In this document: positions 1-64,000 of the stretch, piece by piece
Position numbering within the stretch: the stretch's first letter is position 1
Layout: each line of letters begins with the position of its first letter
Virus record (IMG/VR): IMGVR_UViG_3300026521_000226
Coordinates: 7,778 to 71,777 of that record
DNA from: a virus
DNA: 64,000 nt
Direction: 5' to 3' (one strand)
Position numbers and translations under genes: made by a program
Notes under the pieces: model-generated
Told to the model about the DNA's origin: nothing
Databases searched by the model: none
The model's input: only the letters and a program-made list of their open reading frames with translations

Positions 1-283
1 ATCAATAATTAAAAAACATAATGAATGGACATCAACACTTGGTACTTATTCAGGAAGAATAGAGGCATTTAGAGTTGCTTGTAATTTGTTTATTGATTCA
101 ACTGATGATTTAGATAAAATAAAACAATTGTATGAAGAGGCTAAAAAATTTGATGCCTCAACAACTGACAAAGATATAATTGATTTATTTGAAAAATTTG
201 GATATGATAAAATAGTTATTCAAGATGTGAATAAAAAAGGTATTTTAAATAAATTAAAGATATTTTTACTTGGAGGTAAATAA
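1..283 (+). CDS. Hypothetical protein, 5'-truncated by the window edge
   Basis: The frame of ORF 86..283 is open back to base 2, so the TTG at 86 is probably not the true start. Confidence 0.6.
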   Translation, partial: SIIKKHNEWTSTLGTYSGRIEAFRVACNLFIDSTDDLDKIKQLYEEAKKFDASTTDKDIIDLFEKFGYDKIVIQDVNKKGILNKLKIFLLGGK

Positions 284-1137
284 TGAGTTTGAAATCAAGT
301 TATGAAGGACTGATATATAATCTTAATAGCAAGATTATCTCATTTGGTTCTTTTGAGAGAGACGGATCTTTTCCATATGTGTACAATAATGAGCAATCAG
401 CAATAATTCTTGAAGATATTGATTCTGATTTTGTAGTCTCAACAAATAACAATATACAGTCGTACAAATCTGTTAATTATAAAGGGAAAACATATACAAT
501 ACCTATAGTTAAGAACCAAATAGAATACACAACACTGGATACTATAGCAAAAAATAATGATGCAAAAATATCATTAATATATGTTAGTGAAATGTACAAA
601 GTTATTAATCCAGATATAGATGAAAATGGAATGATGGTTGTTGGATATAAATACGATCAACAGGACGATTCGTTTAAGTTTAAAACAATTGGTGTCAGAG
701 CAACATTTGGAGTATCTGGATCTCAGTATGGAATGTTTGTTTGGGCAGAAGCATTACAGTATGATCAAGATGATGATGGTAATACAACAATAGACTCACT
801 TGTATCTACGGATAAAACTTTCATACCTTATGATTATTCTGTAGAAAATTTAACAATTATGAGTACTTTTGAGTATAATTCCGATACAGATAAATTATAT
901 ATGGAATATAAGTCAGTTGAAAAAGATCAAGATGGAAATAGACTGATAAATTTTGATTATGAGTTGAACTGTGATGACGATAATGCTGCTTTTGATCCAA
1001 GTTTGATAAATATGTGCATAACTATGCCAGAATTAAATCAAACAATTGAATATAGTTTATTTCATATAAAAACATTTGGAGACAAGTTAAATCTTGATGC
1101 ATTAGAGCATCAATCAAACATATTGATAACACTTTAA
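283..1137 (+). CDS. Putative virion structural protein (acidic)
   Basis: 284 aa, GGAGG SD, in the late operon; no recognisable motif. Confidence 0.55.
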   Translation: MSLKSSYEGLIYNLNSKIISFGSFERDGSFPYVYNNEQSAIILEDIDSDFVVSTNNNIQSYKSVNYKGKTYTIPIVKNQIEYTTLDTIAKNNDAKISLIYVSEMYKVINPDIDENGMMVVGYKYDQQDDSFKFKTIGVRATFGVSGSQYGMFVWAEALQYDQDDDGNTTIDSLVSTDKTFIPYDYSVENLTIMSTFEYNSDTDKLYMEYKSVEKDQDGNRLINFDYELNCDDDNAAFDPSLINMCITMPELNQTIEYSLFHIKTFGDKLNLDALEHQSNILITL

Positions 1138-1147
1138 GGAGAAAAAT

Positions 1148-1534
1148 ATGGCTTATGATATGGGACAAGTTTCGAGTGCTTTTGACACATTGTCAAATAA
1201 AGTTCTTGGCGAATTGGAGACTCAATTTAACAAAGGAAGAATAAAAGGTACAGATTATTCTGCTGCATACACAAATCTTATGAATACTATATTACAATTA
1301 GCTATGGATGCACCTTTAAAAGAAAAACAATCAAATCAATACGATAATGATGCAAGACTAAAAGAAAGACAAATCCAAGGTTTTGATGATAAAATAAGAT
1401 CTGATTTATTTAAAACACAAATGGATAGCTGGTCTATGATGTTTGCATCAGGTATGCTTGAAGAAAAACCAGATATTATCACAAATGATGAAACAAGTGT
1501 GTTATACCAAGATATAAAGAACACACTAAGATGA
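1148..1534 (+). CDS. N4 gp54-like virion protein (short form)
   Basis: ELETQFNKGRIKGTDYSAAY resembles the gp54-family N-terminal GRIxGxxY motif; close to a gp53-like gene. Confidence 0.6.
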   Translation: MAYDMGQVSSAFDTLSNKVLGELETQFNKGRIKGTDYSAAYTNLMNTILQLAMDAPLKEKQSNQYDNDARLKERQIQGFDDKIRSDLFKTQMDSWSMMFASGMLEEKPDIITNDETSVLYQDIKNTLR

Positions 1535-1992
1535 TTATAGAATCAACACTCGATACAAAATATTTCTTAGATATATGTTCAAATTTAGAATACAAGGACA
1601 AAGATGAGTTAGAAGCTCAAGACATAATTGGTTCTAAAGATGGAACTGTATTAAGAGTGTTGAGAAATGCTCCAAATAGATGGGCTGAACACTATATAGT
1701 TAGAGATGAAAAAATAGATAAAATTGTGTGTACAATAACATTAGACATAAATAACAATCTTCATTATTTTGTTACAAAAGATTTACAAAAAAATAATAGT
1801 ATATCTTTTGTAAAAACAATAAAAAAATTAGTTGAAGAAACAATAAAATATAAGCAAGTTGTTTATGTGACAACAAAAGATTGGTACTCTGAAGCAGTTA
1901 AGTTTAATAAACTAATTGGATTTAAAGTTTTATTTACAAATAAAGGAAAAAAAACTTCAACTTGGTACTACTCAAAAAGCAAAGGATACTAA
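1531..1992 (+). CDS. Putative GNAT-fold protein (T7 gp13/DUF2833-like)
   Basis: LEYKDKDEL near the N-terminus and DWYSEAVKFNKLIGFK near the C-terminus, the pattern seen in podophage virion-associated GNAT-like proteins. Confidence 0.45.
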   Translation: MIIESTLDTKYFLDICSNLEYKDKDELEAQDIIGSKDGTVLRVLRNAPNRWAEHYIVRDEKIDKIVCTITLDINNNLHYFVTKDLQKNNSISFVKTIKKLVEETIKYKQVVYVTTKDWYSEAVKFNKLIGFKVLFTNKGKKTSTWYYSKSKGY

Positions 1993-1993
1993 T

Positions 1994-4249
1994 ATGGGTG
2001 GAGTTGTTAATGCTATTGCTGATGTTTTTGAATGGGTATTTGAATTGTTTGATCCTTTTTTATCAAAGTATGATAAACATGATATATATAAACAAATACA
2101 AATTCAATCATTATTCCCTAATGATCAACATATATTTAGAAAAAAATTGATTTCATTTAAACATCAAACAGGAAGTAATTACGAAACATTAAAAAAACTA
2201 ATACTTGATAAAGCAAAATATACAAATAAAAACAAATTAGAAAAAATGGGGTTAATAACTGAATACAATGGTTCTATACACACACTCACAAAAAGTAGAA
2301 TAGAATTATACATTAGTACCAAGTATTTAGATTCTGACGTTAATATACCATATCTTGTTTCAAGACATTATAAGTGGGAATTAAGGAAAACAAAAAAATT
2401 AACAAATGAATACATGAACTATAATCTATATTATGATGTTGTTAGATACACGTATTCCACATATGATGATAAAAATCTTAATGGATATGTAAAGTATGAT
2501 AAAAATGAAAAAATGTATTATTTCTGGATAAGAACAAACGAATACAAAGATCCTACTGATGAAGATTTGGCATATGAGACTGGTGATTATATTGATTGGA
2601 AAATATCAAAATGGTTAAGCGAAGAATATGACACAAAAGATGAAAACATACAATATACTGAAAAGACATATTTTAATAGTGTTGTTAGTAAAGTAAAATA
2701 TATAACGTATAATATAAAAGATGATAAATGGTATAAACCAATTATTGTTGACAAATCAATAGAACGAAAGTATGACGAAGATAACAATGTTATTGAAGTA
2801 CATATGCTAAATGTAGATGATAATGATGATGACATATGGGTAGAATGGACAATAGACAAGTCAGTTCTTATTACTGTTGGATATACATCAACAAATTTTC
2901 CAAAAGGAAATATAGAAACATTTTACTATGATGATGTTGTTGACAAGGAATTTGAAACACATTTTTTAAGTGTTCCTGTTAAAAAAGATGGTGATATGGT
3001 AAATGATGACTCTATAATGCTGAAAAACTGGCTGCAAGATATAGGGATGACGTTACCTGAAAATATAGAAAGTGATGAGGTTAAAGATGTTTTGTATGCA
3101 GCGCTAAGCAAATATAATGATAATTCTACACCAACACTAACAAATTACAACAAATACATATATGGTTCTCCTACAGATAAACATAACGTATCTATTGATA
3201 CAGGTGTGCAAGTATTTAATTATTTTTGGTCTATAGATTATACAAATGAAAAAACAGCGAATATATACAGAGGTATGTCTGTTAATGGTTTTACGTACGC
3301 AAAAATATTAGAATGCGAACAATCAGATATGTATATAACGTATAAATTAAATAATGAAGGTAAGGTTGACACAGGTGTTAACAACGGAGAAACTGAATCA
3401 GATGAAGGGCCAATGTATTTGGTACCGCTCGAAGCTTTTAAAAGAATGCCATTAAATGAATTTTATGTTGCATACTATGACACAATGAAGAGTATAGCTT
3501 ATGCTGAAAAAGAAGTTGTTACAAAGTGGTATAGAACTGAGTTTTTTCAATTTTACATGAAGGCTACAATTATTGTTATAGCATGTATAGCTGGTGGACC
3601 TGTTGGTTGCGCTATTGCAATAGGTGGTATGATTGTATATGAGTTGCTTGTTAATGAGTTTGGTGTAGATCCTGCTGTAGCTGCAATAATAGTCGCTGTT
3701 GCTACATGGGGTGCAAGCACAGCAGCAAACGGAGCAAATGCTGGAGCGAATGCAGCAAACAGCACATCTACTGCCTCTACTGCTGGAGTTGATTCATCAA
3801 CTGCTGCATCAAATAGTATGGCATCAGCGTCAGTAAGTACAACATCAGCTGCAAGTCAAAGCATTATGCAGAGAGTAGAGGATTATTTTTCCACATTTAT
3901 TGATAATTTTAAGAGAGGTTATGCTATGCAAGCAGAAGAATCACTAAAATTTAGTGATTATCTTAATTATGTAAATAAAGGATCAAAATATTACTTTAGG
4001 TACCTTAATAAGAAAGAAAATAAAAAATTAGAAAATATTGAAAATGAGAACAGAAAAATAGAAGAAAAAGCAAAAGAAATTGAAGATTCTCTTACTGAAA
4101 TGTTTAAAAATTCAATTAGTCTACTTCCAGTAAAATTTGATATAGAATACTCAATGCTTTACAGTGATCCAATGAGTATGCAGTACGCATACGATCACAT
4201 GTATGAAATGGATGCTTTTTCAGCTGTTGAATTAGTATACACACAATAA
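1994..4249 (+). CDS. N4 gp53-like virion/tail protein
   Basis: Start moved to ATG 1994 (AAGGA SD). EVVTKWYRTEFF followed by hydrophobic Gly/Ala helices and a C-terminal coiled coil, as in the gp53 family. Confidence 0.6.
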   Translation: MGGVVNAIADVFEWVFELFDPFLSKYDKHDIYKQIQIQSLFPNDQHIFRKKLISFKHQTGSNYETLKKLILDKAKYTNKNKLEKMGLITEYNGSIHTLTKSRIELYISTKYLDSDVNIPYLVSRHYKWELRKTKKLTNEYMNYNLYYDVVRYTYSTYDDKNLNGYVKYDKNEKMYYFWIRTNEYKDPTDEDLAYETGDYIDWKISKWLSEEYDTKDENIQYTEKTYFNSVVSKVKYITYNIKDDKWYKPIIVDKSIERKYDEDNNVIEVHMLNVDDNDDDIWVEWTIDKSVLITVGYTSTNFPKGNIETFYYDDVVDKEFETHFLSVPVKKDGDMVNDDSIMLKNWLQDIGMTLPENIESDEVKDVLYAALSKYNDNSTPTLTNYNKYIYGSPTDKHNVSIDTGVQVFNYFWSIDYTNEKTANIYRGMSVNGFTYAKILECEQSDMYITYKLNNEGKVDTGVNNGETESDEGPMYLVPLEAFKRMPLNEFYVAYYDTMKSIAYAEKEVVTKWYRTEFFQFYMKATIIVIACIAGGPVGCAIAIGGMIVYELLVNEFGVDPAVAAIIVAVATWGASTAANGANAGANAANSTSTASTAGVDSSTAASNSMASASVSTTSAASQSIMQRVEDYFSTFIDNFKRGYAMQAEESLKFSDYLNYVNKGSKYYFRYLNKKENKKLENIENENRKIEEKAKEIEDSLTEMFKNSISLLPVKFDIEYSMLYSDPMSMQYAYDHMYEMDAFSAVELVYTQ

Positions 4250-4320
4250 ACAATGTTTTGACTTTTTGGTACAATTAGGCAATAAATATGATGAAAATAA
4301 AATATAAGGAAAACACAACA

Positions 4321-6321
4321 ATGATGACAGATAGAAAAATTCTCGAACTATACAAAAAAGATTTAGAAGAGGCGCAACCTGTAAAAACAGTACAAAATGA
4401 ATATGTGTCAAACATGATAAATATATATAAAGGTGATGTTCAGTACACAAAAGTAAAAGGATCAACATTTGTATCAAAAGAAGTATTTAAACAAGTTGAA
4501 TGGGCAAAAGCACAATACAAACATCCATTTGTGTCAAACGATACGATTGTAAGATTAGCACCACAACTTGGTTCTGGAAATGTAGAATTTTCTCAACAAA
4601 GTGAAGCATTGATGAATTATTTTTATATTAAAAAATTCAATAGATATAATTTCATGACTGACGCATTACATACATTACTTGTTGAAGGAACATTAGTTGT
4701 TAGAACAGGTTGGGAATATGATGGTGAGATGAGACAAATTGAAGTACCAATTGTAGGGCAAGATCCAAATAGTGGTGAACAAATACAACTTGGTTCTCAA
4801 ATTGTAAATAAAGAAGTGCCAATTGTAAACAAGCCTACAGCATCAATAGTTAAAGCAGACAACATTTTTATTGATCCTACAGCAACAACTATGGAAGAAG
4901 TGCAATACATAGTCCAAAGAAGAGAAGTTCGGTTACATGAGCTTAAAGAAGCAGGAATATATAAGAATTTAGATATTCTTGAAAAAAGATCAACAAATCC
5001 TTTAAATAAAGATAATTATACAGAGCCATATACTATGGAAAAAAATCCAACATTATCATTCAACATGGAAGACACTGATAGAAGAAAAATGTACATGTAT
5101 GAATATTGGGGATATAATAAACTTGAAGAGAATGGTGATGTTAAACCTGTTGTATGTTGTTGGATAGATGATACAATAGTTAGATTAGAAGAAAATCCAT
5201 ATCCAGATCAAAAAATCCCATTCTTGGTACTACAATTCATAAAAGAACCACATACGCTTTGGGGTAAGGCATTAACTGAGATGATAAGTGAACACCAAAG
5301 AATTAAAACAGGGTTAATGAGAGGAATATTTGATGATTTAGCTCAATCAAACAATACACAAAAAGGTGTTCAAAAAGGAAACTTAGATCCAATAAATATG
5401 AAAAGATTTCTAAACGGCGAAAGCTTTGAATTCAATTTGAGCCCAACAGCATTTTATCAAGGTAACTATAACAGAATTCCAAGCGAAATTTTCAAGGTTA
5501 TTCAGGATGTTGATTATGACAAACAACTTCTAAGTGGTGTAATACCAATGCAAGGTGGTCAAGGTGCGCAAGCAATATATGGTTCTCAAGCTTCAAAAAC
5601 AGGACAATTAAGTTCTTTAATGTTAAAAGAATTAGATGTTGTTAACAATATAGCTGAGAATCTGATAAAACCAATGCTTATGAAATGGCTTATATATATG
5701 TATGAATTATTGGAACCTGAAGAAATAATGAATATAACTGGTATGCAATATGTAGAACCAGAGAAAGAATTAATTGTTAATTACGCTGATGACTTTGACA
5801 TAGACATATCTACTCAACAAACAGATGAGATTAAAGCAAGCGAAATGACAATGCTTATGCAAACACTTGGAAATACAATCCCTTTTGATATAACAAAGTT
5901 AATGATGGCAGAAATAGCAAAGCTAAAAAAAATGCCTAATCTTGCCAAACAAATAATTGACTATCAACCACAACCAGATCCATATGAAGAACAATTAAAA
6001 CAAATTGAGTTACAAAAAGCACAACTTGAATTACAACTTATGCAAATGGAAGGACAAGCAGATGCTCAACTTAAATCTGCAAAAGCTAAAGAAGCTGATG
6101 CAAAAGCTACTGCTACATCTACTGGCACTATTCAATCTAAATACGGAATTGATTATCAACAAAAAATGAAAGAGATGGAGGTTAAACATCAAATGGAAAT
6201 GGAAAAATTAAGAGAACAAGCAAGATTAAAGGATAAAGGTACTATGTCTAACAATGTTGGAATCCCAACACAAAATCCACAACCTGTAGGTATGATGGAT
6301 GTTCAGAATCAAACAATTTAA
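4321..6321 (+). CDS. Portal protein (N4 gp59-like)
   Basis: GTLVVRTGWEY, NIFIDPTA, YEYWG, RLEENPYPDQKIPF, coiled-coil C-terminus; SD before ATG 4321. Confidence 0.9.
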   Translation: MMTDRKILELYKKDLEEAQPVKTVQNEYVSNMINIYKGDVQYTKVKGSTFVSKEVFKQVEWAKAQYKHPFVSNDTIVRLAPQLGSGNVEFSQQSEALMNYFYIKKFNRYNFMTDALHTLLVEGTLVVRTGWEYDGEMRQIEVPIVGQDPNSGEQIQLGSQIVNKEVPIVNKPTASIVKADNIFIDPTATTMEEVQYIVQRREVRLHELKEAGIYKNLDILEKRSTNPLNKDNYTEPYTMEKNPTLSFNMEDTDRRKMYMYEYWGYNKLEENGDVKPVVCCWIDDTIVRLEENPYPDQKIPFLVLQFIKEPHTLWGKALTEMISEHQRIKTGLMRGIFDDLAQSNNTQKGVQKGNLDPINMKRFLNGESFEFNLSPTAFYQGNYNRIPSEIFKVIQDVDYDKQLLSGVIPMQGGQGAQAIYGSQASKTGQLSSLMLKELDVVNNIAENLIKPMLMKWLIYMYELLEPEEIMNITGMQYVEPEKELIVNYADDFDIDISTQQTDEIKASEMTMLMQTLGNTIPFDITKLMMAEIAKLKKMPNLAKQIIDYQPQPDPYEEQLKQIELQKAQLELQLMQMEGQADAQLKSAKAKEADAKATATSTGTIQSKYGIDYQQKMKEMEVKHQMEMEKLREQARLKDKGTMSNNVGIPTQNPQPVGMMDVQNQTI

Positions 6322-6329
6322 TGTTTGAT

Positions 6330-6358
6330 TTGACTTTATTATGGAATTTGAGTAAAAT
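6330..6358 (+). promoter_or_regulatory. sigma70-type late promoter
   Basis: TTGACT-N17-TAAAAT in the intergenic gap before 6389. Confidence 0.65.
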
Positions 6359-6388
6359 TTGTTACAAAAAAAATAAAAGGAAAATGAC

Positions 6389-6700
6389 ATGGCAACATTA
6401 AGACAAGAAGAACAAGAATTTATCGCAAACTACGGAACTGAAGAAGCTAAAGAAGCAGCGGCACTACAATTAAAATTAGTTGACGCATTAGCTAAGCTTG
6501 ATAAAAACAAAGATTTTAAATTAATTATTAAGTATATTTGTGAAGATATGGTTACTGCTCACAGTGATCAATTAGCATTTAGTGTTGAAGAGAGAGGTCA
6601 ATTATTTGAACAATTAGTATGGAGAAGTCAACTTAAAAAAGAACTTCAAATGATTAGGGATACAGATGTGGTTAGAGTTCAAGAAATTCTTGAAGGATAA
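6389..6700 (+). CDS. N4 gp58-like protein
   Basis: ALAKLDKNKDFKLII motif; position between portal and scaffold-like gene. Confidence 0.6.
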   Translation: MATLRQEEQEFIANYGTEEAKEAAALQLKLVDALAKLDKNKDFKLIIKYICEDMVTAHSDQLAFSVEERGQLFEQLVWRSQLKKELQMIRDTDVVRVQEILEG

Positions 6701-6703
6701 TAA

Positions 6704-7741
6704 ATGATAGATTTAGATAATTTAGACAAAGCAATTTCAGGTGCAGAAGAAGTAGATTCTATGCCTGATCTTGAAGATGGAGATTATGAAAATCCTGAAA
6801 ACTCTATAGAAGAACCAAGCAGTTCTACAGATGAAGAAGAATTTGATGATTCGGTTGAAGTTTACGATAACGAATCTGAAGAAGATGAGTCTGAAGAGGA
6901 TATTGAATATGAGGGCGAAGATTCAGATGTTGAAATAGTTGAAACAAATAATGATGTTGATAGTTCAATGGAATTTGATATTGGTAACACAAAACTTAAA
7001 GTCAACAACACTGATGAGTTGAAAACAATAGCTCAAAACGCATTAAAAGATAAATTTAAATTTGATCAATACAAAGATGATATTTCTGTTATTGAAGGAC
7101 TCAAAGATCAAGGTGTTGAACAAGAAGATCTATACTTATTGGCTGCAGCAAAAAAAGGTGATCAAAAAGCATTAGCTAAGTTGTTGAAAAAATCAGGTGT
7201 TGATCCTTACGACTTAGATATTGAAGATGAAGATATCGACAATTATAGACCTGAAGAAGTTAAAGCTGATATGAACTATATTGAAGCGAAAGCTATTTTG
7301 AGTGATTTAAAACAGAACCCTGAGGTTGATACAAAGTTTAATAATCTTGTTATGAAAGAGTTTGATGAGCAGAGTAGGAAATCAGTTTTCGATAATGTAA
7401 ACAATTTGCAATTCATTGCTGAATTAACTAAATCAGGAATGCTTGAACAAATATTACCTTCGTACACAAAGAAAAAATTACTTGGTGCAGGGAAAGATAG
7501 TTTTAGTATGCTTGTTGAATCATACGACGAATATGTTAAATCACTGGAGAACCAAAAAGAAGAAAAGGTTAAGGAAGTGCAAACAAAAGCAAAACAAAAA
7601 GCTACAAAAAGAAGAAAAGCAGCAGTAGGTTCTAAGCAAAAAAGACCAGCTGAAAAAAAAGATCCTATAAACATGAGTGATGAAGAGTTTGAAGAATATT
7701 ACAAAAATCTAACTGGTGGTTATGGGTTTGCTGTAGATTAA
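6704..7741 (+). CDS. N4 gp57-like protein (probable capsid scaffold)
   Basis: Very acidic N-terminus, KKGDQKALAKLLKKSGVDP, C-terminal DPINMSDEEFEE; directly before the capsid gene. Confidence 0.7.
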   Translation: MIDLDNLDKAISGAEEVDSMPDLEDGDYENPENSIEEPSSSTDEEEFDDSVEVYDNESEEDESEEDIEYEGEDSDVEIVETNNDVDSSMEFDIGNTKLKVNNTDELKTIAQNALKDKFKFDQYKDDISVIEGLKDQGVEQEDLYLLAAAKKGDQKALAKLLKKSGVDPYDLDIEDEDIDNYRPEEVKADMNYIEAKAILSDLKQNPEVDTKFNNLVMKEFDEQSRKSVFDNVNNLQFIAELTKSGMLEQILPSYTKKKLLGAGKDSFSMLVESYDEYVKSLENQKEEKVKEVQTKAKQKATKRRKAAVGSKQKRPAEKKDPINMSDEEFEEYYKNLTGGYGFAVD

Positions 7742-7769
7742 TTTCTATACCCTTTGTGGGTATGGTTGA

Positions 7770-7802
7770 TTCAGTGTATATGTCAATTGGATATATACTG
7801 AA
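7770..7802 (+). promoter_or_regulatory. RNA stem in the capsid-gene leader
   Basis: TTCAGTGTATAT/ATATATACTGAA 12-bp stem whose one mismatch is G-U on the + strand. Confidence 0.5.
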
Positions 7803-7831
7803 CAAACTATATTAAAACAATGGAGGCTTTT

Positions 7832-9040
7832 ATGGCTATTTACGTTTTTAACTCTGGTGACTCTACTCAAGGTACGCAAGTACAAAATTTCTACAGTAGA
7901 ATCGCAAGAAGAAAAATCGATCAAACTTTCAACTTTAGTAAATTCGCTAATATGAGAGATATGATGCAAACAGGACATGGTGAAACTTATAAAGTTAGTA
8001 CATATTTTTGGTCAATTCATAGAGATGTGATTGATAAAGATGGTCATTATACAGGTGTAAAAGGTGGATATATCACAGAGAGAGATCTTAAAACAATTTC
8101 TGATAATCTTGACAATATGCAACTTAACACTGAAACAGCAAAAACTGAAGATGATATTTTCCAACTTGGTACTTTCAGAAAAACTACATTTGAAACAAAA
8201 ATGAAGAAATATGCTGGTATTGTTCAATTAACTGAAACTGATGAAACATATTCTGAAGATGCTGTAAGAGCATTAGCTGTTGAAGATGTTACAATGCAAA
8301 TGAATCTTGCATACAATGACCTTATGATGAGAGATATTTTAAATGCTGAATTTAGAGTATATGGTGGTGATGCTACATCAAGAGATGAAGTTGGTGGTAC
8401 TGATGATAGTAAATCAAGAGATTATACATTAACAACATCATTATCAATTGCTGTACACAATAAACTTATTGTTAATAAAGCAAAAGAGATGAGTTCATTA
8501 ATTGGTGGTCAAAATAGAATTGGTACTAAACCTATTCCAAGTGCTTACTACATTATTGTTGGTGCTCAATATTATGGTGCTTTAATTAACGAAGATTTAT
8601 ATCCAGATTTTCAATCAGTTGAAACTTATTCTGATCCTACAAATGTAGTTAAATTAGATGGTTTAGAAGAGATTGGTAGACTTGGAAGATTCAGAATTCT
8701 TTATAGTGAAACATTAGGTAACTGGTCTCATCAAGGACATAAAGTTGATGATACAGGTGATAACGATTCTGCTTATTGTTATGCATCTCAAGATCCAGAT
8801 GATGATGATAACTGGAAATATGATGTTTTTCCTGCAATTGTTATGGCTAAAGATGCTATTTCAACAGTTGGTCTTCAAGGTAAAACTAAACAGATGATTT
8901 ACACAAGATGGCCAGATGTGATCGATAGTGGAAATAAAATTGGTGAAGTTGGTTATATTGCATTCAAATTCAGATACGCAACTGTAATCACAAGACCAGA
9001 TCATCTTGCAATTATCGAGACTACAGTAGCTAAGCCGTAA
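7832..9040 (+). CDS. Major capsid protein (N4 gp56-like)
   Basis: GGAGG SD before ATG 7832; FSKFANMRDM, GHGETYK, EIGRLGRFRI, YDVFPAIV, GEVGY; about 400 aa. Confidence 0.92.
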   Translation: MAIYVFNSGDSTQGTQVQNFYSRIARRKIDQTFNFSKFANMRDMMQTGHGETYKVSTYFWSIHRDVIDKDGHYTGVKGGYITERDLKTISDNLDNMQLNTETAKTEDDIFQLGTFRKTTFETKMKKYAGIVQLTETDETYSEDAVRALAVEDVTMQMNLAYNDLMMRDILNAEFRVYGGDATSRDEVGGTDDSKSRDYTLTTSLSIAVHNKLIVNKAKEMSSLIGGQNRIGTKPIPSAYYIIVGAQYYGALINEDLYPDFQSVETYSDPTNVVKLDGLEEIGRLGRFRILYSETLGNWSHQGHKVDDTGDNDSAYCYASQDPDDDDNWKYDVFPAIVMAKDAISTVGLQGKTKQMIYTRWPDVIDSGNKIGEVGYIAFKFRYATVITRPDHLAIIETTVAKP

Positions 9041-9162
9041 TAAAAAACCTATGTCTATTTATTGACATTTAAATGATCTTAGAGATTTATTCTCTTTGTT
9101 TCATTTTATTCAAATTAAATGATATAATTTGATTTAAATAAAATGAACCAAAAGGATTAAAT

Positions 9163-9597
9163 ATGGAAAACAAATCAATTGAAGAATTAAGTTTTAATGA
9201 ATTAAGAGTAGAGTGCAAAAAGAAAAATATCGATGTAAACAAGGGTGATAACAAAGCTGTGCTTATTTCGAAGCTAAAAACATACGCTGAAAACATGGCA
9301 ACAAGAAGTGGTAAACTTGTTAACATCTCAGCAAAAATGAAAGATATGGTTAAAGTTATTGTTACTAAAAACGATCCTGAAGACACAAGAGAAGCAATGG
9401 TTTCAACAATTGTAAATGCAACTGGTACTTACAGTTGGTCAATTCCATTTAACACAAAAATTGACATACCGAGACCATTCGTTAAAAAACTAAAATCAGC
9501 AAAAATTCAAAAATTTAATAGAATTATTGACAAAGATTTAGGTCCTATTGACAGACCTTATGAGGATAGCAAATATATAGTTCAAGAATTAAGTTAA
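9163..9597 (+). CDS. N4 gp55-like protein
   Basis: N-terminal HeH-like segment (LSFNELRVECKKKNI) then VIVTKNDP...SIPFN; follows the capsid gene. Extended -10 TGATATAAT at 9120-9128. Confidence 0.6.
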   Translation: MENKSIEELSFNELRVECKKKNIDVNKGDNKAVLISKLKTYAENMATRSGKLVNISAKMKDMVKVIVTKNDPEDTREAMVSTIVNATGTYSWSIPFNTKIDIPRPFVKKLKSAKIQKFNRIIDKDLGPIDRPYEDSKYIVQELS

Positions 9598-9627
9598 CTC
9601 TTGGTTCTTTAGTTTAAAGGAGATTGC

Positions 9628-10203
9628 ATGGAAGAATGGGAAAAATTATTTCAACAAAGAAATAATATAACATATACAGCATCTGGGCATGATGGTACAG
9701 CTCCTATTTTTAAGGTTTTAGATGTACAGGGAACTGAAAAAGTTAAACCTGTTTTTGGATTAACAGAAGGTATAAATACAAATATAGATAATTCTCAAAA
9801 CCAAATAAAACAATTTAAACTTCCAAACGGAAATACAGCATTTTCAATGGACAAGGATTATGCTATGCAGAATAAATATGCTATGCTTGATTCAAAAGGA
9901 AATCCTGTATTAACAGAAGAAGGATATAAAGCTGGATTTACTGGAATAGACAAAGATGGAAACCTAATTGGCACAAGTGAAAAGTCTTGGTTTCAACAAA
10001 ATAAAGATGGAATAAACACTGGGATTGCAGCAGGACAATTAGGTCTTGGGATTGCAGGATTTCTTGAAAATAGGAAAACAGCAAAAGCTCAGAGAGGTAT
10101 GCTTGAGGCTCAGAGATCATTACTTAATGAACAATTATCTGAGGCAAAAGCAGAATATTCAAGAGTAAGTAATCTTAGAAAAAAAATAACAGCCTCTTAT
10201 TAA
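9628..10203 (+). CDS. Ejection protein (N4 gp52-like)
   Basis: Cys-free; Gly-rich hydrophobic helix GINTGIAAGQLGLGIAGFL then a coiled coil; syntenic position. Confidence 0.55.
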   Translation: MEEWEKLFQQRNNITYTASGHDGTAPIFKVLDVQGTEKVKPVFGLTEGINTNIDNSQNQIKQFKLPNGNTAFSMDKDYAMQNKYAMLDSKGNPVLTEEGYKAGFTGIDKDGNLIGTSEKSWFQQNKDGINTGIAAGQLGLGIAGFLENRKTAKAQRGMLEAQRSLLNEQLSEAKAEYSRVSNLRKKITASY

Positions 10204-10275
10204 CACTACATTTTTACACCCTTATATGGTATAATTATTTTAACAATAAAATATAAAACTATATAAAGGATGTAA

Positions 10276-12582
10276 ATGCCACAATCAATAATAAACACAC
10301 CAGCAAGTAATATATCAGTTGGTTCTACAAATGTAACAAAGTTAGATGCATCTAAAGTATTTACAGCAATGAATTCTACTTTAAATAGAATGAACCAAGA
10401 TACTAAATATGAAGAAGATAAACAAAGATACGAGCAAGCAAAACAAGAACAAGAGTATGATAAATATCTTAAAGAGCAAAAAGCAGGTAATTATTTAAAA
10501 CTTGAATTAAATTATAAAAAAGCTACAAGCAATTTAGATTCACAATTGGATAATGGAGAAATTGATATACATACTTACGAGAACAAACTAAAAGAATTAA
10601 CATCTCAAAAAGTTGATCTATTGGGACAATACGCTGATAAAGATGCAGCGGCTAAACAAACATACAATATGGAAAAATACATAAACTCTAAAGTTGGAGA
10701 AAAAATATATGATAAAACTACAAGTGATTTAATAGATATAATTAATGGAAGAAATGGAAATCTATTTAATCAATCTGATAGATGGGAAAACGCTCAAAAA
10801 TATGTTCAGAACCAAATAAAGAATGATCCAAAACATTCAACATATTACATGTCTGCATTAACTGAATTAGCTAAGACAACAAATGAAGATGAAAAGAGTG
10901 CAAGTAAATTAAATACATTATTAAAAATACAACAAAAACAAGCGTTAAGATCTGAACAAGATAAATATGATAAAAATAAAAGAGATCAAGAAAATTTTGT
11001 TCTAAACAATACACTAAATGACACATTAAAAAACATAGGTGAAATAAAAACAACAGAACAATACAATCAACTAAAATCAAATCTATTGAAAACAGCAGAT
11101 GAAAATGGAATGAGTGTTAATAATGTAAATAAATTTCTTACTGAAAAATTTCCAAATATAGCTGAAAAAATAGATAGAAATAATATAATAGATGCTCAAA
11201 AAACAGGGAAATATAGAACAACATTTGGCTCTGTAACCGATATGCAAAATGCAGCAAAAGAAGTTGCAGATATGTATGCAAAAGGAGATATAAATAAAGA
11301 TGTGTACGCAACAATAATAAATTCTTGGAAAATAGATAAGTCGTTACCAAAAGAGCAAGCAAAACTGATAAGAACACAAATTAGAGATTTAACACAATCA
11401 TTAGCAGATAATCCAAATGCTGTTGTTGTTAAAGAGAGCGCAGTAGAAAAAGCACAAAAAAAAGTACATGAAAAAAATATGCCATTTTATAAAGATTCTA
11501 AAGAATATAATACGATGAGAGCAAAAGCAAAAAATGTGTCTAATTTGTTAAAATATGACTTAAGTGTTTTTGATGCAAAATCAATAATACATAAAACAAA
11601 AGGATTAAGTTCTGATGATAAAAAAGCATTACTAAATGGAGATATAAAATTTGGAGAGTATTCAGAAAAAGGAGAACTTTATCCGCATAAAAAAATAGAA
11701 TTGAATCTTGGATCTGAAAACAGTTTATCAATGGTAGTAAATAATCATCTTGATTATTTAGAAAAAAATAATATCATAGAATATGATAAAAATGATAAAA
11801 GTAAAGTTATAATAAAAAATATTCCATTATTTAAAAAAGTTTTAAATGAAAATACTAAAGGTGGAATATTTAGGACCGAAAAAGGTGTTAATAGATTAGA
11901 TAATCAGAATCAAATAACAAATGTAACTTCAAATACAGTTGCTTTAAAAATAACACCAACAACTGAACAAAATATACAAAAAATACAAGCAAATTTCAAA
12001 AATAAACCAGATGCACAAAATAAAGCATATATGAGTCTTGTTAAAAAAAATGTAAAATATATGCTTAAAAACAATAAATCTATTCCAGATGAAAAAGCGA
12101 TGAATGATTATTTTATAAATCTTGGTACTAAAATTGGTAAGACAGGTAAAAAATTAGATGAATTTGTTGATAATGCAAAGGAAGAGTATAATAAAATATG
12201 GGCAACAAAAAAAGGTGTAACAGCTGCATTTACAAAAACAAATACTGCAGGAGTAGAAAGAAAAATATTCACAGACCCAAATACAGGAAAAACATATATA
12301 GAGTATGTAAACAAAGCTGGTACAACAGACGGTTTTGCTGACACATTTGATAGAGTATTTGTAAACAATTCAAATCGTTTGGCATTAAACTTTTTAGATA
12401 AACCATTAAAAGACAAATGGGATAAAATAAAGAATAACCCACAAGCAAAATCAGACTTTTTAACAGCTATGCTAAATGCAAAATTAGCATCAAAAGGTGA
12501 TACAACTAACCTTAGATTTAATATGGCAGATAGAGGTAAAATTAGAAATATAATAAAAGAAATAAAAATAAAGGAGGATTGA
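10276..12582 (+). CDS. Ejection protein (N4 gp51-like)
   Basis: 768 aa, helical, Cys-free, directly before the vRNAP block. TGGTATAAT extended -10 at 10227-10235. Confidence 0.55.
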   Translation: MPQSIINTPASNISVGSTNVTKLDASKVFTAMNSTLNRMNQDTKYEEDKQRYEQAKQEQEYDKYLKEQKAGNYLKLELNYKKATSNLDSQLDNGEIDIHTYENKLKELTSQKVDLLGQYADKDAAAKQTYNMEKYINSKVGEKIYDKTTSDLIDIINGRNGNLFNQSDRWENAQKYVQNQIKNDPKHSTYYMSALTELAKTTNEDEKSASKLNTLLKIQQKQALRSEQDKYDKNKRDQENFVLNNTLNDTLKNIGEIKTTEQYNQLKSNLLKTADENGMSVNNVNKFLTEKFPNIAEKIDRNNIIDAQKTGKYRTTFGSVTDMQNAAKEVADMYAKGDINKDVYATIINSWKIDKSLPKEQAKLIRTQIRDLTQSLADNPNAVVVKESAVEKAQKKVHEKNMPFYKDSKEYNTMRAKAKNVSNLLKYDLSVFDAKSIIHKTKGLSSDDKKALLNGDIKFGEYSEKGELYPHKKIELNLGSENSLSMVVNNHLDYLEKNNIIEYDKNDKSKVIIKNIPLFKKVLNENTKGGIFRTEKGVNRLDNQNQITNVTSNTVALKITPTTEQNIQKIQANFKNKPDAQNKAYMSLVKKNVKYMLKNNKSIPDEKAMNDYFINLGTKIGKTGKKLDEFVDNAKEEYNKIWATKKGVTAAFTKTNTAGVERKIFTDPNTGKTYIEYVNKAGTTDGFADTFDRVFVNNSNRLALNFLDKPLKDKWDKIKNNPQAKSDFLTAMLNAKLASKGDTTNLRFNMADRGKIRNIIKEIKIKED

Positions 12583-12586
12583 AAAA

Positions 12587-15500
12587 ATGGGATCATATGA
12601 AGATAAATACAGAACCAAATACTTAACAACAAATAGTTTATTAGAACAGTATGAAAAAGAATATATTGACCCTGATAAAGCAATGGTTGAAGGGTTATAT
12701 AAAACTGGTGTAAAAAAAGTTGATGATAGAGAGAAAATGGCAAATAAAATGGATGAAATATCTGATTCTGTTTTAGGTGAAAAATTAATTGAAGAAAGAG
12801 CATATTCGTCTGACGACAAAATGGTAACACAAGACAATAACACATATTTACAACAATTAGATGATGGTTCTTTTATTACAAGACAAAAGAGTGAATCTAA
12901 ATTAAATTCAAGAGATGAGCAAGGAAATCTTGATTATAATATGTGGAAAAATCCATTATATAAAAAAGAGGAAGATAAAAATAATTTAGACAATAATTCA
13001 TTTACACAAGCATATATAAATTCTAAAGCATCAAATAGAGAAATGATTACTGAGCAGATTGCAAAAGAAGTAAAAGCAAAACAGATATTGTTAGAAAATG
13101 AACAAGATCCTGAAAGAAGAGAAATTATTAAAAATGACATAGATGTTCTACAAGCAACATTATTTAACCCAGATGCTGCTCAAAATTACGACAACTATAT
13201 AACTGACAACATGAAGAAAGCTGATATTGTTAGCGCTATTGAACAAAGTGACGATTTCCAAAAAATAAAAGATCCAAGTGAAAAAAACTTTTTAATAAAC
13301 TTCTTTGAAAAAGCTAAAGATAGTGTATTTGATCCAAATAAAAAAGATCCATTCACATATGTTCTTATGGTTGAAAAACCAGATGGTTCTGAAGAGTTGA
13401 AAGTAGGTTATGCTAACGATGGTGGTGTATTTCAGAGATACAAAAATCAAGGTATTAAATTCAGAGTAATTGGATTACACCAAGGAAAAGATGCTTTAGA
13501 AGTGGAACAAAAAGTTCATTATTTGTTGAAGAAAAATGGAATAGCTTCAAACGTAGATCCATCTTTTGGTTCTGGACACACAGAAGTATACCAAACAGAT
13601 TTATTTGATAAATATCATGAGGAATTTGGAGATAAAGTAGCTGAAGCTGACAAATCATTTCAATCAGCTCAAATGATGACTCAATATCAAAAATACCAAA
13701 AAGGTATTCACAAATATCATGACACAATGGGATTTGCTTGGAATTTGGTAAAAACAGGTCTTGCAGGTGTTGATAGTTTACTTTCTGGTGCAGCAGCAAC
13801 AATTCTTGATTCGACAGTTGTTAATTACACAGATAGACAAAATGCTAATTCTATGTTAGGTCAATTTTCAAATATGCTTCATAGAAGAAATGAGCAAAGT
13901 GGGTACATTTGGGGTATAGATACAACTACTGCTCAAAACGCAAGCAAAGGAATACATCAAGCGTTTGCTGACTTCAACAGAGGAAATATAGGTTCTGGTT
14001 TTATAAATATATTTAAAAGTTTTCAAGCTGTACCTGAACTGATAGCAGGATCATTGGCTTATGTCGGTACTGCTATGAAAATAGCAAAAGTAGGTAAAGC
14101 CTTAGGAAGTTCAAATGATATGTTAAATACTATACTTGGACTTACTGCTATTGAAGCCAATCATGATATAAATATGGCTTTAAAATATAATAATGGACAA
14201 GATATCGGAAATGAAAAAAAAGCAGCTATAATTATGGGTCAATTTGTAAATCAAGCAATACAAATGGGTGCTTTAAATGCAGTATTAAAACAAGGAAAAT
14301 TCTTTGCTAAGTCAAAAGATGGAGAAATTATTCCTCTTGATAAAATTAAAGCATTAGATGAGCAAACGTATGGAAGAACGATTACAAGAGCAATATATAA
14401 ACCTGCTGGAATAGTAGCGTTAGGAGCATTAGAAGAAGGACCTGCTGAATTCATAGACACAGTTGCTCACGAATTACTACAAAAATCTGGTACTGAACAA
14501 TACAAAAATATGTCAAATGAAGATTTATACAAAAAAGTACTTCCTGATGCAATAGAAGCAGGAGTATTTGGCGCCATGATGGGATCAACAATGGTATCTC
14601 ATAGAGCTATAGGTGAAGCAATGGTGCCTTTTAGTGAAACTATGCATAGTATGTTTTACACAGAAGAGTACCAAAGTGATACACTTAGAAGACATATTCA
14701 ATCTATGACTGAGGAAGAGAGAAATCAGTTAGCTGAAAATCTTAAATTCTCAACAGAACAAATCGGTACAACGTACAAAGAACAAGAATCAATGATAAAA
14801 TCACTCCAAAATGGAGATGTTGATTCAGTTGTTGAAAATCTAATCAAACATTATAAAGTAAATATTTCTGATATTGAAGGTACGTCTAAAAATGATCTGA
14901 GAAAATCAGAATATATGAAACATTTCTCAACAAAAATGCTTAGCCAAATAATGGTGGATTTAACAAAGTCACCTGAACTTATGAATCTGACTTTTAATAA
15001 TGCAACATTAACAGGAAATACATTAACAAATGAACTAAGCAAAAACAAAGAATTACTTGCAGAAATAAGAAAACAAATACCTAATATAGATTCTAATTTA
15101 GCAAATATAGTACCAAATGAGATTGATGATCAACAAGCAATAGAACATATAATTGAATATATAACTAAAACTGAAGATTCAACAAAATTCAACAATATTA
15201 TGAAACTGATAACATCTGTGCAAGAAAACACTCAAGATGAACGTGTCAAAAGTTCAATGAGAAGAGTAAATGCAAGTATATTATCAGATATATTTGGTAC
15301 TACAATTAAAGGAAATGAGGCATTAGGAAAATTAAAACAATACATAAATGGTAGGATTAGAGTAAATTTAAAAGATGAATTAGACAAATCACACAAAACC
15401 ATTCAAATATTAAAAACAGCAGAGCAATATAACATTGGAGCACCAAAGATTAAAAAAACAGTATCACCTAAAGAAAATGCTGCTAAAAAACAAATGTATG

Positions 15501-16768
15501 ATGGCATTGCTAAAAATATACAAACAAATATACAAACAAAATTAACTGATAAAATATATAACAAAGATAAAAATATATCGTTTAATTTATTTGATAAAAT
15601 AAAAAAACTATCTGAAGATACTGCAAACAAAAAAATAGACATTGAGTCAGATTTACATTTTGAAAATATACTAAAAGATATAATTAGTCAATCAATGCCA
15701 AAAAATGTATTAACTAATAAAAATTTTACACAAGAATTCAAAAAAAACTTATCAAACAATTTATTGTCAACAGGAATTTTAGCTGATTTAACAAAAGAAG
15801 AAAAACAACTTATAGAAGATTCGATAAATGAAATAAATAATAGTGAAATTCAAAAAATTCAAGATAGTTTAAAAATAACTGATGATAATAAAATTGAATC
15901 AGAACCACAAGAACAATACAACAAAGAAAAAGAATTAACAGATTTAATAGATCAATATAAATCTAAAAAGTTACCTTTTGGTTCTGAAGTGAATAAAATA
16001 AAAGAATTACTTCCACAATTAGATACTGGTACTTTAGAAAGAATATATAATGAACGTAAAGATGATATACCATCAAAAATTAAACGAGAAATAGCAAAAG
16101 AACTAAGAAATAGAGAAAGAGGAAAAGCACTATTAAGTTCTGCTATGTTAGATGCATTAGGCAAATCAAGTGTAAGCATTGATTTTACAAAAGAAAAACC
16201 TAATAGTATTATAGCTTATATAGAAACATCACTATATTCTGGAGAACCAGATGTAGATGAACTTTATAAAGCAATAAATGCATTAGAAGATAAAGCTAAA
16301 GAAGAAGAAAATGATAAAAAAAGAAAAGCATTAGAAGGTAAAATAAATGAATTAAAATCAAAAATAAAGAATTTTGAAGATAGTCAAGTTAAGGAAAATA
16401 TAAAATCTCAAATGAAGAATGAAAATTCTGCAATTAGAGAAACAATCAGATTCGTTGATGATTTTAAGAAATACTTCAAAAATAATGATTTAGACTACAA
16501 AAAGCTTACAGAATATATAAATTCTAATGAAGTTGGAAGTTTAGATGAGTTGTTAGCACAAACAGGTTTAGAAGTTGAATTGCAGAACCAAATAGATGAG
16601 CTTAGAAAGTTTATCGAGAAATATAACAAAGATAATGAAAAAGTTGATATACTTACGCAACAAATGAAAGATTTAAACAAAAGAAGTTTATTTGCTTATA
16701 TTTCAAATACAAATAATGAATTAAGTGAAGAAGATAGAAAAACAGCAGAAGAAATCTGTGGAATATGA
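12587..16768 (+). CDS. Virion RNA polymerase region, piece 1 (putative injection domain; contains a GIY-YIG-like segment)
   Basis: 1393 aa; Gly/Ala-rich amphipathic helices (ALEEGPAEF, AGVFGAMMG); single Cys in the terminal ICGI. Confidence 0.65.
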   Translation: MGSYEDKYRTKYLTTNSLLEQYEKEYIDPDKAMVEGLYKTGVKKVDDREKMANKMDEISDSVLGEKLIEERAYSSDDKMVTQDNNTYLQQLDDGSFITRQKSESKLNSRDEQGNLDYNMWKNPLYKKEEDKNNLDNNSFTQAYINSKASNREMITEQIAKEVKAKQILLENEQDPERREIIKNDIDVLQATLFNPDAAQNYDNYITDNMKKADIVSAIEQSDDFQKIKDPSEKNFLINFFEKAKDSVFDPNKKDPFTYVLMVEKPDGSEELKVGYANDGGVFQRYKNQGIKFRVIGLHQGKDALEVEQKVHYLLKKNGIASNVDPSFGSGHTEVYQTDLFDKYHEEFGDKVAEADKSFQSAQMMTQYQKYQKGIHKYHDTMGFAWNLVKTGLAGVDSLLSGAAATILDSTVVNYTDRQNANSMLGQFSNMLHRRNEQSGYIWGIDTTTAQNASKGIHQAFADFNRGNIGSGFINIFKSFQAVPELIAGSLAYVGTAMKIAKVGKALGSSNDMLNTILGLTAIEANHDINMALKYNNGQDIGNEKKAAIIMGQFVNQAIQMGALNAVLKQGKFFAKSKDGEIIPLDKIKALDEQTYGRTITRAIYKPAGIVALGALEEGPAEFIDTVAHELLQKSGTEQYKNMSNEDLYKKVLPDAIEAGVFGAMMGSTMVSHRAIGEAMVPFSETMHSMFYTEEYQSDTLRRHIQSMTEEERNQLAENLKFSTEQIGTTYKEQESMIKSLQNGDVDSVVENLIKHYKVNISDIEGTSKNDLRKSEYMKHFSTKMLSQIMVDLTKSPELMNLTFNNATLTGNTLTNELSKNKELLAEIRKQIPNIDSNLANIVPNEIDDQQAIEHIIEYITKTEDSTKFNNIMKLITSVQENTQDERVKSSMRRVNASILSDIFGTTIKGNEALGKLKQYINGRIRVNLKDELDKSHKTIQILKTAEQYNIGAPKIKKTVSPKENAAKKQMYDGIAKNIQTNIQTKLTDKIYNKDKNISFNLFDKIKKLSEDTANKKIDIESDLHFENILKDIISQSMPKNVLTNKNFTQEFKKNLSNNLLSTGILADLTKEEKQLIEDSINEINNSEIQKIQDSLKITDDNKIESEPQEQYNKEKELTDLIDQYKSKKLPFGSEVNKIKELLPQLDTGTLERIYNERKDDIPSKIKREIAKELRNRERGKALLSSAMLDALGKSSVSIDFTKEKPNSIIAYIETSLYSGEPDVDELYKAINALEDKAKEEENDKKRKALEGKINELKSKIKNFEDSQVKENIKSQMKNENSAIRETIRFVDDFKKYFKNNDLDYKKLTEYINSNEVGSLDELLAQTGLEVELQNQIDELRKFIEKYNKDNEKVDILTQQMKDLNKRSLFAYISNTNNELSEEDRKTAEEICGI

Positions 16769-16780
16769 AGGAGAAAATAA

Positions 16781-19700
16781 ATGAGCACTTGTGTAGATAT
16801 AGTTAGTAATTTACTTTCACAAATGAAAGATATAAAATTTGAAGATAGATACAAAGGTACCTCTTCAGATCCAAGGAAAATAACAAATAAAGAATTAATT
16901 GGAATAATGAATGGTTTTTTCAACAAAAAGTATTCAGATGAACAACTGAAAGAACATTGGGATGGTATAGAATCAACGTTTTCTCAAATTAAAATGTCAA
17001 CCTTAAGAAAAATTGTTAATGGTATTTTTAATAAAGAATTACTTCAAGAACAAAAAATCGAATATAGCGAAGATTATGGAAAAGATGTAAGTGAATTATT
17101 AAAACAACTTAATGGATCGGATCCAAGATTGCTTTCGATAGCAGTGCATCAACTATTCGGTACTATAAGTGAAGTACACAATGTTGTTACGAAAAATATA
17201 AAAGCAAGTGTTAGAGAGAAAATAAAAGATAAAGAAACAGGTATGTACCATCTGAACTTTAATCAATATGCAAAAGTTATAGGTAAATTGCTTTTTCAGT
17301 CGTATGGTAAAAAACCTGAAAATATTGGAGATGAGAAATTTATAAAAATTGGTACTGAAATTTTAAATAAATTATCTGACGCTGGATATATAAAAATTAA
17401 AGAATCCTCAGAACCAGAATATAGAATAGCATTAAGTCAAGCAAGGCAAGAACATGATACAGATAAATATTTGGGTGAAGATTATGAACATTCAAATACG
17501 ATAAAAGTAAAAAAAGTGTTTATGCTTGATAACAACAAATTTTCACCATTATTCATTAAATCCATTTTAGAACCAAATAGTGTTAAAGATGATATAAATA
17601 AATTAGATTCACTTATTAACACAGCAACTATACAAAATGATTTTGGAGGACGAACACAAATTGAATATATTAAAACAGATGATGAAAATGTAAAATATAA
17701 CGAACTTTCAGATGAACAAAAGCAATATCTTCAAAACAAAATAACACTTAAATATTTTTCAAAAATAAACAAAATAATTATTCCACAAAATATTACACAC
17801 ATGAGAAAACACTCAATTATGGAAGATGATAATGTAGATGGTATATCAACGGAAGAAAAATTAAAAAAAGAATCAGATATGGCACTTACAGGAATAATTG
17901 AACAAGCTGTAAATCAAATTGAAAAAAAAGCATATTATATAGATGAGGATTTATTACAAACATTGACTCCATTCGTAAGAGATTTGTATGATATAAAGCA
18001 AAAAGAAGGAGAATTTAATTACTTTACGTTTATAAATAATTCTGGTGTTAAAGAATTTTTAGGTCTTGAAAATTATGAAGTAACTAATTTAACATTAAGC
18101 GAAATTGAGTCAAAATCTGGGTCTGATAGAACCAAATTAGATAACTTCCTCCAGATGGTATCAGCATTTGTTGATGAGATAGAAGAATTTGAAAAAGAAA
18201 AAGAAAAAAAATTTGATTTTGAAAATGACACATTGAATAATGAATTTTTCATAGGAAAATTTAGAGGTAGGAATGCAAGAACATATTTAACAGAAATAAG
18301 CTTTAATCCTGAAACTGATAAGCATTTTACAAGAAAATTCACAAATGTCACAAAAGATGGTGTTGAAATAAACTTATTAGACAAAAATAATAAATTAACA
18401 ATAGAAGCAGCTTATGTATTTACTCATTTGTTACATGAAGTACTTGATGTAAAAGGTTCTGAAAATAAATTTATTAAAGCATTTATTGATAAAAATCTTG
18501 AATCTCTTCCAGAACAATTTGAAGAAGGTTCATTTGAATATTATTTATTTGGCTCTTTATCAGCAATGATAGGATTAGACAATAAGAAATTAGACATAAA
18601 CAATATTAATAGTATAAGAACTGAAATCGAACTTATGATGGCTAACGATAAAATAAATACTCAAACAAGAGAAAAATATATGAGTAAATTAACATCAATA
18701 AAAATGATTCAGATGCTTAAATTTGCAAGAGAGTATAATAAATATAAAGAAACAGGTGTATTTAAAACAAAAACTGCACCAGAACTTGATGCAAATTCAT
18801 CAGGTATTATGATTAAAATTATGCAAGCACACAACTCTGGCTCTAAAAAAGCAGAAGAAGTATTGTATAGATTTGGTACTATACCAAGAAAAAACAAATA
18901 TATAGATAAATCAACAGAAGGACAACCTGGTGGATATTTAGCAGGTCCATATGAACTTATTATGGAAAAAATGGATAATATGTTCAATTTAAAAAGTACC
19001 AAAGAGAAAACTACAAATAAATTTGACAACATTGGAAATAAAGTTATTAATCTTAGTGGTGTCCAAAAAATACCTGAAAAACATAAAAGAAAAACAGATA
19101 AAGGCATAAGTGAAATATCTAAAGAAAATGTACTGTTAGCACAACAAATATGGAATGAATATAGTAATAAATTAGGTATAAGTAAAAGGGACTTAGCAAA
19201 ATATCCAACAATGATTATTGGTGCATATAACATGGCTCCTACTGCAGCAGCAAAAGAAAATGTTGCAAAACCTATGTATGATGACATGAAAAAATTATGG
19301 TATAAAAATCCAGAATTATTTCAAGATTTTTTAAATTTGATTAATGCGAGTTTTAAAGAACATAAAATATTTAACAATACAGATATAAAACAATATTTAA
19401 ATATTGAAAATTTAACAAAAGACAAATTATCTGAATTATTAGTTAAACCTAAAGTTGAGGAAGATATTCAAAATATATTAAAAGAATCAATAGGTAATGT
19501 ATTAGCATATACAACATATAATGAATTTACAGCAGGAATATTTGAAGAAGATAATGATTTAATGCAAGAAACTTGGAAAGATTTAAAAGAAGTGTATAGT
19601 GATGATAAGCAAATATATAAAGTTGCAGATATAAACTTATTAACTTCAAACGAAGATATAGATATAAATAAATTAGAATATATGTATGATGATAATAGAT

Positions 19701-21199
19701 TTAATAATTCAAAAAACTATCTTCATTTAACAAAACAAGTAAATGTGTGGGATTCAAAAACTGAGACAACAATACTTAAAGATATACCAAATTTACCTAC
19801 TTGGGCAGTATCATTGATACATGCATATGATGCACAGGCACTACATTTAGCAATGGTTAGATTTGAAGAAGAACTTAAAAATGATCCAGAATTTCAAAAA
19901 TCAAATACATTAACAATTCATGATGCAGTAATTATAAACCCAAAATTAGCACATAGATTTAAAGAAATATATAATCAAGCGTTATTTGAATTAAACAATA
20001 AATATGATAAACAAGTAATTTCTTTTGGTTCTTTTATGTTAAATATAAATAAAATGAGATATAGTAGATTATATTCAAAATTAAAAAAAGAATATAATGA
20101 TGAAAATCCATATAAAAAAAATAGTGATGCTTACAACGAAGCAAACGAATATACAAAAAAAAGAATGGAAGAGATAGATTCGAGACTATCTAAATTTATA
20201 GAACATACCATATTTGAAAAAGCAGAAAAGAAATGGGTAGAAGCTGATAAGTATGCAAAAAATGCAAAAGAAATTGAAGAAGCGTTTCAAGAATTTGTAA
20301 AAAATAAAGATATGAAATCTGGTAACAATAATTATTTTAAAAATGAATTTAAAGATTTTGTTAAAAAAGAAATATTTAATAAAAAAAGAAAAGAATTAGC
20401 TGAAGGATATAACAATCAGATTAAAAATGAAATAAAGAAAATTTTAACTTCAGAACCAAATGTGGAAGATTTTGAGAACCAAGGATTTGAATCTAAAGAA
20501 GAAGCAGAATTATATTTAAAAATTAAAAATAATAGAGATAAATTAATTGAACAACATAAAGAGAAATTAGAAACAGATCCTAAAAAATTTATGCAAATGA
20601 GTGGTAAAGTATTTGGAGATCCACTTATTGAATATACACATGAAGTTGAGCAAGAAACATCCAAAGAACCAAATAGAGGATTTAGAAAAATACTTCATAA
20701 AAAAACATTAGAAGCATATCAAAATATTTTAAATTCAGAACAAAACAAAATATCTGACATAATTAAAAATATTCTTGGTGACCAAACTGAAGCAAGCGAT
20801 AAAAATGGTATTGATTTAAATAAATTACAAAATTTAGATAAAATTGTAAAATATTTAAACGAGAATGGAAATGGATTTTATGATAATAAAAAAGCAATTG
20901 AAGAGTTAAAAAAATATATGTTTGTTGAGCCAAATAAAGTGATTAAATTTAATTCAGAATCAAATATGTCAATAAATCAAAATAAAGATCCAAATTATGA
21001 TCAAGTAAAAGGGCTTGCACACAAATTATTATATTTACATACACTTAACACTATACACAATAATATAAATAACAAATCAGAACTAAGTGAAGAAGAAATA
21101 GATAAACATGTAGATAATTTGCACGAATTTGCAAAAACACATACTGCTCAAGAAGTTATTGATAAAATCAATGAAGATACTTCAATATGCAAAAATTAA
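16781..21199 (+). CDS. Virion RNA polymerase, catalytic piece (T7-like single-subunit fold)
   Basis: Motif A PELDANSSG, motif B RDLAKYPTMIIGAY, IHAYDA and motif C IHDAV; lies in the virion operon like N4 gp50. Confidence 0.85.
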   Translation: MSTCVDIVSNLLSQMKDIKFEDRYKGTSSDPRKITNKELIGIMNGFFNKKYSDEQLKEHWDGIESTFSQIKMSTLRKIVNGIFNKELLQEQKIEYSEDYGKDVSELLKQLNGSDPRLLSIAVHQLFGTISEVHNVVTKNIKASVREKIKDKETGMYHLNFNQYAKVIGKLLFQSYGKKPENIGDEKFIKIGTEILNKLSDAGYIKIKESSEPEYRIALSQARQEHDTDKYLGEDYEHSNTIKVKKVFMLDNNKFSPLFIKSILEPNSVKDDINKLDSLINTATIQNDFGGRTQIEYIKTDDENVKYNELSDEQKQYLQNKITLKYFSKINKIIIPQNITHMRKHSIMEDDNVDGISTEEKLKKESDMALTGIIEQAVNQIEKKAYYIDEDLLQTLTPFVRDLYDIKQKEGEFNYFTFINNSGVKEFLGLENYEVTNLTLSEIESKSGSDRTKLDNFLQMVSAFVDEIEEFEKEKEKKFDFENDTLNNEFFIGKFRGRNARTYLTEISFNPETDKHFTRKFTNVTKDGVEINLLDKNNKLTIEAAYVFTHLLHEVLDVKGSENKFIKAFIDKNLESLPEQFEEGSFEYYLFGSLSAMIGLDNKKLDINNINSIRTEIELMMANDKINTQTREKYMSKLTSIKMIQMLKFAREYNKYKETGVFKTKTAPELDANSSGIMIKIMQAHNSGSKKAEEVLYRFGTIPRKNKYIDKSTEGQPGGYLAGPYELIMEKMDNMFNLKSTKEKTTNKFDNIGNKVINLSGVQKIPEKHKRKTDKGISEISKENVLLAQQIWNEYSNKLGISKRDLAKYPTMIIGAYNMAPTAAAKENVAKPMYDDMKKLWYKNPELFQDFLNLINASFKEHKIFNNTDIKQYLNIENLTKDKLSELLVKPKVEEDIQNILKESIGNVLAYTTYNEFTAGIFEEDNDLMQETWKDLKEVYSDDKQIYKVADINLLTSNEDIDINKLEYMYDDNRFNNSKNYLHLTKQVNVWDSKTETTILKDIPNLPTWAVSLIHAYDAQALHLAMVRFEEELKNDPEFQKSNTLTIHDAVIINPKLAHRFKEIYNQALFELNNKYDKQVISFGSFMLNINKMRYSRLYSKLKKEYNDENPYKKNSDAYNEANEYTKKRMEEIDSRLSKFIEHTIFEKAEKKWVEADKYAKNAKEIEEAFQEFVKNKDMKSGNNNYFKNEFKDFVKKEIFNKKRKELAEGYNNQIKNEIKKILTSEPNVEDFENQGFESKEEAELYLKIKNNRDKLIEQHKEKLETDPKKFMQMSGKVFGDPLIEYTHEVEQETSKEPNRGFRKILHKKTLEAYQNILNSEQNKISDIIKNILGDQTEASDKNGIDLNKLQNLDKIVKYLNENGNGFYDNKKAIEELKKYMFVEPNKVIKFNSESNMSINQNKDPNYDQVKGLAHKLLYLHTLNTIHNNINNKSELSEEEIDKHVDNLHEFAKTHTAQEVIDKINEDTSICKN

Positions 21200-21214
21200 T
21201 CGAAGGAGGATCAA

Positions 21215-23821
21215 ATGAGTGAATGTACTTTAGAAAATAAGTTTAAATATAAATATGTAGACAAATATGTATCTTTCCCAGATCCTATAAATGAGTCTAT
21301 GGAAAGAATAAATAATTATACAGCAGATATAATCAAATCTGCTCCAATGATTAGGTTAAAAGATGTAGTGCTTGAAAAAGTAGATAAATTAGATGATAAA
21401 CTTGAAGAAAGTATAAGCGCTTATAAGTCAACAAAATCATATTTAAAAGACTTATCAGATTCACAATTATTTCAACAAGTTAGACACTATTTAAATAACT
21501 TTAAAAACGCAGACGACAATACAAGAAAAAGCAGATTATTAACACTCTACGATGAATATAGTAAAGAAAGAACTAAGATAGATGATACACAAGTAGGTGA
21601 TTTAGACGAAAAATTAAAAAATAATTTTACAACTGAAGAAATAGAAGATTTAGATAAAATATTTGCAAGAAGTGGAATATTTTCATTTATGCAAAAAGGT
21701 AGTGAGCATTTACTTGATGATATAAAAACTAAAGATCCATTATCACTAATTGGTTCTATAACTACAGATCCAACAATAATTGAGTTAGGAAAACAATATG
21801 GAGATTATTTTATTACAGGTAAATTAGTTGGCAAAACTCAAATACTTAATCAATCATTATCAACATTTACTGATGAAAAGAAATTACATATTAAACAAAT
21901 AGCAACATTACAAGCATTATCACATGTGCCTAATTTACAAGATATAATGAAAAAATTAAATAAATTTCCTATCATAAAATCTGAATTATTAGCAACAGCA
22001 AAATCAATTGAAACTTTAAGCAATGAATTATTCAGAAAAACAGGTGATGACAATTATATGGATATGAACTTAATAACAGATGTATATGAACATAACTATG
22101 AAAAATATCCACTAACATATGAAGAATTTAAAAAACTTGATACAAAAGAATGGCAAGTACTTAGAGAACCAACAAAAAACAGTTTAGGAATAAAATACAG
22201 AAAAGCTGATATTCAAAAAGTAGAAGGACTTGGTACCAACACATACTATATGCACAATCATATAGTTATTAGTGAAGAAATGAAAAATAAATTTGATATG
22301 ACACCAGTTTCTCAAATGCCTATGGGCAACAAATCACAAACATTGTATGTATTAACATTAACAACAGAAGAAAAAGAAAAATTAGGATTAGTTAAAAATC
22401 CAGCACATACCTTATATAGAAGTTTTAGTAGATACAAATTTATGCTCGATACTCAATTTATAAGAGATGATTTATTAAAAAACAACTCATATAAAGTAAA
22501 TGTTGGAAATATGTCTGAAATCGAAAGTATGATCAAGGATGATAAACATCCTTGGTTCTTAAAATTAGATGACAACACAAAATTTGAAGATCTACCAGAT
22601 AAAATAAAAAGAAAATATAAAAAAGTTGAAAATAAATCAAATATAGGTGGTTTTTCAGATAAGGTAGACTTGGTAAGAATTGATGTAGAGCCATGGCTAA
22701 TGGGCTTCAATAAAGTAAGATTTGATAAAAAACATAAAACTATGAATAATGCTTTAAGAGTGCTTCAAAAATTAGTTCTTATGTCAAAAATAGGTATGAT
22801 AATTCAGGCCCCTAAAAAACTTTTATTTGACTATACTTCAAATAATTTACTTCTATTAACAAAAGGCATACCACTTGGTTCTATAATTAAAGAAACAACA
22901 AAAGCAAGCAAAGGTTTAAAAGAATTACAAGATTTACATGGTAAATTAATTCAAGCAAACATAAATGTTTGGGGGTATCCTGAAGAGAAAAGATATGTTA
23001 AAATCAGAGATAACATAAAAAAACAATTAGAGAACCATAAATATAATTTTGCTTATTTTAATGGATTTCAACAATCATTATCTACTGATGTTATTTTAAA
23101 AGATTTTGACACTATTACAGGTCTTCATAATGATGTAAAAAATATAATTAAAAAATTTGTAAACAAAGCTAATAGTGAAGAATTGAATGCATTTGGGGAG
23201 ATAGTTAAGAAGTTTATGAAAAGTGGTAATGGTGGAATTGATGGGTTAATGGTAAAATTAGCAAATATGGGCGAGACAGGAATGCTAAAACAATCGTTAA
23301 AAGATATAGCAGATTCAATGAAGAAAACAAGAAAAGATGAAGATGTTGCACAATATTTATCTAATCTATTTTATTCACCTGGTTCTGAAGTGACAAAAGC
23401 AGGTACAGCATTTATGCAATGGACAGATACAGTACCAAGGATAATTCTATACCAACATTTAAGAAATAAAGGTATTAATGATACAGAAGCAGTACAACAA
23501 GCTATGGACACATTTATAGATTATAGACCTAATATGCCTAAAGAGATACAATTTTTATCAGATACATTTATATCTCCATTCCCAGCATTTGCTATTAAAG
23601 CTCAAAAGGTTATTTGGAATTTACTAAAAACAAAACCAGTATCATCAAGTATGCAATTATTTGCAGATCTAACTCAATCTCATTTATTTGGTGTTGATGT
23701 TAATAAATTAAATATCTTTGGTTCTAATGTATTTGAAAAAATATATAAAGATGAATTAATATCTCATCCACAGATGAATATATCAAATGCAGATGATTTT
23801 ATTTATTGGTTAATGAAATAG
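21215..23821 (+). CDS. Virion RNA polymerase region, piece 3 (C-terminal domain equivalent)
   Basis: 868 aa; C-terminal FMQWTD..PRIILYQHL..AMDTFIDY..FLSDTF resembles the end of N4-type vRNAPs; single Cys at residue 4. Confidence 0.65.
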   Translation: MSECTLENKFKYKYVDKYVSFPDPINESMERINNYTADIIKSAPMIRLKDVVLEKVDKLDDKLEESISAYKSTKSYLKDLSDSQLFQQVRHYLNNFKNADDNTRKSRLLTLYDEYSKERTKIDDTQVGDLDEKLKNNFTTEEIEDLDKIFARSGIFSFMQKGSEHLLDDIKTKDPLSLIGSITTDPTIIELGKQYGDYFITGKLVGKTQILNQSLSTFTDEKKLHIKQIATLQALSHVPNLQDIMKKLNKFPIIKSELLATAKSIETLSNELFRKTGDDNYMDMNLITDVYEHNYEKYPLTYEEFKKLDTKEWQVLREPTKNSLGIKYRKADIQKVEGLGTNTYYMHNHIVISEEMKNKFDMTPVSQMPMGNKSQTLYVLTLTTEEKEKLGLVKNPAHTLYRSFSRYKFMLDTQFIRDDLLKNNSYKVNVGNMSEIESMIKDDKHPWFLKLDDNTKFEDLPDKIKRKYKKVENKSNIGGFSDKVDLVRIDVEPWLMGFNKVRFDKKHKTMNNALRVLQKLVLMSKIGMIIQAPKKLLFDYTSNNLLLLTKGIPLGSIIKETTKASKGLKELQDLHGKLIQANINVWGYPEEKRYVKIRDNIKKQLENHKYNFAYFNGFQQSLSTDVILKDFDTITGLHNDVKNIIKKFVNKANSEELNAFGEIVKKFMKSGNGGIDGLMVKLANMGETGMLKQSLKDIADSMKKTRKDEDVAQYLSNLFYSPGSEVTKAGTAFMQWTDTVPRIILYQHLRNKGINDTEAVQQAMDTFIDYRPNMPKEIQFLSDTFISPFPAFAIKAQKVIWNLLKTKPVSSSMQLFADLTQSHLFGVDVNKLNIFGSNVFEKIYKDELISHPQMNISNADDFIYWLMK

Positions 23822-23823
23822 AG

Positions 23824-24015
23824 TTACGGCTTGTAACTCATTCCATCTGCCATTCTGAATTTATCATCATTATCTTCATCATCTAAATATACTAAAGAAC
23901 CAAAGAAGATTAATCCTATAGCCCCTATGATAAGTAAAAAATATGATAAATAAAATGACACTATAAGCATCATCACTAACAATATAGTTATCACTATTGA
24001 TTTTAAAACATTCAT
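23824..24015 (-). CDS. Small membrane protein
   Basis: 63 aa, two hydrophobic stretches; last gene of the minus-strand arm. Confidence 0.6.
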   Translation of the reverse strand: MNVLKSIVITILLVMMLIVSFYLSYFLLIIGAIGLIFFGSLVYLDDEDNDDKFRMADGMSYKP

Positions 24016-24173
24016 TCTCTTTTTTCCTTTTTATTAATAATTCTATATTTTGACATTATTTGCATTATCTCATCTATTTCAAATCCAGAAGAAAATAAAG
24101 TAGCACGCATATTAACATACCTTTCGTATGTTATAGGTATCTGAACTTTTGTTAATAAATCTGTTGTGTTCAT
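24012..24173 (-). CDS. Hypothetical protein (53 aa, not in the ORF track)
   Basis: MNTTDLLTKVQIP...KEKRE; start and stop overlap the neighbouring genes. Confidence 0.5.
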   Translation of the reverse strand: MNTTDLLTKVQIPITYERYVNMRATLFSSGFEIDEIMQIMSKYRIINKKEKRE

Positions 24174-24670
24174 TTAATTCTCGCCTTTTCAAAATCTGCT
24201 TTATATAATGTTTTTGGATCTTGTGACTTGTTTTTTTTCCATTTTTCACCGTGTTGTCTATCATTATCAAGATACCATCTATAATGTTGTTCTGGATCTT
24301 GTTCTCTTGATGAAATTTCTTTAACAACTTCATTTAAAGTTAAAATAGGATCATATCCTGCTTTTCTTATAGAACCAATTGCTATTGTTCTGATATCATT
24401 ACAAGCATCTATAAATTCATAAATATCATTATTTTTAGCAGCTTCTTTCATTTCATCTAACTCTTCTTCAAGTTTTTCAATTTCTTTATCCATATCAAAA
24501 CTTAATCCATATCTCTCTTCATTTAATTTAACAATATCTTTGATAGGATTTGGTTCTTTTTGCAAAGTATCTGCTATTTCTATTAATATCAAAGCATCTT
24601 CAACATTTTCTGCTTCTTCGTGCCAATCAGCTAAATCTCTTAAATTTTTAATCATTTCTTGTCTGTTCAT
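24170..24670 (-). CDS. MazG-like NTP pyrophosphohydrolase
   Basis: KLEEELDEM...EFIDACNDI (ExxE...ExxD pattern). Confidence 0.7.
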   Translation of the reverse strand: MNRQEMIKNLRDLADWHEEAENVEDALILIEIADTLQKEPNPIKDIVKLNEERYGLSFDMDKEIEKLEEELDEMKEAAKNNDIYEFIDACNDIRTIAIGSIRKAGYDPILTLNEVVKEISSREQDPEQHYRWYLDNDRQHGEKWKKNKSQDPKTLYKADFEKARIK

Positions 24671-24865
24671 TATTTTTCCTCCATTGTTATTTTATATTTT
24701 TTTTATTGCTTTTATTCTATGATAATATTAATTATATGGACCATATTTTTTGTTACTTTTTATTTTTTTTCAAATACGATTCACATTTATTGTAAGAACT
24801 TATACACATAACATCTATATTAAATAATTTATTTGTTTTTATTATTGTATATAAACTCATTCTTC

Positions 24866-25048
24866 TCATCCATATATATCTGTTACATTTAAACATAACA
24901 TATCATCTTTAATATATTTATAGTCATCAATAACCATAAACATTTTATATTCAAATTCCAATTCTTCAACTAATTCATCTAAATATTTAGTTTTTACTTT
25001 AATTAATTCAATGTCACCTGAATCTGATAATATTACTACATAATTCAT
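24866..25048 (-). CDS. Hypothetical protein
   Basis: 60 aa, coupled to the upstream gene. Confidence 0.5.
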   Translation of the reverse strand: MNYVVILSDSGDIELIKVKTKYLDELVEELEFEYKMFMVIDDYKYIKDDMLCLNVTDIYG

Positions 25049-25245
25049 TATTTTTCTTCTTTAATTTGTTTAAATTGCTTCTCAATATTGTTTAACGCTT
25101 CTACATTATCATCTAAATAACCAGAACCAAAGCTTTCTAACTCTTCTAAACAACAATCAGCAAATTCAATTAAATCTTCAATTAATTCTTCATATTGTTT
25201 TAACTTGTTTTCTATTTTTTCTAAATCTTTAATTGTTTTATTCAT
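25048..25245 (-). CDS. Hypothetical coiled-coil protein
   Basis: 65 aa, SD present. Confidence 0.5.
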   Translation of the reverse strand: MNKTIKDLEKIENKLKQYEELIEDLIEFADCCLEELESFGSGYLDDNVEALNNIEKQFKQIKEEK

Positions 25246-25249
25246 TTCT

Positions 25250-25453
25250 CTATCCTTTGAATATCCATTGATCTAAGTACCAAAATATAAAAGATCCAAT
25301 AATTTGAACTAAAATTAAATGAACATACTCTTGGTACCTTCCTTTACAACATTCTATTTTAATTAAGTACCAAATAAATGGTAGCATTACAACACCTGAT
25401 AATAACCATCTACCTAAATAGATTAAGAAATCTGCACTAAAATATGATATCAT
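25250..25453 (-). CDS. Small membrane protein
   Basis: 67 aa, two TM-like segments. Confidence 0.55.
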   Translation of the reverse strand: MISYFSADFLIYLGRWLLSGVVMLPFIWYLIKIECCKGRYQEYVHLILVQIIGSFIFWYLDQWIFKG

Positions 25454-25487
25454 TTATTTTCCTTTTAGAGTACCAGAGAGTTGGGTG

Positions 25488-26369
25488 TTAGAAATCTTTT
25501 CCATCTTCTTTTAGTTTATCCAATTTTAATTCATTATCTAATTTAATAATTTTATTTATCAAACAAATATCTTTTATAGATTCTTCAGTTAGTTCATTTT
25601 CATAATCATATTTATCTTGATATAAAGTATTCATTAAAGTATGAATTAGTTTGCAACTATCATTAACTGATTCTATATTTAATTTTTGTTTAATGTTCCA
25701 AAATAAATCTGCAACTTTATCTTCAAAATCGTACTGTGCAAAAAATGTACTATAATCTACAATTTTATTATTTTGCTTTGAATTATTCTCATTCATTATT
25801 TGTTCCTTTTCAAATGATAATAATGCATTTTTTATTGTTGATATACTCTTACTATATTTTCCACTTGGAAGTCTAACAGCGTTTCCTTGTTTTAAAGTTT
25901 GTATATAGTTCATCTCTTTAGCATAACCACTTTTAAGTATTTCCTCATAATTAGATAAATTCTCTCTTCTAACATTTGCTTCTTTTGAAGTTTTTGCTTT
26001 TGAATATTTTCTACCAACAACATATCTTTCATATGCAATTATTGTTTTTTCTGTAGCAGACAATCCTTTATTCATCATTTCTGCTATAGTAATGTCATCA
26101 ACAAGTTTATCTCTATCAACATTAGAACCAAATGATTTAGCAATAACTTTAATTCCTAATCTTCTGCATGCTTCACATCTATGTCTTCCATCAAGTAATT
26201 CTCCGTTATGAACAATAACCGGTTCTTTTTGACCTTTTTGTAAAATAGAATCTGTAATGTTATTTAATTTTGAAGAATTTAAATCCATATCAATAATACC
26301 TGCAACTTCTTCTGCTATGTTATTCAATAACATCTTTGGTTCTAACTGTTCAATAATAAAATTATTCAT
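25488..26369 (-). CDS. ParB N-terminal domain + HTH protein (paralogue 1)
   Basis: SILQKGQKEPVIVHNGELLDGRHRCEAC, then HTH-like YSKAKTSKEANVRRENLSNY. Confidence 0.75.
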   Translation of the reverse strand: MNNFIIEQLEPKMLLNNIAEEVAGIIDMDLNSSKLNNITDSILQKGQKEPVIVHNGELLDGRHRCEACRRLGIKVIAKSFGSNVDRDKLVDDITIAEMMNKGLSATEKTIIAYERYVVGRKYSKAKTSKEANVRRENLSNYEEILKSGYAKEMNYIQTLKQGNAVRLPSGKYSKSISTIKNALLSFEKEQIMNENNSKQNNKIVDYSTFFAQYDFEDKVADLFWNIKQKLNIESVNDSCKLIHTLMNTLYQDKYDYENELTEESIKDICLINKIIKLDNELKLDKLKEDGKDF

Positions 26370-26496
26370 TTATTTTCTCCTTTAGAACCAATCTGCAATA
26401 AGTTGACAATTTAAGACCTAATTTTTCTGCTTGCATCTTTAATTGTTCATATGTATTTTTATCAACTCTTACCATAATTTTTTCGTTCATGTCCAT
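26362..26496 (-). CDS. Ribbon-helix-helix (CopG/Arc-like) protein, 44 aa, not in the ORF track
   Basis: Hand translation MDMNEKIMVRVDKNTYEQLKMQAEKLGLKLSTYCRLVLKEKINE; AAGGA SD; overlaps the ParB start. Confidence 0.75.
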   Translation of the reverse strand: MDMNEKIMVRVDKNTYEQLKMQAEKLGLKLSTYCRLVLKEKINE

Positions 26497-26523
26497 ATCC
26501 TTTTGTTTTATTTTGTATACCAA

Positions 26524-26557
26524 ATTATACTAAATGTAGGCTTAAAGCATACTTAAA
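26524..26557 (-). promoter_or_regulatory. Campylobacterota-style sigma70 promoter
   Basis: TTTAAG-N5-TTTAAG-N11-TATAAT on the minus strand. Confidence 0.7.
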
Positions 26558-26582
26558 GTTGACAAAAGTATATAAATTGTAC

Positions 26583-26625
26583 CTGTCCACCCTGGACAGT
26601 TTTTAAAGGTGTCCACCCTGGACAG
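26583..26625. repeat. Two copies of palindrome TGTCCA-CCC-TGGACA
   Basis: 26584-26598 and 26610-26624, 26-bp period, GC-rich in an AT-rich background. Confidence 0.9.
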
Positions 26626-26704
26626 GTTATACAAAATTATTTAACATATATTATTATATATTAACTTAAGAGCAAATAAGATTATTACTGTTTTCATCAC
26701 ACTT

Positions 26705-27070
26705 TCACTTCTCTTTTAGTACCAAAGATATATTTTCTTCAATGTGAGTACCAGGTATGTTACCATCTTTTTTAATCTTAGACTTATCTGGTTCTATTTT
26801 GGTTCTAACATACTCTTTTGGTACTTCTTCTAAGTTATCAATTATAACTTTTGAATATTTGCGTTTAGATACTATATAACGATTAGTTTCAAATTTATAT
26901 ATATTTGGTGTTAAATCAATTATTTGTTGCTTAGCAAGGCTAATATCATCATTTATGGACGATAATTCCTCTTTAAGCTCAGAAATTTTCTCTTCAAGTA
27001 CATTCTTGGTGCTCAAATTTCTCTCAAGCAATTGAAATTGTTCTTTTAATAATTGTTCATTATTCATCAT
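26705..27070 (-). CDS. Siphovirus Gp157-like protein
   Basis: Coiled coil then VIIDNLEEVPKEYVRTKIEPDKSKIK...IPGTHIE. Confidence 0.75.
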   Translation of the reverse strand: MMNNEQLLKEQFQLLERNLSTKNVLEEKISELKEELSSINDDISLAKQQIIDLTPNIYKFETNRYIVSKRKYSKVIIDNLEEVPKEYVRTKIEPDKSKIKKDGNIPGTHIEENISLVLKEK

Positions 27071-27350
27071 CTTCCTTTAATTTTTTCCAAAGTTCCATAA
27101 TCCATTTAGGCATTTTTGTTAGTGTATCATCTAAATTGAACTTAAACTTAGTTTTATTTTCTATACATAACATATTCTTAGAACCAACATAATATAATGT
27201 ATAATCTTTTGTACTTATAATCAATTCTAAAGCACGATCGTTCTTATGTATTCTATATTTACATGGTTCTTTAATTTGCTCTATACAATCCTCTATACTG
27301 CCTTGTTTATACATTTGTATTTCCTTTAATTTCAAACTTTTTACACTCAC
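27060..27350 (-). CDS. Hypothetical protein (start may be the later MYKQ)
   Basis: ORF in a tightly packed operon. Confidence 0.5.
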   Translation of the reverse strand: MSVKSLKLKEIQMYKQGSIEDCIEQIKEPCKYRIHKNDRALELIISTKDYTLYYVGSKNMLCIENKTKFKFNLDDTLTKMPKWIMELWKKLKEDDE

Positions 27351-27642
27351 TATCTATCGCACCTTCAAATTCAGATAATTTATTTACAACTAATTGAGCA
27401 TAGTTGCTTATGTCTCGCATGTTATCAATATAATAAGGATTACCACTTGCAACACGAGAAAGTTTGTGTATGATCATTTCTGAGCACTCCATGATAATTG
27501 TATTAATATCTTCATATTTTGGTTCTGTATTTAAAGATAGAGCCAAATAAAATTCATTTTTCATTTTTTGACTAATCATTGATACTACTCCTATATCTCC
27601 ATATAAACTACCTCTTTCTTTTAATACTTTATTATCTGCCAT
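27307..27642 (-). CDS. DUF6378-like protein
   Basis: VLKERGSLYG...EMIIHKLSRVASGNP..DNMRDISNYAQL; SD favours the start at MADNK. Confidence 0.65.
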   Translation of the reverse strand: MADNKVLKERGSLYGDIGVVSMISQKMKNEFYLALSLNTEPKYEDINTIIMECSEMIIHKLSRVASGNPYYIDNMRDISNYAQLVVNKLSEFEGAIDSECKKFEIKGNTNV

Positions 27643-28049
27643 TACTTTATCTCCTTCCAAACATCTGCTATAAATTTAGCTACCATATTATCGTAATCTA
27701 AATCTCTCATATCATAATCTCTAAATACTGGTGTCTCAATAAAACTATCTAAATAATTTACAAAGTTTTTATTTTCAGCATTCTGAATCCAATCTTTAAT
27801 TTCATCTCTAATATCCCACTCTTCTTCTTTAATTGTGTCCAATACTTTTCTTCTCATATTTTCCATACCAATGTATAAAGTTGTATACATTAAAGCATTA
27901 AAATCTGGATTTTCATTAAATTGTCTTGCTTCCTCAACTATATCATATGGATCTATTTTATAGTTTTCTATATATTCATCTAATTGATCCCAATCACTAT
28001 ATCCACCACCTGTTAATTCTTGTAGTATTATGTTTAAATTACTAATCAT
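27642..28049 (-). CDS. Hypothetical acidic protein
   Basis: 135 aa ORF with SD. Confidence 0.55.
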   Translation of the reverse strand: MISNLNIILQELTGGGYSDWDQLDEYIENYKIDPYDIVEEARQFNENPDFNALMYTTLYIGMENMRRKVLDTIKEEEWDIRDEIKDWIQNAENKNFVNYLDSFIETPVFRDYDMRDLDYDNMVAKFIADVWKEIK

Positions 28050-28050
28050 T

Positions 28051-29532
28051 TTAATCTCCTATAATTGTGTGTTTTGCTCGTGTCTGCGCAACATAATACA
28101 AATATAATTCATGTTTATGTTTTGCTAAAAAAGCTTCTTTTTCTAACTTCTTTTTATCTTTAATGAATTCATCTTTCATTTTTTTTATATCTTCTAATAA
28201 AATTATAGTTCCTGCTTCTGAACCTTTTGCTGTATGTATTGTTGATAATGTTATATTTGATTTGTAATATAGACTATCTTTAACATGTTTATATACTTCA
28301 AATAATTCATATGGTCCTATATCCCAAATAAGTTTAATTGCCGATGTAACATCTGTGTTTCCTAATTCAACATATTTTCTAAATAAAAATGTTAAAAATC
28401 CAATTTGATTTCCATTTTCATCTTTTATGTTTAAATCAGTAAATGTATTGTAATCATTGAATATCCATTTATATTTGGTACTATCTATATACTTCCATCT
28501 TCCTGCAGATGAATTCATTAACGCGATTAAAGTACCAAAAATTGACTTATAATCTCTAAGTAATTTAAATTTTTTTCCTTCATTCATAAGTTCAATCATT
28601 TGTTTAATTAATGCTGCATTATTTCTTGATAAGTACAATATAGAGTTATCATTTGTATTAGTGTTAAGACCTTTAATTTCAAATTTATCATCTAAGAACT
28701 CTTGCATAAATTCTGTTGCTTTCCATGCAATCTCTTCCGTAAGTCTAAATGATTTTGTAAATCCAAATTCTACTTTTGGTTCTAATTGTTCATCAAATAT
28801 ATTTACAGTACCAATGAAGTTATACACATTTTGGTACTTATCACCGATAGCAATTTTAATAGGAATATCTAATGCTCTCAATGCATCATAGAATACCTCT
28901 GATGTATCTTGTGCTTCATCCACCATAATTACATCATATTCATCTTTTAACGAAATATGACCATCTATTACTAATTTGTGAAAAAGTTTCATATAGTATC
29001 CATGTGATTGCTTAATTTTATCTGTGTGCATTAATTGAAATATATTTTTCATTATAGAACCAAAGTCTATATTTTCTGTATTGTCTGGTATTTCTATTTT
29101 TGAATAAAATTTATCAATTTTCAAATCTCCTGATTTAAAAAAATCTTCCAACAATAAAGTAGCCTTATAAATATTTGCTTCGCTAACATTTTCTTTTAAT
29201 AAAGATTTAATCAACTTGATATCGTAATTAATAGTTAGATCTAATTTTTTAAATTTTCTAACTTGTTGAAAAGCAAATGAATTTATAGTGCTTATATCTG
29301 TATTTTCTGAAAATCCTTTTTGTTCTGCTTCTTGTTGCATAGATTTATTAAACACTACATATTTAATTTTAATCTTATCATCTTGGTTCTCTATTTTATG
29401 TGAAAGTTCACATAATGTACTTGATTTCCCTACTCCTGCAAGAGCATTAACAAGTATCCATTGTGGTTGTTTTTTCTTTATAAAACCAAGAGTGAAGTCA
29501 ACAAAAGCAGATTGTTCATCTGTTAATGTCAT
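28051..29532 (-). CDS. UvrD/Rep-like SF1 helicase
   Basis: ALAGVGKS, VDEAQD, GDKYQNVY, KSFR, STIHTAKGSE, YVAQTRAK. Confidence 0.9.
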   Translation of the reverse strand: MTLTDEQSAFVDFTLGFIKKKQPQWILVNALAGVGKSSTLCELSHKIENQDDKIKIKYVVFNKSMQQEAEQKGFSENTDISTINSFAFQQVRKFKKLDLTINYDIKLIKSLLKENVSEANIYKATLLLEDFFKSGDLKIDKFYSKIEIPDNTENIDFGSIMKNIFQLMHTDKIKQSHGYYMKLFHKLVIDGHISLKDEYDVIMVDEAQDTSEVFYDALRALDIPIKIAIGDKYQNVYNFIGTVNIFDEQLEPKVEFGFTKSFRLTEEIAWKATEFMQEFLDDKFEIKGLNTNTNDNSILYLSRNNAALIKQMIELMNEGKKFKLLRDYKSIFGTLIALMNSSAGRWKYIDSTKYKWIFNDYNTFTDLNIKDENGNQIGFLTFLFRKYVELGNTDVTSAIKLIWDIGPYELFEVYKHVKDSLYYKSNITLSTIHTAKGSEAGTIILLEDIKKMKDEFIKDKKKLEKEAFLAKHKHELYLYYVAQTRAKHTIIGD

Positions 29533-29946
29533 TTAATTCCTTTTTTTTTCAAATTTATATTGTATTGAATTATATGTTTGCAAAATAGTTAGTATATGAA
29601 ATAATTCATGAATAATAAAAGAGTTAGTTTCATTATGTTTTATAAGATTTATTTTATCTTTTGTTAATTTTATAAAACTATCCAAATCTAATACTATTCC
29701 ATCAGTAAGACAATATATACTTATTTTGTAAGCAATATCACCTAATTCCAATAAATAATCCATTATTTCTTTTTCTATTTGTAAATCATTAAATCTATGA
29801 TGTTCCGTTGCTGAAATCAATATAATTATTCTTCTGTTGAATATAATATCTAATTCTCTTAGTTTTTCTTTATATTCATTTTTTATATCATTGTTAGAAT
29901 AAACAAATAAACTACAAAATTTTTCAAACATAATGTTACCTCTCAA
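29533..29946 (-). CDS. Hypothetical protein
   Basis: 137 aa ORF. Confidence 0.5.
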   Translation of the reverse strand: MRGNIMFEKFCSLFVYSNNDIKNEYKEKLRELDIIFNRRIIILISATEHHRFNDLQIEKEIMDYLLELGDIAYKISIYCLTDGIVLDLDSFIKLTKDKINLIKHNETNSFIIHELFHILTILQTYNSIQYKFEKKRN

Positions 29947-30313
29947 ATATCTTAATTTTTAAAACATGTTGATTTAATGTTTTATCAACTCGCATTTGAT
30001 GTATAGTTACTGAAGTTTGATTATCATCTTCTAAAGAACCAAGTTCAACTATGCTGTCTTCAAGTGTTTTGTGCATTAAAGCAACATTTATAGCATCTCT
30101 TCTACGTTTATCTTTATAGATAGGTTGTATATCAAAGTGTATTTCTTTAGGAAGCTTGTCATCTTCATCTAAGAACCAATCTTTAAGTAATGTTTTATAC
30201 TCATTTTTCAATTTTGATTTAACAGACCAATGAAGTCTGCTCCACATATTGATAGAGCAGATTTGGTTCTTATGCATCATCATTGGTACTGTAAATTCTT
30301 TAAGTAGTTTCAA
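29936..30313 (-). CDS. RusA-like Holliday junction resolvase
   Basis: SIN...HW, KRRRDAIN..KTLEDSIVELGSLEDDN. Confidence 0.75.
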   Translation of the reverse strand: MKLLKEFTVPMMMHKNQICSINMWSRLHWSVKSKLKNEYKTLLKDWFLDEDDKLPKEIHFDIQPIYKDKRRRDAINVALMHKTLEDSIVELGSLEDDNQTSVTIHQMRVDKTLNQHVLKIKIFER

Positions 30314-30937
30314 TTAAAAGTCCATATCTTCAACAGCTTTTTTTTGATCTTCAGTTGGTTCAGCGCTTGTTTTTTTAGGTTTATATCCAGATTTCCATTT
30401 AAATATACCATTGTGTTTTTCAACTTTTGCTGTGAATTTTTCAATATCTTCAGAACCTGCCCAAGTAATACCTTCGATATCATTGCTTTCTCTATATTGA
30501 TCATCTTCAGGTCTATCAGTATCAAGTGATTTTCTAACAAGAACTTTTACTTTCTTACCATTAACACCATTGATTTGCTTACCATCAACATCTTTACCAA
30601 ACATTTTAAATTGAATGTCTTTCCCAATAGTCATATCGTTAATATCAACATTTGTTGCTTTTGCAATAGACTTCAGTCTACTAACAAACCCTTTATTTGG
30701 TTCCCCAGATTGAAGTAATTTACCAACATCTTTTCTAAATGATAAAATTCTACCATCAACATCAATCTCTACTCTTAACATAGTAGCATCAAAATATGGA
30801 TTTTTATAAATAATCACATTTTTAATTTCACCATCATACACACCAGATTCTAATAAACTAAATCCTTCACCAACTGTACTTTCACTTGCTTCTTCGTACA
30901 CTTCTTTGTCAATTCCTAACTCATTTAATAAACCCAT
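30314..30937 (-). CDS. Single-stranded DNA-binding protein (N4 gp45/DUF669-like)
   Basis: LLESGVYDGEIK, GKKVKVLV..RESNDI, acidic tail ending DMDF; near a Sak4-like ATPase. Confidence 0.65.
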   Translation of the reverse strand: MGLLNELGIDKEVYEEASESTVGEGFSLLESGVYDGEIKNVIIYKNPYFDATMLRVEIDVDGRILSFRKDVGKLLQSGEPNKGFVSRLKSIAKATNVDINDMTIGKDIQFKMFGKDVDGKQINGVNGKKVKVLVRKSLDTDRPEDDQYRESNDIEGITWAGSEDIEKFTAKVEKHNGIFKWKSGYKPKKTSAEPTEDQKKAVEDMDF

Positions 30938-30938
30938 A

Positions 30939-31121
30939 TTATTCTCCTTGTTCTTTATTTAATTCTACTGTTTCATCTTGAATATTAAATTCAACTAACG
31001 CTTCTACTTTACTACCTCTTCTAACTTTAATGTCTACATTGTTTACATCAAATGTACCACTATTTTCAACATAGTTTTTTACTGCTTTAAGCACTTCCTC
31101 GTGTGTAATTGTTAATATCAT
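30939..31121 (-). CDS. Hypothetical protein
   Basis: 60 aa, coupled. Confidence 0.55.
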   Translation of the reverse strand: MILTITHEEVLKAVKNYVENSGTFDVNNVDIKVRRGSKVEALVEFNIQDETVELNKEQGE

Positions 31122-31306
31122 TATTCCTCTCCTTCTAATTTGATTGAATTTTTTCTATACGTTTTAAATAATTTCTCTAACTTTAAACTACATTTTCTAA
31201 CTCTTAATCTTGCTGACTTATTTTTTACCTTAAATAAATCTTCTTCAAGTTCTTCGATTGTGTTTCTGATTTCTTCTGTAAGTCCAAATAATTCGTCTTT
31301 TGTCAT
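31121..31306 (-). CDS. Histone H1-like (Hc1 family) protein
   Basis: KNKSARLRVRKCSLKLEKLFKTYRKNSI fits the Hc1 NKxAxxRxRKxSxxLxK pattern. Confidence 0.7.
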   Translation of the reverse strand: MTKDELFGLTEEIRNTIEELEEDLFKVKNKSARLRVRKCSLKLEKLFKTYRKNSIKLEGEE

Positions 31307-31377
31307 TTCTTTCTCCTTAAATTTGTTTAAAATGTGGTAGCTTTTAAAGGTTCTATGTACTACCGAACCAAAAAGTG

Positions 31378-32382
31378 TTAATAATCTTCGTCTAAAGAAC
31401 CAACCGAATAATCAGCAACAGGTGCTTCAAAGAAATTTGTTTTGGTACTACTTCCTTTTAGCAGTGAATTTTGATTATATATATTCATCAAAGGTCCACC
31501 ATCAGTTTCTTCATATAATAATGGTAATCTAAGATTTTTACATACTTGATTACCTTGGTACTCTATGTACAATTCAATAGCCTTATCACTAAATCCAAGT
31601 AAATCTTTAGATATATGTTTAGTCCATTCGATTTCTATTTTTGTCATCTTATCAATCATTGATAATGCTTTAATTTCTGTGTATTCACTTAATCCAATTT
31701 CATTTTTTGCTTCTCTAAATATATTTTTAAAAACGTTTACATGAGAAAATTCATCTCTTTCAATAAAACTTATTGCGCTTGATGTTCCTGAAAAACCAAA
31801 TGACCATAAAACAATAAATCCACCTGGAAAAACGAGTTGTTCAAGTATTTGATTTGCAACAAATATAAGTTGTTTTTCTTGATCTATTGGATCTATTGTG
31901 TTTAAAGAATTAAACATATCTTCCACTGCTAAATTCTTCTTTGCTAACATTAAATCTGTTTGATGTAAATTATATACATCTCTTGAACCAATAACATCAT
32001 CAGCTATGGCAGTGTAAGTCATAGAATGTAAAGCCTCTTCATACGCTTGTCTTGCTAATAATGCTTTTACTGATGGTGATGTGATTAACCCAGATACACC
32101 ATCTGCAAGTTGCACTGTTTGAATACTATCATTTGTGATTAATTGTGCTAATGCTAAATTAAACGCTTTTTTTTGCTCATCAGACAATTGCTGGTACTTC
32201 TTTTTATCTTGCCCTAAGTTTAATTCTTGCACAAACCAAGTGTAAGAAAGCATAACATCCCAAAGTGGCTTACACCATCTTAAACTACTATCTGCCATAT
32301 TGATAATCCCAGAAGGATTACCTGTTAAGATTTTTTCATCTTGATATCTCTCTTCTGAGTTTTGATTATAATATTTACTCAT
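31378..32382 (-). CDS. nrdB: Ribonucleotide reductase class Ia beta subunit
   Basis: NDSIQ, QAYEEALHSMTY, NQILEQLVFPGGF, IERDEFSH, TNFFE...Y tail. Confidence 0.93.
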   Translation of the reverse strand: MSKYYNQNSEERYQDEKILTGNPSGIINMADSSLRWCKPLWDVMLSYTWFVQELNLGQDKKKYQQLSDEQKKAFNLALAQLITNDSIQTVQLADGVSGLITSPSVKALLARQAYEEALHSMTYTAIADDVIGSRDVYNLHQTDLMLAKKNLAVEDMFNSLNTIDPIDQEKQLIFVANQILEQLVFPGGFIVLWSFGFSGTSSAISFIERDEFSHVNVFKNIFREAKNEIGLSEYTEIKALSMIDKMTKIEIEWTKHISKDLLGFSDKAIELYIEYQGNQVCKNLRLPLLYEETDGGPLMNIYNQNSLLKGSSTKTNFFEAPVADYSVGSLDEDY

Positions 32383-32391
32383 CTATTCTCC

Positions 32392-33660
32392 TTATCCTGC
32401 GCATCCAACACAAGCTACTTCACTATCTCTGTCTCTTACTTCTACTTCCATTTTTTGACTTTTAGTCCTCATATAGTAAGTAGTTTTTAACCCTTGTTTC
32501 CAAGCATACATAAGAGTGTCAAAAACTTCTTTACCTGTTGTTGTTTCTGGTCTGAAATATATATTATGTGAAATTCCCATATCAATATATTTCTGTCTTG
32601 TTGCTGTTGCTATAATCAATGCTTTTTGATCTATATCATAAGCATTTTGATAAAATTGCCAAGTTTCTGGACTTAATGATGGTACAACAACTTTAAATTT
32701 ACCTAATTTATTTTCTTCAATCCACACTCTATCAAATATTGGTTCTACACTTGGAGTAGTGTCCATAATAATAGAAATACTTGATGTTGGAGCAATACAT
32801 CTTCTATGTAAATTCTTGAATCCTTTTTTACTGTATTCACAAGGCTCACTTAAGTTATGTGCTAAATCCAACGAACAATTATCTGTTATATTTTTAAATC
32901 TTGAATATAATGCCTCTATAAAAGATATATGTTCATCTGATCCATATTTTATTCCTTTTTTAGCAACTAACTCTGCTTCACCAGCTAAACCTAAACCTAC
33001 GCTTCTTCTTCCTATTTGAACATTTTCAGAACCAGGTATTTTGTATGTTGTTACATCTGTAATTGCATCTAAAAATTCAAACATTGAATATGTAACATCT
33101 GTAAAATGTTTATGAGATTTATCAGTTGTAAAATCAAATCTTCCTAAATTTATAGATCCAAGATTACATAAAGTTATTTCATCATTTTTAATTGGACTTA
33201 AGTATTCTTGACATAAATTTCCTGATCTAATTAATCCAACATCTTCATAATCCCATTCTTCTTCTTTGGTTCTATTAGCATTATCTTTAAAGAATATAAA
33301 TGGCATACCAGTGTCCCAATACATTGCTTGCATCTTTTTCCATAAATCTTTTGCTTTAATTATTTTAGGTGTATTTGTAAAATATTCAGGTTGTTCTTTT
33401 ACCATACTTTCATATCTTAAATAATGATTTTCAAATTCTTTTCCATATGTCTCTGTTAATTCAGGAACATCATATGGATCAAACAATGTAAAATATTCAT
33501 TATTTTCTACTCTATTCATAAATAAATCTGAACAAGATACAGATATAAATAACTCTTTGGCTCTTCTTTTATCTTCACCACCATTTCTTTTTAAATCAAT
33601 GAAATCTTCAATATCTAAATGCCAAGTTTCCATTGTAGTATTAATAGCTGCCAATCTACT
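32392..33660 (-). CDS. nrdA: Ribonucleotide reductase alpha subunit, exon 2
   Basis: Starts SRLAAINTTMETWHLD; SGNLCQE, CNLGSINL, IAPTSSIS, GLKTTYY, C-terminal CVGCAG. Confidence 0.92.
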   Translation of the reverse strand, partial: SRLAAINTTMETWHLDIEDFIDLKRNGGEDKRRAKELFISVSCSDLFMNRVENNEYFTLFDPYDVPELTETYGKEFENHYLRYESMVKEQPEYFTNTPKIIKAKDLWKKMQAMYWDTGMPFIFFKDNANRTKEEEWDYEDVGLIRSGNLCQEYLSPIKNDEITLCNLGSINLGRFDFTTDKSHKHFTDVTYSMFEFLDAITDVTTYKIPGSENVQIGRRSVGLGLAGEAELVAKKGIKYGSDEHISFIEALYSRFKNITDNCSLDLAHNLSEPCEYSKKGFKNLHRRCIAPTSSISIIMDTTPSVEPIFDRVWIEENKLGKFKVVVPSLSPETWQFYQNAYDIDQKALIIATATRQKYIDMGISHNIYFRPETTTGKEVFDTLMYAWKQGLKTTYYMRTKSQKMEVEVRDRDSEVACVGCAG

Positions 33661-33835
33661 CGTAATATTCAATTTAAAACGCAACTTTTAAATCAGTTCT
33701 CTTATGAACTTCTTATGCTTTTGCATAAGACTAGACTATATCTTCATCTTATTTTATTTTAATAAGATGCCTTCCATTTCGAATACCATTAGCTTGTACC
33801 CTACTCCCTCACGGGATAGTCGTTGAAGGTTCATG

Positions 33836-34561
33836 TTAAATATGCTTCCAAGATCTTCTTGCTTTTATATCATTTATTGTATGCTGTGAAACATTATACA
33901 CTTCACTCAAATGTTTAGAACTATCAGTAGATGCTCTTATTTCTAATACATCTTTTGGTTTTAGTTTAGCTTGGGAATTATTTTGACCTGTTGCTGCAAT
34001 TTTTGCTTTCCAAGTCTTTCCAAGTCCGTTAATTTTCTTATGATAAGCATTTTCAATTTGAGTACACCATTCAAGATTTTCAACATTATTATTTTCTTTA
34101 TCCCCATCTATATGGTTAATTTGTGGTTTATTTTCTGGGTTTGGTATAAAAGCTTTAGCAACTAATCTATGAACTGTTTTTGTTTGTTTGTTTGTTAAAC
34201 AAACACTTTTATAACCTTTTACATTGTTTGCTTGTTTTAAAACATTTCTATGTCTTTTAAAAACGATTAAACCTTTCTTATTAACTAAATAATCTGGAAA
34301 TTCTTTTATTATTTTAAATCCATTTGGCACTATATTCTCATACTTATCATATATTTTCTTTTTAGTTCTTCGTGTTTGATCTTTTGATAAATTAAATTCT
34401 TTTTTAAAATAATCATAACTTTGGTTTATATTTAAAATAAATTTAATATTATTTTCTACTGAAAACTCTCTTCGTATTGTTTCACTAACATTTATACTAT
34501 CAAGCATAAATCTTTTATATTCATCACTTAACATGCTTCCCTGCTGATCACCAATTTTCAT
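33836..34561 (-). CDS. Intron-encoded HNH homing endonuclease (NUMOD4-HNH)
   Basis: VHRLVAKAFIPNPENKPQINHIDGDKENNNVENLEWCT, C-terminal HTH. Confidence 0.92.
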   Translation of the reverse strand: MKIGDQQGSMLSDEYKRFMLDSINVSETIRREFSVENNIKFILNINQSYDYFKKEFNLSKDQTRRTKKKIYDKYENIVPNGFKIIKEFPDYLVNKKGLIVFKRHRNVLKQANNVKGYKSVCLTNKQTKTVHRLVAKAFIPNPENKPQINHIDGDKENNNVENLEWCTQIENAYHKKINGLGKTWKAKIAATGQNNSQAKLKPKDVLEIRASTDSSKHLSEVYNVSQHTINDIKARRSWKHI

Positions 34562-34595
34562 TGTAAGCTCCTTATATTGTTTTTATCGACTTACA

Positions 34596-34624
34596 ATTCT
34601 ATCATAATAATTTTTAACTTTCAA
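34596..34624 (-). promoter_or_regulatory. Intron-internal promoter for the HNH gene
   Basis: TTGAAA-N17-TAGAAT with extended TG. Confidence 0.6.
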
Positions 34625-34725
34625 GCTTATTCTCACGAATTACTTTGTAGTTTATTATGCTTTACGGCTTTCCAGCAATTAAAAAGGTTTGCTTATAATA
34701 TCACTATTATAAGGGGCTAAAATTA

Positions 34726-35625
34726 ACCCAATTGGTCAACTGCATTTGAGGTAGCATTTGTTAATTGTAGAAATGGAATTGGTCCTTTTGCTGCACCTTT
34801 TATATCTTGTATAGTTCCACCATTTGCTCTTAATTTAGATACATCATATCCCCATCCAGAACCATATTTTGATCCTACAGCAATAGTTTTATGAGCATCA
34901 TAAATTCCTTCTAAGTCATCTGGCATAGAGCCTACTGCACAACTAAAACAATTACCATTAATAGTTCTACCATTTTTAAGTGTTGGTGTTCCTGGTAACG
35001 CTTCTAATTTACTGAAAATATTGTACCATTCAATTGCCTTTTCAGTAGGATTTCTTTGATTTTGTGCTGCAAATATAGCTAAAGACATAAACATATGTTG
35101 AGGTAATTCAGTTACAACATTTTTGTTATCTATATTTTGTTTAATTAAATATCTTTCTTCAAGCATTTTAATACCAAGATAATTAAATAGTTTATCTCTA
35201 TCTGGAACTATAGCGTTATTAATTTTTTCCCAATCAAAATATTTTACTATTTTTTCATTAAACCAAGATAAATAATTTTGATTAAAATTCATGTATTTTG
35301 TAAATGAAATTGCTTTATAAACATCACCTCCAATTTTAGAACCAAAGTATGTTCTTTTAATTCTATGATACATATCATACATATGCAATCTTGCTGCTGC
35401 ATAAGTAGCATCAGGTTTATCAACATCAACTAAATCTAATGCTGATTTAATTAAAAGATTTTGAACATCTTCAGTACTCATACCATCTTTGAAAGAGATT
35501 TTAGCATTAAGTTCAATCTCTTCAAATGATACATTTTTTAAACCTTCAACTGCTTGTTCTGTCTGTTTTCTGATTTGTTTTAAATCTAAATCAACTAAAT
35601 TTCCATCTCTTTTTTTAATTTTCAT
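34726..35625 (-). CDS. nrdA: Ribonucleotide reductase alpha subunit, exon 1
   Basis: ATP cone (IKKRDG), ELPQHMF, PGTPTLKNG, FSC, ends AVDQLG. Confidence 0.92.
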
Positions 35626-35628
35626 ATA

Positions 35629-36288
35629 TTATCCTTCAATACCATAATAGTCTTTGATTTGCTCATCAACATATTTTAAATCATTTTCAATATAATCTTT
35701 ATCAAACATCTCCTCTGGTGATTTGCACACATCTCTACCACTGTTTTGTGTTTGAAATAGATATTCACCATCTGAATTTCTTATTGCTCTTAAAACGATT
35801 GTAGCCATACCAGTGATGTTAATCTTCTCATCAAGTAGTTTACCTATTGTTTTAGCTTTAATGTTACCATTTTGATCTTCATCTTCATGAGATAAAATAT
35901 ACACTCTAATATCATCAGGTAGAGCATTTGCTTCTGTGATAATCTTCCAAAAATGTTCAGCTAATTCTGTATATTTAGAAAATCCAACTTCACTTGATCT
36001 TCTCATGAATTCGTTTGCCATAATGTATTGAGCATCATCAATAACTATAATTTTTTTATTATATTTATTAACTGCTGCATCCATTGCTGCAACAATAGTT
36101 ACGTAGCTATCTGTTGTAATTATAGAACCAGTTGGATTTTCTTTATTTAATCTTTTCCAATCTTTACTTTTGAATGGTAAAGGTTTTTCAATTGCTTTAA
36201 TAACTACTGTTTCTTTTGGGTCAAGATTTTTAATACTTCGTGATTTTCCTCTACCTGATTCTCCTATAATAAATGTTGTGATTGCCAT
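35629..36288 (-). CDS. AAA_24 / Sak4-like ATPase (N4 gp44-like)
   Basis: GESGRGKS, IVIDDAQY, ILSHE, KTIGKLLD, KSPEEMF. Confidence 0.85.
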   Translation of the reverse strand: MAITTFIIGESGRGKSRSIKNLDPKETVVIKAIEKPLPFKSKDWKRLNKENPTGSIITTDSYVTIVAAMDAAVNKYNKKIIVIDDAQYIMANEFMRRSSEVGFSKYTELAEHFWKIITEANALPDDIRVYILSHEDEDQNGNIKAKTIGKLLDEKINITGMATIVLRAIRNSDGEYLFQTQNSGRDVCKSPEEMFDKDYIENDLKYVDEQIKDYYGIEG

Positions 36289-36470
36289 TAAATCCTTCCT
36301 CCTTGTTTTAACACATTATTAACTATAATATCAACCTCATCTGAATCTAAATGCTTTTCAAATTTTAAATTCTCTCCATGAATACAAACTCTGATTTCAT
36401 CATTTGTAAATTGTCCTTTTGTTATAGATAATCCATATTTGAATAGTTTATCATTTCTGCTACATACCAT
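36288..36470 (-). CDS. Hypothetical protein
   Basis: 60 aa, coupled. Confidence 0.5.
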   Translation of the reverse strand: MVCSRNDKLFKYGLSITKGQFTNDEIRVCIHGENLKFEKHLDSDEVDIIVNNVLKQGGRI

Positions 36471-38587
36471 TATATTCTCCTTTTAATTGATTGAATTGTA
36501 CTTCTAACTTCACTATCTTTCAATGATGTTGCTAAGAATGAGTTCGCTTGAAACAAATAATCTTCAAAATTATCATCACCAATTGTGTCTGCAATAAGCA
36601 TACCTAATTTGAATAAATTATCAGATCTATTCCCTATCATTGTGTTCTTCAAGAACCAACGAATGGCACCTTGTATTCTTGTGTCTGAATCAGCATTACT
36701 ATCAGATTTTTCAACATATTCCTCATATGTATCTATCGCTTTGGCACTATATTGAAATTCACTTGTATTTGGGATAAAAGGTCTAATATCAAGCATTTCT
36801 CCATCCATGTTATACCAATACTTTGCACCTTTTACACCATAGTACCAACGAGAAGCATTTTTACATTTTTCATCATAAGAATCTATCCCAAGTGTATTCA
36901 TTATATTTACATACATTTCTTTATATACACTTGGCTCCAAATGAAAAACACTTGATGTAGGTAGGATTATTCTAAACCTATCACACACAATACCACTCTT
37001 ATCTTTTTGATGTGATTTTGTTGTTGCTATCATGTATATGTGCGATGAAAACAATCTCTTTGCTTCTTCTATTGTCATTCCTTCATCAACATCAATGATT
37101 ATTAGATTTTGTTCCTTCAAATAATTAGCGTCATTTATGTATTCGTCTTTAAATGTACCAGCTGAATATCTAAATTCATTACAAACTATTTTATGAAGAT
37201 TTTCAAATCTACCTTGTTTTTTAATAAAACCTGATGGTTTTGTGTAGCTCATATCAGCATTAACAGAAACAATTATTTTATCTAACTGACTATTTCTCAT
37301 TTTTTGTAAACTATATTTCATTGACTTACCTATTGGTTCTGAAATTATAGTATTACCTAATTTATAAGCATAATCTTCAGTTAATTCAATTTCACTTTCA
37401 ATTGCTTTTGCTGTTAAGCCTTTTATATTTTTAACTAAATCTGATTTAGTCAAACTATCATATTTCTCAAGTTCTTCATATATTTGAACATGAAATGGTT
37501 TGTGCTCAACAGTTGATTCAGTTGTCTTATCAATAAGTTCTGTAAATTTTATTGCAAATTCAAGATGCTTATCATTTATTTCTGTTTCCAGATCTAAAGC
37601 AGCTATAATTCCTAACAATTTTTCTATCTTCTGGATAGAACCTAATGATTCAGCAATTGGTGATTTTGACTGCTCTCTTTCAATTTGCTTATCTTCATCA
37701 TATTTTAATAATTTTTTATGTATATTGTCTGGTAAAACTATATGATCTGTTACTTTCATATAATTAAGTAATTCCTGATTATATTCATAAAATTTATCAT
37801 ATTCTTCTTTTGAAATAGTCTCATAATTACTATTTCTCATTTCTGATTTTTTATACCATGTGTTATGATAAACAAATGCTCTTCTTGTCATACCAGAAAT
37901 ATATGCTGAAATAAGTTTATCTTTAGCATCTTTTTTTAATTCAATCACTTCGTGAGAACCAAATAATAATGCATTAAAACAAATATCCTCAACAGTAAAA
38001 TAATGTTCGCCACCATCAGAGGAAATTATTGGTCCATAAGATATACCATCATCCCATGCTGTTTTTATCTTTTTAAACACTGGTTCCATTATTCCTATGT
38101 TATCAAGTAATTCATCTGAGAATATATTTACAGATCCAAATCCTAAATCTTTTATTGTTTGCGCTGCTTTTTGAATACCTTGCTCAGATGATTCTACACC
38201 TATATAATATGATGATAATTTTACATATGATTTATTTGGTTTTCCTTCTTCAAATCTTTCATAGAAAAATGCATCAGCTTTTTTTTCGAAAGCTTTTTCT
38301 ATTGGTTTGTATATCTCTTTGGTTCTTTTAAAAACAAAATCTTTACCTATACCAGTTTTTCCAAAGCTTATAGCCACAAAATTAGGAATAATCTTTTTCT
38401 CTTTAAAAGATGTTACTCTTTTTATTTTTATTCCCTTAAATCCAAGCGCAGAAGCTGTTGTAAAGAAAAGTGAATTTAAAAATAAAAGTGGAGGTATTTT
38501 ATATTTTCCTTCATCTTGAATTTTATTATAGATTAAGTCTATTGTCTCTATAGAACCAAAAAGAGTTGCCTCTTCTTGATAAGTCAT
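36470..38587 (-). CDS. DNA primase (N4 gp43-like: P-loop domain + AEP-type primase + PriCT)
   Basis: GKTGIGKD; IIDVDEG, TTKSH, DRFRIILP; GNRSDNLF. Confidence 0.8.
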   Translation of the reverse strand: MTYQEEATLFGSIETIDLIYNKIQDEGKYKIPPLLFLNSLFFTTASALGFKGIKIKRVTSFKEKKIIPNFVAISFGKTGIGKDFVFKRTKEIYKPIEKAFEKKADAFFYERFEEGKPNKSYVKLSSYYIGVESSEQGIQKAAQTIKDLGFGSVNIFSDELLDNIGIMEPVFKKIKTAWDDGISYGPIISSDGGEHYFTVEDICFNALLFGSHEVIELKKDAKDKLISAYISGMTRRAFVYHNTWYKKSEMRNSNYETISKEEYDKFYEYNQELLNYMKVTDHIVLPDNIHKKLLKYDEDKQIEREQSKSPIAESLGSIQKIEKLLGIIAALDLETEINDKHLEFAIKFTELIDKTTESTVEHKPFHVQIYEELEKYDSLTKSDLVKNIKGLTAKAIESEIELTEDYAYKLGNTIISEPIGKSMKYSLQKMRNSQLDKIIVSVNADMSYTKPSGFIKKQGRFENLHKIVCNEFRYSAGTFKDEYINDANYLKEQNLIIIDVDEGMTIEEAKRLFSSHIYMIATTKSHQKDKSGIVCDRFRIILPTSSVFHLEPSVYKEMYVNIMNTLGIDSYDEKCKNASRWYYGVKGAKYWYNMDGEMLDIRPFIPNTSEFQYSAKAIDTYEEYVEKSDSNADSDTRIQGAIRWFLKNTMIGNRSDNLFKLGMLIADTIGDDNFEDYLFQANSFLATSLKDSEVRSTIQSIKRRI

Positions 38588-38594
38588 TTTACAA

Positions 38595-38870
38595 TTACAG
38601 CTTCATTAGAAGAGCTTCTAAAACTTTGCTTAATTCCTCTGAAATCTCAGTTACCTTCGCTTCAATTTCGTCACTTTCTATTTTTCTTTGCTTTTCTTCT
38701 TGTTTCTTTTTTTTATATTCTTTTTTCATAGATTTATAAACCATTTCTAACTGTTTAAATGTTAAGGTGAAGTCAGCATTTATTTCATTATTTTTATCAC
38801 TTGCTACAACGTATTCAATATTGTCGTCATATACTTTTTGTAGAAATACCATAAATTCATGTTTTTTCAT
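38595..38870 (-). CDS. Hypothetical protein
   Basis: 91 aa. Confidence 0.5.
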   Translation of the reverse strand: MKKHEFMVFLQKVYDDNIEYVVASDKNNEINADFTLTFKQLEMVYKSMKKEYKKKKQEEKQRKIESDEIEAKVTEISEELSKVLEALLMKL

Positions 38871-39052
38871 TTTGCATCCTTTGTTGTTATGTTTAATATA
38901 TTTTTTAACTCTTCTGTATCAGAAATATATACACTTAATTCGTCTTTTTCATCTTGCTTAAATATAGATAAAGTATTTACAATATCATTTCTCAAAGCAG
39001 ATAATTTAAGTTCAATTAACTCGTTAACTATTTTTAAATCAATATCTGTCAT
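38867..39052 (-). CDS. Hypothetical protein
   Basis: 61 aa, SD. Confidence 0.5.
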   Translation of the reverse strand: MTDIDLKIVNELIELKLSALRNDIVNTLSIFKQDEKDELSVYISDTEELKNILNITTKDAK

Positions 39053-39097
39053 TTTATTTCCTTCTAAGTGGGGGTTACAAGTATAGCATTTAATTTC

Positions 39098-39835
39098 TTA
39101 AATGCTCCTTAATTTTTCATAGTCTTTTTTAATTTTCTCATCTAAAAGAACCAATTCTTGATACTCTAATGGTAAAGCATCAATCATTTGAAATGCTATT
39201 TTCCTAATTGAATAATGAGCTGATTTATTGGTTCTTAATTTTAAAAAATGAACCAAACTTCTAAGATTGAAACTTACTTGCATTTTATATATAAATGCTT
39301 GTGGTAATAGCATTGCTAATTGATCAAAATCTTTTTTAGAAGAATTTTCCAATAATTCATCAACTTCTAATTTTATATTATTCAAAATAGTATTTATTCT
39401 GTGATCTTTTGTATCTTCAAATTCAATACCCATTGTATCCAAAGCATATCTACTTGATGTTACTGTGTAAGAAATACCAACTCTATGACGAGTAAATTCT
39501 AATAATGCTTTTGTTGATAATTCAATATCAAACACAATTAAACTATGTTCTAATACACTTGAATGATTCATATGGAAACCAACTCTTTTAATTAAATTAA
39601 AATCTTTAGAACCAATGTGATGTTGTAAATTTGATCCACAACTCTTACATATAGAAGCATTTGTTGAGCCGTCTTTATTTATTGATTCTTCTAACTCTTG
39701 AGAGCCACAATATATACATTCTGTTCCCATACCGTCTACCCAATAACTATCGCTTAAATTGTGATTATTATGTGAATATCTGATTCCGTTGCTAATTAAC
39801 CATAATGGTGTTATATGTATTAATTTTACCGACAT
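39098..39835 (-). CDS. thyX: Flavin-dependent thymidylate synthase
   Basis: HSSVLEH, EFTRHRVGISYTVTSSRY, NLRSLVHFLKLRT..AH. Confidence 0.92.
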   Translation of the reverse strand: MSVKLIHITPLWLISNGIRYSHNNHNLSDSYWVDGMGTECIYCGSQELEESINKDGSTNASICKSCGSNLQHHIGSKDFNLIKRVGFHMNHSSVLEHSLIVFDIELSTKALLEFTRHRVGISYTVTSSRYALDTMGIEFEDTKDHRINTILNNIKLEVDELLENSSKKDFDQLAMLLPQAFIYKMQVSFNLRSLVHFLKLRTNKSAHYSIRKIAFQMIDALPLEYQELVLLDEKIKKDYEKLRSI

Positions 39836-39846
39836 TTTTATTCTCC

Positions 39847-41529
39847 TTAAAATGGTATATCTGATTGATCATCTTCATCCATATTATACTCAGTATATAC
39901 TGATGAATACATTTTCTCTTCTTGGTACTTTTCATACAAAAATTTAATAAAACCTTGGATTCTAAATAATCCTAATTCTTGTTTTATGATAGTTCTTAAT
40001 CTTGATTTTAATGCTTTTATCCATTCATGTTTCTTTTCTGGACATTGCTCAAAGTACCAAGACATATCATGTTCTATTGACCATTCTGGTTTTTCTTCAT
40101 TTATTTTAGCACTCCAGAACCAATTAGGTTTGTACTCATATTCAAATCCTTTTTTTGATACTGGTTTACCATATTTAAACATATAGAACATTGTTGCAAT
40201 AGTTATGATTTCTTTGTGATCATCACTTACTTCAAAAATTGCTGCCAAATCTTTTACACTTAACTTTTTAATATCTTCTCTTTGTTTTGCTTTAATTTCT
40301 TGAAGTTTAGCATTGTATATATCTATACTTATCTCTTTTGGTTCTGAACCATCAAGAACAGCTTTCAAATGTTCAAGACTATTTTTATTTGCCTCTCTTA
40401 TTGCTTCCATATCAACCTTTTTATCACCTGTTCTCTCAGGTGGATAATAAGGTTCATCGTAGAAACCAAACGTTGAAGTCATTTGCGCTAAATCAAGAAA
40501 TTCAGCATATTTTTTATCATCATGTAATCTTGCTAACCTCATAATTTGTTGAAGAAATAATGCTCTTGATTTTGTAGGTCTAAGCATTACTCCTAATTCA
40601 ATAGAAGGTACATCAAATCCCATTGAAAGTCGATTTATCGAAATTAAAACACTTGGTTCTTTAGATACTCTAAAATCATCAATAGCTTTATCACCTTCTT
40701 TTCCATTTTTAGAATGAGATATAGCTATTTTATACCCATCATTTCTAAGTATAGTACCAAATAATTCTGCTTGACTAATAGATGAACAAAATACAATAGT
40801 TTTTTTATCTTTAGCATTCATATCATTCATAGATTTTAATGCTAATTTTAGATGTTCTGATGTATTTATAATTTCTTCTAATTCATCAGCATTATAATCT
40901 CCTCTTTCAACTTTAACACTACTATAGTCAACTTTCTCTGCCCATACAGGTACAAAAGTCTTTATAGGTGTAAGATGGCCTTCATTTGTTAAATCTCTTA
41001 TAGAGCGAGTATAAATATACTCATAATAAGGAAACTTAAACCCTTGATAATCATATGGTGAACCTGAAAAGCCAATAATTGTTTGTGGATTTATAAATGA
41101 TACAATATCCCTTGCTCTATTAGATGTTATAGGTCCAGCATTATGAAATTCATCAAACATAATTATTTTAAATTTATTTTTCCATTCTTCAAGTTCTCCT
41201 TTTTTAAGCCTTGATTGTAATGTTTGTGCCATTACAAGTTGTACATTTGAATTTTTATCAAATGGTGTTCCTTTGTAATTTGCTTTTAATACACTATGAT
41301 TGCAATTAAATTTTTTTAATGATTCATCTAATTGTTCAATTAATGCACTTATTGAAACTACAATAATTACGCCCATATGTTGATGCTCTTCTGCTAATGC
41401 AGTCATTTGATAGCTTTTACCAGAACCAGGAGGACTATCAACTATTATTTTCTCATCACCAAAAGCAATACAACCTCCAACGTCATCAACTGCATCCTTT
41501 TGGTACTCTCTTAATGTTATTTCAGACAT
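39847..41529 (-). CDS. SF2 (DEAD/DEAH, RadD-like) helicase
   Basis: LREYQ, PPGSGKS, DEFH, GFSGSP, GFDVPSI, QQIMRLAR; C-terminus DDDQSDIPF. Confidence 0.9.
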   Translation of the reverse strand: MSEITLREYQKDAVDDVGGCIAFGDEKIIVDSPPGSGKSYQMTALAEEHQHMGVIIVVSISALIEQLDESLKKFNCNHSVLKANYKGTPFDKNSNVQLVMAQTLQSRLKKGELEEWKNKFKIIMFDEFHNAGPITSNRARDIVSFINPQTIIGFSGSPYDYQGFKFPYYEYIYTRSIRDLTNEGHLTPIKTFVPVWAEKVDYSSVKVERGDYNADELEEIINTSEHLKLALKSMNDMNAKDKKTIVFCSSISQAELFGTILRNDGYKIAISHSKNGKEGDKAIDDFRVSKEPSVLISINRLSMGFDVPSIELGVMLRPTKSRALFLQQIMRLARLHDDKKYAEFLDLAQMTSTFGFYDEPYYPPERTGDKKVDMEAIREANKNSLEHLKAVLDGSEPKEISIDIYNAKLQEIKAKQREDIKKLSVKDLAAIFEVSDDHKEIITIATMFYMFKYGKPVSKKGFEYEYKPNWFWSAKINEEKPEWSIEHDMSWYFEQCPEKKHEWIKALKSRLRTIIKQELGLFRIQGFIKFLYEKYQEEKMYSSVYTEYNMDEDDQSDIPF

Positions 41530-41533
41530 ATAT

Positions 41534-42172
41534 TTATCCTTCTAAATCAAATCTACCTGCATTCAAAATATCGCATATTTTTTGCGCATCTGCTTCTGTT
41601 TTGAAATATACTCCTAAATAATCCCAATTAAAATTAATTTCCCAGCCATATTCTTTAGTTTCTCTATCAAATATAACAATAAAATTATCTTTTCTTATTG
41701 TATATTCATATCCTCTACTATCTTCACATTCTTGATCTCTTAGAGCTAATAGTCTTGTAAATTTTTTAATTTGTTTTAATGCTTTTATTGCTATATTTTT
41801 ATCTGTTCTTGTCAATCCATTTTTAGCAAAAAGTTTGCTTGTATATCTGATTATTCCTTCTAATTGAATATCAATACTAAAATTCCCTTCTTCTAACTCA
41901 ATCTTTGGTTTTTTAGGAACTTCAAATTTAATTTCGTCCCAAAATAATGTTTGATTTGCTGTTTTTCTATCAACAGCAGTTCCATCAAAAGTATAGGTTT
42001 TTGTATCATCACAATCTAAATATATATTGTGTTTATCGAATTGTATCGTAACAAAATATTCATCTATAGTTAATTTTTTATTAAAATTGGAATATATTTT
42101 AATTGCTTTACCCCATCCGTAATCAAAACTCCATACTCTATCGCCTATTTTTATTCCATCAAGATAACTCAT
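41534..42172 (-). CDS. Hypothetical phage protein
   Basis: Start likely MSYLDGIKIGDRVWS (SD AAGGA). Confidence 0.6.
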   Translation of the reverse strand: MSYLDGIKIGDRVWSFDYGWGKAIKIYSNFNKKLTIDEYFVTIQFDKHNIYLDCDDTKTYTFDGTAVDRKTANQTLFWDEIKFEVPKKPKIELEEGNFSIDIQLEGIIRYTSKLFAKNGLTRTDKNIAIKALKQIKKFTRLLALRDQECEDSRGYEYTIRKDNFIVIFDRETKEYGWEINFNWDYLGVYFKTEADAQKICDILNAGRFDLEG

Positions 42173-42174
42173 TT

Positions 42175-42486
42175 TTAATCCTTGCAATCTTTTAACTCTT
42201 TCAATAAAAATTCATTAAATTCTATTGCCTTTTCAATAGCATTTAATCTCATTTCTAACTTTTGGTACTCACTATATTCTTCACCTGTTTCTGGTTCTGT
42301 ATTAGCCTGTTGAAGTTCGTTAGCAATAATATTACTTTTTAATGCTTTTGCCCATTCAATCTTACCATTCAAAACATACCTATATTTCATGTTAGCAAAA
42401 TAACATGCTTTTATGCCATAAAGATATTCTGTTGTTATTCTATCATTTGAGAACCAAGAAGATAAACTATTTAATTTGTCACTCAT
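42175..42486 (-). CDS. Hypothetical protein
   Basis: 103 aa. Confidence 0.55.
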   Translation of the reverse strand: MSDKLNSLSSWFSNDRITTEYLYGIKACYFANMKYRYVLNGKIEWAKALKSNIIANELQQANTEPETGEEYSEYQKLEMRLNAIEKAIEFNEFLLKELKDCKD

Positions 42487-42722
42487 TTCTTTTTTCCTTT
42501 TCTTATAGGTGTATAAAATCTATATATTCCTGAAATATATATAAATAACCAAAATGTTAAATTTATAATATCAAATATATTTAATTTACTGCTAAAATTA
42601 AATGTAAATTCTAAACTTTTAATCAATAATTCAAAAAATCCAAAAAATAATACACACATAAACAACCATAAAAATAATTTATATACTCCCATATCAAATA
42701 TATTATTTAAAAAAGTTTGCAT
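42483..42722 (-). CDS. Small membrane protein
   Basis: Two hydrophobic segments. Confidence 0.55.
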   Translation of the reverse strand: MQTFLNNIFDMGVYKLFLWLFMCVLFFGFFELLIKSLEFTFNFSSKLNIFDIINLTFWLFIYISGIYRFYTPIRKGKKK

Positions 42723-42763
42723 TTTTATTTTCCTTTATATAAATTTATAGAACCAAAAAGAGA

Positions 42764-43165
42764 TTACTCACTGATTGATTCTTTTATCTTCCATCCTGCA
42801 CCATATACATATTGCATATTTATGTAACAATCTTGTTCTACTTCAATTTCAACAAAACCTTGCCTAACAGATTGTCCTTCTGTTATGTTTTTCACCCAAA
42901 TAATAAGTTCATTATTTACATCCTCTTTTTCATAATCTCTTAAATCACCTGAAAATGATAATGTTACAAATGCTTGATTAGATGCTACAAATGTAAAACT
43001 ATGATTTAGTGTTAATGGACCTTCACTCCCACTTGGCACTCTATTATTGAAATCTCCATAAAACTTACTTAATACACTTGACAATGATTCATTTTTAAAT
43101 TCTCTATCATACCACTCATGTGTATCAATTCTTATACTTCCGTTAACATGTGTCCATACACTCAT
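42764..43165 (-). CDS. Conserved-looking phage hypothetical protein
   Basis: MSVWTHVNGSIRID, PSGSEGPL, GDLRDY motifs. Confidence 0.6.
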   Translation of the reverse strand: MSVWTHVNGSIRIDTHEWYDREFKNESLSSVLSKFYGDFNNRVPSGSEGPLTLNHSFTFVASNQAFVTLSFSGDLRDYEKEDVNNELIIWVKNITEGQSVRQGFVEIEVEQDCYINMQYVYGAGWKIKESISE

Positions 43166-43175
43166 TACTTATTCC

Positions 43176-43991
43176 TTAAAAATCAAATTTTGTAATCGCT
43201 TCTTGCTCTGCCTGATATGAACTAAAATAAGGGCATTTATTATTTAAGTCACAATAATGTAAACATTTCATATTATATACTTTGCCTTGCATTTTGTATG
43301 GAAATGTATTTTTACATTTAGGAGGAGTAGAACCAAGTTCTAATGCATCTTCATTTATATACACTTCAAGTTCTTTTAGTTTATTTAGAAGTAGTTTTTC
43401 AATCTCTTCAAAACTTGGTACCTCTAATTCAACCATTGTGAATAAATCTTCTTTTTTAACTTTAAAATAAGATTGAGATTTATTGAAAAATGCTAATGCA
43501 CAATTGAATTCTTCATCTCCTAACAACCATCTATAAATCCCTAATTGTAAAGCATATTGATGATCTTTGCCTTCTTTATATATAGATTTTAAAGTCGTTC
43601 CTGTACTAAGTTTATGATCAATTATTACTTTATTTTTTGTATCAATCAAATCTATAGTGCCAATAATAGTCCATTTATTCTTTAAATCTTTATGCGTAAA
43701 TTCTTTCTCGACAGATCTTTCTACACTGTATTGATAGTCTTCTGAAAATTCATTAAAATTATGTTCTTTAAATAATTCTTCCAAACCTTTATGTAGAATA
43801 GAACCAAGAGTATTTGCTTCTATCTTACTTTGGTTCTGCTGTTTACCATACTTAAATTCTAACCATAAAGGAAGAATGTCAGAGCCAACTTGAGAAGCAC
43901 TTAATTGATACTTACCTGGCTCTGTATTTCCACTGTATTGAGTTCCTTTAATAACTACATCGATATAATCCTTATATGCCTTATTAACCAT
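43176..43991 (-). CDS. PD-(D/E)xK Cas4-like exonuclease (N4 gp42-like)
   Basis: LSASQ, GSILHKGLE, GTIDLID..IIDHK, QLGIY, C-terminal Cys cluster. Confidence 0.85.
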   Translation of the reverse strand: MVNKAYKDYIDVVIKGTQYSGNTEPGKYQLSASQVGSDILPLWLEFKYGKQQNQSKIEANTLGSILHKGLEELFKEHNFNEFSEDYQYSVERSVEKEFTHKDLKNKWTIIGTIDLIDTKNKVIIDHKLSTGTTLKSIYKEGKDHQYALQLGIYRWLLGDEEFNCALAFFNKSQSYFKVKKEDLFTMVELEVPSFEEIEKLLLNKLKELEVYINEDALELGSTPPKCKNTFPYKMQGKVYNMKCLHYCDLNNKCPYFSSYQAEQEAITKFDF

Positions 43992-44313
43992 TTTTTTCCT
44001 TTAAACAATTTAACAATTGTTCTTTGTAACTATTGCATTGTTTGTTTAGATCATCTATTTCTGAAAACATAAAATCCATAATCTCGCTAATATCTATTTC
44101 ATCCATAAGTTCTTCAATACTAAAATCAAATTCTCCTATTTGTTGATATTCACAGTCATCACAACCTTTATAAACAAAAGGTATACAGTTTCCGTATTCA
44201 ATAGATATATTTGTATTTTTTGTATTTATCATCTCTTCTAAAATTTCATCAAACATATCACTAACAGCTATACTATATGCCTCATCAAAATCACTTGCAT
44301 TAACTATTACCAT
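43984..44313 (-). CDS. Hypothetical acidic protein
   Basis: 109 aa. Confidence 0.5.
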   Translation of the reverse strand: MVIVNASDFDEAYSIAVSDMFDEILEEMINTKNTNISIEYGNCIPFVYKGCDDCEYQQIGEFDFSIEELMDEIDISEIMDFMFSEIDDLNKQCNSYKEQLLNCLKEKNG

Positions 44314-44623
44314 TATTTAACTCCTTAGCTTCATTTTCAAGTATAAACGCTGCCATCGGTGATACTTGATTTGTTAATCCTAAAAATTTTCTGTTATGTT
44401 TCTCTAAATACAATATTTTAGTTTCAAGTTTTTTTATTTGTTTGTTTAATTCTTCATTTTTTAAACAACATTCTTTAGCTTTTTTAACCTTTTCATCAGA
44501 AATCTTAAGTTCTTCACTAAGATATTCTATTCTTTCTAAATATGCATTTTGTATAACATTGAATGTGTTTTTAGATACATATCCAAATATATTCATTATT
44601 TTATTTAAAAACTTATTACTCAT
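44300..44623 (-). CDS. Hypothetical coiled-coil protein
   Basis: 107 aa. Confidence 0.5.
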   Translation of the reverse strand: MSNKFLNKIMNIFGYVSKNTFNVIQNAYLERIEYLSEELKISDEKVKKAKECCLKNEELNKQIKKLETKILYLEKHNRKFLGLTNQVSPMAAFILENEAKELNNGNS

Positions 44624-44955
44624 TCTAACTCCTTTTTGTGGCTTTTTTGTGGCATTTTGTAATAAAAAATACCAGCTTTTTTTCTCATTTCATCAACATA
44701 TCCACGAGTAATTCCCATTATATTTGCTATAGTATCAATGCTATAATTTTCTTTTTCAAGCTCTTTATACCAATCTGCAAAATCTTGAACTTTTAATTGA
44801 TTAAATGAAAAACCGAATTCTTTTCTTATTGCAGTGCTTATAAATGTTCTACTTCTGTTTTTCAAATAATGTTTATGCATATCAACAATTTTATATTTCA
44901 TAAAAAAATAGTCAATATCATTATCAAGTTGCCTAAGTATTTCTCTAACTGTCAT
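44620..44955 (-). CDS. HTH DNA-binding protein
   Basis: YSIDTIANIMGITRGYVDEMRKK. Confidence 0.6.
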   Translation of the reverse strand: MTVREILRQLDNDIDYFFMKYKIVDMHKHYLKNRSRTFISTAIRKEFGFSFNQLKVQDFADWYKELEKENYSIDTIANIMGITRGYVDEMRKKAGIFYYKMPQKSHKKELE

Positions 44956-44984
44956 CTATTTTCCTTTATAATGTATTTATGTGT

Positions 44985-45091
44985 AAAACACATATATCTG
45001 ATAGATAGGTAAAAAAACAATAAATCTTTATTGGAGTGTCGTATGAAGTAAAAAAAATTATAAAACCCTATCTACCAGATATATATGTTTT
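44985..45091 (-). promoter_or_regulatory. Long RNA stem (RNase III-like site)
   Basis: 25-bp arms 44985-45009 and 45067-45091; both mismatches are G-U on the minus-strand RNA. Confidence 0.7.
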
Positions 45092-45115
45092 TATTAACAA
45101 AGAAAATAAGAAGAT

Positions 45116-45649
45116 TTATTTTAAATCTTCTACATATTTCTTAAATTCTTCAAAAGATTCTAACCTGTCTTTATAGTCGTTTTCTTTTTCAAAACCATCT
45201 AAATACATATATTCATATGCTTCAATATAATTGTCTACATCCCCATATATACATTCAATTATTTCTAAAGAATCTATATTAAATGGCTCACATAAAATAT
45301 TATATTCTACTACTCCATAATTAACTTCGAAACAACCTACAATCATACACCCATACTCTTCGTATGAAGCTTTTATTTTAATTTGGTACTTTTCGCTTGC
45401 TGATTCATAAAATGGTAATGGAGGACTCCAAGCAGTCATAAATGAACAATTATTGTAATCTAACCATTCTATTTCTTTTGGATGTATATTCCATTTAGTA
45501 CCAAAGTGTTCTAAATTCCATTCATACCATCCTTCTTCAGGAGAAGTACCAATACATTCAAATCCTTTTTCATTGAAGTCTTCTACAAACTTTTTAACAT
45601 TTTCTTCTTTACCTGTTATTTCAATGTTGTTGTTACACCAATTTGGCAT
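45116..45649 (-). CDS. DUF1281/YubB-like protein
   Basis: MPNWCNN, WYEWNLEHFGTKWN, FMTAWSPP, YEEYGC. Confidence 0.8.
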   Translation of the reverse strand: MPNWCNNNIEITGKEENVKKFVEDFNEKGFECIGTSPEEGWYEWNLEHFGTKWNIHPKEIEWLDYNNCSFMTAWSPPLPFYESASEKYQIKIKASYEEYGCMIVGCFEVNYGVVEYNILCEPFNIDSLEIIECIYGDVDNYIEAYEYMYLDGFEKENDYKDRLESFEEFKKYVEDLK

Positions 45650-45857
45650 TTCTTCTCCTTTTATTTATGATTTGAAATAAATATGTACATCATAATTGCA
45701 AATGATGCATACCACACTGTTGAATGCAACAATGCTAAATTATCTTTATTTTTTACACCTATTAAATACCATATAGTACCAAATAGAGTTGACATTACTA
45801 TAAATATATTTTCCATACAATTCCTTTTATTTATAAATTTTAGAACCAAAAAAGAAT

Positions 45858-46739
45858 TTAGAAGTCTCTTCCGCTCTTTTTTAATGAGTTAAGTTTTTGT
45901 AGTTGCTCAACTGTTTCAATTAATTCATTAAGTTTTTCTTTTAATTCTTGGTTCTCTTTTTCTAATTGCTGAATTTTCATTTTATCAGAATTAGTTTTTT
46001 CTATAAAAATATTTTCATCTTTTTTAAGAACCTCACCTGTATTTGGATCAAATTCAGTAATATCTATTTCATCTTCTTTTATATTATCTTTTGTTTTCAA
46101 AAACTCAATATATTCTTTTAATTGAGTTAAAGTACCATATATAGTACCAACTGGTCTTGAAATCCATTGAAAAGCATTAGAAGAGCCAGATGTATTCATA
46201 GGTATTAAATTTTTATTATTTCTAAAACAATCAAGAACTCTAGCAAAATCTTTGTCTAACCCAATTTCTTTTAATTTATTAAAAATTTGACTTATTCTTT
46301 TAATTGTTGAAACGCTAACACCATATCTTGCAGCTGCTGACTCCCAACTTACATTAGCAACACTTTGTTTGTATTCAAAAGCTTGTACTTCTTTTTGAAT
46401 TTTTACTTTATTTCTACCCATATGATGACTCCTAACAAATTCTTTTAAAACATTTATGGTATAATTACCATTAAGTTTTTTAATAGGCATAGGCATATTT
46501 AATTCAATTGCAGCTTTTTGTCTATGTCTTCCGTCTAAAATCATATCATTTACAATCACTACTGGTTCTTTAATTCTACCAATCAAAATAATATCATTTT
46601 TCAATGCATTAAAATCTGACTCATTCATTTCTGGTTCTATCTTTGAAGCTTTATGATGTTTAAATTTTACATTACTCACATCTATTTCTTCTATTTTACA
46701 ATTTGCAATTTCATTGATCAAATCATCAATTTTTAACAT
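45858..46739 (-). CDS. ParB N-terminal domain + HTH protein (paralogue 2)
   Basis: FNALKNDI..IKEPVVIVNDMILDGRHRQKAA; HTH SWESAAARYGVSVSTIKR. Confidence 0.78.
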   Translation of the reverse strand: MLKIDDLINEIANCKIEEIDVSNVKFKHHKASKIEPEMNESDFNALKNDIILIGRIKEPVVIVNDMILDGRHRQKAAIELNMPMPIKKLNGNYTINVLKEFVRSHHMGRNKVKIQKEVQAFEYKQSVANVSWESAAARYGVSVSTIKRISQIFNKLKEIGLDKDFARVLDCFRNNKNLIPMNTSGSSNAFQWISRPVGTIYGTLTQLKEYIEFLKTKDNIKEDEIDITEFDPNTGEVLKKDENIFIEKTNSDKMKIQQLEKENQELKEKLNELIETVEQLQKLNSLKKSGRDF

Positions 46740-46775
46740 AATATCTCCTTGTTATTGGTATTTATTTCGTTTATA

Positions 46776-46809
46776 ATTATACCAAAACAAAACTTAAAAT
46801 GACCTTAAA
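46776..46809 (-). promoter_or_regulatory. Campylobacterota-style sigma70 promoter
   Basis: TTTAAG-N5-TTTAAG-N11-TATAAT with extended TG; same spacing as 26524-26557. Confidence 0.7.
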
Positions 46810-46821
46810 TTGAGCCGATAT

Positions 46822-46870
46822 AGGTCAATTGACCTTGTTTTTATTTAAAGTAATTGGGTCAATTGACCCA
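46822..46870. repeat. Two copies of palindrome GGTCAATTGACC
   Basis: AGGTCAATTGACCT at 46822-46835 and TGGGTCAATTGACCCA at 46855-46870, plus half-sites on each side. Confidence 0.9.
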
Positions 46871-46935
46871 CTTTATATTTTTTTTTGAAGGTCAACTATA
46901 TATAATATAATATATATATGCACTTTCTAAATTTT

Positions 46936-46962
46936 AAAACAAAATCGGGCAGTTCTGCCCGA
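46936..46962 (-). terminator. Rho-independent terminator
   Basis: TCGGGCAG-AA-CTGCCCGA followed by TTTTGTTTT on the minus strand. Confidence 0.75.
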
Positions 46963-46976
46963 ATATGAATATATAT

Positions 46977-47306
46977 TCATTTTTCCCCATAACATACATC
47001 AAACAATTCATCTACTTTGGTACTAATCTTATCAGGATATTTAAGTACTACACCTAACTTATCTTTCATATCAGAACCAACATATGTTTGGTACTTTCCA
47101 ATAAAGTATATTTCTTTGCCCTGTAGTTTCCATTTACGAAAGTTTTTTGGTAATTTGATCCAGATATGCTCACGAATCAAGATCTTTTCTCTACGCTCAT
47201 TTATCGAGTAAATAGGACCTATACACATAAACCTACCAAGATTATAATTAGCATTATTGAATTTTTGTAATTTTCCTTTAAATAATTTTAATTTATTGCT
47301 TTTCAT
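46977..47306 (-). CDS. Hypothetical basic protein
   Basis: 109 aa. Confidence 0.55.
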   Translation of the reverse strand: MKSNKLKLFKGKLQKFNNANYNLGRFMCIGPIYSINERREKILIREHIWIKLPKNFRKWKLQGKEIYFIGKYQTYVGSDMKDKLGVVLKYPDKISTKVDELFDVCYGEK

Positions 47307-47320
47307 TTTTTTTGGTACCT

Positions 47321-47545
47321 CTATAAATGAAATTGTTCTTTTATTTGTTTAACAATTTCTTTATTAATTACTTTTTTTAAAGCATTTTCAAGAGCTTTTT
47401 CTTCATAAAACCCTAATCCATATATATCTTGATTTTTTTGAAATGCTAAGAAATTATCGATTAGTATTGAATAATTGTTATCATCAAAAACTATTTCACA
47501 TTCTACTTCTCTTTCAGTTCCACATGTTGCTTTTACTACTTTCAT
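47321..47545 (-). CDS. Hypothetical protein
   Basis: 74 aa, AAGGAG SD. Confidence 0.55.
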   Translation of the reverse strand: MKVVKATCGTEREVECEIVFDDNNYSILIDNFLAFQKNQDIYGLGFYEEKALENALKKVINKEIVKQIKEQFHL

Positions 47546-48445
47546 TTAACCTTCTCCTTAATTTATTTTTTAATAAAGTAAAAATAGTTGTGATTAACAC
47601 AACCAATTCCTCCTATAAAATCTGTATTATTACCAATCTCTTTTCTAAATCTTTTGCATAAATGTTTTTTATCACATTTTTCATAAATACAAATAGTTTT
47701 ACTATTAACCATTTTAAACTCCTTTTTATAAATTATATACATTTACTCATATTTTTATAGTTCGTTGAAATATGATCAAGATAGATAGGTTTATTGACTT
47801 ATTTCCAAAAGATTAAATAACTATACCCATCTATTGGTTCTTTAATGTTAATTTCTTGTTTTAATAACTTAATTTGTTTACCATCTAAACAACTTAAATC
47901 AATTCTAATTTCATATTGATCATTTTGATTATCAAACCATTCTTGATATTCTATATCATTCTTTTCAAATAATTCAACAACAAATGAAATGCTTGTCATA
48001 ATAAATAATGCCTTTATCATCTTGGTACTCCTTTATAAAACAAGTGTTTTTTCACCATGAGATATTCTAAAAGTATCAAATAATGATTTACTTACACTAA
48101 CTAAACCTAATTCTTGAGCAACATATATTGCTGCTTCACTAACATTTGTTATAATACATACTGCAACTTCACCTGGTTCTACAAAATACATTTTCATATC
48201 TTATCCTTTAAAATTATTTTAGAGGTTTAACCTCAATCAGAGAACCAAATAGTTCTCCTATTGAAATTAATCTTCTTCTTTAATTATTTTAACTTCATAT
48301 CCTTGTTCTAACATATGAGGTAAAGCATATTTTTTATAATTTTTAGCAAATAATTTTGCTGTTTCTTTTATTGCAAATTCATTTAATTCTCTCATTATTC
48401 CATACTGGTTCTTCAGTAAAACTTTATATTTCATTTTTTATCCTT

Positions 48446-48637
48446 TTAAAATATTTTTGATTCTAAGATTGAATCATTTTTTCTAATTGTTAAAATACAA
48501 AAATCATTTTTAGAGTTTTTATTTTCTCTTAAAAATTTTCTGTATTCTCTAAAAATTTTTATTTTACTTTTTAGTTTATTTAAAATATATTTGGTACTTC
48601 TACCATGTCTTACAGTTTCAAGCATTAATTGGTACAT
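48446..48637 (-). CDS. Hypothetical basic protein
   Basis: 63 aa, SD. Confidence 0.5.
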   Translation of the reverse strand: MYQLMLETVRHGRSTKYILNKLKSKIKIFREYRKFLRENKNSKNDFCILTIRKNDSILESKIF

Positions 48638-48797
48638 ATTTTTTCCTTTATATAAATTTGTTAAATAAGCCTTATATTAAAGACTTATTATGTTTGTATG
48701 TAATTCGTTATAGTAGAGAGATTTTTGCTCTCTACACTCATTTAAACTACCTTTATGGATAATATATCCATTGTCTATGTTTATAAGCATACACATG

Positions 48798-49601
48798 CTA
48801 TGCCTCCTTTGAATCTTCAACTAATTTAAGCAAACCATCTTTAGTACCAACAGCAAAGAATTTACCATTATGCACAAATGTAACATTATCATTCTTCTTA
48901 CTTGGTTCTAATGGTTTCTTAAATTCAAAAGAACCATATTTAACAGGCACTGATTGTATTTTCCAAGTGTTTTGATCCTTGTTAAACCACATGAAGTAGT
49001 CTACTTCTGTATCAACAAGAGTGTATTGCAATTCAGGTATAAACTCTTGAGACACAATAATATTATTCCTTTGTTCACACGAAGATAATTTATTATATGC
49101 ATTACTTCTATTATCACTTTGGTTCTTTAATGACTGAATATATTTAGTAACAATTTCAAGTGCAAACATAAATGCTTCATCTTGCTCTTTACTATATACA
49201 TCAGTTATGTTCAATGATTTAATTAAACTTATAATGCTATGCTCATTTGGTTCTCTAAGTCCCAAATCATTAGCATCTACTTGGTGCACGAATGCTTCAA
49301 TACCTAAATAATCTAAACTATTTAATTCTAAATAGTCCCATATCAATCCTGCACTTGCTCTATTATCATCTTTTGGACTACTTTGATGGTGATCAAAGAA
49401 TCTAACTCCATCGTATTGTCTACCTATGTCAATAATATAGTCATAATCTTGTGGATTTTCTATATGTGCTTGATGAGGTAGTCTATTAATAATATATTCA
49501 AATTCTGGTTTAAATACTTTTAATAATGCTATTGCTGTTAACTCATCTGCATGGAATAAATTTTGATGCGTTGCTATTCTTTTGATTTGTTTTTTACTCA
49601 T
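48798..49601 (-). CDS. MYG1 / UPF0160 family exonuclease
   Basis: THQNLFHADE, IIDIGRQYD..FDHHQ, ASAGLIW, VDANDLG, FVHNGKF. Confidence 0.88.
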   Translation of the reverse strand: MSKKQIKRIATHQNLFHADELTAIALLKVFKPEFEYIINRLPHQAHIENPQDYDYIIDIGRQYDGVRFFDHHQSSPKDDNRASAGLIWDYLELNSLDYLGIEAFVHQVDANDLGLREPNEHSIISLIKSLNITDVYSKEQDEAFMFALEIVTKYIQSLKNQSDNRSNAYNKLSSCEQRNNIIVSQEFIPELQYTLVDTEVDYFMWFNKDQNTWKIQSVPVKYGSFEFKKPLEPSKKNDNVTFVHNGKFFAVGTKDGLLKLVEDSKEA

Positions 49602-49719
49602 ATATATTCCTTAATTGAATTTTATTTTGTAGAGGGATAACGATATGTTTTATCGTCGTCATCATTTTATCCCTCTATCAAATAAAATATAGAACCAAAG
49701 GAAATAATCTTTTTTTTGA

Positions 49720-49905
49720 TTATTCCTTTTTATCTTGTGGTATTTCAGGCCATTTGTTGTGTTGAACATCTTCTGGTTCTTCTCCTTTGAATAAACCACC
49801 TTTTTGAACACCATCGTATAATCCTGATGCTATATCTAATGGTGCCTCAACTACATCTCTTAAACCTTTACCTACTAATTCTCCAATTGATTTGAAAAAA
49901 CTCAT
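49720..49905 (-). CDS. Early hypothetical protein
   Basis: 61 aa, AGGAGG SD, amphipathic. Confidence 0.6.
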   Translation of the reverse strand: MSFFKSIGELVGKGLRDVVEAPLDIASGLYDGVQKGGLFKGEEPEDVQHNKWPEIPQDKKE

Positions 49906-50155
49906 AAATCCTCCTTTATGTCGTATAGTTTACCTGTGTTTAGGTCTTCGTAAATACCACATTTATGGTATTTTACCTTGTCTGTCAATACTATGTCTAA
50001 TTTTTTTGAATGAATTAGATAACACATTTTGTTTCCTTTAATGTTATTTGTTTAGTAGTCTTGTCTACGAAAATAAAAACTACTAAATCAATCTCCTTTA
50101 TATAGATTTTAGTATAGCTTTTTAGAACTTCAATACTAGTTGGTTCTTTAATTGA

Positions 50156-50350
50156 TTATCTCCACCATACTTTTTGTGGGATAATTCTTTTTTCTTTGTT
50201 TAATTTCTTTACCTGGAACAAAGATAAACCAGTTTTTGCAGAGACTGCTTTTATTGCGTCTCTGCCGTATCTATCGTGATACACTTCCTCATCAATTAAC
50301 AAAGCTTGAACACAAGTTCTTGCCTCATTTCTATTTCTAAATTTATACAT
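50156..50350 (-). CDS. Early small protein, possible HTH
   Basis: AIKAVSAKTGLSLFQVKK. Confidence 0.55.
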   Translation of the reverse strand: MYKFRNRNEARTCVQALLIDEEVYHDRYGRDAIKAVSAKTGLSLFQVKKLNKEKRIIPQKVWWR

Positions 50351-50467
50351 AGTAATCCTTTTTAATTATTTTTTGAGAGTATATCTCTCATTGAAGAACC
50401 AAAGAGTATTTTGGATAGAAGAGTATTAGTATATTCTCCTTGGTTCTTAAATGAAAGATAGAAGAGA

Positions 50468-50839
50468 TTAGGCGATAAAATCACCTAATTTTGATTTTAA
50501 CTCACTCTTCTCTTCCTCACTAATATCAGTGATAAGAGCGAATTTAAATCCCTCTCTCGAAAGAAAATTAGCAACCGAAGTTACTATTTTTTCTTTCTTC
50601 TCTTCCCAAGTGATCTCAGGATATTTCTCGAATACCAGACTGTAAACAGTTTGGTAAACTTTACTTTTTTTAAGTAGGTTGAAATACCCTAAATACACTT
50701 CCTCATCATCTAACATAGTTGTTAGTCTGATAGGAATATATTTATCCTTCGCCTCTGCATCAGGTTCTAAGAACCTAACACTACCAGCAGCTTTTGCTGC
50801 TGTGTTTAATTCATCTTCACTGAATCCTCTACTTACCAT
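50468..50839 (-). CDS. Early hypothetical protein
   Basis: 123 aa, AAGGAG SD. Confidence 0.65.
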   Translation of the reverse strand: MVSRGFSEDELNTAAKAAGSVRFLEPDAEAKDKYIPIRLTTMLDDEEVYLGYFNLLKKSKVYQTVYSLVFEKYPEITWEEKKEKIVTSVANFLSREGFKFALITDISEEEKSELKSKLGDFIA

Positions 50840-50937
50840 ATTGGCTCCTTAATTATGATATCACACCAACGTCTTGGTGTCATAAAAACAATTAATCCTG
50901 GTAAAGGATAGTTAAGAACATCTATAATGCTCTCTGT

Positions 50938-50970
50938 AAAAGGCACCGAATAGAGCGAAGCGTCGGTGCC
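50938..50970 (-). terminator. GC-rich hairpin with U-run (probable terminator)
   Basis: GGCACCGA-N13-TCGGTGCC-TTTT on the minus strand. Confidence 0.55.
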
Positions 50971-51338
50971 GTTGCTAACACGGCGACAATGATAACAAAT
51001 GCGATAGACATAAAACGGCGATAGAAACGTATAAACAATAAATAAATATAAACAAGTATTAAAAGATTAGATAAGAATCATCGACGATAAACATATATTA
51101 TCGTAAAAGCATTATCGTAGAAGAGACTCGTCTTGCCGATAAGGTAAAAGTATATATCAAAAAAAGGCAGCTTCCTGATTCAACAGCAAAGAATGTTATT
51201 TGGTTCTTAACTTTGGTTCTAAAATTTTAAGTCTCCCACACTGGAAATCTGCATCTCAACATATAATTGATAGCACTATCTCCTTATATACATCTACCTT
51301 AATAGATTTATATAAAGAGATACAAGAGGAAACAAGGA

Positions 51339-54197
51339 TTACCCTATAAATAATCCTCCTTTTATATCCTCTGGTTTGATGTCCCCTTTATGAAGCTCAT
51401 TAACCATCATCTCCACAAATAGATCTACTTCTTGTTCAGTAGTCCATAATGAAGTTGATTTGTAAAGAGCCTTAATATATCCTTTAAGGAACTCTTTTCC
51501 ATTTTTAACAACTTTTCCAAGTGCTGATTTGTAAGAGTTCCAGAACATATCAATATCTTCAGGAGACACCATAAATGCATCATGGATTGGAATCATTGAT
51601 GCAAAGCTACTCTCAACCATATATTGATTGATTGCAGTTCTTAGCACATATGAATCTAATCCATGTGAATAAGCAGCAATATGTCTAACACCAAAATATT
51701 CACTGCTTACTCTTTTCATGAAGAACTCAACTTTTCTACCTGTTACAGTAGTTTTTATATTTTGAATATCTTCATGACCTGTTTGAGTAACACCTGTTAC
51801 TGCTGCTATCATACCATCAGACGCAGCATATGTAAATACTGCTTTGTTGATATGTTTAGTCATCTTAGTGAAGAAATCTCTAAGAGCAGCAGCTTCAGGC
51901 ATTAACTCTTTAAATTTAGCAGTCCAAGAATCCCATCTTGGTTCTGAAACTTCAATTATTTCTTTGTCAAGACCGATAGATTCAAGTAATTTTCTACCAA
52001 TCTTAACAAATCTAACTCTTCCAGAACCATATTGAAATGGAGTGTATGGTGCTTTTCCTGTTTTTCTAACACCAATTTCTTGGTTGATAGATAAACATTG
52101 ATTATCATCAATATTTACACCATTTACACTCCATTTCATTCCTTGACCCATAGCAGTATAAATATCATATGGTTTATCTTGTGTAGCAAAATCTACATTA
52201 AGAGAAGACCATTTCATACCACTTTTAATACCAAGTGAACATACTTGCATTGCAGTACCTGAAGCTTGTTGATCAATCTCCACTAAAATATTAGTAGGTT
52301 GACCTTTAATAGCTTTCCACATACTATGTTTGTGAATTGCTATTAATATTTTAAGCTCAAGCTCTTCTTTTTGGTTCTCCCAAATTGAATGTTGTTGAGC
52401 TTTTGTAATAGCTTCTTTTTGAAGTTGTTTAATTTTAAATTCAACTTCATTTAATTCTTTCTCGTAATCAGAGATAATATTACCTAATATCTCTACTGAT
52501 TTTTGAGAAAGAACTCTTGGTTCTGCACTACCAAACAGATGATTTCTAAATCCTGTTTGTAATGCAAGATATGCTCCTCCCTTAGCATATACTCTCAAGT
52601 TATCTGGTCCAAACTTGAATTGAGTAAAGAAGTATCCTTGTTTTTCAAAGATTTCGTTTACTCTTCTAATATCCTCTAAAGCATTTGCATGTGCTTTTTG
52701 AGCATCTTGAAGAGTAACTCTTACTTCTTTACATTCTTTATCAAGATATACTAATTCTCCTGTTGATTTAAGAACAGGATTATTAGCATGAGAATGGAAC
52801 TCAGTATGTTTAAGAACCATATCTCTAATTTCTCTTGATTCAGCTAAACCATCAACAAAAGAGTATTTAGTTTGGTTTAGATTATGTAAGAAAATCTTAC
52901 CACCAATATTTAATGATGGTTTGAATTTCCACATAGATCCTTGCCAAACTCTTCTGTTTTCAGGATCAAGGTCTATTGTTTTACCTTCACTATCAACCTT
53001 AATTAATTTAACAGGTTTTTCAGTGAAGGCACTTCTTTTTTCAATAGTAAAGAAGCTTTCTAATTTACCTTTAAATGCTGGATGTTTAACAAATTCATTA
53101 ACAAATGATTTGTTTAAACTACTAATATTAATAGTTTTAACTCCAATATTCTTAGTATTAGTAAAGATAATAGAACCTTTATCCTTACCATCTAATCCAT
53201 ACCATCTTACTTGTTTAAATAATTCAAACAAAGTAAGACCAGCATCAATTAGATTTTCCATATGAGCTTTATCAGTCCAAACTGATGGATTATTTGGTAC
53301 TGAATAAGCCCCTATAAAATAACTCATAAATTCACTTCTTAGTGAAATTTCTTGAGCTTCTTCTTTTTCAAGAAGAATGGAAATAACAAAAGTGAATAAT
53401 TCAGCAATATCATCTCTAATATTTAAAGATTGAATATATTTTGCTGATTTATTTTGTTTTACAGGTACAGCAATTTTATCAATTACTGCACCTTTAACAA
53501 TTTCTTTAAATCTAAATGAACCATCAATAAATGCATCAAATGTTTGAAGCACTGTTGGTTCTAACTTATTAGATACAAAGTCTAATACTTTTGTATCTTC
53601 ATTTAAGTCTTGAACACCAATTAGTGCTTTAACAAACACATCAGCATCTACACTATCAAGTTCTTTAAATGACTTGATAGAACAAGCTTTTAAGAAGTCT
53701 TTTGCTGATTTACTTCTTAAATCTTTAGAAACTCTTGATTTTACAAGTTCTATTCTACTTGTATTTTCAAGAGTCTCTTTAATTTGTTCTTCTTTATTTT
53801 TATCTTCATCTTCAGAAGCAGCTACACCAGCTATAAATGCTGCTGCAAATATAGCTTTAGCATTTTCAGCTACTTCCCTTTTTGAAGATTTTGGAGCTTC
53901 AATTGAAACTCCTTTAGTAGGAATCATATCTCCTACTAATTTTAATAATCTGCTACCATTGATAGCAGATTGAGCAGACATTTCTGCTCTTTTTGCTGCT
54001 GCTGCAGCCATTTTTGCCGCAATAGCAGCTTTTCTTGCTGCTTTTCTTTCAGCAGCTGATGCTCTAAGAGCATCTTTTAATTTTTCTGCTAAAGGAGCAG
54101 ATATTTTAGCTCCTTTAATTTCTTTTACTTCTTTTACTCTTTTAGGAGCAAATGCTCCTAAAAATCTTATTCCATTTTTATTTACTAATTTTCTCAT
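51339..54197 (-). CDS. Single-subunit T7-type DNA-dependent RNA polymerase
   Basis: DNLRVY, motif A VEIDQQASG, motif B RKTGKAPYTPFQYGS, HGLDS, motif C IHDAF, hydrophobic C-terminus LFIG. Confidence 0.88.
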   Translation of the reverse strand: MRKLVNKNGIRFLGAFAPKRVKEVKEIKGAKISAPLAEKLKDALRASAAERKAARKAAIAAKMAAAAAKRAEMSAQSAINGSRLLKLVGDMIPTKGVSIEAPKSSKREVAENAKAIFAAAFIAGVAASEDEDKNKEEQIKETLENTSRIELVKSRVSKDLRSKSAKDFLKACSIKSFKELDSVDADVFVKALIGVQDLNEDTKVLDFVSNKLEPTVLQTFDAFIDGSFRFKEIVKGAVIDKIAVPVKQNKSAKYIQSLNIRDDIAELFTFVISILLEKEEAQEISLRSEFMSYFIGAYSVPNNPSVWTDKAHMENLIDAGLTLFELFKQVRWYGLDGKDKGSIIFTNTKNIGVKTINISSLNKSFVNEFVKHPAFKGKLESFFTIEKRSAFTEKPVKLIKVDSEGKTIDLDPENRRVWQGSMWKFKPSLNIGGKIFLHNLNQTKYSFVDGLAESREIRDMVLKHTEFHSHANNPVLKSTGELVYLDKECKEVRVTLQDAQKAHANALEDIRRVNEIFEKQGYFFTQFKFGPDNLRVYAKGGAYLALQTGFRNHLFGSAEPRVLSQKSVEILGNIISDYEKELNEVEFKIKQLQKEAITKAQQHSIWENQKEELELKILIAIHKHSMWKAIKGQPTNILVEIDQQASGTAMQVCSLGIKSGMKWSSLNVDFATQDKPYDIYTAMGQGMKWSVNGVNIDDNQCLSINQEIGVRKTGKAPYTPFQYGSGRVRFVKIGRKLLESIGLDKEIIEVSEPRWDSWTAKFKELMPEAAALRDFFTKMTKHINKAVFTYAASDGMIAAVTGVTQTGHEDIQNIKTTVTGRKVEFFMKRVSSEYFGVRHIAAYSHGLDSYVLRTAINQYMVESSFASMIPIHDAFMVSPEDIDMFWNSYKSALGKVVKNGKEFLKGYIKALYKSTSLWTTEQEVDLFVEMMVNELHKGDIKPEDIKGGLFIG

Positions 54198-54369
54198 AAT
54201 CTATCCTTTATAAGAAATTTAAACCAAACACATCATTTGGTTCTATAAATGTTCAACTAATACTGCTTTTCACTTTGAGAAGGATAGAAAAGCATAAACA
54301 TCCTTATAATTTATAACTACAGACATCAGATCATAAGCAGTTTAATGACTTACTTAGGTCAGATTGATT

Positions 54370-55083
54370 TTAGAAGATTAAGTCTTCAAGACTATCTTGG
54401 ATCTCGAATTTAAAATCTTCATCATATTCTTCATCAATTATTGATTTAAAATATGAAATTTTAAATTCAAAATCAGGATCAAAATAGTCTTCCCAATAAA
54501 CAGTTCCAAAATCAGTATCAGTGAATTCATTATAAAAATATGAATTAAACACATTTTTATATTCTTCATTTAATACTCTTCTTGGTTCTAATTGGAATTC
54601 AGAAAGAATAGACTCAAATGAAAAATTGAATGTTGAAATCATTAACCATAGAAGTTGGAAAATGAATAACATTTGAAAATCATCTGATAAACAAATGAAT
54701 TTTTCAATCTTTTCACCTCTGAATTCCATTTTCATTGGTAAAGACCATAATACTTTGAAACCAGACTTCTCAGCCATTTTAGCTAAGTCTTCTGGTACCA
54801 TAAGTATCCAATCACCTTCTTCTTTAAGTTCTTTAATCATATTAACACCAGATCTTAATGATTTAGGCGCAAAATGACTTGGAACTTTGAATCCAAGATA
54901 GTCATTGTAGAAGAGTGTTCCGTCTTCTGTTACTCTTTGGTTTGTATGGAATAAACCGTGAGAGATGTATGAGTAACGAGAGATAACTGAATTAGTTCTA
55001 CGTCTACTCATAGCCATCTTATAGTCTTCATAAGACGACCACAACTCTTCTACAAGTTCCTTAAATAAGGTTTTTGTTACCAT
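54370..55083 (-). CDS. Early hypothetical protein with acidic C-terminus
   Basis: 237 aa, AAGGAG SD. Confidence 0.65.
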   Translation of the reverse strand: MVTKTLFKELVEELWSSYEDYKMAMSRRRTNSVISRYSYISHGLFHTNQRVTEDGTLFYNDYLGFKVPSHFAPKSLRSGVNMIKELKEEGDWILMVPEDLAKMAEKSGFKVLWSLPMKMEFRGEKIEKFICLSDDFQMLFIFQLLWLMISTFNFSFESILSEFQLEPRRVLNEEYKNVFNSYFYNEFTDTDFGTVYWEDYFDPDFEFKISYFKSIIDEEYDEDFKFEIQDSLEDLIF

Positions 55084-56230
55084 GACTTAATCTCCTTTAT
55101 AAAAATTTACACCAATAATTACAGCTATATAAGGTGCATTCAACATAGACACCTGATATGGGTACTAGGCTCATCACACCTGTTCCACATACCGAGTAAT
55201 CTATATTCAGCTGTACCACAACTGCCTATCCCTTAGGTTCTTGTCTATGCTATTGATGGCAGCATGAGGAACACTTAGGTACTTTAGTTAAGAGTATGAG
55301 TGAGAACCTTAGGTACTCGTGTGATTGAGTGCTGAAATTAGAAAGGTCTCTCTCTTGATAGTTCTTGTCTAAAGAATTTTAGGCAGTATATTCAAGGTAT
55401 AGAGCCTTAGGCACTGAAATGATAGTACTAAGGATATACCTTAAATAAGTAGTTAGGTAAGGCACTATTGCCTTATATATACACACCTTGATGTACTTAT
55501 ATAAAGCAATTAGAAAAAGAAAGATTAAGACTTTTTAGGTCTTCCTCTACTTTTTCTTTGTTGTTCCTCCTCAACTGGAGAAAGGAAGTTTTCTACACTT
55601 GCTGCTATTGCAGCTGGATCAGCAGTCAATCCATAGCTGCTTAAAGCAGCCTTGGTACCGTTATAGGTACCTTTTAAAATGTTAATAGCATTCATAATGA
55701 ATGCCTCAACATCTGCGATGATGTCACTCATCGCACCTCTAAAGGTACTAATGTACCCTTTAATTTTAGGCATGATGTCAGATATCATGCCGATAACCTC
55801 AGAAGAGGCTTGTACAATTAATGTACCTGCCTCTAAAATTATTTTAAATGCTTCAACTGAAGCACTTATTGTTGTTTTAATTGTTAATGATAATGTTGTA
55901 TTTGCCATAATAAACTCCTTATACAGCAATTTGAGTACCCAGTTTAAAGTTAGTACTCTACCACCTATCCATCCTGTTAGGAGTCTAGCTCAACCGACAG
56001 TTCATAGGTTCTAATTTTTTCCCTACTACAGCCCTATAGGGGGGGCAATCACATAAAATCACACGACTATATGTAATCTACTACCCTTAAACTTAATTAT
56101 GAAAAATCTATAAAAGCCGAATTTCTAAAATTGTAGTACCTAAGTGTTATTTATTATATAGAGATGATTTTAAAATTGAAGTAAAAATTAAGCATTAAAG
56201 TACCTAAGTTATGGGAATATGTAGTAATTA
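55084..56230. other. Divergence zone and predicted physical genome termini
   Basis: Early (-) and late (+) arms diverge here, as in a circularised N4-type map; clustered CTTAGGTWCT-type repeats; CCCTATAGGGGGGG at 56032-56045. Confidence 0.55.
55525..55908 (-). CDS. First early protein; amphipathic helices and C-terminal AT-hook
   Basis: AAGGAG SD before ATG 55908; ends KSRGRPKKS. Confidence 0.65.
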   Translation of the reverse strand: MANTTLSLTIKTTISASVEAFKIILEAGTLIVQASSEVIGMISDIMPKIKGYISTFRGAMSDIIADVEAFIMNAINILKGTYNGTKAALSSYGLTADPAAIAASVENFLSPVEEEQQRKSRGRPKKS

Positions 56231-56240
56231 TATTGACATT

Positions 56241-56291
56241 TTGTTAGTCCTGTGGACTAATTCTATTAGTCCTGTGTGAGAGGACTAACAA
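56241..56291. repeat. Paired TTAGTCC/GGACTAA inverted repeats
   Basis: 56244-56260 (3-nt spacer) and 56266-56288, just downstream of TTGACA at 56233. Confidence 0.85.
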
Positions 56292-56317
56292 ATTAAATTA
56301 TTTGAAAGGATTTTTGT

Positions 56318-56905
56318 ATGAATTTTATTTCGAAGTATGATATTATATCAAAACAGGTCATAAATGACAAGACTGGTGAGATAGAAGTTGAACATTTTAA
56401 ACAAGTAAAAGAGACTAAAAAGATCAAAGGAGGATTCAGAATGGTATATGCAGCATTTGATATAGCAGTTAGCAGAATAATTAAATCACAAATAGACTAT
56501 TTGGTACTTATTTATATAAGAGATTTATTTACATATAAACAAGTTGAAGTTCATCTACCTGGTTCTGAAATTGCAAAATTGTTTGAAATAAGCAGAAGTA
56601 AAGTTAATGAACTTATAAATAGATCAGTGAATGAAGAGCTCTTATTTAGGGTAAAAAGAGGAGTTTATAGACTTAATCCATACATGTATTTACCATTTAG
56701 AGCCAATGGAGAAGAACTTCAAAAAGAATGGAGTGAATTAACTAAAGATATTAAAAGTAGATATAGATGGCTTAACGAACAAGTTAAAAATAGTATATGT
56801 GATGACATGATAAAAATGGAATATATAAAAGAAATAAAAGAGTTGGAAAAACAATTAAACAAAGAAACTATTGAAAATATAAAAAACAACATGAAAACAT
56901 ATTGA
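56318..56905 (+). CDS. RepL-like winged-helix DNA-binding protein
   Basis: KTGEI, YLVLIYI, EIAKLFEISRSKVNELI, RGVYRLNPY. Confidence 0.7.
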   Translation: MNFISKYDIISKQVINDKTGEIEVEHFKQVKETKKIKGGFRMVYAAFDIAVSRIIKSQIDYLVLIYIRDLFTYKQVEVHLPGSEIAKLFEISRSKVNELINRSVNEELLFRVKRGVYRLNPYMYLPFRANGEELQKEWSELTKDIKSRYRWLNEQVKNSICDDMIKMEYIKEIKELEKQLNKETIENIKNNMKTY

Positions 56906-57005
56906 TTATCTACGAGTAACATATGGGGTTTTTTGTAATTTTTTGGTATACTTCTTTTATGAGTACATCTATTTGGTACTTAAATTAGAAATACAAAGGA
57001 AATAC

Positions 57006-57530
57006 ATGAATATGGATACAGAAAAAATTAATATTAATTACTTAAAACAAACAGTAAGTGATGAAGAAGATATGCTTATAGGATATTCTATAAAAGAAGG
57101 ATATGATGATAATTTTGGAATAGGCATAGTGCTATATATGTTGCATATAGATATAAATAAAGGACACTGCTTAGAAGAACTTGCAAAAAATAATGATATG
57201 TGTATAAGAATTCATAAATTTAGAATTGATAAAAAATCATTTAAAAAAGATGAAATAAAAAGATATTTAATATTTAAAAAAGTAAATTATTATTCTTTTT
57301 TAGAAAATAATAAATTATTTTTTAATACACTTGAAAATGTTGCAAAAGTAGATAATAATTGTTCAAGTGTTAAATGTGTCTTTGATTTAGTTGAAAAAAT
57401 AGATGATGAATATAATTTTGATATGATTAGTCAATCTATACCAGCACTTGGTTCTTTAAGATTTGAGGGAATTCATTGTGATATATATGACGATGATATA
57501 GTTGATTTATTAACAAATGAAAACGAATAA
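57006..57530 (+). CDS. Hypothetical protein
   Basis: AAGGA SD before ATG 57006. Confidence 0.55.
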   Translation: MNMDTEKININYLKQTVSDEEDMLIGYSIKEGYDDNFGIGIVLYMLHIDINKGHCLEELAKNNDMCIRIHKFRIDKKSFKKDEIKRYLIFKKVNYYSFLENNKLFFNTLENVAKVDNNCSSVKCVFDLVEKIDDEYNFDMISQSIPALGSLRFEGIHCDIYDDDIVDLLTNENE

Positions 57531-58203
57531 AGAAAAATATATGAAACAAGAACAACAAAATAAACTTGACACATTCATTGTGTCTTTACCAAGGAATAGA
57601 AGAAAATTAAGTGATGAAGCACTTAGTGAATTAAAGTATATTATTGAAAAAGAACCAGAATTATTTGAAGATGTGATATCTTATACAAAGGTTATTTCTG
57701 AAGGTAAGTATAGTATAGTTGAATATGTTAATGCTGTTAGGTATGTTACATATCAAATGATGGGATACACAAATAGGCAATCATATTTGAAAATATTTAC
57801 AGATAAAGCAAACATTGATAGAGATACGATTGATAAATTTGTGAATAAATACAATAAAAGCAAGTTGGTACTTGAGTTACAAAAAATAGCTACAGTACCA
57901 TTATATTTAACTCATCATCACTTATTAAATAAAGCAGTTGCAAAACAAGCAGAATTGTTAGATGCTAAATCAGAGATGGTTCAACACCTTGCAGCAAAAG
58001 AATTATGTAACCTTTTAGCACCACCAGAAGAGAACCACATGTCTATAGATGTGAATATCAAAAAAGATACAACAGTTCAAGATCTGGAAAGCACATTATT
58101 TAAATTAGCTGAAAAGCAGGTAGAACTTATTGGTTCTGGAAAGTCAACAAATAAAGATATAGCAGAGATGAATATAATAGATGCCGTTGTTGAAGAAAAT
58201 TGA
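57517..58203 (+). CDS. N4 gp69-like protein (probable small terminase)
   Basis: GKYSIVEYVNAVRYVTYQMMG, YNKSKLV, AKSEMVQHLAA..LAPPE; upstream of terL. Confidence 0.78.
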   Translation: MKTNKEKYMKQEQQNKLDTFIVSLPRNRRKLSDEALSELKYIIEKEPELFEDVISYTKVISEGKYSIVEYVNAVRYVTYQMMGYTNRQSYLKIFTDKANIDRDTIDKFVNKYNKSKLVLELQKIATVPLYLTHHHLLNKAVAKQAELLDAKSEMVQHLAAKELCNLLAPPEENHMSIDVNIKKDTTVQDLESTLFKLAEKQVELIGSGKSTNKDIAEMNIIDAVVEEN

Positions 58204-58228
58204 CATATTCATTATTAAATGATACAAT
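58200..58228 (+). promoter_or_regulatory. Near-consensus sigma70 promoter
   Basis: TTGACA-N17-TACAAT with extended TG. Confidence 0.8.
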
Positions 58229-58233
58229 TCGAG

Positions 58234-58417
58234 TGTGGAGTATGTTGTATATTTTTTATATACACAAAATATTTTTTATTACAAGCAATCTATTTCCGTC
58301 GCTCCTGCTTTAAGTGATTTTTTAAAAGTTTTTTGATTTCATATAACAATTCCTTTATTTTAAAAGTTATTTTTTTTTATTCAAAAACATACTCCACAAC
58401 TTTTTCTTTTTCTTTTC
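58234..58417 (+). ncRNA. Candidate small RNA with paired ends
   Basis: Starts at the predicted +1; 13-bp TGTGGAGTATGTT/AACATACTCCACA stem, then a U-rich tail; no ORF on +. Confidence 0.5.
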
Positions 58418-58473
58418 TGCTTTACTTACAAACATATTTTTTGTTACAATAAACACAAAAAAAGGATTTTGTT

Positions 58474-60051
58474 TTGTCAAAAAAAGTAACTGTAGACAAT
58501 CTACTTTCAGAAATAAAATATTCATTTGATAGTTACGTACCAAGTAAAGAGGCTGTAGCTTTTGTTAACTTTGTTAAACTTATAGGTGTTGAAGACAATA
58601 AAACACCTGTTGTACATTTTAAAATGTTAGATAACATATTTAGTAAATATAAAATGCATGCAATAATGTGTCATAGGGGTATGGCAAAATCTACATTACT
58701 TGGAGAATATCTTCATTTTTGGATAGCAGTATTTAATAATATACCTAATTTTGGATTTGTTAATTTTAGTTTATATGTTGCTGATAGTGCCGAAGGTGGT
58801 GCAAAAACATTAAGAAAGAACATGGAATTTAAATATAATCATAGCGAATTTTTACAACAACAATTACCTAAAGTAAAATTTACTGATGGAGAACTTTGGT
58901 TCCAAAATAAAAGTGGTGGTGAAACAATAATAAGATTGTTTGGTGGTCAGCAAAATATAAGAGGTCAGAGAGCATTAGGTAAGAGGCCTCAGCTTGCAAT
59001 TATGGATGATTTGTTGTCAGACCAAGACGCTAAATCAGACACAGTACTTGAAAATATTGAAAATAATATAAACAAGGCAATATCTAAAGCATTAGATCCA
59101 ACTCATCAAAAACAGATACTTATTGGTACACCATTCCACGAAGGAGATCCATTGTATAGAAGAATACAAAATAGTCAATGGAATGCCTCTGTGTATCCGA
59201 TATGTGAGAAATTTCCATGTAAAAAAAGTGAATTTAAGGGTTCATGGGAAGAAAGATTTAGTTATGATTATGTAAGAGGCATGTATTTGGAGGCTAAAGA
59301 GAATGGGTCTTTGGATGGATTTTATCAAGAATTAATGTTACAGGTTAAGTCAGATGATCAAAGATTGGTTCTTGACGATGATATAAAATTTATAGAGCCA
59401 GCTAAAAAATATAACACTTATTACATAACAACAGATTTTGCTACAAGTGAAAAACAAGCAGCAGACTTTAGTGTTATATCTGTTTGGGGAATAACTGCAA
59501 AAGGGCATAAAGTGCTTATTGATGGTAGAGCTGAAAGATGTCTTATGGATAAGAACATGGATGATCTTTTTTGGTTCTGTAAAAAATATAATCCACTTCA
59601 GGTTGGGATAGAGGTTACTGGGCAGCAAGGTGGGTTTATCCAATGGGTAAAGAACCAAATGGTTGAAAAAAATATATTTTTTAACTTAAAAGAGATAAGA
59701 CCAAATATACGTAAAATGGAAAGATTCCAAAGAATACTTCCTGAATTCAAAATGGGGTTATTATATTTTTCAAATAAATTGGAAGAATTATTTAAGGATG
59801 AAATTGAAAGTGAATTAAAGGGTGCAACAGTTAAAAAATTCACATCAAGGCATGATGATTTTATTGATACAATATCAATGCTGTATGAATTAGACGGAAT
59901 ATACGCTGGATTTTCAGGTGATGTAAATAAAGATGAATTTAATAATCAAGATTACTTAAAATTAGATTATAAAAAACAAGAAAAAATTACTGACATTTTT
60001 TCTGAAATTGAGTATAATACATCTAAAGCTAATGATAGTTTTTATGTTTAA
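58474..60051 (+). CDS. terL: Terminase large subunit (N4 gp68-like)
   Basis: TTG start; CHRGMAKST, RPQLAIMDD, IGTPF, YITTDFATSEKQAADFS, HDDFIDTISM. TGTTACAAT -10 at 58442-58450. Confidence 0.93.
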   Translation: MSKKVTVDNLLSEIKYSFDSYVPSKEAVAFVNFVKLIGVEDNKTPVVHFKMLDNIFSKYKMHAIMCHRGMAKSTLLGEYLHFWIAVFNNIPNFGFVNFSLYVADSAEGGAKTLRKNMEFKYNHSEFLQQQLPKVKFTDGELWFQNKSGGETIIRLFGGQQNIRGQRALGKRPQLAIMDDLLSDQDAKSDTVLENIENNINKAISKALDPTHQKQILIGTPFHEGDPLYRRIQNSQWNASVYPICEKFPCKKSEFKGSWEERFSYDYVRGMYLEAKENGSLDGFYQELMLQVKSDDQRLVLDDDIKFIEPAKKYNTYYITTDFATSEKQAADFSVISVWGITAKGHKVLIDGRAERCLMDKNMDDLFWFCKKYNPLQVGIEVTGQQGGFIQWVKNQMVEKNIFFNLKEIRPNIRKMERFQRILPEFKMGLLYFSNKLEELFKDEIESELKGATVKKFTSRHDDFIDTISMLYELDGIYAGFSGDVNKDEFNNQDYLKLDYKKQEKITDIFSEIEYNTSKANDSFYV

Positions 60052-60065
60052 AAAAGGTTAACTAA

Positions 60066-60863
60066 ATGAACATTTCTAAGTATAAAAAATACATCAGAGA
60101 CATGAATGTTTCAGATGATGAATTGGAAGAAATAGTTTCAGATGTTATAGAAGATATAGCTATGGATACTAAGATATTTAAAAATACAATTGGTTTTAAA
60201 TTAGATGGTTGTGTAAGAGAATATGATATTGAAGCAATATACGAATTATATTCAAATCTTGATGATCAAGTTATAAACATAGAGTATACTTCAAATTCAA
60301 GTACAGAAAGTACACTTAAGTTAATAGATATGATAACTATTGACGATGGTGACAACAAAACAACATGTGAAGATAAAAATAATGACGACAGTGTTGATGA
60401 AGACATTACATATTCATCAAGTAAAAGTAAATTTATATCTGCAAATGATTTGTTTGTTATATTTAATGATACAATTGAAGCTGAGTCAAGAAAATCAAAA
60501 ACATTGATAAAGTCGATAGAAAATGAATATTTTGAGAGGTATAATAATTTTGTTTATAAATCAAAGCATGAATACTTATCTGATTTATATGGTTCCGAAG
60601 ATTATTCCATTGATGTTTATGTTAATTGTTCAATAGTGCCATCTGCTGAACAAATAAATGATGATCAAGAAAGAATGTTAAGGACTGCATTAATAAATGG
60701 ACTTAAGTATTTTTCAAGTGATATGTACTTAAACACTTCAAATGAGCAAGTATCAAATTTACTGTACCAAAGATATTACTCTTCTAAAAAACAATTACTA
60801 TACAATAATCCACAATTTGTTAGTCCTAAGTTAGATTTTAGAAATAGTGGTTGGAATCAATAA
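60066..60863 (+). CDS. Head-tail adaptor (N4 gp67-like)
   Basis: Position after terL; ALINGLKYF..LLYQRY..RNSGW C-terminus. Confidence 0.55.
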   Translation: MNISKYKKYIRDMNVSDDELEEIVSDVIEDIAMDTKIFKNTIGFKLDGCVREYDIEAIYELYSNLDDQVINIEYTSNSSTESTLKLIDMITIDDGDNKTTCEDKNNDDSVDEDITYSSSKSKFISANDLFVIFNDTIEAESRKSKTLIKSIENEYFERYNNFVYKSKHEYLSDLYGSEDYSIDVYVNCSIVPSAEQINDDQERMLRTALINGLKYFSSDMYLNTSNEQVSNLLYQRYYSSKKQLLYNNPQFVSPKLDFRNSGWNQ

Positions 60864-60890
60864 TGTTAAACAATAAGGAGGTTAAATGTT

Positions 60891-61832
60891 ATGGCAAGTA
60901 CTTCGTTAATATATGATAGACTAAAAACATATATAAATATGAGAATTGACACTATCCATGATTCATTGAAAGATTTATTTGATGATTATAAGGTGAAAGA
61001 TGTTGGTGACAATATAGACAATGTTAAAGCTGCTGGAGACAATAAAGATAATATTGATACAGTTGCTGATAATATAGATCCAATAAAAGATGTGTCTAAT
61101 GATATCGATAGTGTTAAAAATGTGTCAGATAAATTAGATGATGTTAGAAATTATGCTTCAACATATATTGGAGCATCAGATGATGCACCAGATTCAAGAA
61201 ATGATGGGTATGATTTACAAGATGGAGATTTATACTTTAATTCTGACGAGAATAGAATGAAAGTGTATAATGCTGATGATGAAGAATGGATCGATATCGG
61301 TACCACAGTTAAAGGTATTAAAAAAACAGCATCGTTTACAGGTGATGGAGATACAAAAGAATTTGATGTTGATGGTGGATATGATGCTGACAATGGTATT
61401 GTATTCTTAAATGGTTCTGTAGTTACTGAAGATGTTGATATCAGTGATGGTAGTAAGGTTAAATTTGATGATGCACCTGCTGATGATGATGAAATCGATT
61501 GTATTTTCTTTGGTTCTTTTGAGACATCAGACATTTATGAAGTGGTTTGTAATTATTATGTAGATGTATCAGATGACAAAGATGTTGATATTGGAAATAC
61601 ATATCTATGTGATTCAAGTGATGATGGGTTTACATTGACTTTACCTGATAGTGCCAATAAAGGACAAAAAATAATTATTGTTGATGTTAAAAAAACATTT
61701 GATGATAACAATGTTATTCTTGATAGGAATGGAAATAATATCGATGGTAAGGATGAAGATTATACATGTGATGTTATTAGAAAATATGAGATCTTATGTG
61801 TAGATGATGATCATAATTGGAGGGTATTATAA
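60891..61832 (+). CDS. Tail fibre / virion appendage protein
   Basis: V..NI..V heptad-like repeats, DGDLYFN, VFLNG, FTLTLPDSA..GQKIIIVD modules; very Asp-rich. Confidence 0.7.
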   Translation: MASTSLIYDRLKTYINMRIDTIHDSLKDLFDDYKVKDVGDNIDNVKAAGDNKDNIDTVADNIDPIKDVSNDIDSVKNVSDKLDDVRNYASTYIGASDDAPDSRNDGYDLQDGDLYFNSDENRMKVYNADDEEWIDIGTTVKGIKKTASFTGDGDTKEFDVDGGYDADNGIVFLNGSVVTEDVDISDGSKVKFDDAPADDDEIDCIFFGSFETSDIYEVVCNYYVDVSDDKDVDIGNTYLCDSSDDGFTLTLPDSANKGQKIIIVDVKKTFDDNNVILDRNGNNIDGKDEDYTCDVIRKYEILCVDDDHNWRVL

Positions 61833-63589
61833 TGAGCAAATATAGTGATAATATACTTAAACAAATACAAGGTGTTGATGGCATTGGTTCTGGAATTGAC
61901 ACAGATTTAGTTAGAGGAGAAGTGTTAAGTAAGTATGGTTTTAAAAACAAAATTATCAATGGAGATATGAGTGTAACCCAAAGAGGCAGAATGTTCTCTT
62001 TTGAAGATGATGGGGATTACACAGCAGATAGATGGTATACAGAAATTCAAGATGGTAAAGAATATGTAAGGCAAGAGATTGTATGGTCAAAAGATGAAGG
62101 TTCTTGGAAAGATGAAACTGACCCTTTTGATGATGGTAGTCAACATAACCTTTGGCAATTTGATGGAGATGCTACAGATACAAATGGTAATAATGATGGT
62201 ACACTTAATGGAGATGCTTCATTTGTAGATGATTATATTCCTGGTATAGGTGCTGTTAAAGTGCTTACATTAGATGGAGATGGAGATTATGTGTCTACTG
62301 ATTTTAAAATAGATGATAGTGATAAATACACACTTAGTTCTTGGTTTAAGACTGATACTAAACAAAATAGTGCTTGTATCTTAGGTTCAAGAGATAGTGA
62401 TGGAACATCAGAATATATAAGAGGAACAATAGAATTGGATAGTGATATATTACAATTATCTATGGGTGATGATAGTGATGTATCTTATCATAAAGTAAAT
62501 ATACCTAAGTATTATAATAATACTCTTCACAACATTGTCATAGCTATTGATGGTTATAATCAAACAGTATATTTTGATAGCAAAAAAATAGGAACTTACA
62601 CATTAGATGTTAGTGCAGGAACTAGTAGTGATTATACATATAGTATAGGTCGTTTAGGTGAAGAAGATGGTAATTACTTCAAAGGTCAAATAGCAAGAAC
62701 AAGAGTATTTTTAGGAAAAGCACTAACTCAAGACGAAGTGTATAAATTATATGTTGAAGATGAAAAATACATTCAACAAAAACAATTAAGAAGTGTAATC
62801 ACAAAAGATGATACTATTTCTAAATATCAACCATTCACATATAGATTTGAGGGTAAGGATTTAATTGACTACAAAGATGAAAAAGTAACTATTAGTTTCA
62901 ATGTTAGAAGTAATCAAACAGGTGATTTTAGTTTATCACTTATTAACCAATCAACAGATGATAAGCAAAGTTATATAACAAAATTTAACTATGGAAACGA
63001 TGATAATACATTCCAAAAAGTAAATGTAACAGTACCTTTATCTGATTTTGATAAATTCATTAGAGATAATGAAGAGTTAGGATTTGAATTAGTTATAGCA
63101 GGTATTGGAGATGAAACTGATACAGAAGGTATTCAAGATGGTGAGTATTTCTATTTGAAAGATACTGTTAAATTATCTGAAAATGATTGGATTGCTGTTA
63201 CTGATGCTCAATTAGAAGTAGGTGATATTGTTACTGAATTTGAAAGAAAATCTTATGAAGCAAATGTAGTTGAAAATAATGCTCCTTTTAATTTAGGTAT
63301 AGGTGCAAGTGGTTATAAATGGGTTGATGAAACTGCTAATAGAGATGCAGGTGTTACTTATACAAACACAACAGAAAAAGCTATACATGTGTCTGTATGG
63401 ACAGATGCTGGTAATGATAACTCAGCAATGTCAATATCATCATATGTTGATGATGTTAAAATCCAGTATCAAAAAATCGCTAATGCCGATGATAACGATT
63501 ATATTATGTGTTCATTTATAGTATCAAACGGTTCTACATACAAAATAGATGGTTATATAAATATAGTATCTTGGTTTGAATTAAAATAA
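61832..63589 (+). CDS. Tail fibre / receptor-binding protein with LamG-like domain
   Basis: GSGIDTDLV, KNKIINGDM..QRG, YTADRW, WQFDGDATD..LTLDGDGDYV..FKGQI..ALTQDEV, QLEVGDIVTEFE, GVTYTNTT..WFELK. Confidence 0.8.
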   Translation: MSKYSDNILKQIQGVDGIGSGIDTDLVRGEVLSKYGFKNKIINGDMSVTQRGRMFSFEDDGDYTADRWYTEIQDGKEYVRQEIVWSKDEGSWKDETDPFDDGSQHNLWQFDGDATDTNGNNDGTLNGDASFVDDYIPGIGAVKVLTLDGDGDYVSTDFKIDDSDKYTLSSWFKTDTKQNSACILGSRDSDGTSEYIRGTIELDSDILQLSMGDDSDVSYHKVNIPKYYNNTLHNIVIAIDGYNQTVYFDSKKIGTYTLDVSAGTSSDYTYSIGRLGEEDGNYFKGQIARTRVFLGKALTQDEVYKLYVEDEKYIQQKQLRSVITKDDTISKYQPFTYRFEGKDLIDYKDEKVTISFNVRSNQTGDFSLSLINQSTDDKQSYITKFNYGNDDNTFQKVNVTVPLSDFDKFIRDNEELGFELVIAGIGDETDTEGIQDGEYFYLKDTVKLSENDWIAVTDAQLEVGDIVTEFERKSYEANVVENNAPFNLGIGASGYKWVDETANRDAGVTYTNTTEKAIHVSVWTDAGNDNSAMSISSYVDDVKIQYQKIANADDNDYIMCSFIVSNGSTYKIDGYINIVSWFELK

Positions 63590-63600
63590 AGGAGATGTAA

Positions 63601-64000
63601 ATGAGGTATTTCAAAGATAGTAATAACAATATATTTGCTTATGAAGATAATATTAATAGTAAGTATATTAAACAAAATTTAGAAGAAATTACAGAAACAC
63701 AATATAAGTCATTTAGACTTTTTGGTGTTTTTGATAAAAATGAAGATGAAGTAAATGATGAAGAATTAAAAGTAAGAATTGAAACAGGTAGAACCAAACT
63801 TAAACAACAAATAAAAAGTGAATTTACTAAAAGATATGAAAAATCAGTGATACATTCAGACCAAATTGATAATGATATTGATGCTGGTGTTGAACCTTTG
63901 AGAAACATCAATGGACTTATTGATGTGTTAGCAGATGATGATAAAATTGATTATAGACTTGCTAACAATGATTTCAAAGAAGTTTCAAAAGATGATTTAA
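63601..64000 (+). CDS. Tail fibre assembly-like protein, 3'-truncated
   Basis: AAGGAG SD, MRYFKDSNNNIFAYED..., frame open to the window end. Confidence 0.65.
   Translation, partial: MRYFKDSNNNIFAYEDNINSKYIKQNLEEITETQYKSFRLFGVFDKNEDEVNDEELKVRIETGRTKLKQQIKSEFTKRYEKSVIHSDQIDNDIDAGVEPLRNINGLIDVLADDDKIDYRLANNDFKEVSKDDL

What the first reader, a model, noticed from the sequence alone, without database searches (positions are those of the whole stretch)
39..63797. Genome-wide octamer TTGGTWCT / AGWACCAA, about 130 copies
Seen: about 130 exact copies by hand count (e.g. 39, 344, 512, 1628, 1881, 1962, 4568, 9601, 20452, 20475, 26799, 26818, 43800, 43830, 47073, 47088, 51200, 51213, 63790), about one per 500 bp. 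They occur in both orientations in both transcription arms, in different codon frames and between genes. A rough base-composition expectation at about 27% GC is about 4. I saw no copy in the intron/HNH insert, though other gaps of about 2 kb also exist. Inference: a DNA-level signal under selection, such as a site for a phage or host DNA-binding protein, a packaging/translocation signal, a Chi-like protective site, an uptake-type sequence or a modification site.
Basis: partly seen in the sequence, partly recalled or inferred. Interest (0 to 1): 0.8.

Follow-up and report, generated by a model that had tools for sequence, protein, structure and literature searches.

The report
Phage-wide DNA word, probable primase signal
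This phage has written the eight-letter DNA word TTGGTWCT about every 500 bases into both strands of its genome, its relatives including the classic E. coli phage N4 carry sister words, and the word most likely tells the phage's own DNA primase where to start, though its reader is unproven.

Summary
TTGGTWCT occurs 136 times in the window (4.5 expected) and 149 times in the 71.8-kb phage genome. It lies in all six frames and between genes. It survives a synonymous-codon shuffle (36 +/- 4).

The phage is a distant N4-like podovirus. No PolA or PolB match was found. It keeps the N4 gp43-type archaeo-eukaryotic primase.

Relatives carry sister words with the core TGGWWC: TTGGTAC, TTGGATC, GTGGTTC, CTGGTTC. 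Cultured N4-like phages do too: E. coli phage N4 has 110 CTGGTTC (8.5 expected); Vibrio JA-1 and Achromobacter Axy12 have TTGGTTC.

The word is not a host signal. E. coli DNA is not enriched, and N4 carries E. coli Chi only 6 times. None of 151 Campylobacterales genomes is enriched.

The only biochemical precedent I found is the NrS-1 primase-polymerase, which starts DNA synthesis at 5'-TTTGGTTA-3' (PMC8718748).

Best reading (about 0.5): lineage-specific start words for the phage primase.

Four literature searches found no report of the words; a fifth found none of enriched primase sites. This scan has noted similar octamers in other phages.

The parts
39..63797 (.). 136 dispersed copies of TTGGTWCT / AGWACCAA (core TGGTWC), about one per 470 bp, on both strands, in genes and between them
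   Evidence: coordinates of every copy; 136 vs 4.47 expected; core, frames, shuffles.
36470..38587 (-). 705-aa N4 gp43-type DNA primase, the candidate reader of the word. The N-terminal half has a P-loop-like G-x-G-K; the C-terminal part is an archaeo-eukaryotic primase (AEP) domain plus a PriCT_1 helix bundle.
   Evidence: phrog_2135 'DNA primase' E 1.6e-56. Pfam PriCT_1, 22.3 bits against a cut-off of 21.1. Orthologues in 4 of 5 related genomes. Same gene order (primase, then Sak4-like) as in N4 and VBP47.
36473..37180 (-). AEP catalytic domain plus C-terminal helix bundle (236 aa) of the primase
   Evidence: Invariant D-x-D, H and D (D499, D501, H526, D572 of the full protein). AlphaFold2 model pLDDT 92.5. 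Foldseek: RepB' primase E 5.6e-4, S-2L PrimPol E 6e-4. VIA-align: Z 7.9 to S-2L PrimPol over 117 residues, rmsd 3.3; further AEP enzymes at Z 5-6.7.
35629..36288 (-). AAA_24 (Sak4-like) gene directly downstream of the primase; a synteny marker of the N4 replication module
   Evidence: Pfam AAA_24 E 4.7e-10. N4 gp44 and VBP47 'Sak4-like' follow their primases.
50440..61891 (+). Run in which 22 of 23 copies of the octamer lie on the + strand, across the point of divergent transcription near 56 kb
   Evidence: list; longest same-strand run of the 7-letter core is 16, permutation p 0.003.
33836..34561 (-). HNH endonuclease insert splitting the ribonucleotide reductase gene; it carries no copy of the word (the gap is not statistically unusual)
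   Evidence: Pfam HNH_3 E 8.2e-11. No site between 33266 and 35338. Gap test.

Best explanation
The octamer is this phage's dialect of a recognition word, core TGGWWC, shared by N4-like phages. Most likely it is read on single-stranded template DNA by the phage's own gp43-type archaeo-eukaryotic primase, whose C-terminal helix bundle (PriCT_1) would bind the word and start a primer next to it.

A G+C-containing 7-8-letter word would occur by chance only about once per 16 kb in this 28% G+C genome. Selection has therefore written it into both strands about once per 0.7-1 kb per strand, roughly the size of an Okazaki fragment.

In this clade no PolA or PolB match was found, so the same enzyme may also be the replicase, as in phage NrS-1.

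Shown: the enrichment, its independence of coding, the family of dialects, the absence from hosts, and the presence and fold of the primase.

For: (1) Real, selected, DNA-level signal. Sister words in 11 other genomes also survive synonymous shuffling, z 5-23.

(2) Phage-lineage property, not a host property. Sister words:
- TTGGTAC 177 copies, TTGGATC 157, GTGGTTC 135, CTGGTTC 68 in four related whole contigs
- GTTGGTTC 60 in G159
- N4 (E. coli) CTGGTTC 110 vs 8.5
- Vibrio JA-1 TTGGTTC 120 vs 9.7, Achromobacter Axy12 CTTGGTTC 66 vs 3.0, Stenotrophomonas Piffle CTTGGTTC 29 vs 2.7, Erwinia S6 ATGGTTC 51 vs 9.8

Hosts range from 35 to 55% G+C phage genomes, yet the core is the same.

(3) Precedent: the NrS-1 primase-polymerase starts DNA synthesis de novo at the template word 5'-TTTGGTTA-3', one base upstream, and the helix-bundle domain binds the recognition site (PMC8718748, passages read). 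It shares TTGGTT with the window's (T)TTGGTTCT, which has 47 copies with the extra T.

(4) The candidate reader is present. A gp43-type AEP primase with PriCT_1 is in the window and in 4 of 5 related genomes, three of them at least 95% complete by CheckV's estimate; the window's own contig is rated 84%.

(5) Association. In 16 of 17 loci from contigs with a close primase (E < 1e-80 to profile A3), the top-ranked 7-mer is a family word; the 17th ranks third. In 0 of 8 loci from contigs with only a distant primase match is this so. The association holds with or without PolA: 4 of the 17 have PolA.

(6) Density is similar in the five related whole genomes, 2.05-3.63 per kb on both strands. On one strand the spacing is more even than random in G153, G154 and G155 (CV 0.64-0.78, p <= 0.003).

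(7) A strand bias independent of transcription points to a directional DNA process. With the primase gene on top, the word is commoner on the bottom strand in 8 of 9 genomes, alike in + and - genes (N4 41/69, JA-1 40/80, Axy12 35/64, Piffle 67/102, this phage 74/96).

(8) No PolA or PolB Pfam match in this genome or 4 relatives, two of them complete with terminal repeats.
Against: - No experiment links gp43 to any word.
- Every word-bearing genome has the N4/SU10-type portal.
- The gp43-type domain is not shown to be a close relative of the NrS-1 enzyme. phmmer and a profile found nothing in the PDB. Foldseek ranks NrS-1 N300 tenth at E 0.1.
- NrS-1 itself has only 1 copy of TTTGGTTA (1.8 expected), and its enzyme also primes at GTG. 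A recognised word need not be enriched.
- Some N4-like phages with the primase show no word (VBP47, pVa5).
- In the window's own genome the spacing is not more regular than chance (CV 0.91 and 1.14).
- Orientation skew is modest (84/65). Its change of sign along the genome is significant only in G000 (p 0.036) and G153 (p 0.012), and not in G154, G155, G156 or N4 (p 0.54).
- The similarity to TTTGGTTA was noticed after I had recalled several other known words, so it is partly post hoc.
Confidence: 0.5

Rival explanations
1. The word is read by another conserved N4-type protein rather than the primase. Examples: a control word for the phage's own exonuclease/recombination module (a phage-private Chi), a loading site for helicase, SSB or Sak4, or a guide for the packaging or ejection machinery, which also work directionally.
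For: All word-bearing genomes share the whole N4 core gene set, so the association does not single out the primase. The window encodes a PD-(D/E)XK nuclease, a UvrD-like helicase, a Sak4-like ATPase and a Gp157-like protein. A genome-wide bottom-strand bias without a sign change fits one-directional packaging or ejection as well as it fits replication.
Against: Short-word sequence specificity is not known to me for any of these protein families (recalled, not tested), whereas it is documented for AEP primases. A translocase guide such as KOPS is far more skewed than the 55-67% seen here (the KOPS skew is recalled). No protein of the window was tested for binding.
Confidence: 0.22
2. The word is a host-related signal copied by the phage: the host's Chi site (protection from RecBCD/AddAB), a DNA-uptake sequence, or a site of another host DNA protein.
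For: The core shares TGGT with E. coli Chi GCTGGTGG (Chi word recalled; its 14 vs 1.7 enrichment in E. coli DNA is seen). Both orientations would protect both ends. A few Campylobacterales genomes show about 2-fold more copies than the reversed control.
Against: N4 infects E. coli. Its word CTGGTTC is not Chi; Chi occurs only 6 times in N4 (1.6 expected); and CTGGTTC is not enriched in a 50-kb piece of E. coli K-12 (3 vs 5.3). The same core is used by phages of E. coli, Vibrio, Achromobacter, Stenotrophomonas and Erwinia. None of 151 Campylobacterales genomes exceeds 0.13 copies per kb, against 2.1 per kb in the phage. A Sulfurovum MAG holding a distant N4-type portal has 191 copies in 1.9 Mb against 140 for the control.
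Confidence: 0.05
3. The word is the target of a sequence-specific DNA modification (methylation or a bulkier base modification) that marks phage DNA as self or shields it from defence systems.
For: The word is non-palindromic and 6-8 bases long with lineage-specific flanks, like targets of type I/III or BREX-type methyltransferases (recalled). Nothing in my data excludes it.
Against: No methyltransferase or base-modification enzyme appeared among the 39 window proteins scanned against Pfam; the remaining ORFs were not scanned. A modification target gives no obvious reason for 30-fold enrichment, and the same core in phages of very different hosts argues against host enzymes.
Confidence: 0.06
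4. The word has no function for the phage. It is written in by a biased mutation or repair process (for example retained, error-prone DNA primers or biased gene conversion), as has been debated for hyper-abundant words such as cyanobacterial HIP1.
For: Enrichment alone cannot separate selection from a mutational drive. One-letter variants are also somewhat frequent (for example 47 further NTGGTWCT). HIP1 is a precedent of an unexplained hyper-abundant octamer (PMC5861425, search listing only).
Against: The word sits in all six frames at the cost of codon and amino-acid choice: 149 observed, against 36 after synonymous and 22 after codon shuffling. Its density is similar in genomes of 24.5 to 55% G+C. 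The flanking letters differ sharply between lineages while the core is kept, which is the pattern expected of a co-evolving reader.
Confidence: 0.07

Closest known systems
Template recognition word of the phage NrS-1 primase-polymerase (5'-TTTGGTTA-3'; PMC8718748, citing Zhu et al. 2017)
   Same: An 8-letter, non-palindromic word read on the template by an AEP-superfamily enzyme with a helix-bundle domain. It shares TTGGTT with the window's (T)TTGGTTCT. That phage also lacks a classical DNA polymerase.
   Different: NrS-1 has a single copy, just downstream of its primase gene, not about 150 dispersed ones. Its enzyme has the primase domain at the N-terminus, whereas here it is C-terminal. No specific sequence relationship was detected.
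Short primase recognition sites: pRN1 ORF904 5'-GTG-3'; T7 gene 4 primase 5'-GTC-3' with preferred 5'-TGGTC-3' (recalled from memory, not from a call)
   Same: Sequence-specific start of primers on single-stranded template. The T7 pentamer resembles the core TGGT(T)C.
   Different: Those sites are 3-5 letters long and frequent by chance, so no genome-wide enrichment is needed or, to my knowledge, reported. The word here is 7-8 letters and about 30-fold enriched.
Chi sites (RecBCD/AddAB)
   Same: A short asymmetric word, over-represented, acting on DNA ends and forks, with lineage-specific dialects.
   Different: Chi is a host-chromosome word read by a host enzyme. The N4 word is not E. coli Chi and is not enriched in E. 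coli DNA. Density here is about ten times that of Chi in E. coli (the figure of 1 per 4.5 kb is recalled).
DNA uptake sequences (Neisseria DUS, Haemophilus USS; recalled)
   Same: About one copy per kb, both orientations, inside genes in all frames, with dialects between lineages.
   Different: Those are host-chromosome words read by the competence machinery. Here hosts are not enriched and the carrier is a lytic-type phage.
Stoperators of cluster A mycobacteriophages
   Same: Dozens of copies of one asymmetric word spread through a phage genome and read by a phage protein.
   Different: Stoperators are 13-17 bp, number about 20-35, and are oriented with transcription. Here the word is 7-8 bp, has about 150 copies, and orientation is unrelated to transcription (71 sense, 64 antisense).

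Membership tests
Primase recognition / initiation words | A primase with a template-recognition module is encoded by the same genome | tested here: met
   gp43-type AEP primase with PriCT_1 at window 36470-38587.
Primase recognition / initiation words | Primer synthesis starts at or next to the word | not testable with these tools
   Needs an in-vitro priming assay or mapping of nascent 5' ends.
Primase recognition / initiation words | The word lies on the lagging-strand template, so orientation follows fork direction | tested here: inconclusive
   The bottom strand is favoured in 8 of 9 genomes irrespective of gene strand. A sign change along the genome is significant only in G000 (p 0.036) and G153 (p 0.012), not in G154, G155, G156 or N4. 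Fork directions are unknown.
Primase recognition / initiation words | The word co-varies with the primase | tested here: inconclusive
   16 of 17 loci with a close primase against 0 of 8 with a distant primase have a family word as top 7-mer. All are N4-type phages, so descent is not excluded.
Archaeo-eukaryotic primase superfamily (the protein at 36470-38587) | Catalytic motifs D-x-D, s-x-H and h-D, and the AEP fold | tested here: met
   Invariant D499, D501, H526 and D572 in 4 orthologues. D30, D32 and H57 of the domain are invariant in 53 sequences. The best structural matches for residues 1-138 are all AEP enzymes (S-2L PrimPol Z 7.9, LigD polymerase domain 6.7, Prim-PolC 6.5).
Chi sites | The word equals the host's Chi and is enriched in the host chromosome | tested here: not met
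   Tested on the sister word of N4, whose host is known. CTGGTTC differs from GCTGGTGG; Chi occurs 6 times in N4; CTGGTTC is 3 vs 5.3 expected in 50 kb of E. coli K-12. The window's own host is unknown. 151 Campylobacterales genomes are not enriched.
DNA uptake sequences | The host chromosome carries the word at about one per kb | tested here: not met
   At most 0.13 per kb in 151 Campylobacterales genomes; E. coli sample not enriched. Caveat: the true host of the window phage is not known.
Stoperator-type repressor sites | Orientation correlates with the direction of transcription | tested here: not met
   71 copies in sense and 64 in antisense of the genes they lie in.
KOPS-like translocase guides | Very strong orientation skew along each arm | tested here: not met
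   84 + against 65 - overall. Only one 11-kb stretch is one-sided.
Modification / restriction target | Modified base at the word in virion DNA | not testable with these tools
   No modification-aware reads are available. No methyltransferase appeared among the 39 proteins scanned against Pfam.

The most novel reading that the evidence does not exclude
N4-like phages, including the 60-year-old model phage N4, carry a private replication code. It is a 7-8-letter word saturating both strands, read by the helix bundle of their AEP primase, and it co-evolves with that primase into lineage dialects (CTGGTTC, TTGGTTC, GTGGTTC, TTGGTAC, TTGGATC and others). In lineages that have lost PolA, the same enzyme replicates the genome as a primase-polymerase that starts only on its own words. 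Priming would then be confined to phage DNA and spaced by sequence rather than by a clock.
Probability: 0.3. Interest if true: 0.88.

Novelty: new variant of a known kind. Interest (0 to 1): 0.78.

Why it matters
If the word is the primase's start signal, lagging-strand initiation in a large and widespread phage family would be hard-wired in the genome sequence. The primase domain that reads it would co-evolve with about one hundred or more sites per genome. That would be a natural system for studying how DNA-recognition specificity drifts.

It would also explain how a clade in which no classical DNA polymerase was found can replicate.

The word gives a simple sequence signature for recognising these phages and their replication module in metagenomes.

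The same kind of word is present in phage N4 (110 copies of CTGGTTC), so the idea can be tested at once in a standard E. coli laboratory system.

Tried and rejected
Coding artefact: rejected. The word lies in all six frames, and synonymous and codon shuffles give 36 and 22 against 149 observed.

Paired or composite sites: rejected. Eight pairs lie within 35 bp against 9.7 expected.

Promoter, terminator or stoperator reading: rejected, because orientation ignores transcription.

tRNA-related origin: no tRNA in the window.

Near-identical DNA relatives: none in the phage collection. A single-protein search of viral contigs found nothing; the alignment-based search worked.

Host signal: 151 Campylobacterales genomes and two MAGs that hold distant N4-type portals show no enrichment. 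The host remains unknown; the Sulfurovum MAG link (31% portal identity) is weak.

Sequence link between the window primase and solved structures: phmmer best E 0.21, profile search 0 hits. NrS-1 N300 appears only at Foldseek rank 10 (E 0.1) and rank 26, and is not among the 50 entries listed by VIA-align. I therefore claim a shared superfamily only.

Regular spacing in the window's own genome: not significant.

Origin mapping from orientation skew: the minima lie 4-10 kb from the primase gene in G000, G154 and G155. The range test is significant only for G000 and G153, so I make no origin call.

Denser words in PolA-less genomes: densities overlap, so I make no claim.

An independent lineage carrying the primase and the word without N4 structural genes: not found. 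Five of 5 checked contigs of 45-113 kb have the N4-type portal.

Literature: searches found no paper describing these words in N4-like phages. Search 107, which did not name the N4 group, found no report of over-represented primase recognition sites in phage genomes. The single hits for CTGGTTC/TGGTTC that I opened or saw listed were a cloning primer or unrelated listings. One search gave nothing on N4 fork direction. Supplementary files were not consulted. Older N4 replication papers are outside the searched library.

Full report
**1. The observation**

The pattern TTGGTWCT, read on both strands, has 136 exact copies in the window. One hundred dinucleotide-preserving shuffles gave 4.47 +/- 2.12, largest 12.

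The window is bases 7778-71777 of a single 71,777-bp virus contig with 28.1% G+C. The whole contig holds 149 copies, 84 on the + and 65 on the - strand.

The variable letter is strictly W: 96 T, 53 A, 1 C, 3 G. The strongest core is TGGTWC with a preferred T on either side (TGGTWCT 196 copies, TTGGTWC 170).

The copies lie in all six frames relative to the genes (9/49/13 sense, 12/24/28 antisense), and 14 are intergenic.

Nulls, against 149 observed:
- Shuffling synonymous codons within each gene leaves 35.9 +/- 4.2 (maximum 49 of 300).
- Shuffling whole codons leaves 22.1 +/- 2.9.
- Simulated Markov chains of order 1 to 5 give 5.5, 10.8, 12.3, 37.8 and 88.4 (maximum 119).

One result points the other way. 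With a maximal-order Markov expectation the octamer is not exceptional. This only says that its own 6- and 7-letter sub-words are already enriched.

The site-free HNH insert lies in a gap no longer than expected.

**2. What the genome is**

PHROG and Pfam scans identify:
- an SU10/N4-type portal, a major head protein and a large terminase
- a ribonucleotide reductase split by an HNH insert, and ThyX
- a PD-(D/E)XK nuclease, UvrD-like and DEAD-box helicases, and a Sak4-like ATPase
- a 952-aa protein with a weak RNA-polymerase match
- a 705-aa 'DNA primase' (phrog_2135, PriCT_1)

The portal's best named relatives are Alteromonas and other N4-like phages at 30-37% identity. So this is a distant N4-like podovirus. 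No tRNA is present. The host is unknown.

**3. Relatives carry sister words**

An alignment of portal homologues retrieved 74 IMG/VR loci. De novo word statistics showed that the nearer relatives each have their own hyper-abundant word built on the same core: GAACCAAC, AGTACCAA, TGATCCAA, AGAACCATC, TGAACCAG, GAACCACC. As TGG-words these are GTTGGTTC, TTGGTACT, TTGGATCA, GATGGTTCT, CTGGTTCA and GGTGGTTC.

| Contig | Word | Copies |
|---|---|---|
| G153 (73.5 kb) | TTGGTAC | 177 |
| G154 (61.6 kb) | TTGGATC | 157 |
| G155 (54.8 kb) | GTGGTTC | 135 |
| G156 (50.7 kb) | CTGGTTC | 68 |
| G159 (37.5 kb) | TTGGTTC | 102 |

G158 has only a weak GATGGTA (35 vs 5.1). The letter before TGG takes all four values in different lineages. 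Portal-based loci below about 40% identity mostly show nothing.

**4. Not a host word**

Two MAGs that contain distant N4-type portals (one labelled Sulfurovum) are not enriched: 191 copies against 140 for the reversed control in 1.9 Mb, and 197 against 178 in 2.7 Mb.

In 151 genomes sampled from the order of the Sulfurovum MAG, the richest has 428 copies in 3.2 Mb, or 0.13 per kb, against 2.1 per kb in the phage. Some genomes show about twice the control, which is far from a saturating signal.

The stronger argument comes from cultured relatives (section 6).

**5. The lead: a primase that reads a near-identical word**

A literature search on primase-polymerases led to PMC8718748. I read passages of it. 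[quoted passage not shown] It starts at the first base upstream. The helix-bundle domain of AEP enzymes binds the recognition site. The enzyme also uses 5'-GTG-3'.

The window's word with its preferred upstream T is TTTGGTTCT (47 copies). It shares TTGGTT with the NrS-1 word.

In the NrS-1 genome itself the 8-mer occurs once, 147 bp downstream of the primase gene. Dispersal is therefore not a property of that system.

**6. The candidate reader, and the spread of the phenomenon**

The primase:
- The 705-aa protein has orthologues in G153, G154 and G155, at 25-36% identity over the matched stretches. G156, rated 74% complete, has none.
- The alignment shows a P-loop-like N-terminal half and a C-terminal domain with invariant D-x-D, H and D.
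- An AlphaFold2 model of the last 236 residues, built on 53 sequences, has pLDDT 92.5.
- Foldseek's two significant matches are the RepB' primase and the S-2L primase-polymerase.
- VIA-align gives Z 7.9 (117 residues, rmsd 3.3) to S-2L PrimPol. AEP enzymes fill the top rows for residues 1-138. The helical tail matches nothing specific.

Polymerases: no PolA or PolB Pfam match exists in this genome or in G153-G156, two of which are complete with terminal repeats.

Spread among uncultured phages:
- Searching viral contigs with the primase domain gave 80 loci. Nearly all with at least about 32% identity have an NTGGWWC-type word as their most over-represented 7-mer.
- I checked 31 contigs for PolA and for the primase profile. 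Seventeen have a close primase (E < 1e-80). In 16 of these 17 the top 7-mer is a family word (z 12-55), and in the 17th it ranks third.
- Eight contigs have only a distant match, and in none is a family word on top (best z 6.7).
- Four of the 17 have PolA, so the word follows the primase type and not the loss of the polymerase.

Spread among cultured phages:
- The primase is the N4 gp43 family. 469 phage records match it, and the gene order primase, then Sak4-like, is the same as in N4 and VBP47.
- Cultured phages were then examined whole.

| Phage | Word | Copies vs expected |
|---|---|---|
| E. coli phage N4 | CTGGTTC | 110 (41 top, 69 bottom) vs 8.5 |
| Vibrio cholerae phage JA-1 | TTGGTTC | 120 vs 9.7 |
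| Achromobacter Axy12 | CTTGGTTC | 66 vs 3.0 |
| Stenotrophomonas Piffle | CTTGGTTC | 29 vs 2.7 |
| Erwinia S6 | ATGGTTC | 51 vs 9.8 |
| Acinetobacter XC38 | TTGGTTTA | 31 vs 3.9 |
| E. coli phage Pollock | TTGGTTTA | 32 vs 4.6 |
| Alteromonas PT11-V19 | CAGGATCA | 17 vs 0.7 |
| VBP47, pVa5 | none | - |

All tested words survive synonymous shuffling (z 5-23).

In N4, E. coli Chi occurs 6 times (1.6 expected). In a 50-kb piece of E. coli K-12, CTGGTTC occurs 3 times (5.3 expected) while Chi occurs 14 times (1.7 expected). For the one member whose host biology is known, the word is therefore neither Chi nor a host-genome word. The same core serves phages of five different host genera.

**7. Geometry**

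Density is 2.05-3.63 words per kb on both strands in the five related whole genomes. That is one per 0.5-1.1 kb per strand.

On one strand the spacing is more even than random in G153, G154 and G155 (CV 0.73, 0.78 and 0.64; p <= 0.003). This is not so in the window's genome (CV 0.91 and 1.14).

Orientation is nearly balanced. In the window there is one striking run, 22 of 23 octamers on the + strand between 50.4 and 61.9 kb, across the divergent transcription point (run test p 0.003). A cumulative-skew range test is significant for G000 (p 0.036) and G153 (p 0.012). It is not significant for G154, G155, G156 or N4.

When genomes are turned so that the primase gene is on the top strand, the word is commoner on the bottom strand in 8 of 9 genomes, equally in genes of either direction: N4 41/69, JA-1 40/80, Axy12 35/64, Piffle 67/102, S6 66/85, G000 74/96, G155 63/72, G153 86/91. 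G154 is the exception at 118/106. This points to a directional DNA process that is not transcription. Replication fits. One-way packaging or ejection fit too.

**8. Reading**

The word is a selected, phage-lineage-specific recognition signal with evolving dialects. I think the most likely reader is the gp43-type AEP primase, and the most likely function the start of primers on the lagging-strand template (confidence about 0.5).

For this reading:
- AEP primases are the only proteins of the conserved N4 core for which recognition of short template words is documented.
- One such enzyme reads a word sharing six consecutive letters with this one.
- The word type tracks the primase subfamily.
- The per-strand spacing is Okazaki-like.
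- A long G+C-containing word in an A+T-rich genome would have to be enriched to be usable.

Against it:
- No biochemical data exist for gp43.
- The association is confounded by descent. All carriers are N4-type, including five contigs of 45-113 kb.
- The NrS-1 enzyme is not a demonstrable close relative, and its own genome is not enriched.
- Some N4-like phages with the primase have no word.

Rivals are listed separately: another phage protein (0.22), a biased mutational process (0.07), modification (0.06) and a host signal (0.05).

**9. Known or new**

Four literature searches found no description of these words in N4 or its relatives. A fifth, which did not name the N4 group, found no report of enriched primase sites in phage genomes. 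The library lacks most older subscription papers, and supplements were closed.

Within this scan, 41 notes describe genome-wide octamers in other phages. Three follow-up reports proposed primase words for other lineages. These are unchecked AI notes, not evidence, and I reached the primase lead before seeing them.

Relative to print I rate this a new variant of a known kind. Sequence-specific priming is known. A genome saturated with a long, dialect-forming start word, present even in phage N4, appears not to be.

Noticed in passing
whole genome G000 and relatives G153-G156; window 36470-38587: This clade of N4-like phages has no PolA or PolB Pfam match, even in two complete genomes with terminal repeats. 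It keeps the gp43-type AEP primase, so the primase may double as the replicase (primase-polymerase). Twelve of the 14 primase-retrieved contigs checked (G179-G190) also lack PolA; G191 and G192 have it.
   Followed up: partly
L181+L182 (Escherichia phage N4, NC_008720.1): N4 has no CTGGATC at all (7.9 expected) while CTGGTTC has 110 copies. This may reflect avoidance of GATC in N4.
   Followed up: no
L091 (Nitratiruptor phage NrS-1) 17166-17440: The single TTTGGTTA of NrS-1 lies 147 bp downstream of its primase-polymerase gene, among four TGGTTA within 280 bp. This is a candidate replication origin.
   Followed up: no
L180 (Alteromonas phage PT11-V19); L067; G158 and L042: Other N4-type phages with more distant primases have different over-represented words: CAGGATCA 17 vs 0.7; ACGGTAA 13 vs 0.8; GATGGTA 35 vs 5.1 and 18 vs 2.4. 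Each primase subfamily may have its own word.
   Followed up: partly
window 50440-61891: 22 of 23 octamers point the same way across the divergent early/late transcription point near 56 kb. Just left of it (about 42-54 kb in genome coordinates) the opposite strand is favoured. A polarity switch like this could mark an origin, but the test is weak.
   Followed up: partly
window 32392-35625: The large-subunit ribonucleotide reductase gene is in two pieces (34723-35625 and 32392-33684) separated by an HNH endonuclease ORF (33836-34561).
   Followed up: no
window 51339-54197: A 952-aa single-chain protein has a weak RNA-polymerase match (phrog_2051, E 2.9e-9) where N4 has two RNAP II subunits. An earlier scan note makes the same point.
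   Followed up: no
L231-L234 (Acinetobacter phage XC38), L203-L206 (Escherichia phage Pollock): A weaker word, TTGGTTTA (31 vs 3.9; 32 vs 4.6), is enriched in these cultured N4-like phages. It is one T-shift away from the NrS-1 word TTTGGTTA.
   Followed up: no

What the first reader, a model, noticed from the sequence alone, without database searches (positions are those of the whole stretch)
12587..23821. Three-piece virion RNA polymerase with cysteines only at the facing termini: a candidate disulfide-linked ejection chain
Seen: three consecutive ORFs (1393 + 1472 + 868 = 3733 aa), all in one reading frame, separated by 12-nt and 15-nt gaps that each hold an AAGGAG SD. I find only four Cys in 3733 residues, placed symmetrically: piece 1 ends ICGI (codon 16757), piece 2 begins MSTC (16790) and ends ICKN (21188), piece 3 begins MSEC (21224). 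The two outer ends have none, and the two upstream ejection proteins have none. Known: N4 vRNAP (gp50) is a single Cys-free chain of about 3500 aa with injection, polymerase and encapsidation domains. Inference: the gene split into its three domains and the peptide links were replaced by head-to-tail disulfides (IC-x-x-COOH to NH2-S-x-C). The cargo could then be ejected as one thread and the polymerase released by reduction in the cytoplasm.
Basis: partly seen in the sequence, partly recalled or inferred. Interest (0 to 1): 0.92.

Follow-up and report, generated by a model that had tools for sequence, protein, structure and literature searches.

The report
Disulfide-stapled three-piece virion RNA polymerase
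A distant N4-like phage makes its giant injected RNA polymerase as three proteins whose only cysteines sit at the ends that face each other, and relatives follow the same rule, so the pieces are probably tied end to end by disulfide bonds into one thread for injection.

Summary
Three same-frame ORFs of 1393, 1472 and 868 aa hold four Cys in 3733 residues, at -3/+4 of the two junctions. About 28 were expected.

Piece 2 folds as an N4/T7-type single-subunit RNA polymerase. Piece 3 matches the distal C-terminal domain of N4 gp50.

The rule holds across the family. All 22 junctions seen with both sides have a Cys 0-4 residues from the upstream C-terminus and at residue 3-7 of the downstream protein. 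Of 115 Cys in 279,007 residues of 158 homologues, 110 lie in the first 8 residues. Twelve fused forms of 2641 aa or more have none. The two overhang lengths co-vary (rho 0.79).

A solved precedent exists. Cyanophage A4 has a Cys1715(gp27)-Cys5(gp26) disulfide (PMC12002296), and these are the sole Cys of each protein. Five crassviruses show the same pattern.

The disulfide itself, threading and reductive release are inferred, not shown. One possible exception, P0004, could not be resolved. This scan has reported the same pattern before on other DNA: 54 notes in at least 48 genomes.

The parts
9628..10203 (+). 191-aa Cys-free ORF; candidate small ejection protein, in the position of N4 gp52 / DEV gp73
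   Evidence: 0 Cys. No PHROG hit. Assignment rests on position only; the ejection-operon order comes from PMC11445570 passages.
10276..12582 (+). 768-aa Cys-free ORF directly upstream of piece 1; candidate ejection protein, in the position of N4 gp51 / DEV gp72
   Evidence: 0 Cys. No PHROG hit. Assignment rests on position only.
12587..16768 (+). Piece 1 (P0001, 1393 aa); positional counterpart of the vRNAP N-terminal (injection/membrane) domain
   Evidence: Sole Cys at 1391. No Pfam, PHROG or family homologue. The Atlas gave weak leads only.
16757..16759 (+). Cys1391 codon of piece 1, third residue from the C-terminus (ICGI*)
16769..16780 (+). 12-nt gap 1; the Shine-Dalgarno AAGGAG overlaps the TGA stop, and a second in-frame stop (TAA) lies just before the ATG
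   Evidence: sequence printed
16781..21199 (+). Piece 2 (P0002, 1472 aa): T7/N4-type single-subunit RNA polymerase core (about residues 115-1123) plus a roughly 310-aa lineage-specific helical tail
   Evidence: AF2 model of residues 100-1250 (pLDDT 66.2). Best match is N4 mini-vRNAP 3C3L: Z 16.9, 694 aligned, rmsd 6.7. All 50 listed rows are N4, T7 or mitochondrial RNAPs. Invariant D670, K807, Y816 and D1048 in alignment A5.
16790..16792 (+). Cys4 codon of piece 2 (MSTC)
21188..21190 (+). Cys1470 codon of piece 2, third residue from the C-terminus (ICKN*)
21200..21214 (+). 15-nt gap 2 with AAGGAGG Shine-Dalgarno
   Evidence: sequence printed
21215..23821 (+). Piece 3 (P0003, 868 aa): distal part of the vRNAP C-terminal (encapsidation/regulatory) domain
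   Evidence: phrog_2206 'virion RNA polymerase', E 6.9e-16, profile positions 3102-3385 of 3406. AF2 model pLDDT 76.9. Foldseek finds N4 gp50 9PNT (E 2e-8) and 9PNR (E 7e-8), the only 2 matches at E<=0.001. VIA Z 14.1, model 89-812 against gp50 2636-3446; the next row has Z 5.7.
21224..21226 (+). Cys4 codon of piece 3 (MSEC)

Best explanation
The locus encodes the virion-packaged, injected RNA polymerase of a deep-branching N4-like podophage, made as three polypeptides instead of one chain of about 3500 aa. Each break is flanked by a single Cys close to the upstream C-terminus (-3) and a single Cys close to the downstream N-terminus (+4). In the assembled virion each facing pair most likely forms an inter-chain disulfide. 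Pieces 1-2-3 would then again be one covalent, nearly linear 'beads-on-a-string' thread. That thread can be packaged at 1:1:1 and pulled through the roughly 35 A tail/ejectosome channel in order. Placing the Cys within a few residues of the chain ends keeps the branch stubs short. The absence of all other Cys prevents mispairing and matches the known Cys avoidance of ejected proteins. Shown here: the sequence pattern, its statistical improbability, its co-variation with gene fission and fusion across the family, matched overhang lengths, and the identity of pieces 2 and 3. Inferred: the S-S bond (by analogy with the solved A4 gp27-gp26 bond), the threading role, and any reduction in the cytoplasm.
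For: (1) Window: 4 Cys in 3733 aa against about 28 expected, all at the inner termini. (2) Junctions: all 22 junctions seen with both flanks fit the rule. They come from the window (2 junctions) plus 20 loci, including the cultured Alteromonas phages PT11-V19, R22Y and AD45-P1. The upstream protein has a Cys 0-4 residues from its end and the downstream protein has a Cys at residue 3-7. These are the only Cys, except that the window's middle piece carries one at each end and L040's downstream protein has one extra at 273. (3) Census: 158 homologues of piece 3 hold 279,007 aa and 115 Cys, 110 of them within the first 8 residues. 110 proteins have an N-terminal Cys. 12 fused forms of 2641 aa or more have 0 Cys. 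The fused loci L017 and L042 have 0 Cys. (4) The break position differs between lineages. C-pieces are 868, about 910-1100, 1409 and 1703 aa, and all four architectures occur (N|polC, Npol|C, N|pol|C, fused). The Cys follow the break, not an alignment column. (5) Tree of 152 rows: at least 8 split/fused changes. A conservative independent-pairs test gave 12 pairs, with Cys changing the same way in 6.4, the opposite way in 0 and not at all in 5.6; median p 0.016. (6) Overhang lengths of the two partners co-vary: Spearman 0.79, p 1.7e-4, 17 lineages. This argues that the two termini meet. (7) Precedent: the cryo-EM disulfide Cys1715(gp27)-Cys5(gp26) in the cyanophage A4 pre-ejectosome (PMC12002296, passages). 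I verified that these are the sole Cys of the 1717-aa and 1114-aa proteins. (8) The same pattern occurs in 5 of 5 crassviruses examined, taking Met33 as the start of crAss002 gp33. (9) N4 gp50 is described as three globular units joined by flexible linkers and threaded as beads on a string (PMC13434306).
Against: No chemical evidence exists for this family. The host cytoplasm is reducing, so the bond would have to form in the capsid or after lysis. The closest relative of piece 3 (P0004, 42% identity, 869 aa) starts at the same place with MSKF... and has no Cys. Its contig is 3991 nt and could not be fetched. 36 further Cys-free homologues of 314-2231 aa look like fragments: their lengths are spread continuously, 6 do not start with M, P0045 and P0038 are proven fragments, and P0014 lies on an ORF that runs off a contig end. 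The rest are unverified. L016 is broken into three short Cys-free ORFs. Piece 1 and the last roughly 420 aa of piece 2 have no detectable homologues, so docking of the termini could not be modelled. The model of piece 3 has pLDDT below 50 at residues 1-4. With four Cys in one chain set, mispairing is possible, and nothing shows specificity beyond the overhang covariation. N4's single chain is not cleaved after entry, so reductive release is not required.
Confidence: 0.7

Rival explanations
1. The Cys pairs do form an inter-chain link, but its role is only assembly or stability. It would hold the pieces at fixed stoichiometry in a pre-ejectosome inside the capsid, as the A4 authors describe ('further stabilized'). 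The pieces would separate or pass singly on ejection, so there is no single-thread translocation and no redox switch.
For: A4 paper wording. The N4 C-terminal domain is needed for encapsidation, as stated in PMC3821669 passages, so a piece lacking it would need a tether to be packaged.
Against: This does not explain why the Cys lie within 0-4 and 2-6 residues of the very ends in all 22 junctions, rather than anywhere in an interface. It also does not explain why the overhang lengths match.
Confidence: 0.17
2. The facing Cys bind a metal ion (for example Zn or Fe, with nearby Asp/Glu/His or Cys from a second copy), or form another thiol-based link, rather than a disulfide.
For: Acidic residues lie next to the Cys in the window (EEICGI / MSTCVD). 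Virions assemble in a reducing cytoplasm.
Against: There are only two Cys per junction and no conserved His/Asp/Glu pattern around them across the 22 junctions. The one solved case is a disulfide.
Confidence: 0.07
3. The terminal Cys act independently of each other (an N-terminal modification, a contact with portal or capsid, a processing signal) and their pairing is coincidental.
For: None from my calls. The N-terminal consensus M-[ASG]-(x)-C could in principle be a modification motif.
Against: A partner Cys is present on the upstream protein in 22 of 22 junctions. The outer ends of the chain and the fused forms lack Cys. The overhang lengths co-vary.
Confidence: 0.03
4. The split is not real. 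A single chain is made by stop-codon read-through or recoding, or the stops are sequencing errors, since all three ORFs share one frame.
For: Same frame at both junctions in the window, and at 13 of the 21 junctions tabulated.
Against: Gap 1 has two different in-frame stops (TGA and TAA). Each gap has its own AAGGAG plus ATG. 8 of the 21 tabulated junctions are out of frame, and so is R22Y by its ORF coordinates. L010 and L012 are close relatives with 27-nt and 28-nt gaps. AD45-P1's authors discuss ruling out an artificial stop codon (PMC3821669 passage; the passage is cut off).
Confidence: 0.03

Closest known systems
Cyanopodophage A4 (Anabaena phage A-4L) ejection proteins gp27-gp26: Cys1715-Cys5 disulfide in the pre-ejectosome (PNAS 2025, PMC12002296)
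   Same: Two consecutive giant internal/ejection proteins. The upstream one has its only Cys at -3 from the C-terminus and the downstream one has its only Cys at +5. The bond was seen by cryo-EM (passages). The geometry is the same as -3/+4 here.
   Different: No detectable sequence relationship between gp26 and the piece-3 family. A4 has no polymerase in these proteins. The authors describe the bond as a stabilising contact in one phage, not as a rule tied to gene fission (passages only; supplements not seen).
Coliphage N4 gp50 and Schitoviridae vRNAPs (e.g. Pseudomonas phage DEV gp71)
   Same: T7-like RNAP core and homologous C-terminal domain. The gene sits at the end of the structural arm after small Cys-free proteins. 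The interior is Cys-free, as reported for gp71/gp50 (PMC11445570). The architecture is beads on a string with flexible linkers (PMC13434306).
   Different: Those are single chains of about 3400-3500 aa with no Cys at all. Here there are three chains with four terminal Cys. Piece 1 has no detectable similarity to any NTD. Sequence identity is very low: P0002 gave no hit in Pfam, PHROGs, PDB sequences or the phage collection.
Split vRNAP of Alteromonas phages AD45-P1 to P4 (Bacteriophage 2013, PMC3821669)
   Same: An N4-like vRNAP in two polypeptides. I find the sole Cys at -3 of the 2481-aa piece and at +4 of the 1409-aa piece.
   Different: The authors read the Cys as a sign that the protein is not injected (passages). 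They did not note the terminal pairing. The break lies at a different place (Npol|C).
Crassvirales RNA-polymerase cargo block (phi14:2 g067-g066-g065; crAss001 gp47-gp50-gp49)
   Same: Three giant virion proteins with Cys at the facing ends. In phi14:2, g067's sole Cys is its last residue, g066 has Cys 3 and -2 only, and g065 has a sole Cys at 3. In crAss001, gp47's sole Cys is at -3, gp50 has Cys 5 and -9 (plus 1334), and gp49's sole Cys is at 5.
   Different: The polymerase there is a two-barrel enzyme by my recollection of the phi14:2 structure paper (not read here), and it is unrelated in sequence. In crAss001 the partners gp47 and gp50 are encoded on opposite strands. Some members carry a few internal Cys.

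Membership tests
N4-type virion RNA polymerase (gp50-like) | T7-like single-subunit RNA polymerase core | tested here: met
   AF2 model of P0002 residues 100-1250. VIA-align gives N4 mini-vRNAP 3C3L at Z 16.9, 694 aligned, rmsd 6.7. All 50 rows listed are N4, T7 or mitochondrial RNAPs. Motif-like invariants D670, K807, Y816 and D1048.
N4-type virion RNA polymerase (gp50-like) | C-terminal domain homologous to the gp50 CTD | tested here: met
   phrog_2206 E 6.9e-16. Foldseek 9PNT/9PNR at E 2e-8 and 7e-8. VIA Z 14.1, model 89-812 against gp50 2636-3446.
N4-type virion RNA polymerase (gp50-like) | N-terminal injection/membrane domain homologous to the gp50 NTD | tested here: inconclusive
   P0001 has no Pfam or PHROG hit, no similarity to the N-pieces of 17 loci, only weak Atlas leads, and no strongly hydrophobic 19-mer.
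N4-type virion RNA polymerase (gp50-like) | One polypeptide of about 3400-3500 aa | tested here: not met
   Three ORFs, each with its own SD and ATG, separated by in-frame stops.
N4-type virion RNA polymerase (gp50-like) | No cysteine | tested here: not met
   Four Cys, all terminal; the interior is Cys-free.
N4-type virion RNA polymerase (gp50-like) | Packaged in the virion and ejected into the host | not testable with these tools
   Synteny only: the gene is last in the structural arm, after portal, major head protein and two Cys-free ORFs.
Disulfide-linked consecutive ejection proteins (A4 gp27-gp26 type) | Sole Cys near the C-terminus of the upstream protein and sole Cys near the N-terminus of the next | tested here: met
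   Window -3/+4 at both junctions. A4 is -3/+5.
Disulfide-linked consecutive ejection proteins (A4 gp27-gp26 type) | S-S bond present in the virion | not testable with these tools
   Needs non-reducing gels, MS or cryo-EM.
Disulfide-linked consecutive ejection proteins (A4 gp27-gp26 type) | Sequence homology to A4 gp26 | tested here: not met
   hhalign probability 0.3%. BLASTP best E 0.27. Only gp26 against the piece-3 family was compared.
Split intein / protein trans-splicing | Intein halves (Hint domain) at the facing termini | tested here: not met
   No Pfam family of any kind on P0001-P0003 at E<=0.1. Only 2 and 3 residues lie beyond the Cys.

The most novel reading that the evidence does not exclude
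Giant proteins that podophages inject are, as a general and repeatedly evolved rule, kept as one covalent thread. Wherever evolution cuts such a gene (N4-like vRNAPs, crassvirus polymerase cargo, A4-type ejection proteins), a Cys pair with length-matched overhangs appears at the cut. It forms a 'nicked-loop' disulfide clasp that replaces the peptide bond. The clasp is thin enough to pass the tail channel and is opened by the reducing cytoplasm, so the split gives the phage a redox-triggered release or activation of its polymerase that single-chain N4 lacks.
Probability: 0.4. Interest if true: 0.88.

Novelty: new variant of a known kind. Interest (0 to 1): 0.8.

Why it matters
How megadalton protein cargo passes a 35 A phage tail is an open question (PMC13434306). 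A junction-tracking Cys pair gives a direct test of the covalent-thread requirement, using non-reducing gels, cross-link MS and Cys-to-Ser mutants in phages that are already cultured. It reverses a published reading that Cys in AD45 ORF127 means 'not injected'. It offers a sequence rule for finding ejected cargo and for correcting start codons (crAss002 gp33). It also links three unrelated podophage groups by one convergent device. In six full-text searches I found no paper that states the rule. Only the single A4 bond is in print there. Subscription-only papers and supplements were not searchable.

Tried and rejected
P0002 searches found nothing: the phage collection, PDB sequences (only a chance OXA hit at E 0.51), viral contigs and the word-index protein search (itself only).

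A 'shorter' search with P0002 residues 1000-1472, meant to catch the partner of P0004, found nothing. P0004 was not found in viral contigs.

PDB sequence searches with profile A2 and with P0003 gave no hit. The relation to N4 gp50 was seen only by fold.

P0001 and the C-terminal part of P0002 have no alignable relatives. I therefore did not send a complex-prediction job. No docking of the termini was tested.

The metagenome scan returned 18 loci. Most were the same contigs as the viral scan or were cut at contig ends. Only L031 added a junction.

The genome scan returned 2 loci, of which one was informative (L045).

Rows dropped before the junction count:
- L003, L004, L013, L019, L021, L022, L026, L027, L032-L036 and L044, all cut by contig ends.
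- L016/L030, broken into three short Cys-free ORFs.
- L020, L023-L025, L028 and L029, duplicates of viral contigs.

AD45-P1's C-piece gave no phmmer hit to P0003, so it is in the junction table but not in the census.

Rejected readings: split intein (no Hint domain) and read-through (see rivals).

I did not fold piece 1. I did not use sequencing-run tools.

Full report
OBSERVATION.

The window holds three consecutive + strand ORFs in one frame: 12587-16768 (1393 aa, P0001), 16781-21199 (1472 aa, P0002) and 21215-23821 (868 aa, P0003). The gaps are 12 and 15 nt. Each contains AAGGAG a few bases before the ATG. Gap 1 has two in-frame stops (TGA, TAA) and gap 2 has one.

There are exactly four Cys in 3733 residues:
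- P0001: Cys1391 (...EEICGI*).
- P0002: Cys4 (MSTC...) and Cys1470 (...SICKN*).
- P0003: Cys4 (MSEC...).

The two ORFs just upstream (191 and 768 aa) have none.

The other 52 ORFs of the window carry 110 Cys in 14,645 residues (0.75%), so about 28 Cys were expected. A Cys-free interior has a Poisson probability of about 8e-13. The placement of four Cys one each within 5 residues of the four inner termini has a probability of about 8e-11.

WHAT THE GENES ARE.

The record is a 71.8-kb viral contig with low G+C and two transcription arms. The + arm carries a terminase large subunit, an N4-type portal (phrog_1216, E 1e-122), a major head protein and tail proteins. The three ORFs come last in that arm.

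P0003 matches the end of the PHROG family 'virion RNA polymerase' (E 6.9e-16, profile 3102-3385 of 3406). Its AF2 model (24-sequence alignment, pLDDT 76.9, pTM 0.78) finds only N4 gp50 in the PDB at E<=0.001 (9PNT 2e-8, 9PNR 7e-8). VIA-align gives Z 14.1 (467 aligned, rmsd 20.4, multi-domain), with model 89-812 on gp50 2636-3446. The next row has Z 5.7.

P0002 has no sequence hit in Pfam, PHROGs, PDB or the phage collection. A model of residues 100-1250 (31-sequence alignment, pLDDT 66.2) matches N4 mini-vRNAP best (3C3L, Z 16.9, 694 aligned, rmsd 6.7). All 50 listed rows are N4, T7 or mitochondrial single-subunit RNA polymerases. In gp50 numbering, P0002 residues 115-1123 lie on 1150-2067.

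These alignments place the two junctions on the N4 chain.
- Junction 1 corresponds to about gp50 residue 1036. That is beside the 907-1006 NTD-RNAP linker described for N4 (PMC13434306; abstract, passages and section 6 read).
- Junction 2 corresponds to about residue 2550. That is inside the C-terminal domain, roughly 425 residues past the 2102-2123 RNAP-CTD linker.

P0001 has no detectable relative. Its role as the N-terminal injection domain rests on position and on the Cys pairing.

THE RULE IN RELATIVES.

A full HMMER search with P0003 found 348 proteins at E<=1e-3, of which the best 150 were listed. They come in several lengths: about 870-1100 aa, about 2000-2600 aa, and 2600-3500 aa.

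Nearly every protein that starts at a true N-terminus has exactly one Cys, at residue 3-7.

The census covered 158 proteins, made of the 150 representatives plus 8 further proteins from loci:
- 279,007 residues and 115 Cys in total, 110 of them within the first 8 residues.
- 110 proteins with an N-terminal Cys.
- 4 proteins with an extra Cys (P0010, P0012, P0102, L040's C-piece).
- 48 proteins with no Cys.

Of the 48 Cys-free proteins, 12 are 2641-3528 aa long, which are the fully fused forms. The other 36 have lengths spread continuously from 314 to 2231 aa. Six of these do not begin with M. P0045 and P0038 are shown to be parts of longer Cys-free proteins. P0014 lies on an ORF that runs off a contig end.

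Genomic context was obtained with the search for related loci and from named phage records. There are 22 junctions where both proteins are visible: the window's two plus 20 loci. All 22 fit the rule. The upstream protein has a Cys 0-4 residues before its end, and the downstream protein has a Cys at 3-7. These are the only Cys, apart from the window's middle piece (one at each end) and one extra Cys in L040.

Three cultured Alteromonas phages are among these loci:
- PT11-V19: 1000 aa ...MCNGK*, then 2082 aa MHKPNC....
- R22Y: 1008 aa ...ICDGKD*, then 2083 aa MHKPNC....
- AD45-P1: 2481 aa ...HCKQ*, then 1409 aa MTIC....

Two fused loci, L017 (2673 aa) and L042 (2887 aa), have no Cys.

All four architectures occur: N|pol+C, N+pol|C, N|pol|C and fully fused.

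The break in the C-terminal region lies at different places. C-pieces are 868, about 910-1100, 1409 and 1703 aa, with offsets of 0 to about 200 residues relative to P0003. The Cys therefore follow the chain ends, not an alignment column.

Split C-pieces with Cys are 44-55% identical to fused, Cys-free proteins. Examples are P0140 with P0088, P0066 with P0085, P0056 with P0131 and P0108 with P0111.

On a FastTree of the last 600 residues (152 rows) the split/fused state changes at least 8 times. I then ran a deliberately conservative independent-pairs test. All eight short Cys-free forms were counted as 'split without Cys'. It gave 12 independent pairs. Cys changed the same way in 6.4, the opposite way in 0 and not at all in 5.6, with a median sign-test p of 0.016.

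A NEW PIECE OF EVIDENCE FOR CONTACT.

The number of residues after the upstream Cys and the position of the downstream Cys co-vary. Typical pairs are 0 with 3, 1 with 3-4, 2 with 3-4, 3 with 4-6 and 4 with 7. Spearman rho is 0.79 (p 1.7e-4) over 17 lineages of this family. It is 0.75 (p 1e-5) over 26 junctions when A4 and the crassviruses are included. This test is not corrected for phylogeny.

Matched overhangs are expected if the two tails lie side by side beyond the bond, like a loop that has been nicked. They are not expected if each Cys acts alone.

The N-terminal Cys is at position 3 (50 proteins), 4 (38), 5 (14), 6 (4) or 7 (4), and never at position 2. The second residue is A, S or G in 84 of 110 proteins.

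PRECEDENT AND LITERATURE.

Cys avoidance in Schitoviridae ejection proteins is in print. The usual reason given is passage through the periplasm (PMC11445570, passages). [quoted passage not shown]

The AD45 paper noted the split and the Cys and concluded that the protein 'will not be injected' (PMC3821669, passages).

The decisive precedent is cyanopodophage A4. Cryo-EM shows a disulfide between Cys1715 of gp27 and Cys5 of gp26 in the pre-ejectosome (PMC12002296, passages). I checked the A-4L record. gp27 (1717 aa) has its only Cys at -3, and gp26 (1114 aa) has its only Cys at 5. gp26 is not detectably related to P0003's family, so this is a parallel device rather than shared ancestry that I can show.

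Six full-text searches found no paper that states a junction-tracking rule. Subscription journals and supplements were not searchable.

BEYOND THE FAMILY.

Five of five crassviruses examined show the same layout.
- phi14:2: g067's sole Cys is its last residue; g066 has Cys 3 and -2 only; g065 has a sole Cys at 3.
- crAss001: gp47's sole Cys is at -3; gp50 has Cys 5, 1334 and -9; gp49 has a sole Cys at 5. gp47 and gp50 are on opposite strands.
- DAC15 has the same layout, with a few internal Cys.
- cr50_1: a 4774-aa protein with Cys at -2, followed by a 1386-aa protein with Cys at 3.
- crAss002: gp32's sole Cys is at -2. gp33 has an internal M33-S-C35, which is probably the true start.

The crassvirus atlas paper does not mention cysteine for these proteins.

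MECHANISM.

Most likely (0.7), each facing pair forms a disulfide in the virion. This restores one covalent, nearly linear thread for packaging at fixed stoichiometry and for ordered passage through the tail. Terminal placement keeps the side stubs short, and the absence of other Cys prevents scrambling.

The chemistry, the threading role and reduction in the cytoplasm are inferred. Reductive release is the weakest step, because N4's single chain stays intact and anchored (PMC13434306).

Rival readings are a link used only for assembly (0.17), a metal or other thiol link (0.07), independent roles for the two Cys (0.03) and read-through or artefact (0.03).

AGAINST.
- There is no experiment on this family.
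- The cytoplasm is reducing.
- P0004, the closest relative of P0003, starts MSKF... at the same site with no Cys, and its context is unknown.
- Many short Cys-free homologues are unverified.
- L016 is broken into short Cys-free ORFs.
- The termini could not be modelled.
- The same-frame arrangement is not conserved. It holds at 13 of the 21 junctions tabulated, and R22Y is also out of frame.

EARLIER NOTES OF THIS SCAN.

After I had reached the above, a look-up showed 54 earlier notes in at least 48 genomes describing the same pattern. These include follow-ups that name A4 and crassviruses. One note gave me the phi14:2 gene names, which I then checked. I set the scores on my own tests.

VERDICT.

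The feature is real, highly non-random and conserved across the family. It is a new variant of a device seen once by structure (A4). It is directly testable in phages that are already cultured.

Noticed in passing
junction table: window 16757-16792 and 21188-21226; loci L002-L052: The lengths of the two overhangs beyond the paired Cys co-vary (Spearman 0.79, p 1.7e-4, 17 lineages). The N-terminal Cys is never at residue 2. This suggests a 'nicked loop' geometry in which the chain ends lie side by side.
   Followed up: partly
P0004 (869 aa, ENA contig of 3991 nt): The closest relative of piece 3 (42% identity) starts at the same site with MSKF instead of MSEC and has no Cys. Whether its upstream partner also lost its Cys could not be checked.
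   Followed up: partly
P0010 (2061 aa): A protein fused at junction 2 carries an extra Cys at 1206, about 24 residues past the site that aligns with the start of piece 3. It may be a relic of a former split.
   Followed up: no
L048 6163-6270 (crAss002 gp33): The annotated start is MVLDY..., but an internal Met33-Ser-Cys35 fits the terminal-Cys rule opposite gp32's sole Cys at -2. The true start is probably 32 codons downstream.
   Followed up: partly
window 16769-16780, 21200-21214 and other loci: 13 of the 21 junctions tabulated keep both genes in one frame, against one third expected. Close relatives L010 and L012 differ by one base in gap length. This may be a trace of how the breaks arose (in-frame stop plus SD plus start), not a read-through signal.
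   Followed up: partly
window 17380-17990 and 19800-21199 (P0002 residues about 260-300 and 1108-1472): Long low-confidence helical stretches (pLDDT below 50) flank the polymerase core in the model. The last roughly 420 residues have no detectable homologue.
   Followed up: no
window about 24000 and about 56000: GC and AT skew change sign at both places. These mark the borders between the rightward structural arm and the leftward early/replication arm.
   Followed up: no
PMC11445570 (DEV paper): The authors mention six Cys in gp72 homologues lying near the ends of 'apparently prematurely truncated' predictions and treat them as annotation errors. These may be further terminal-Cys junctions.
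   Followed up: no
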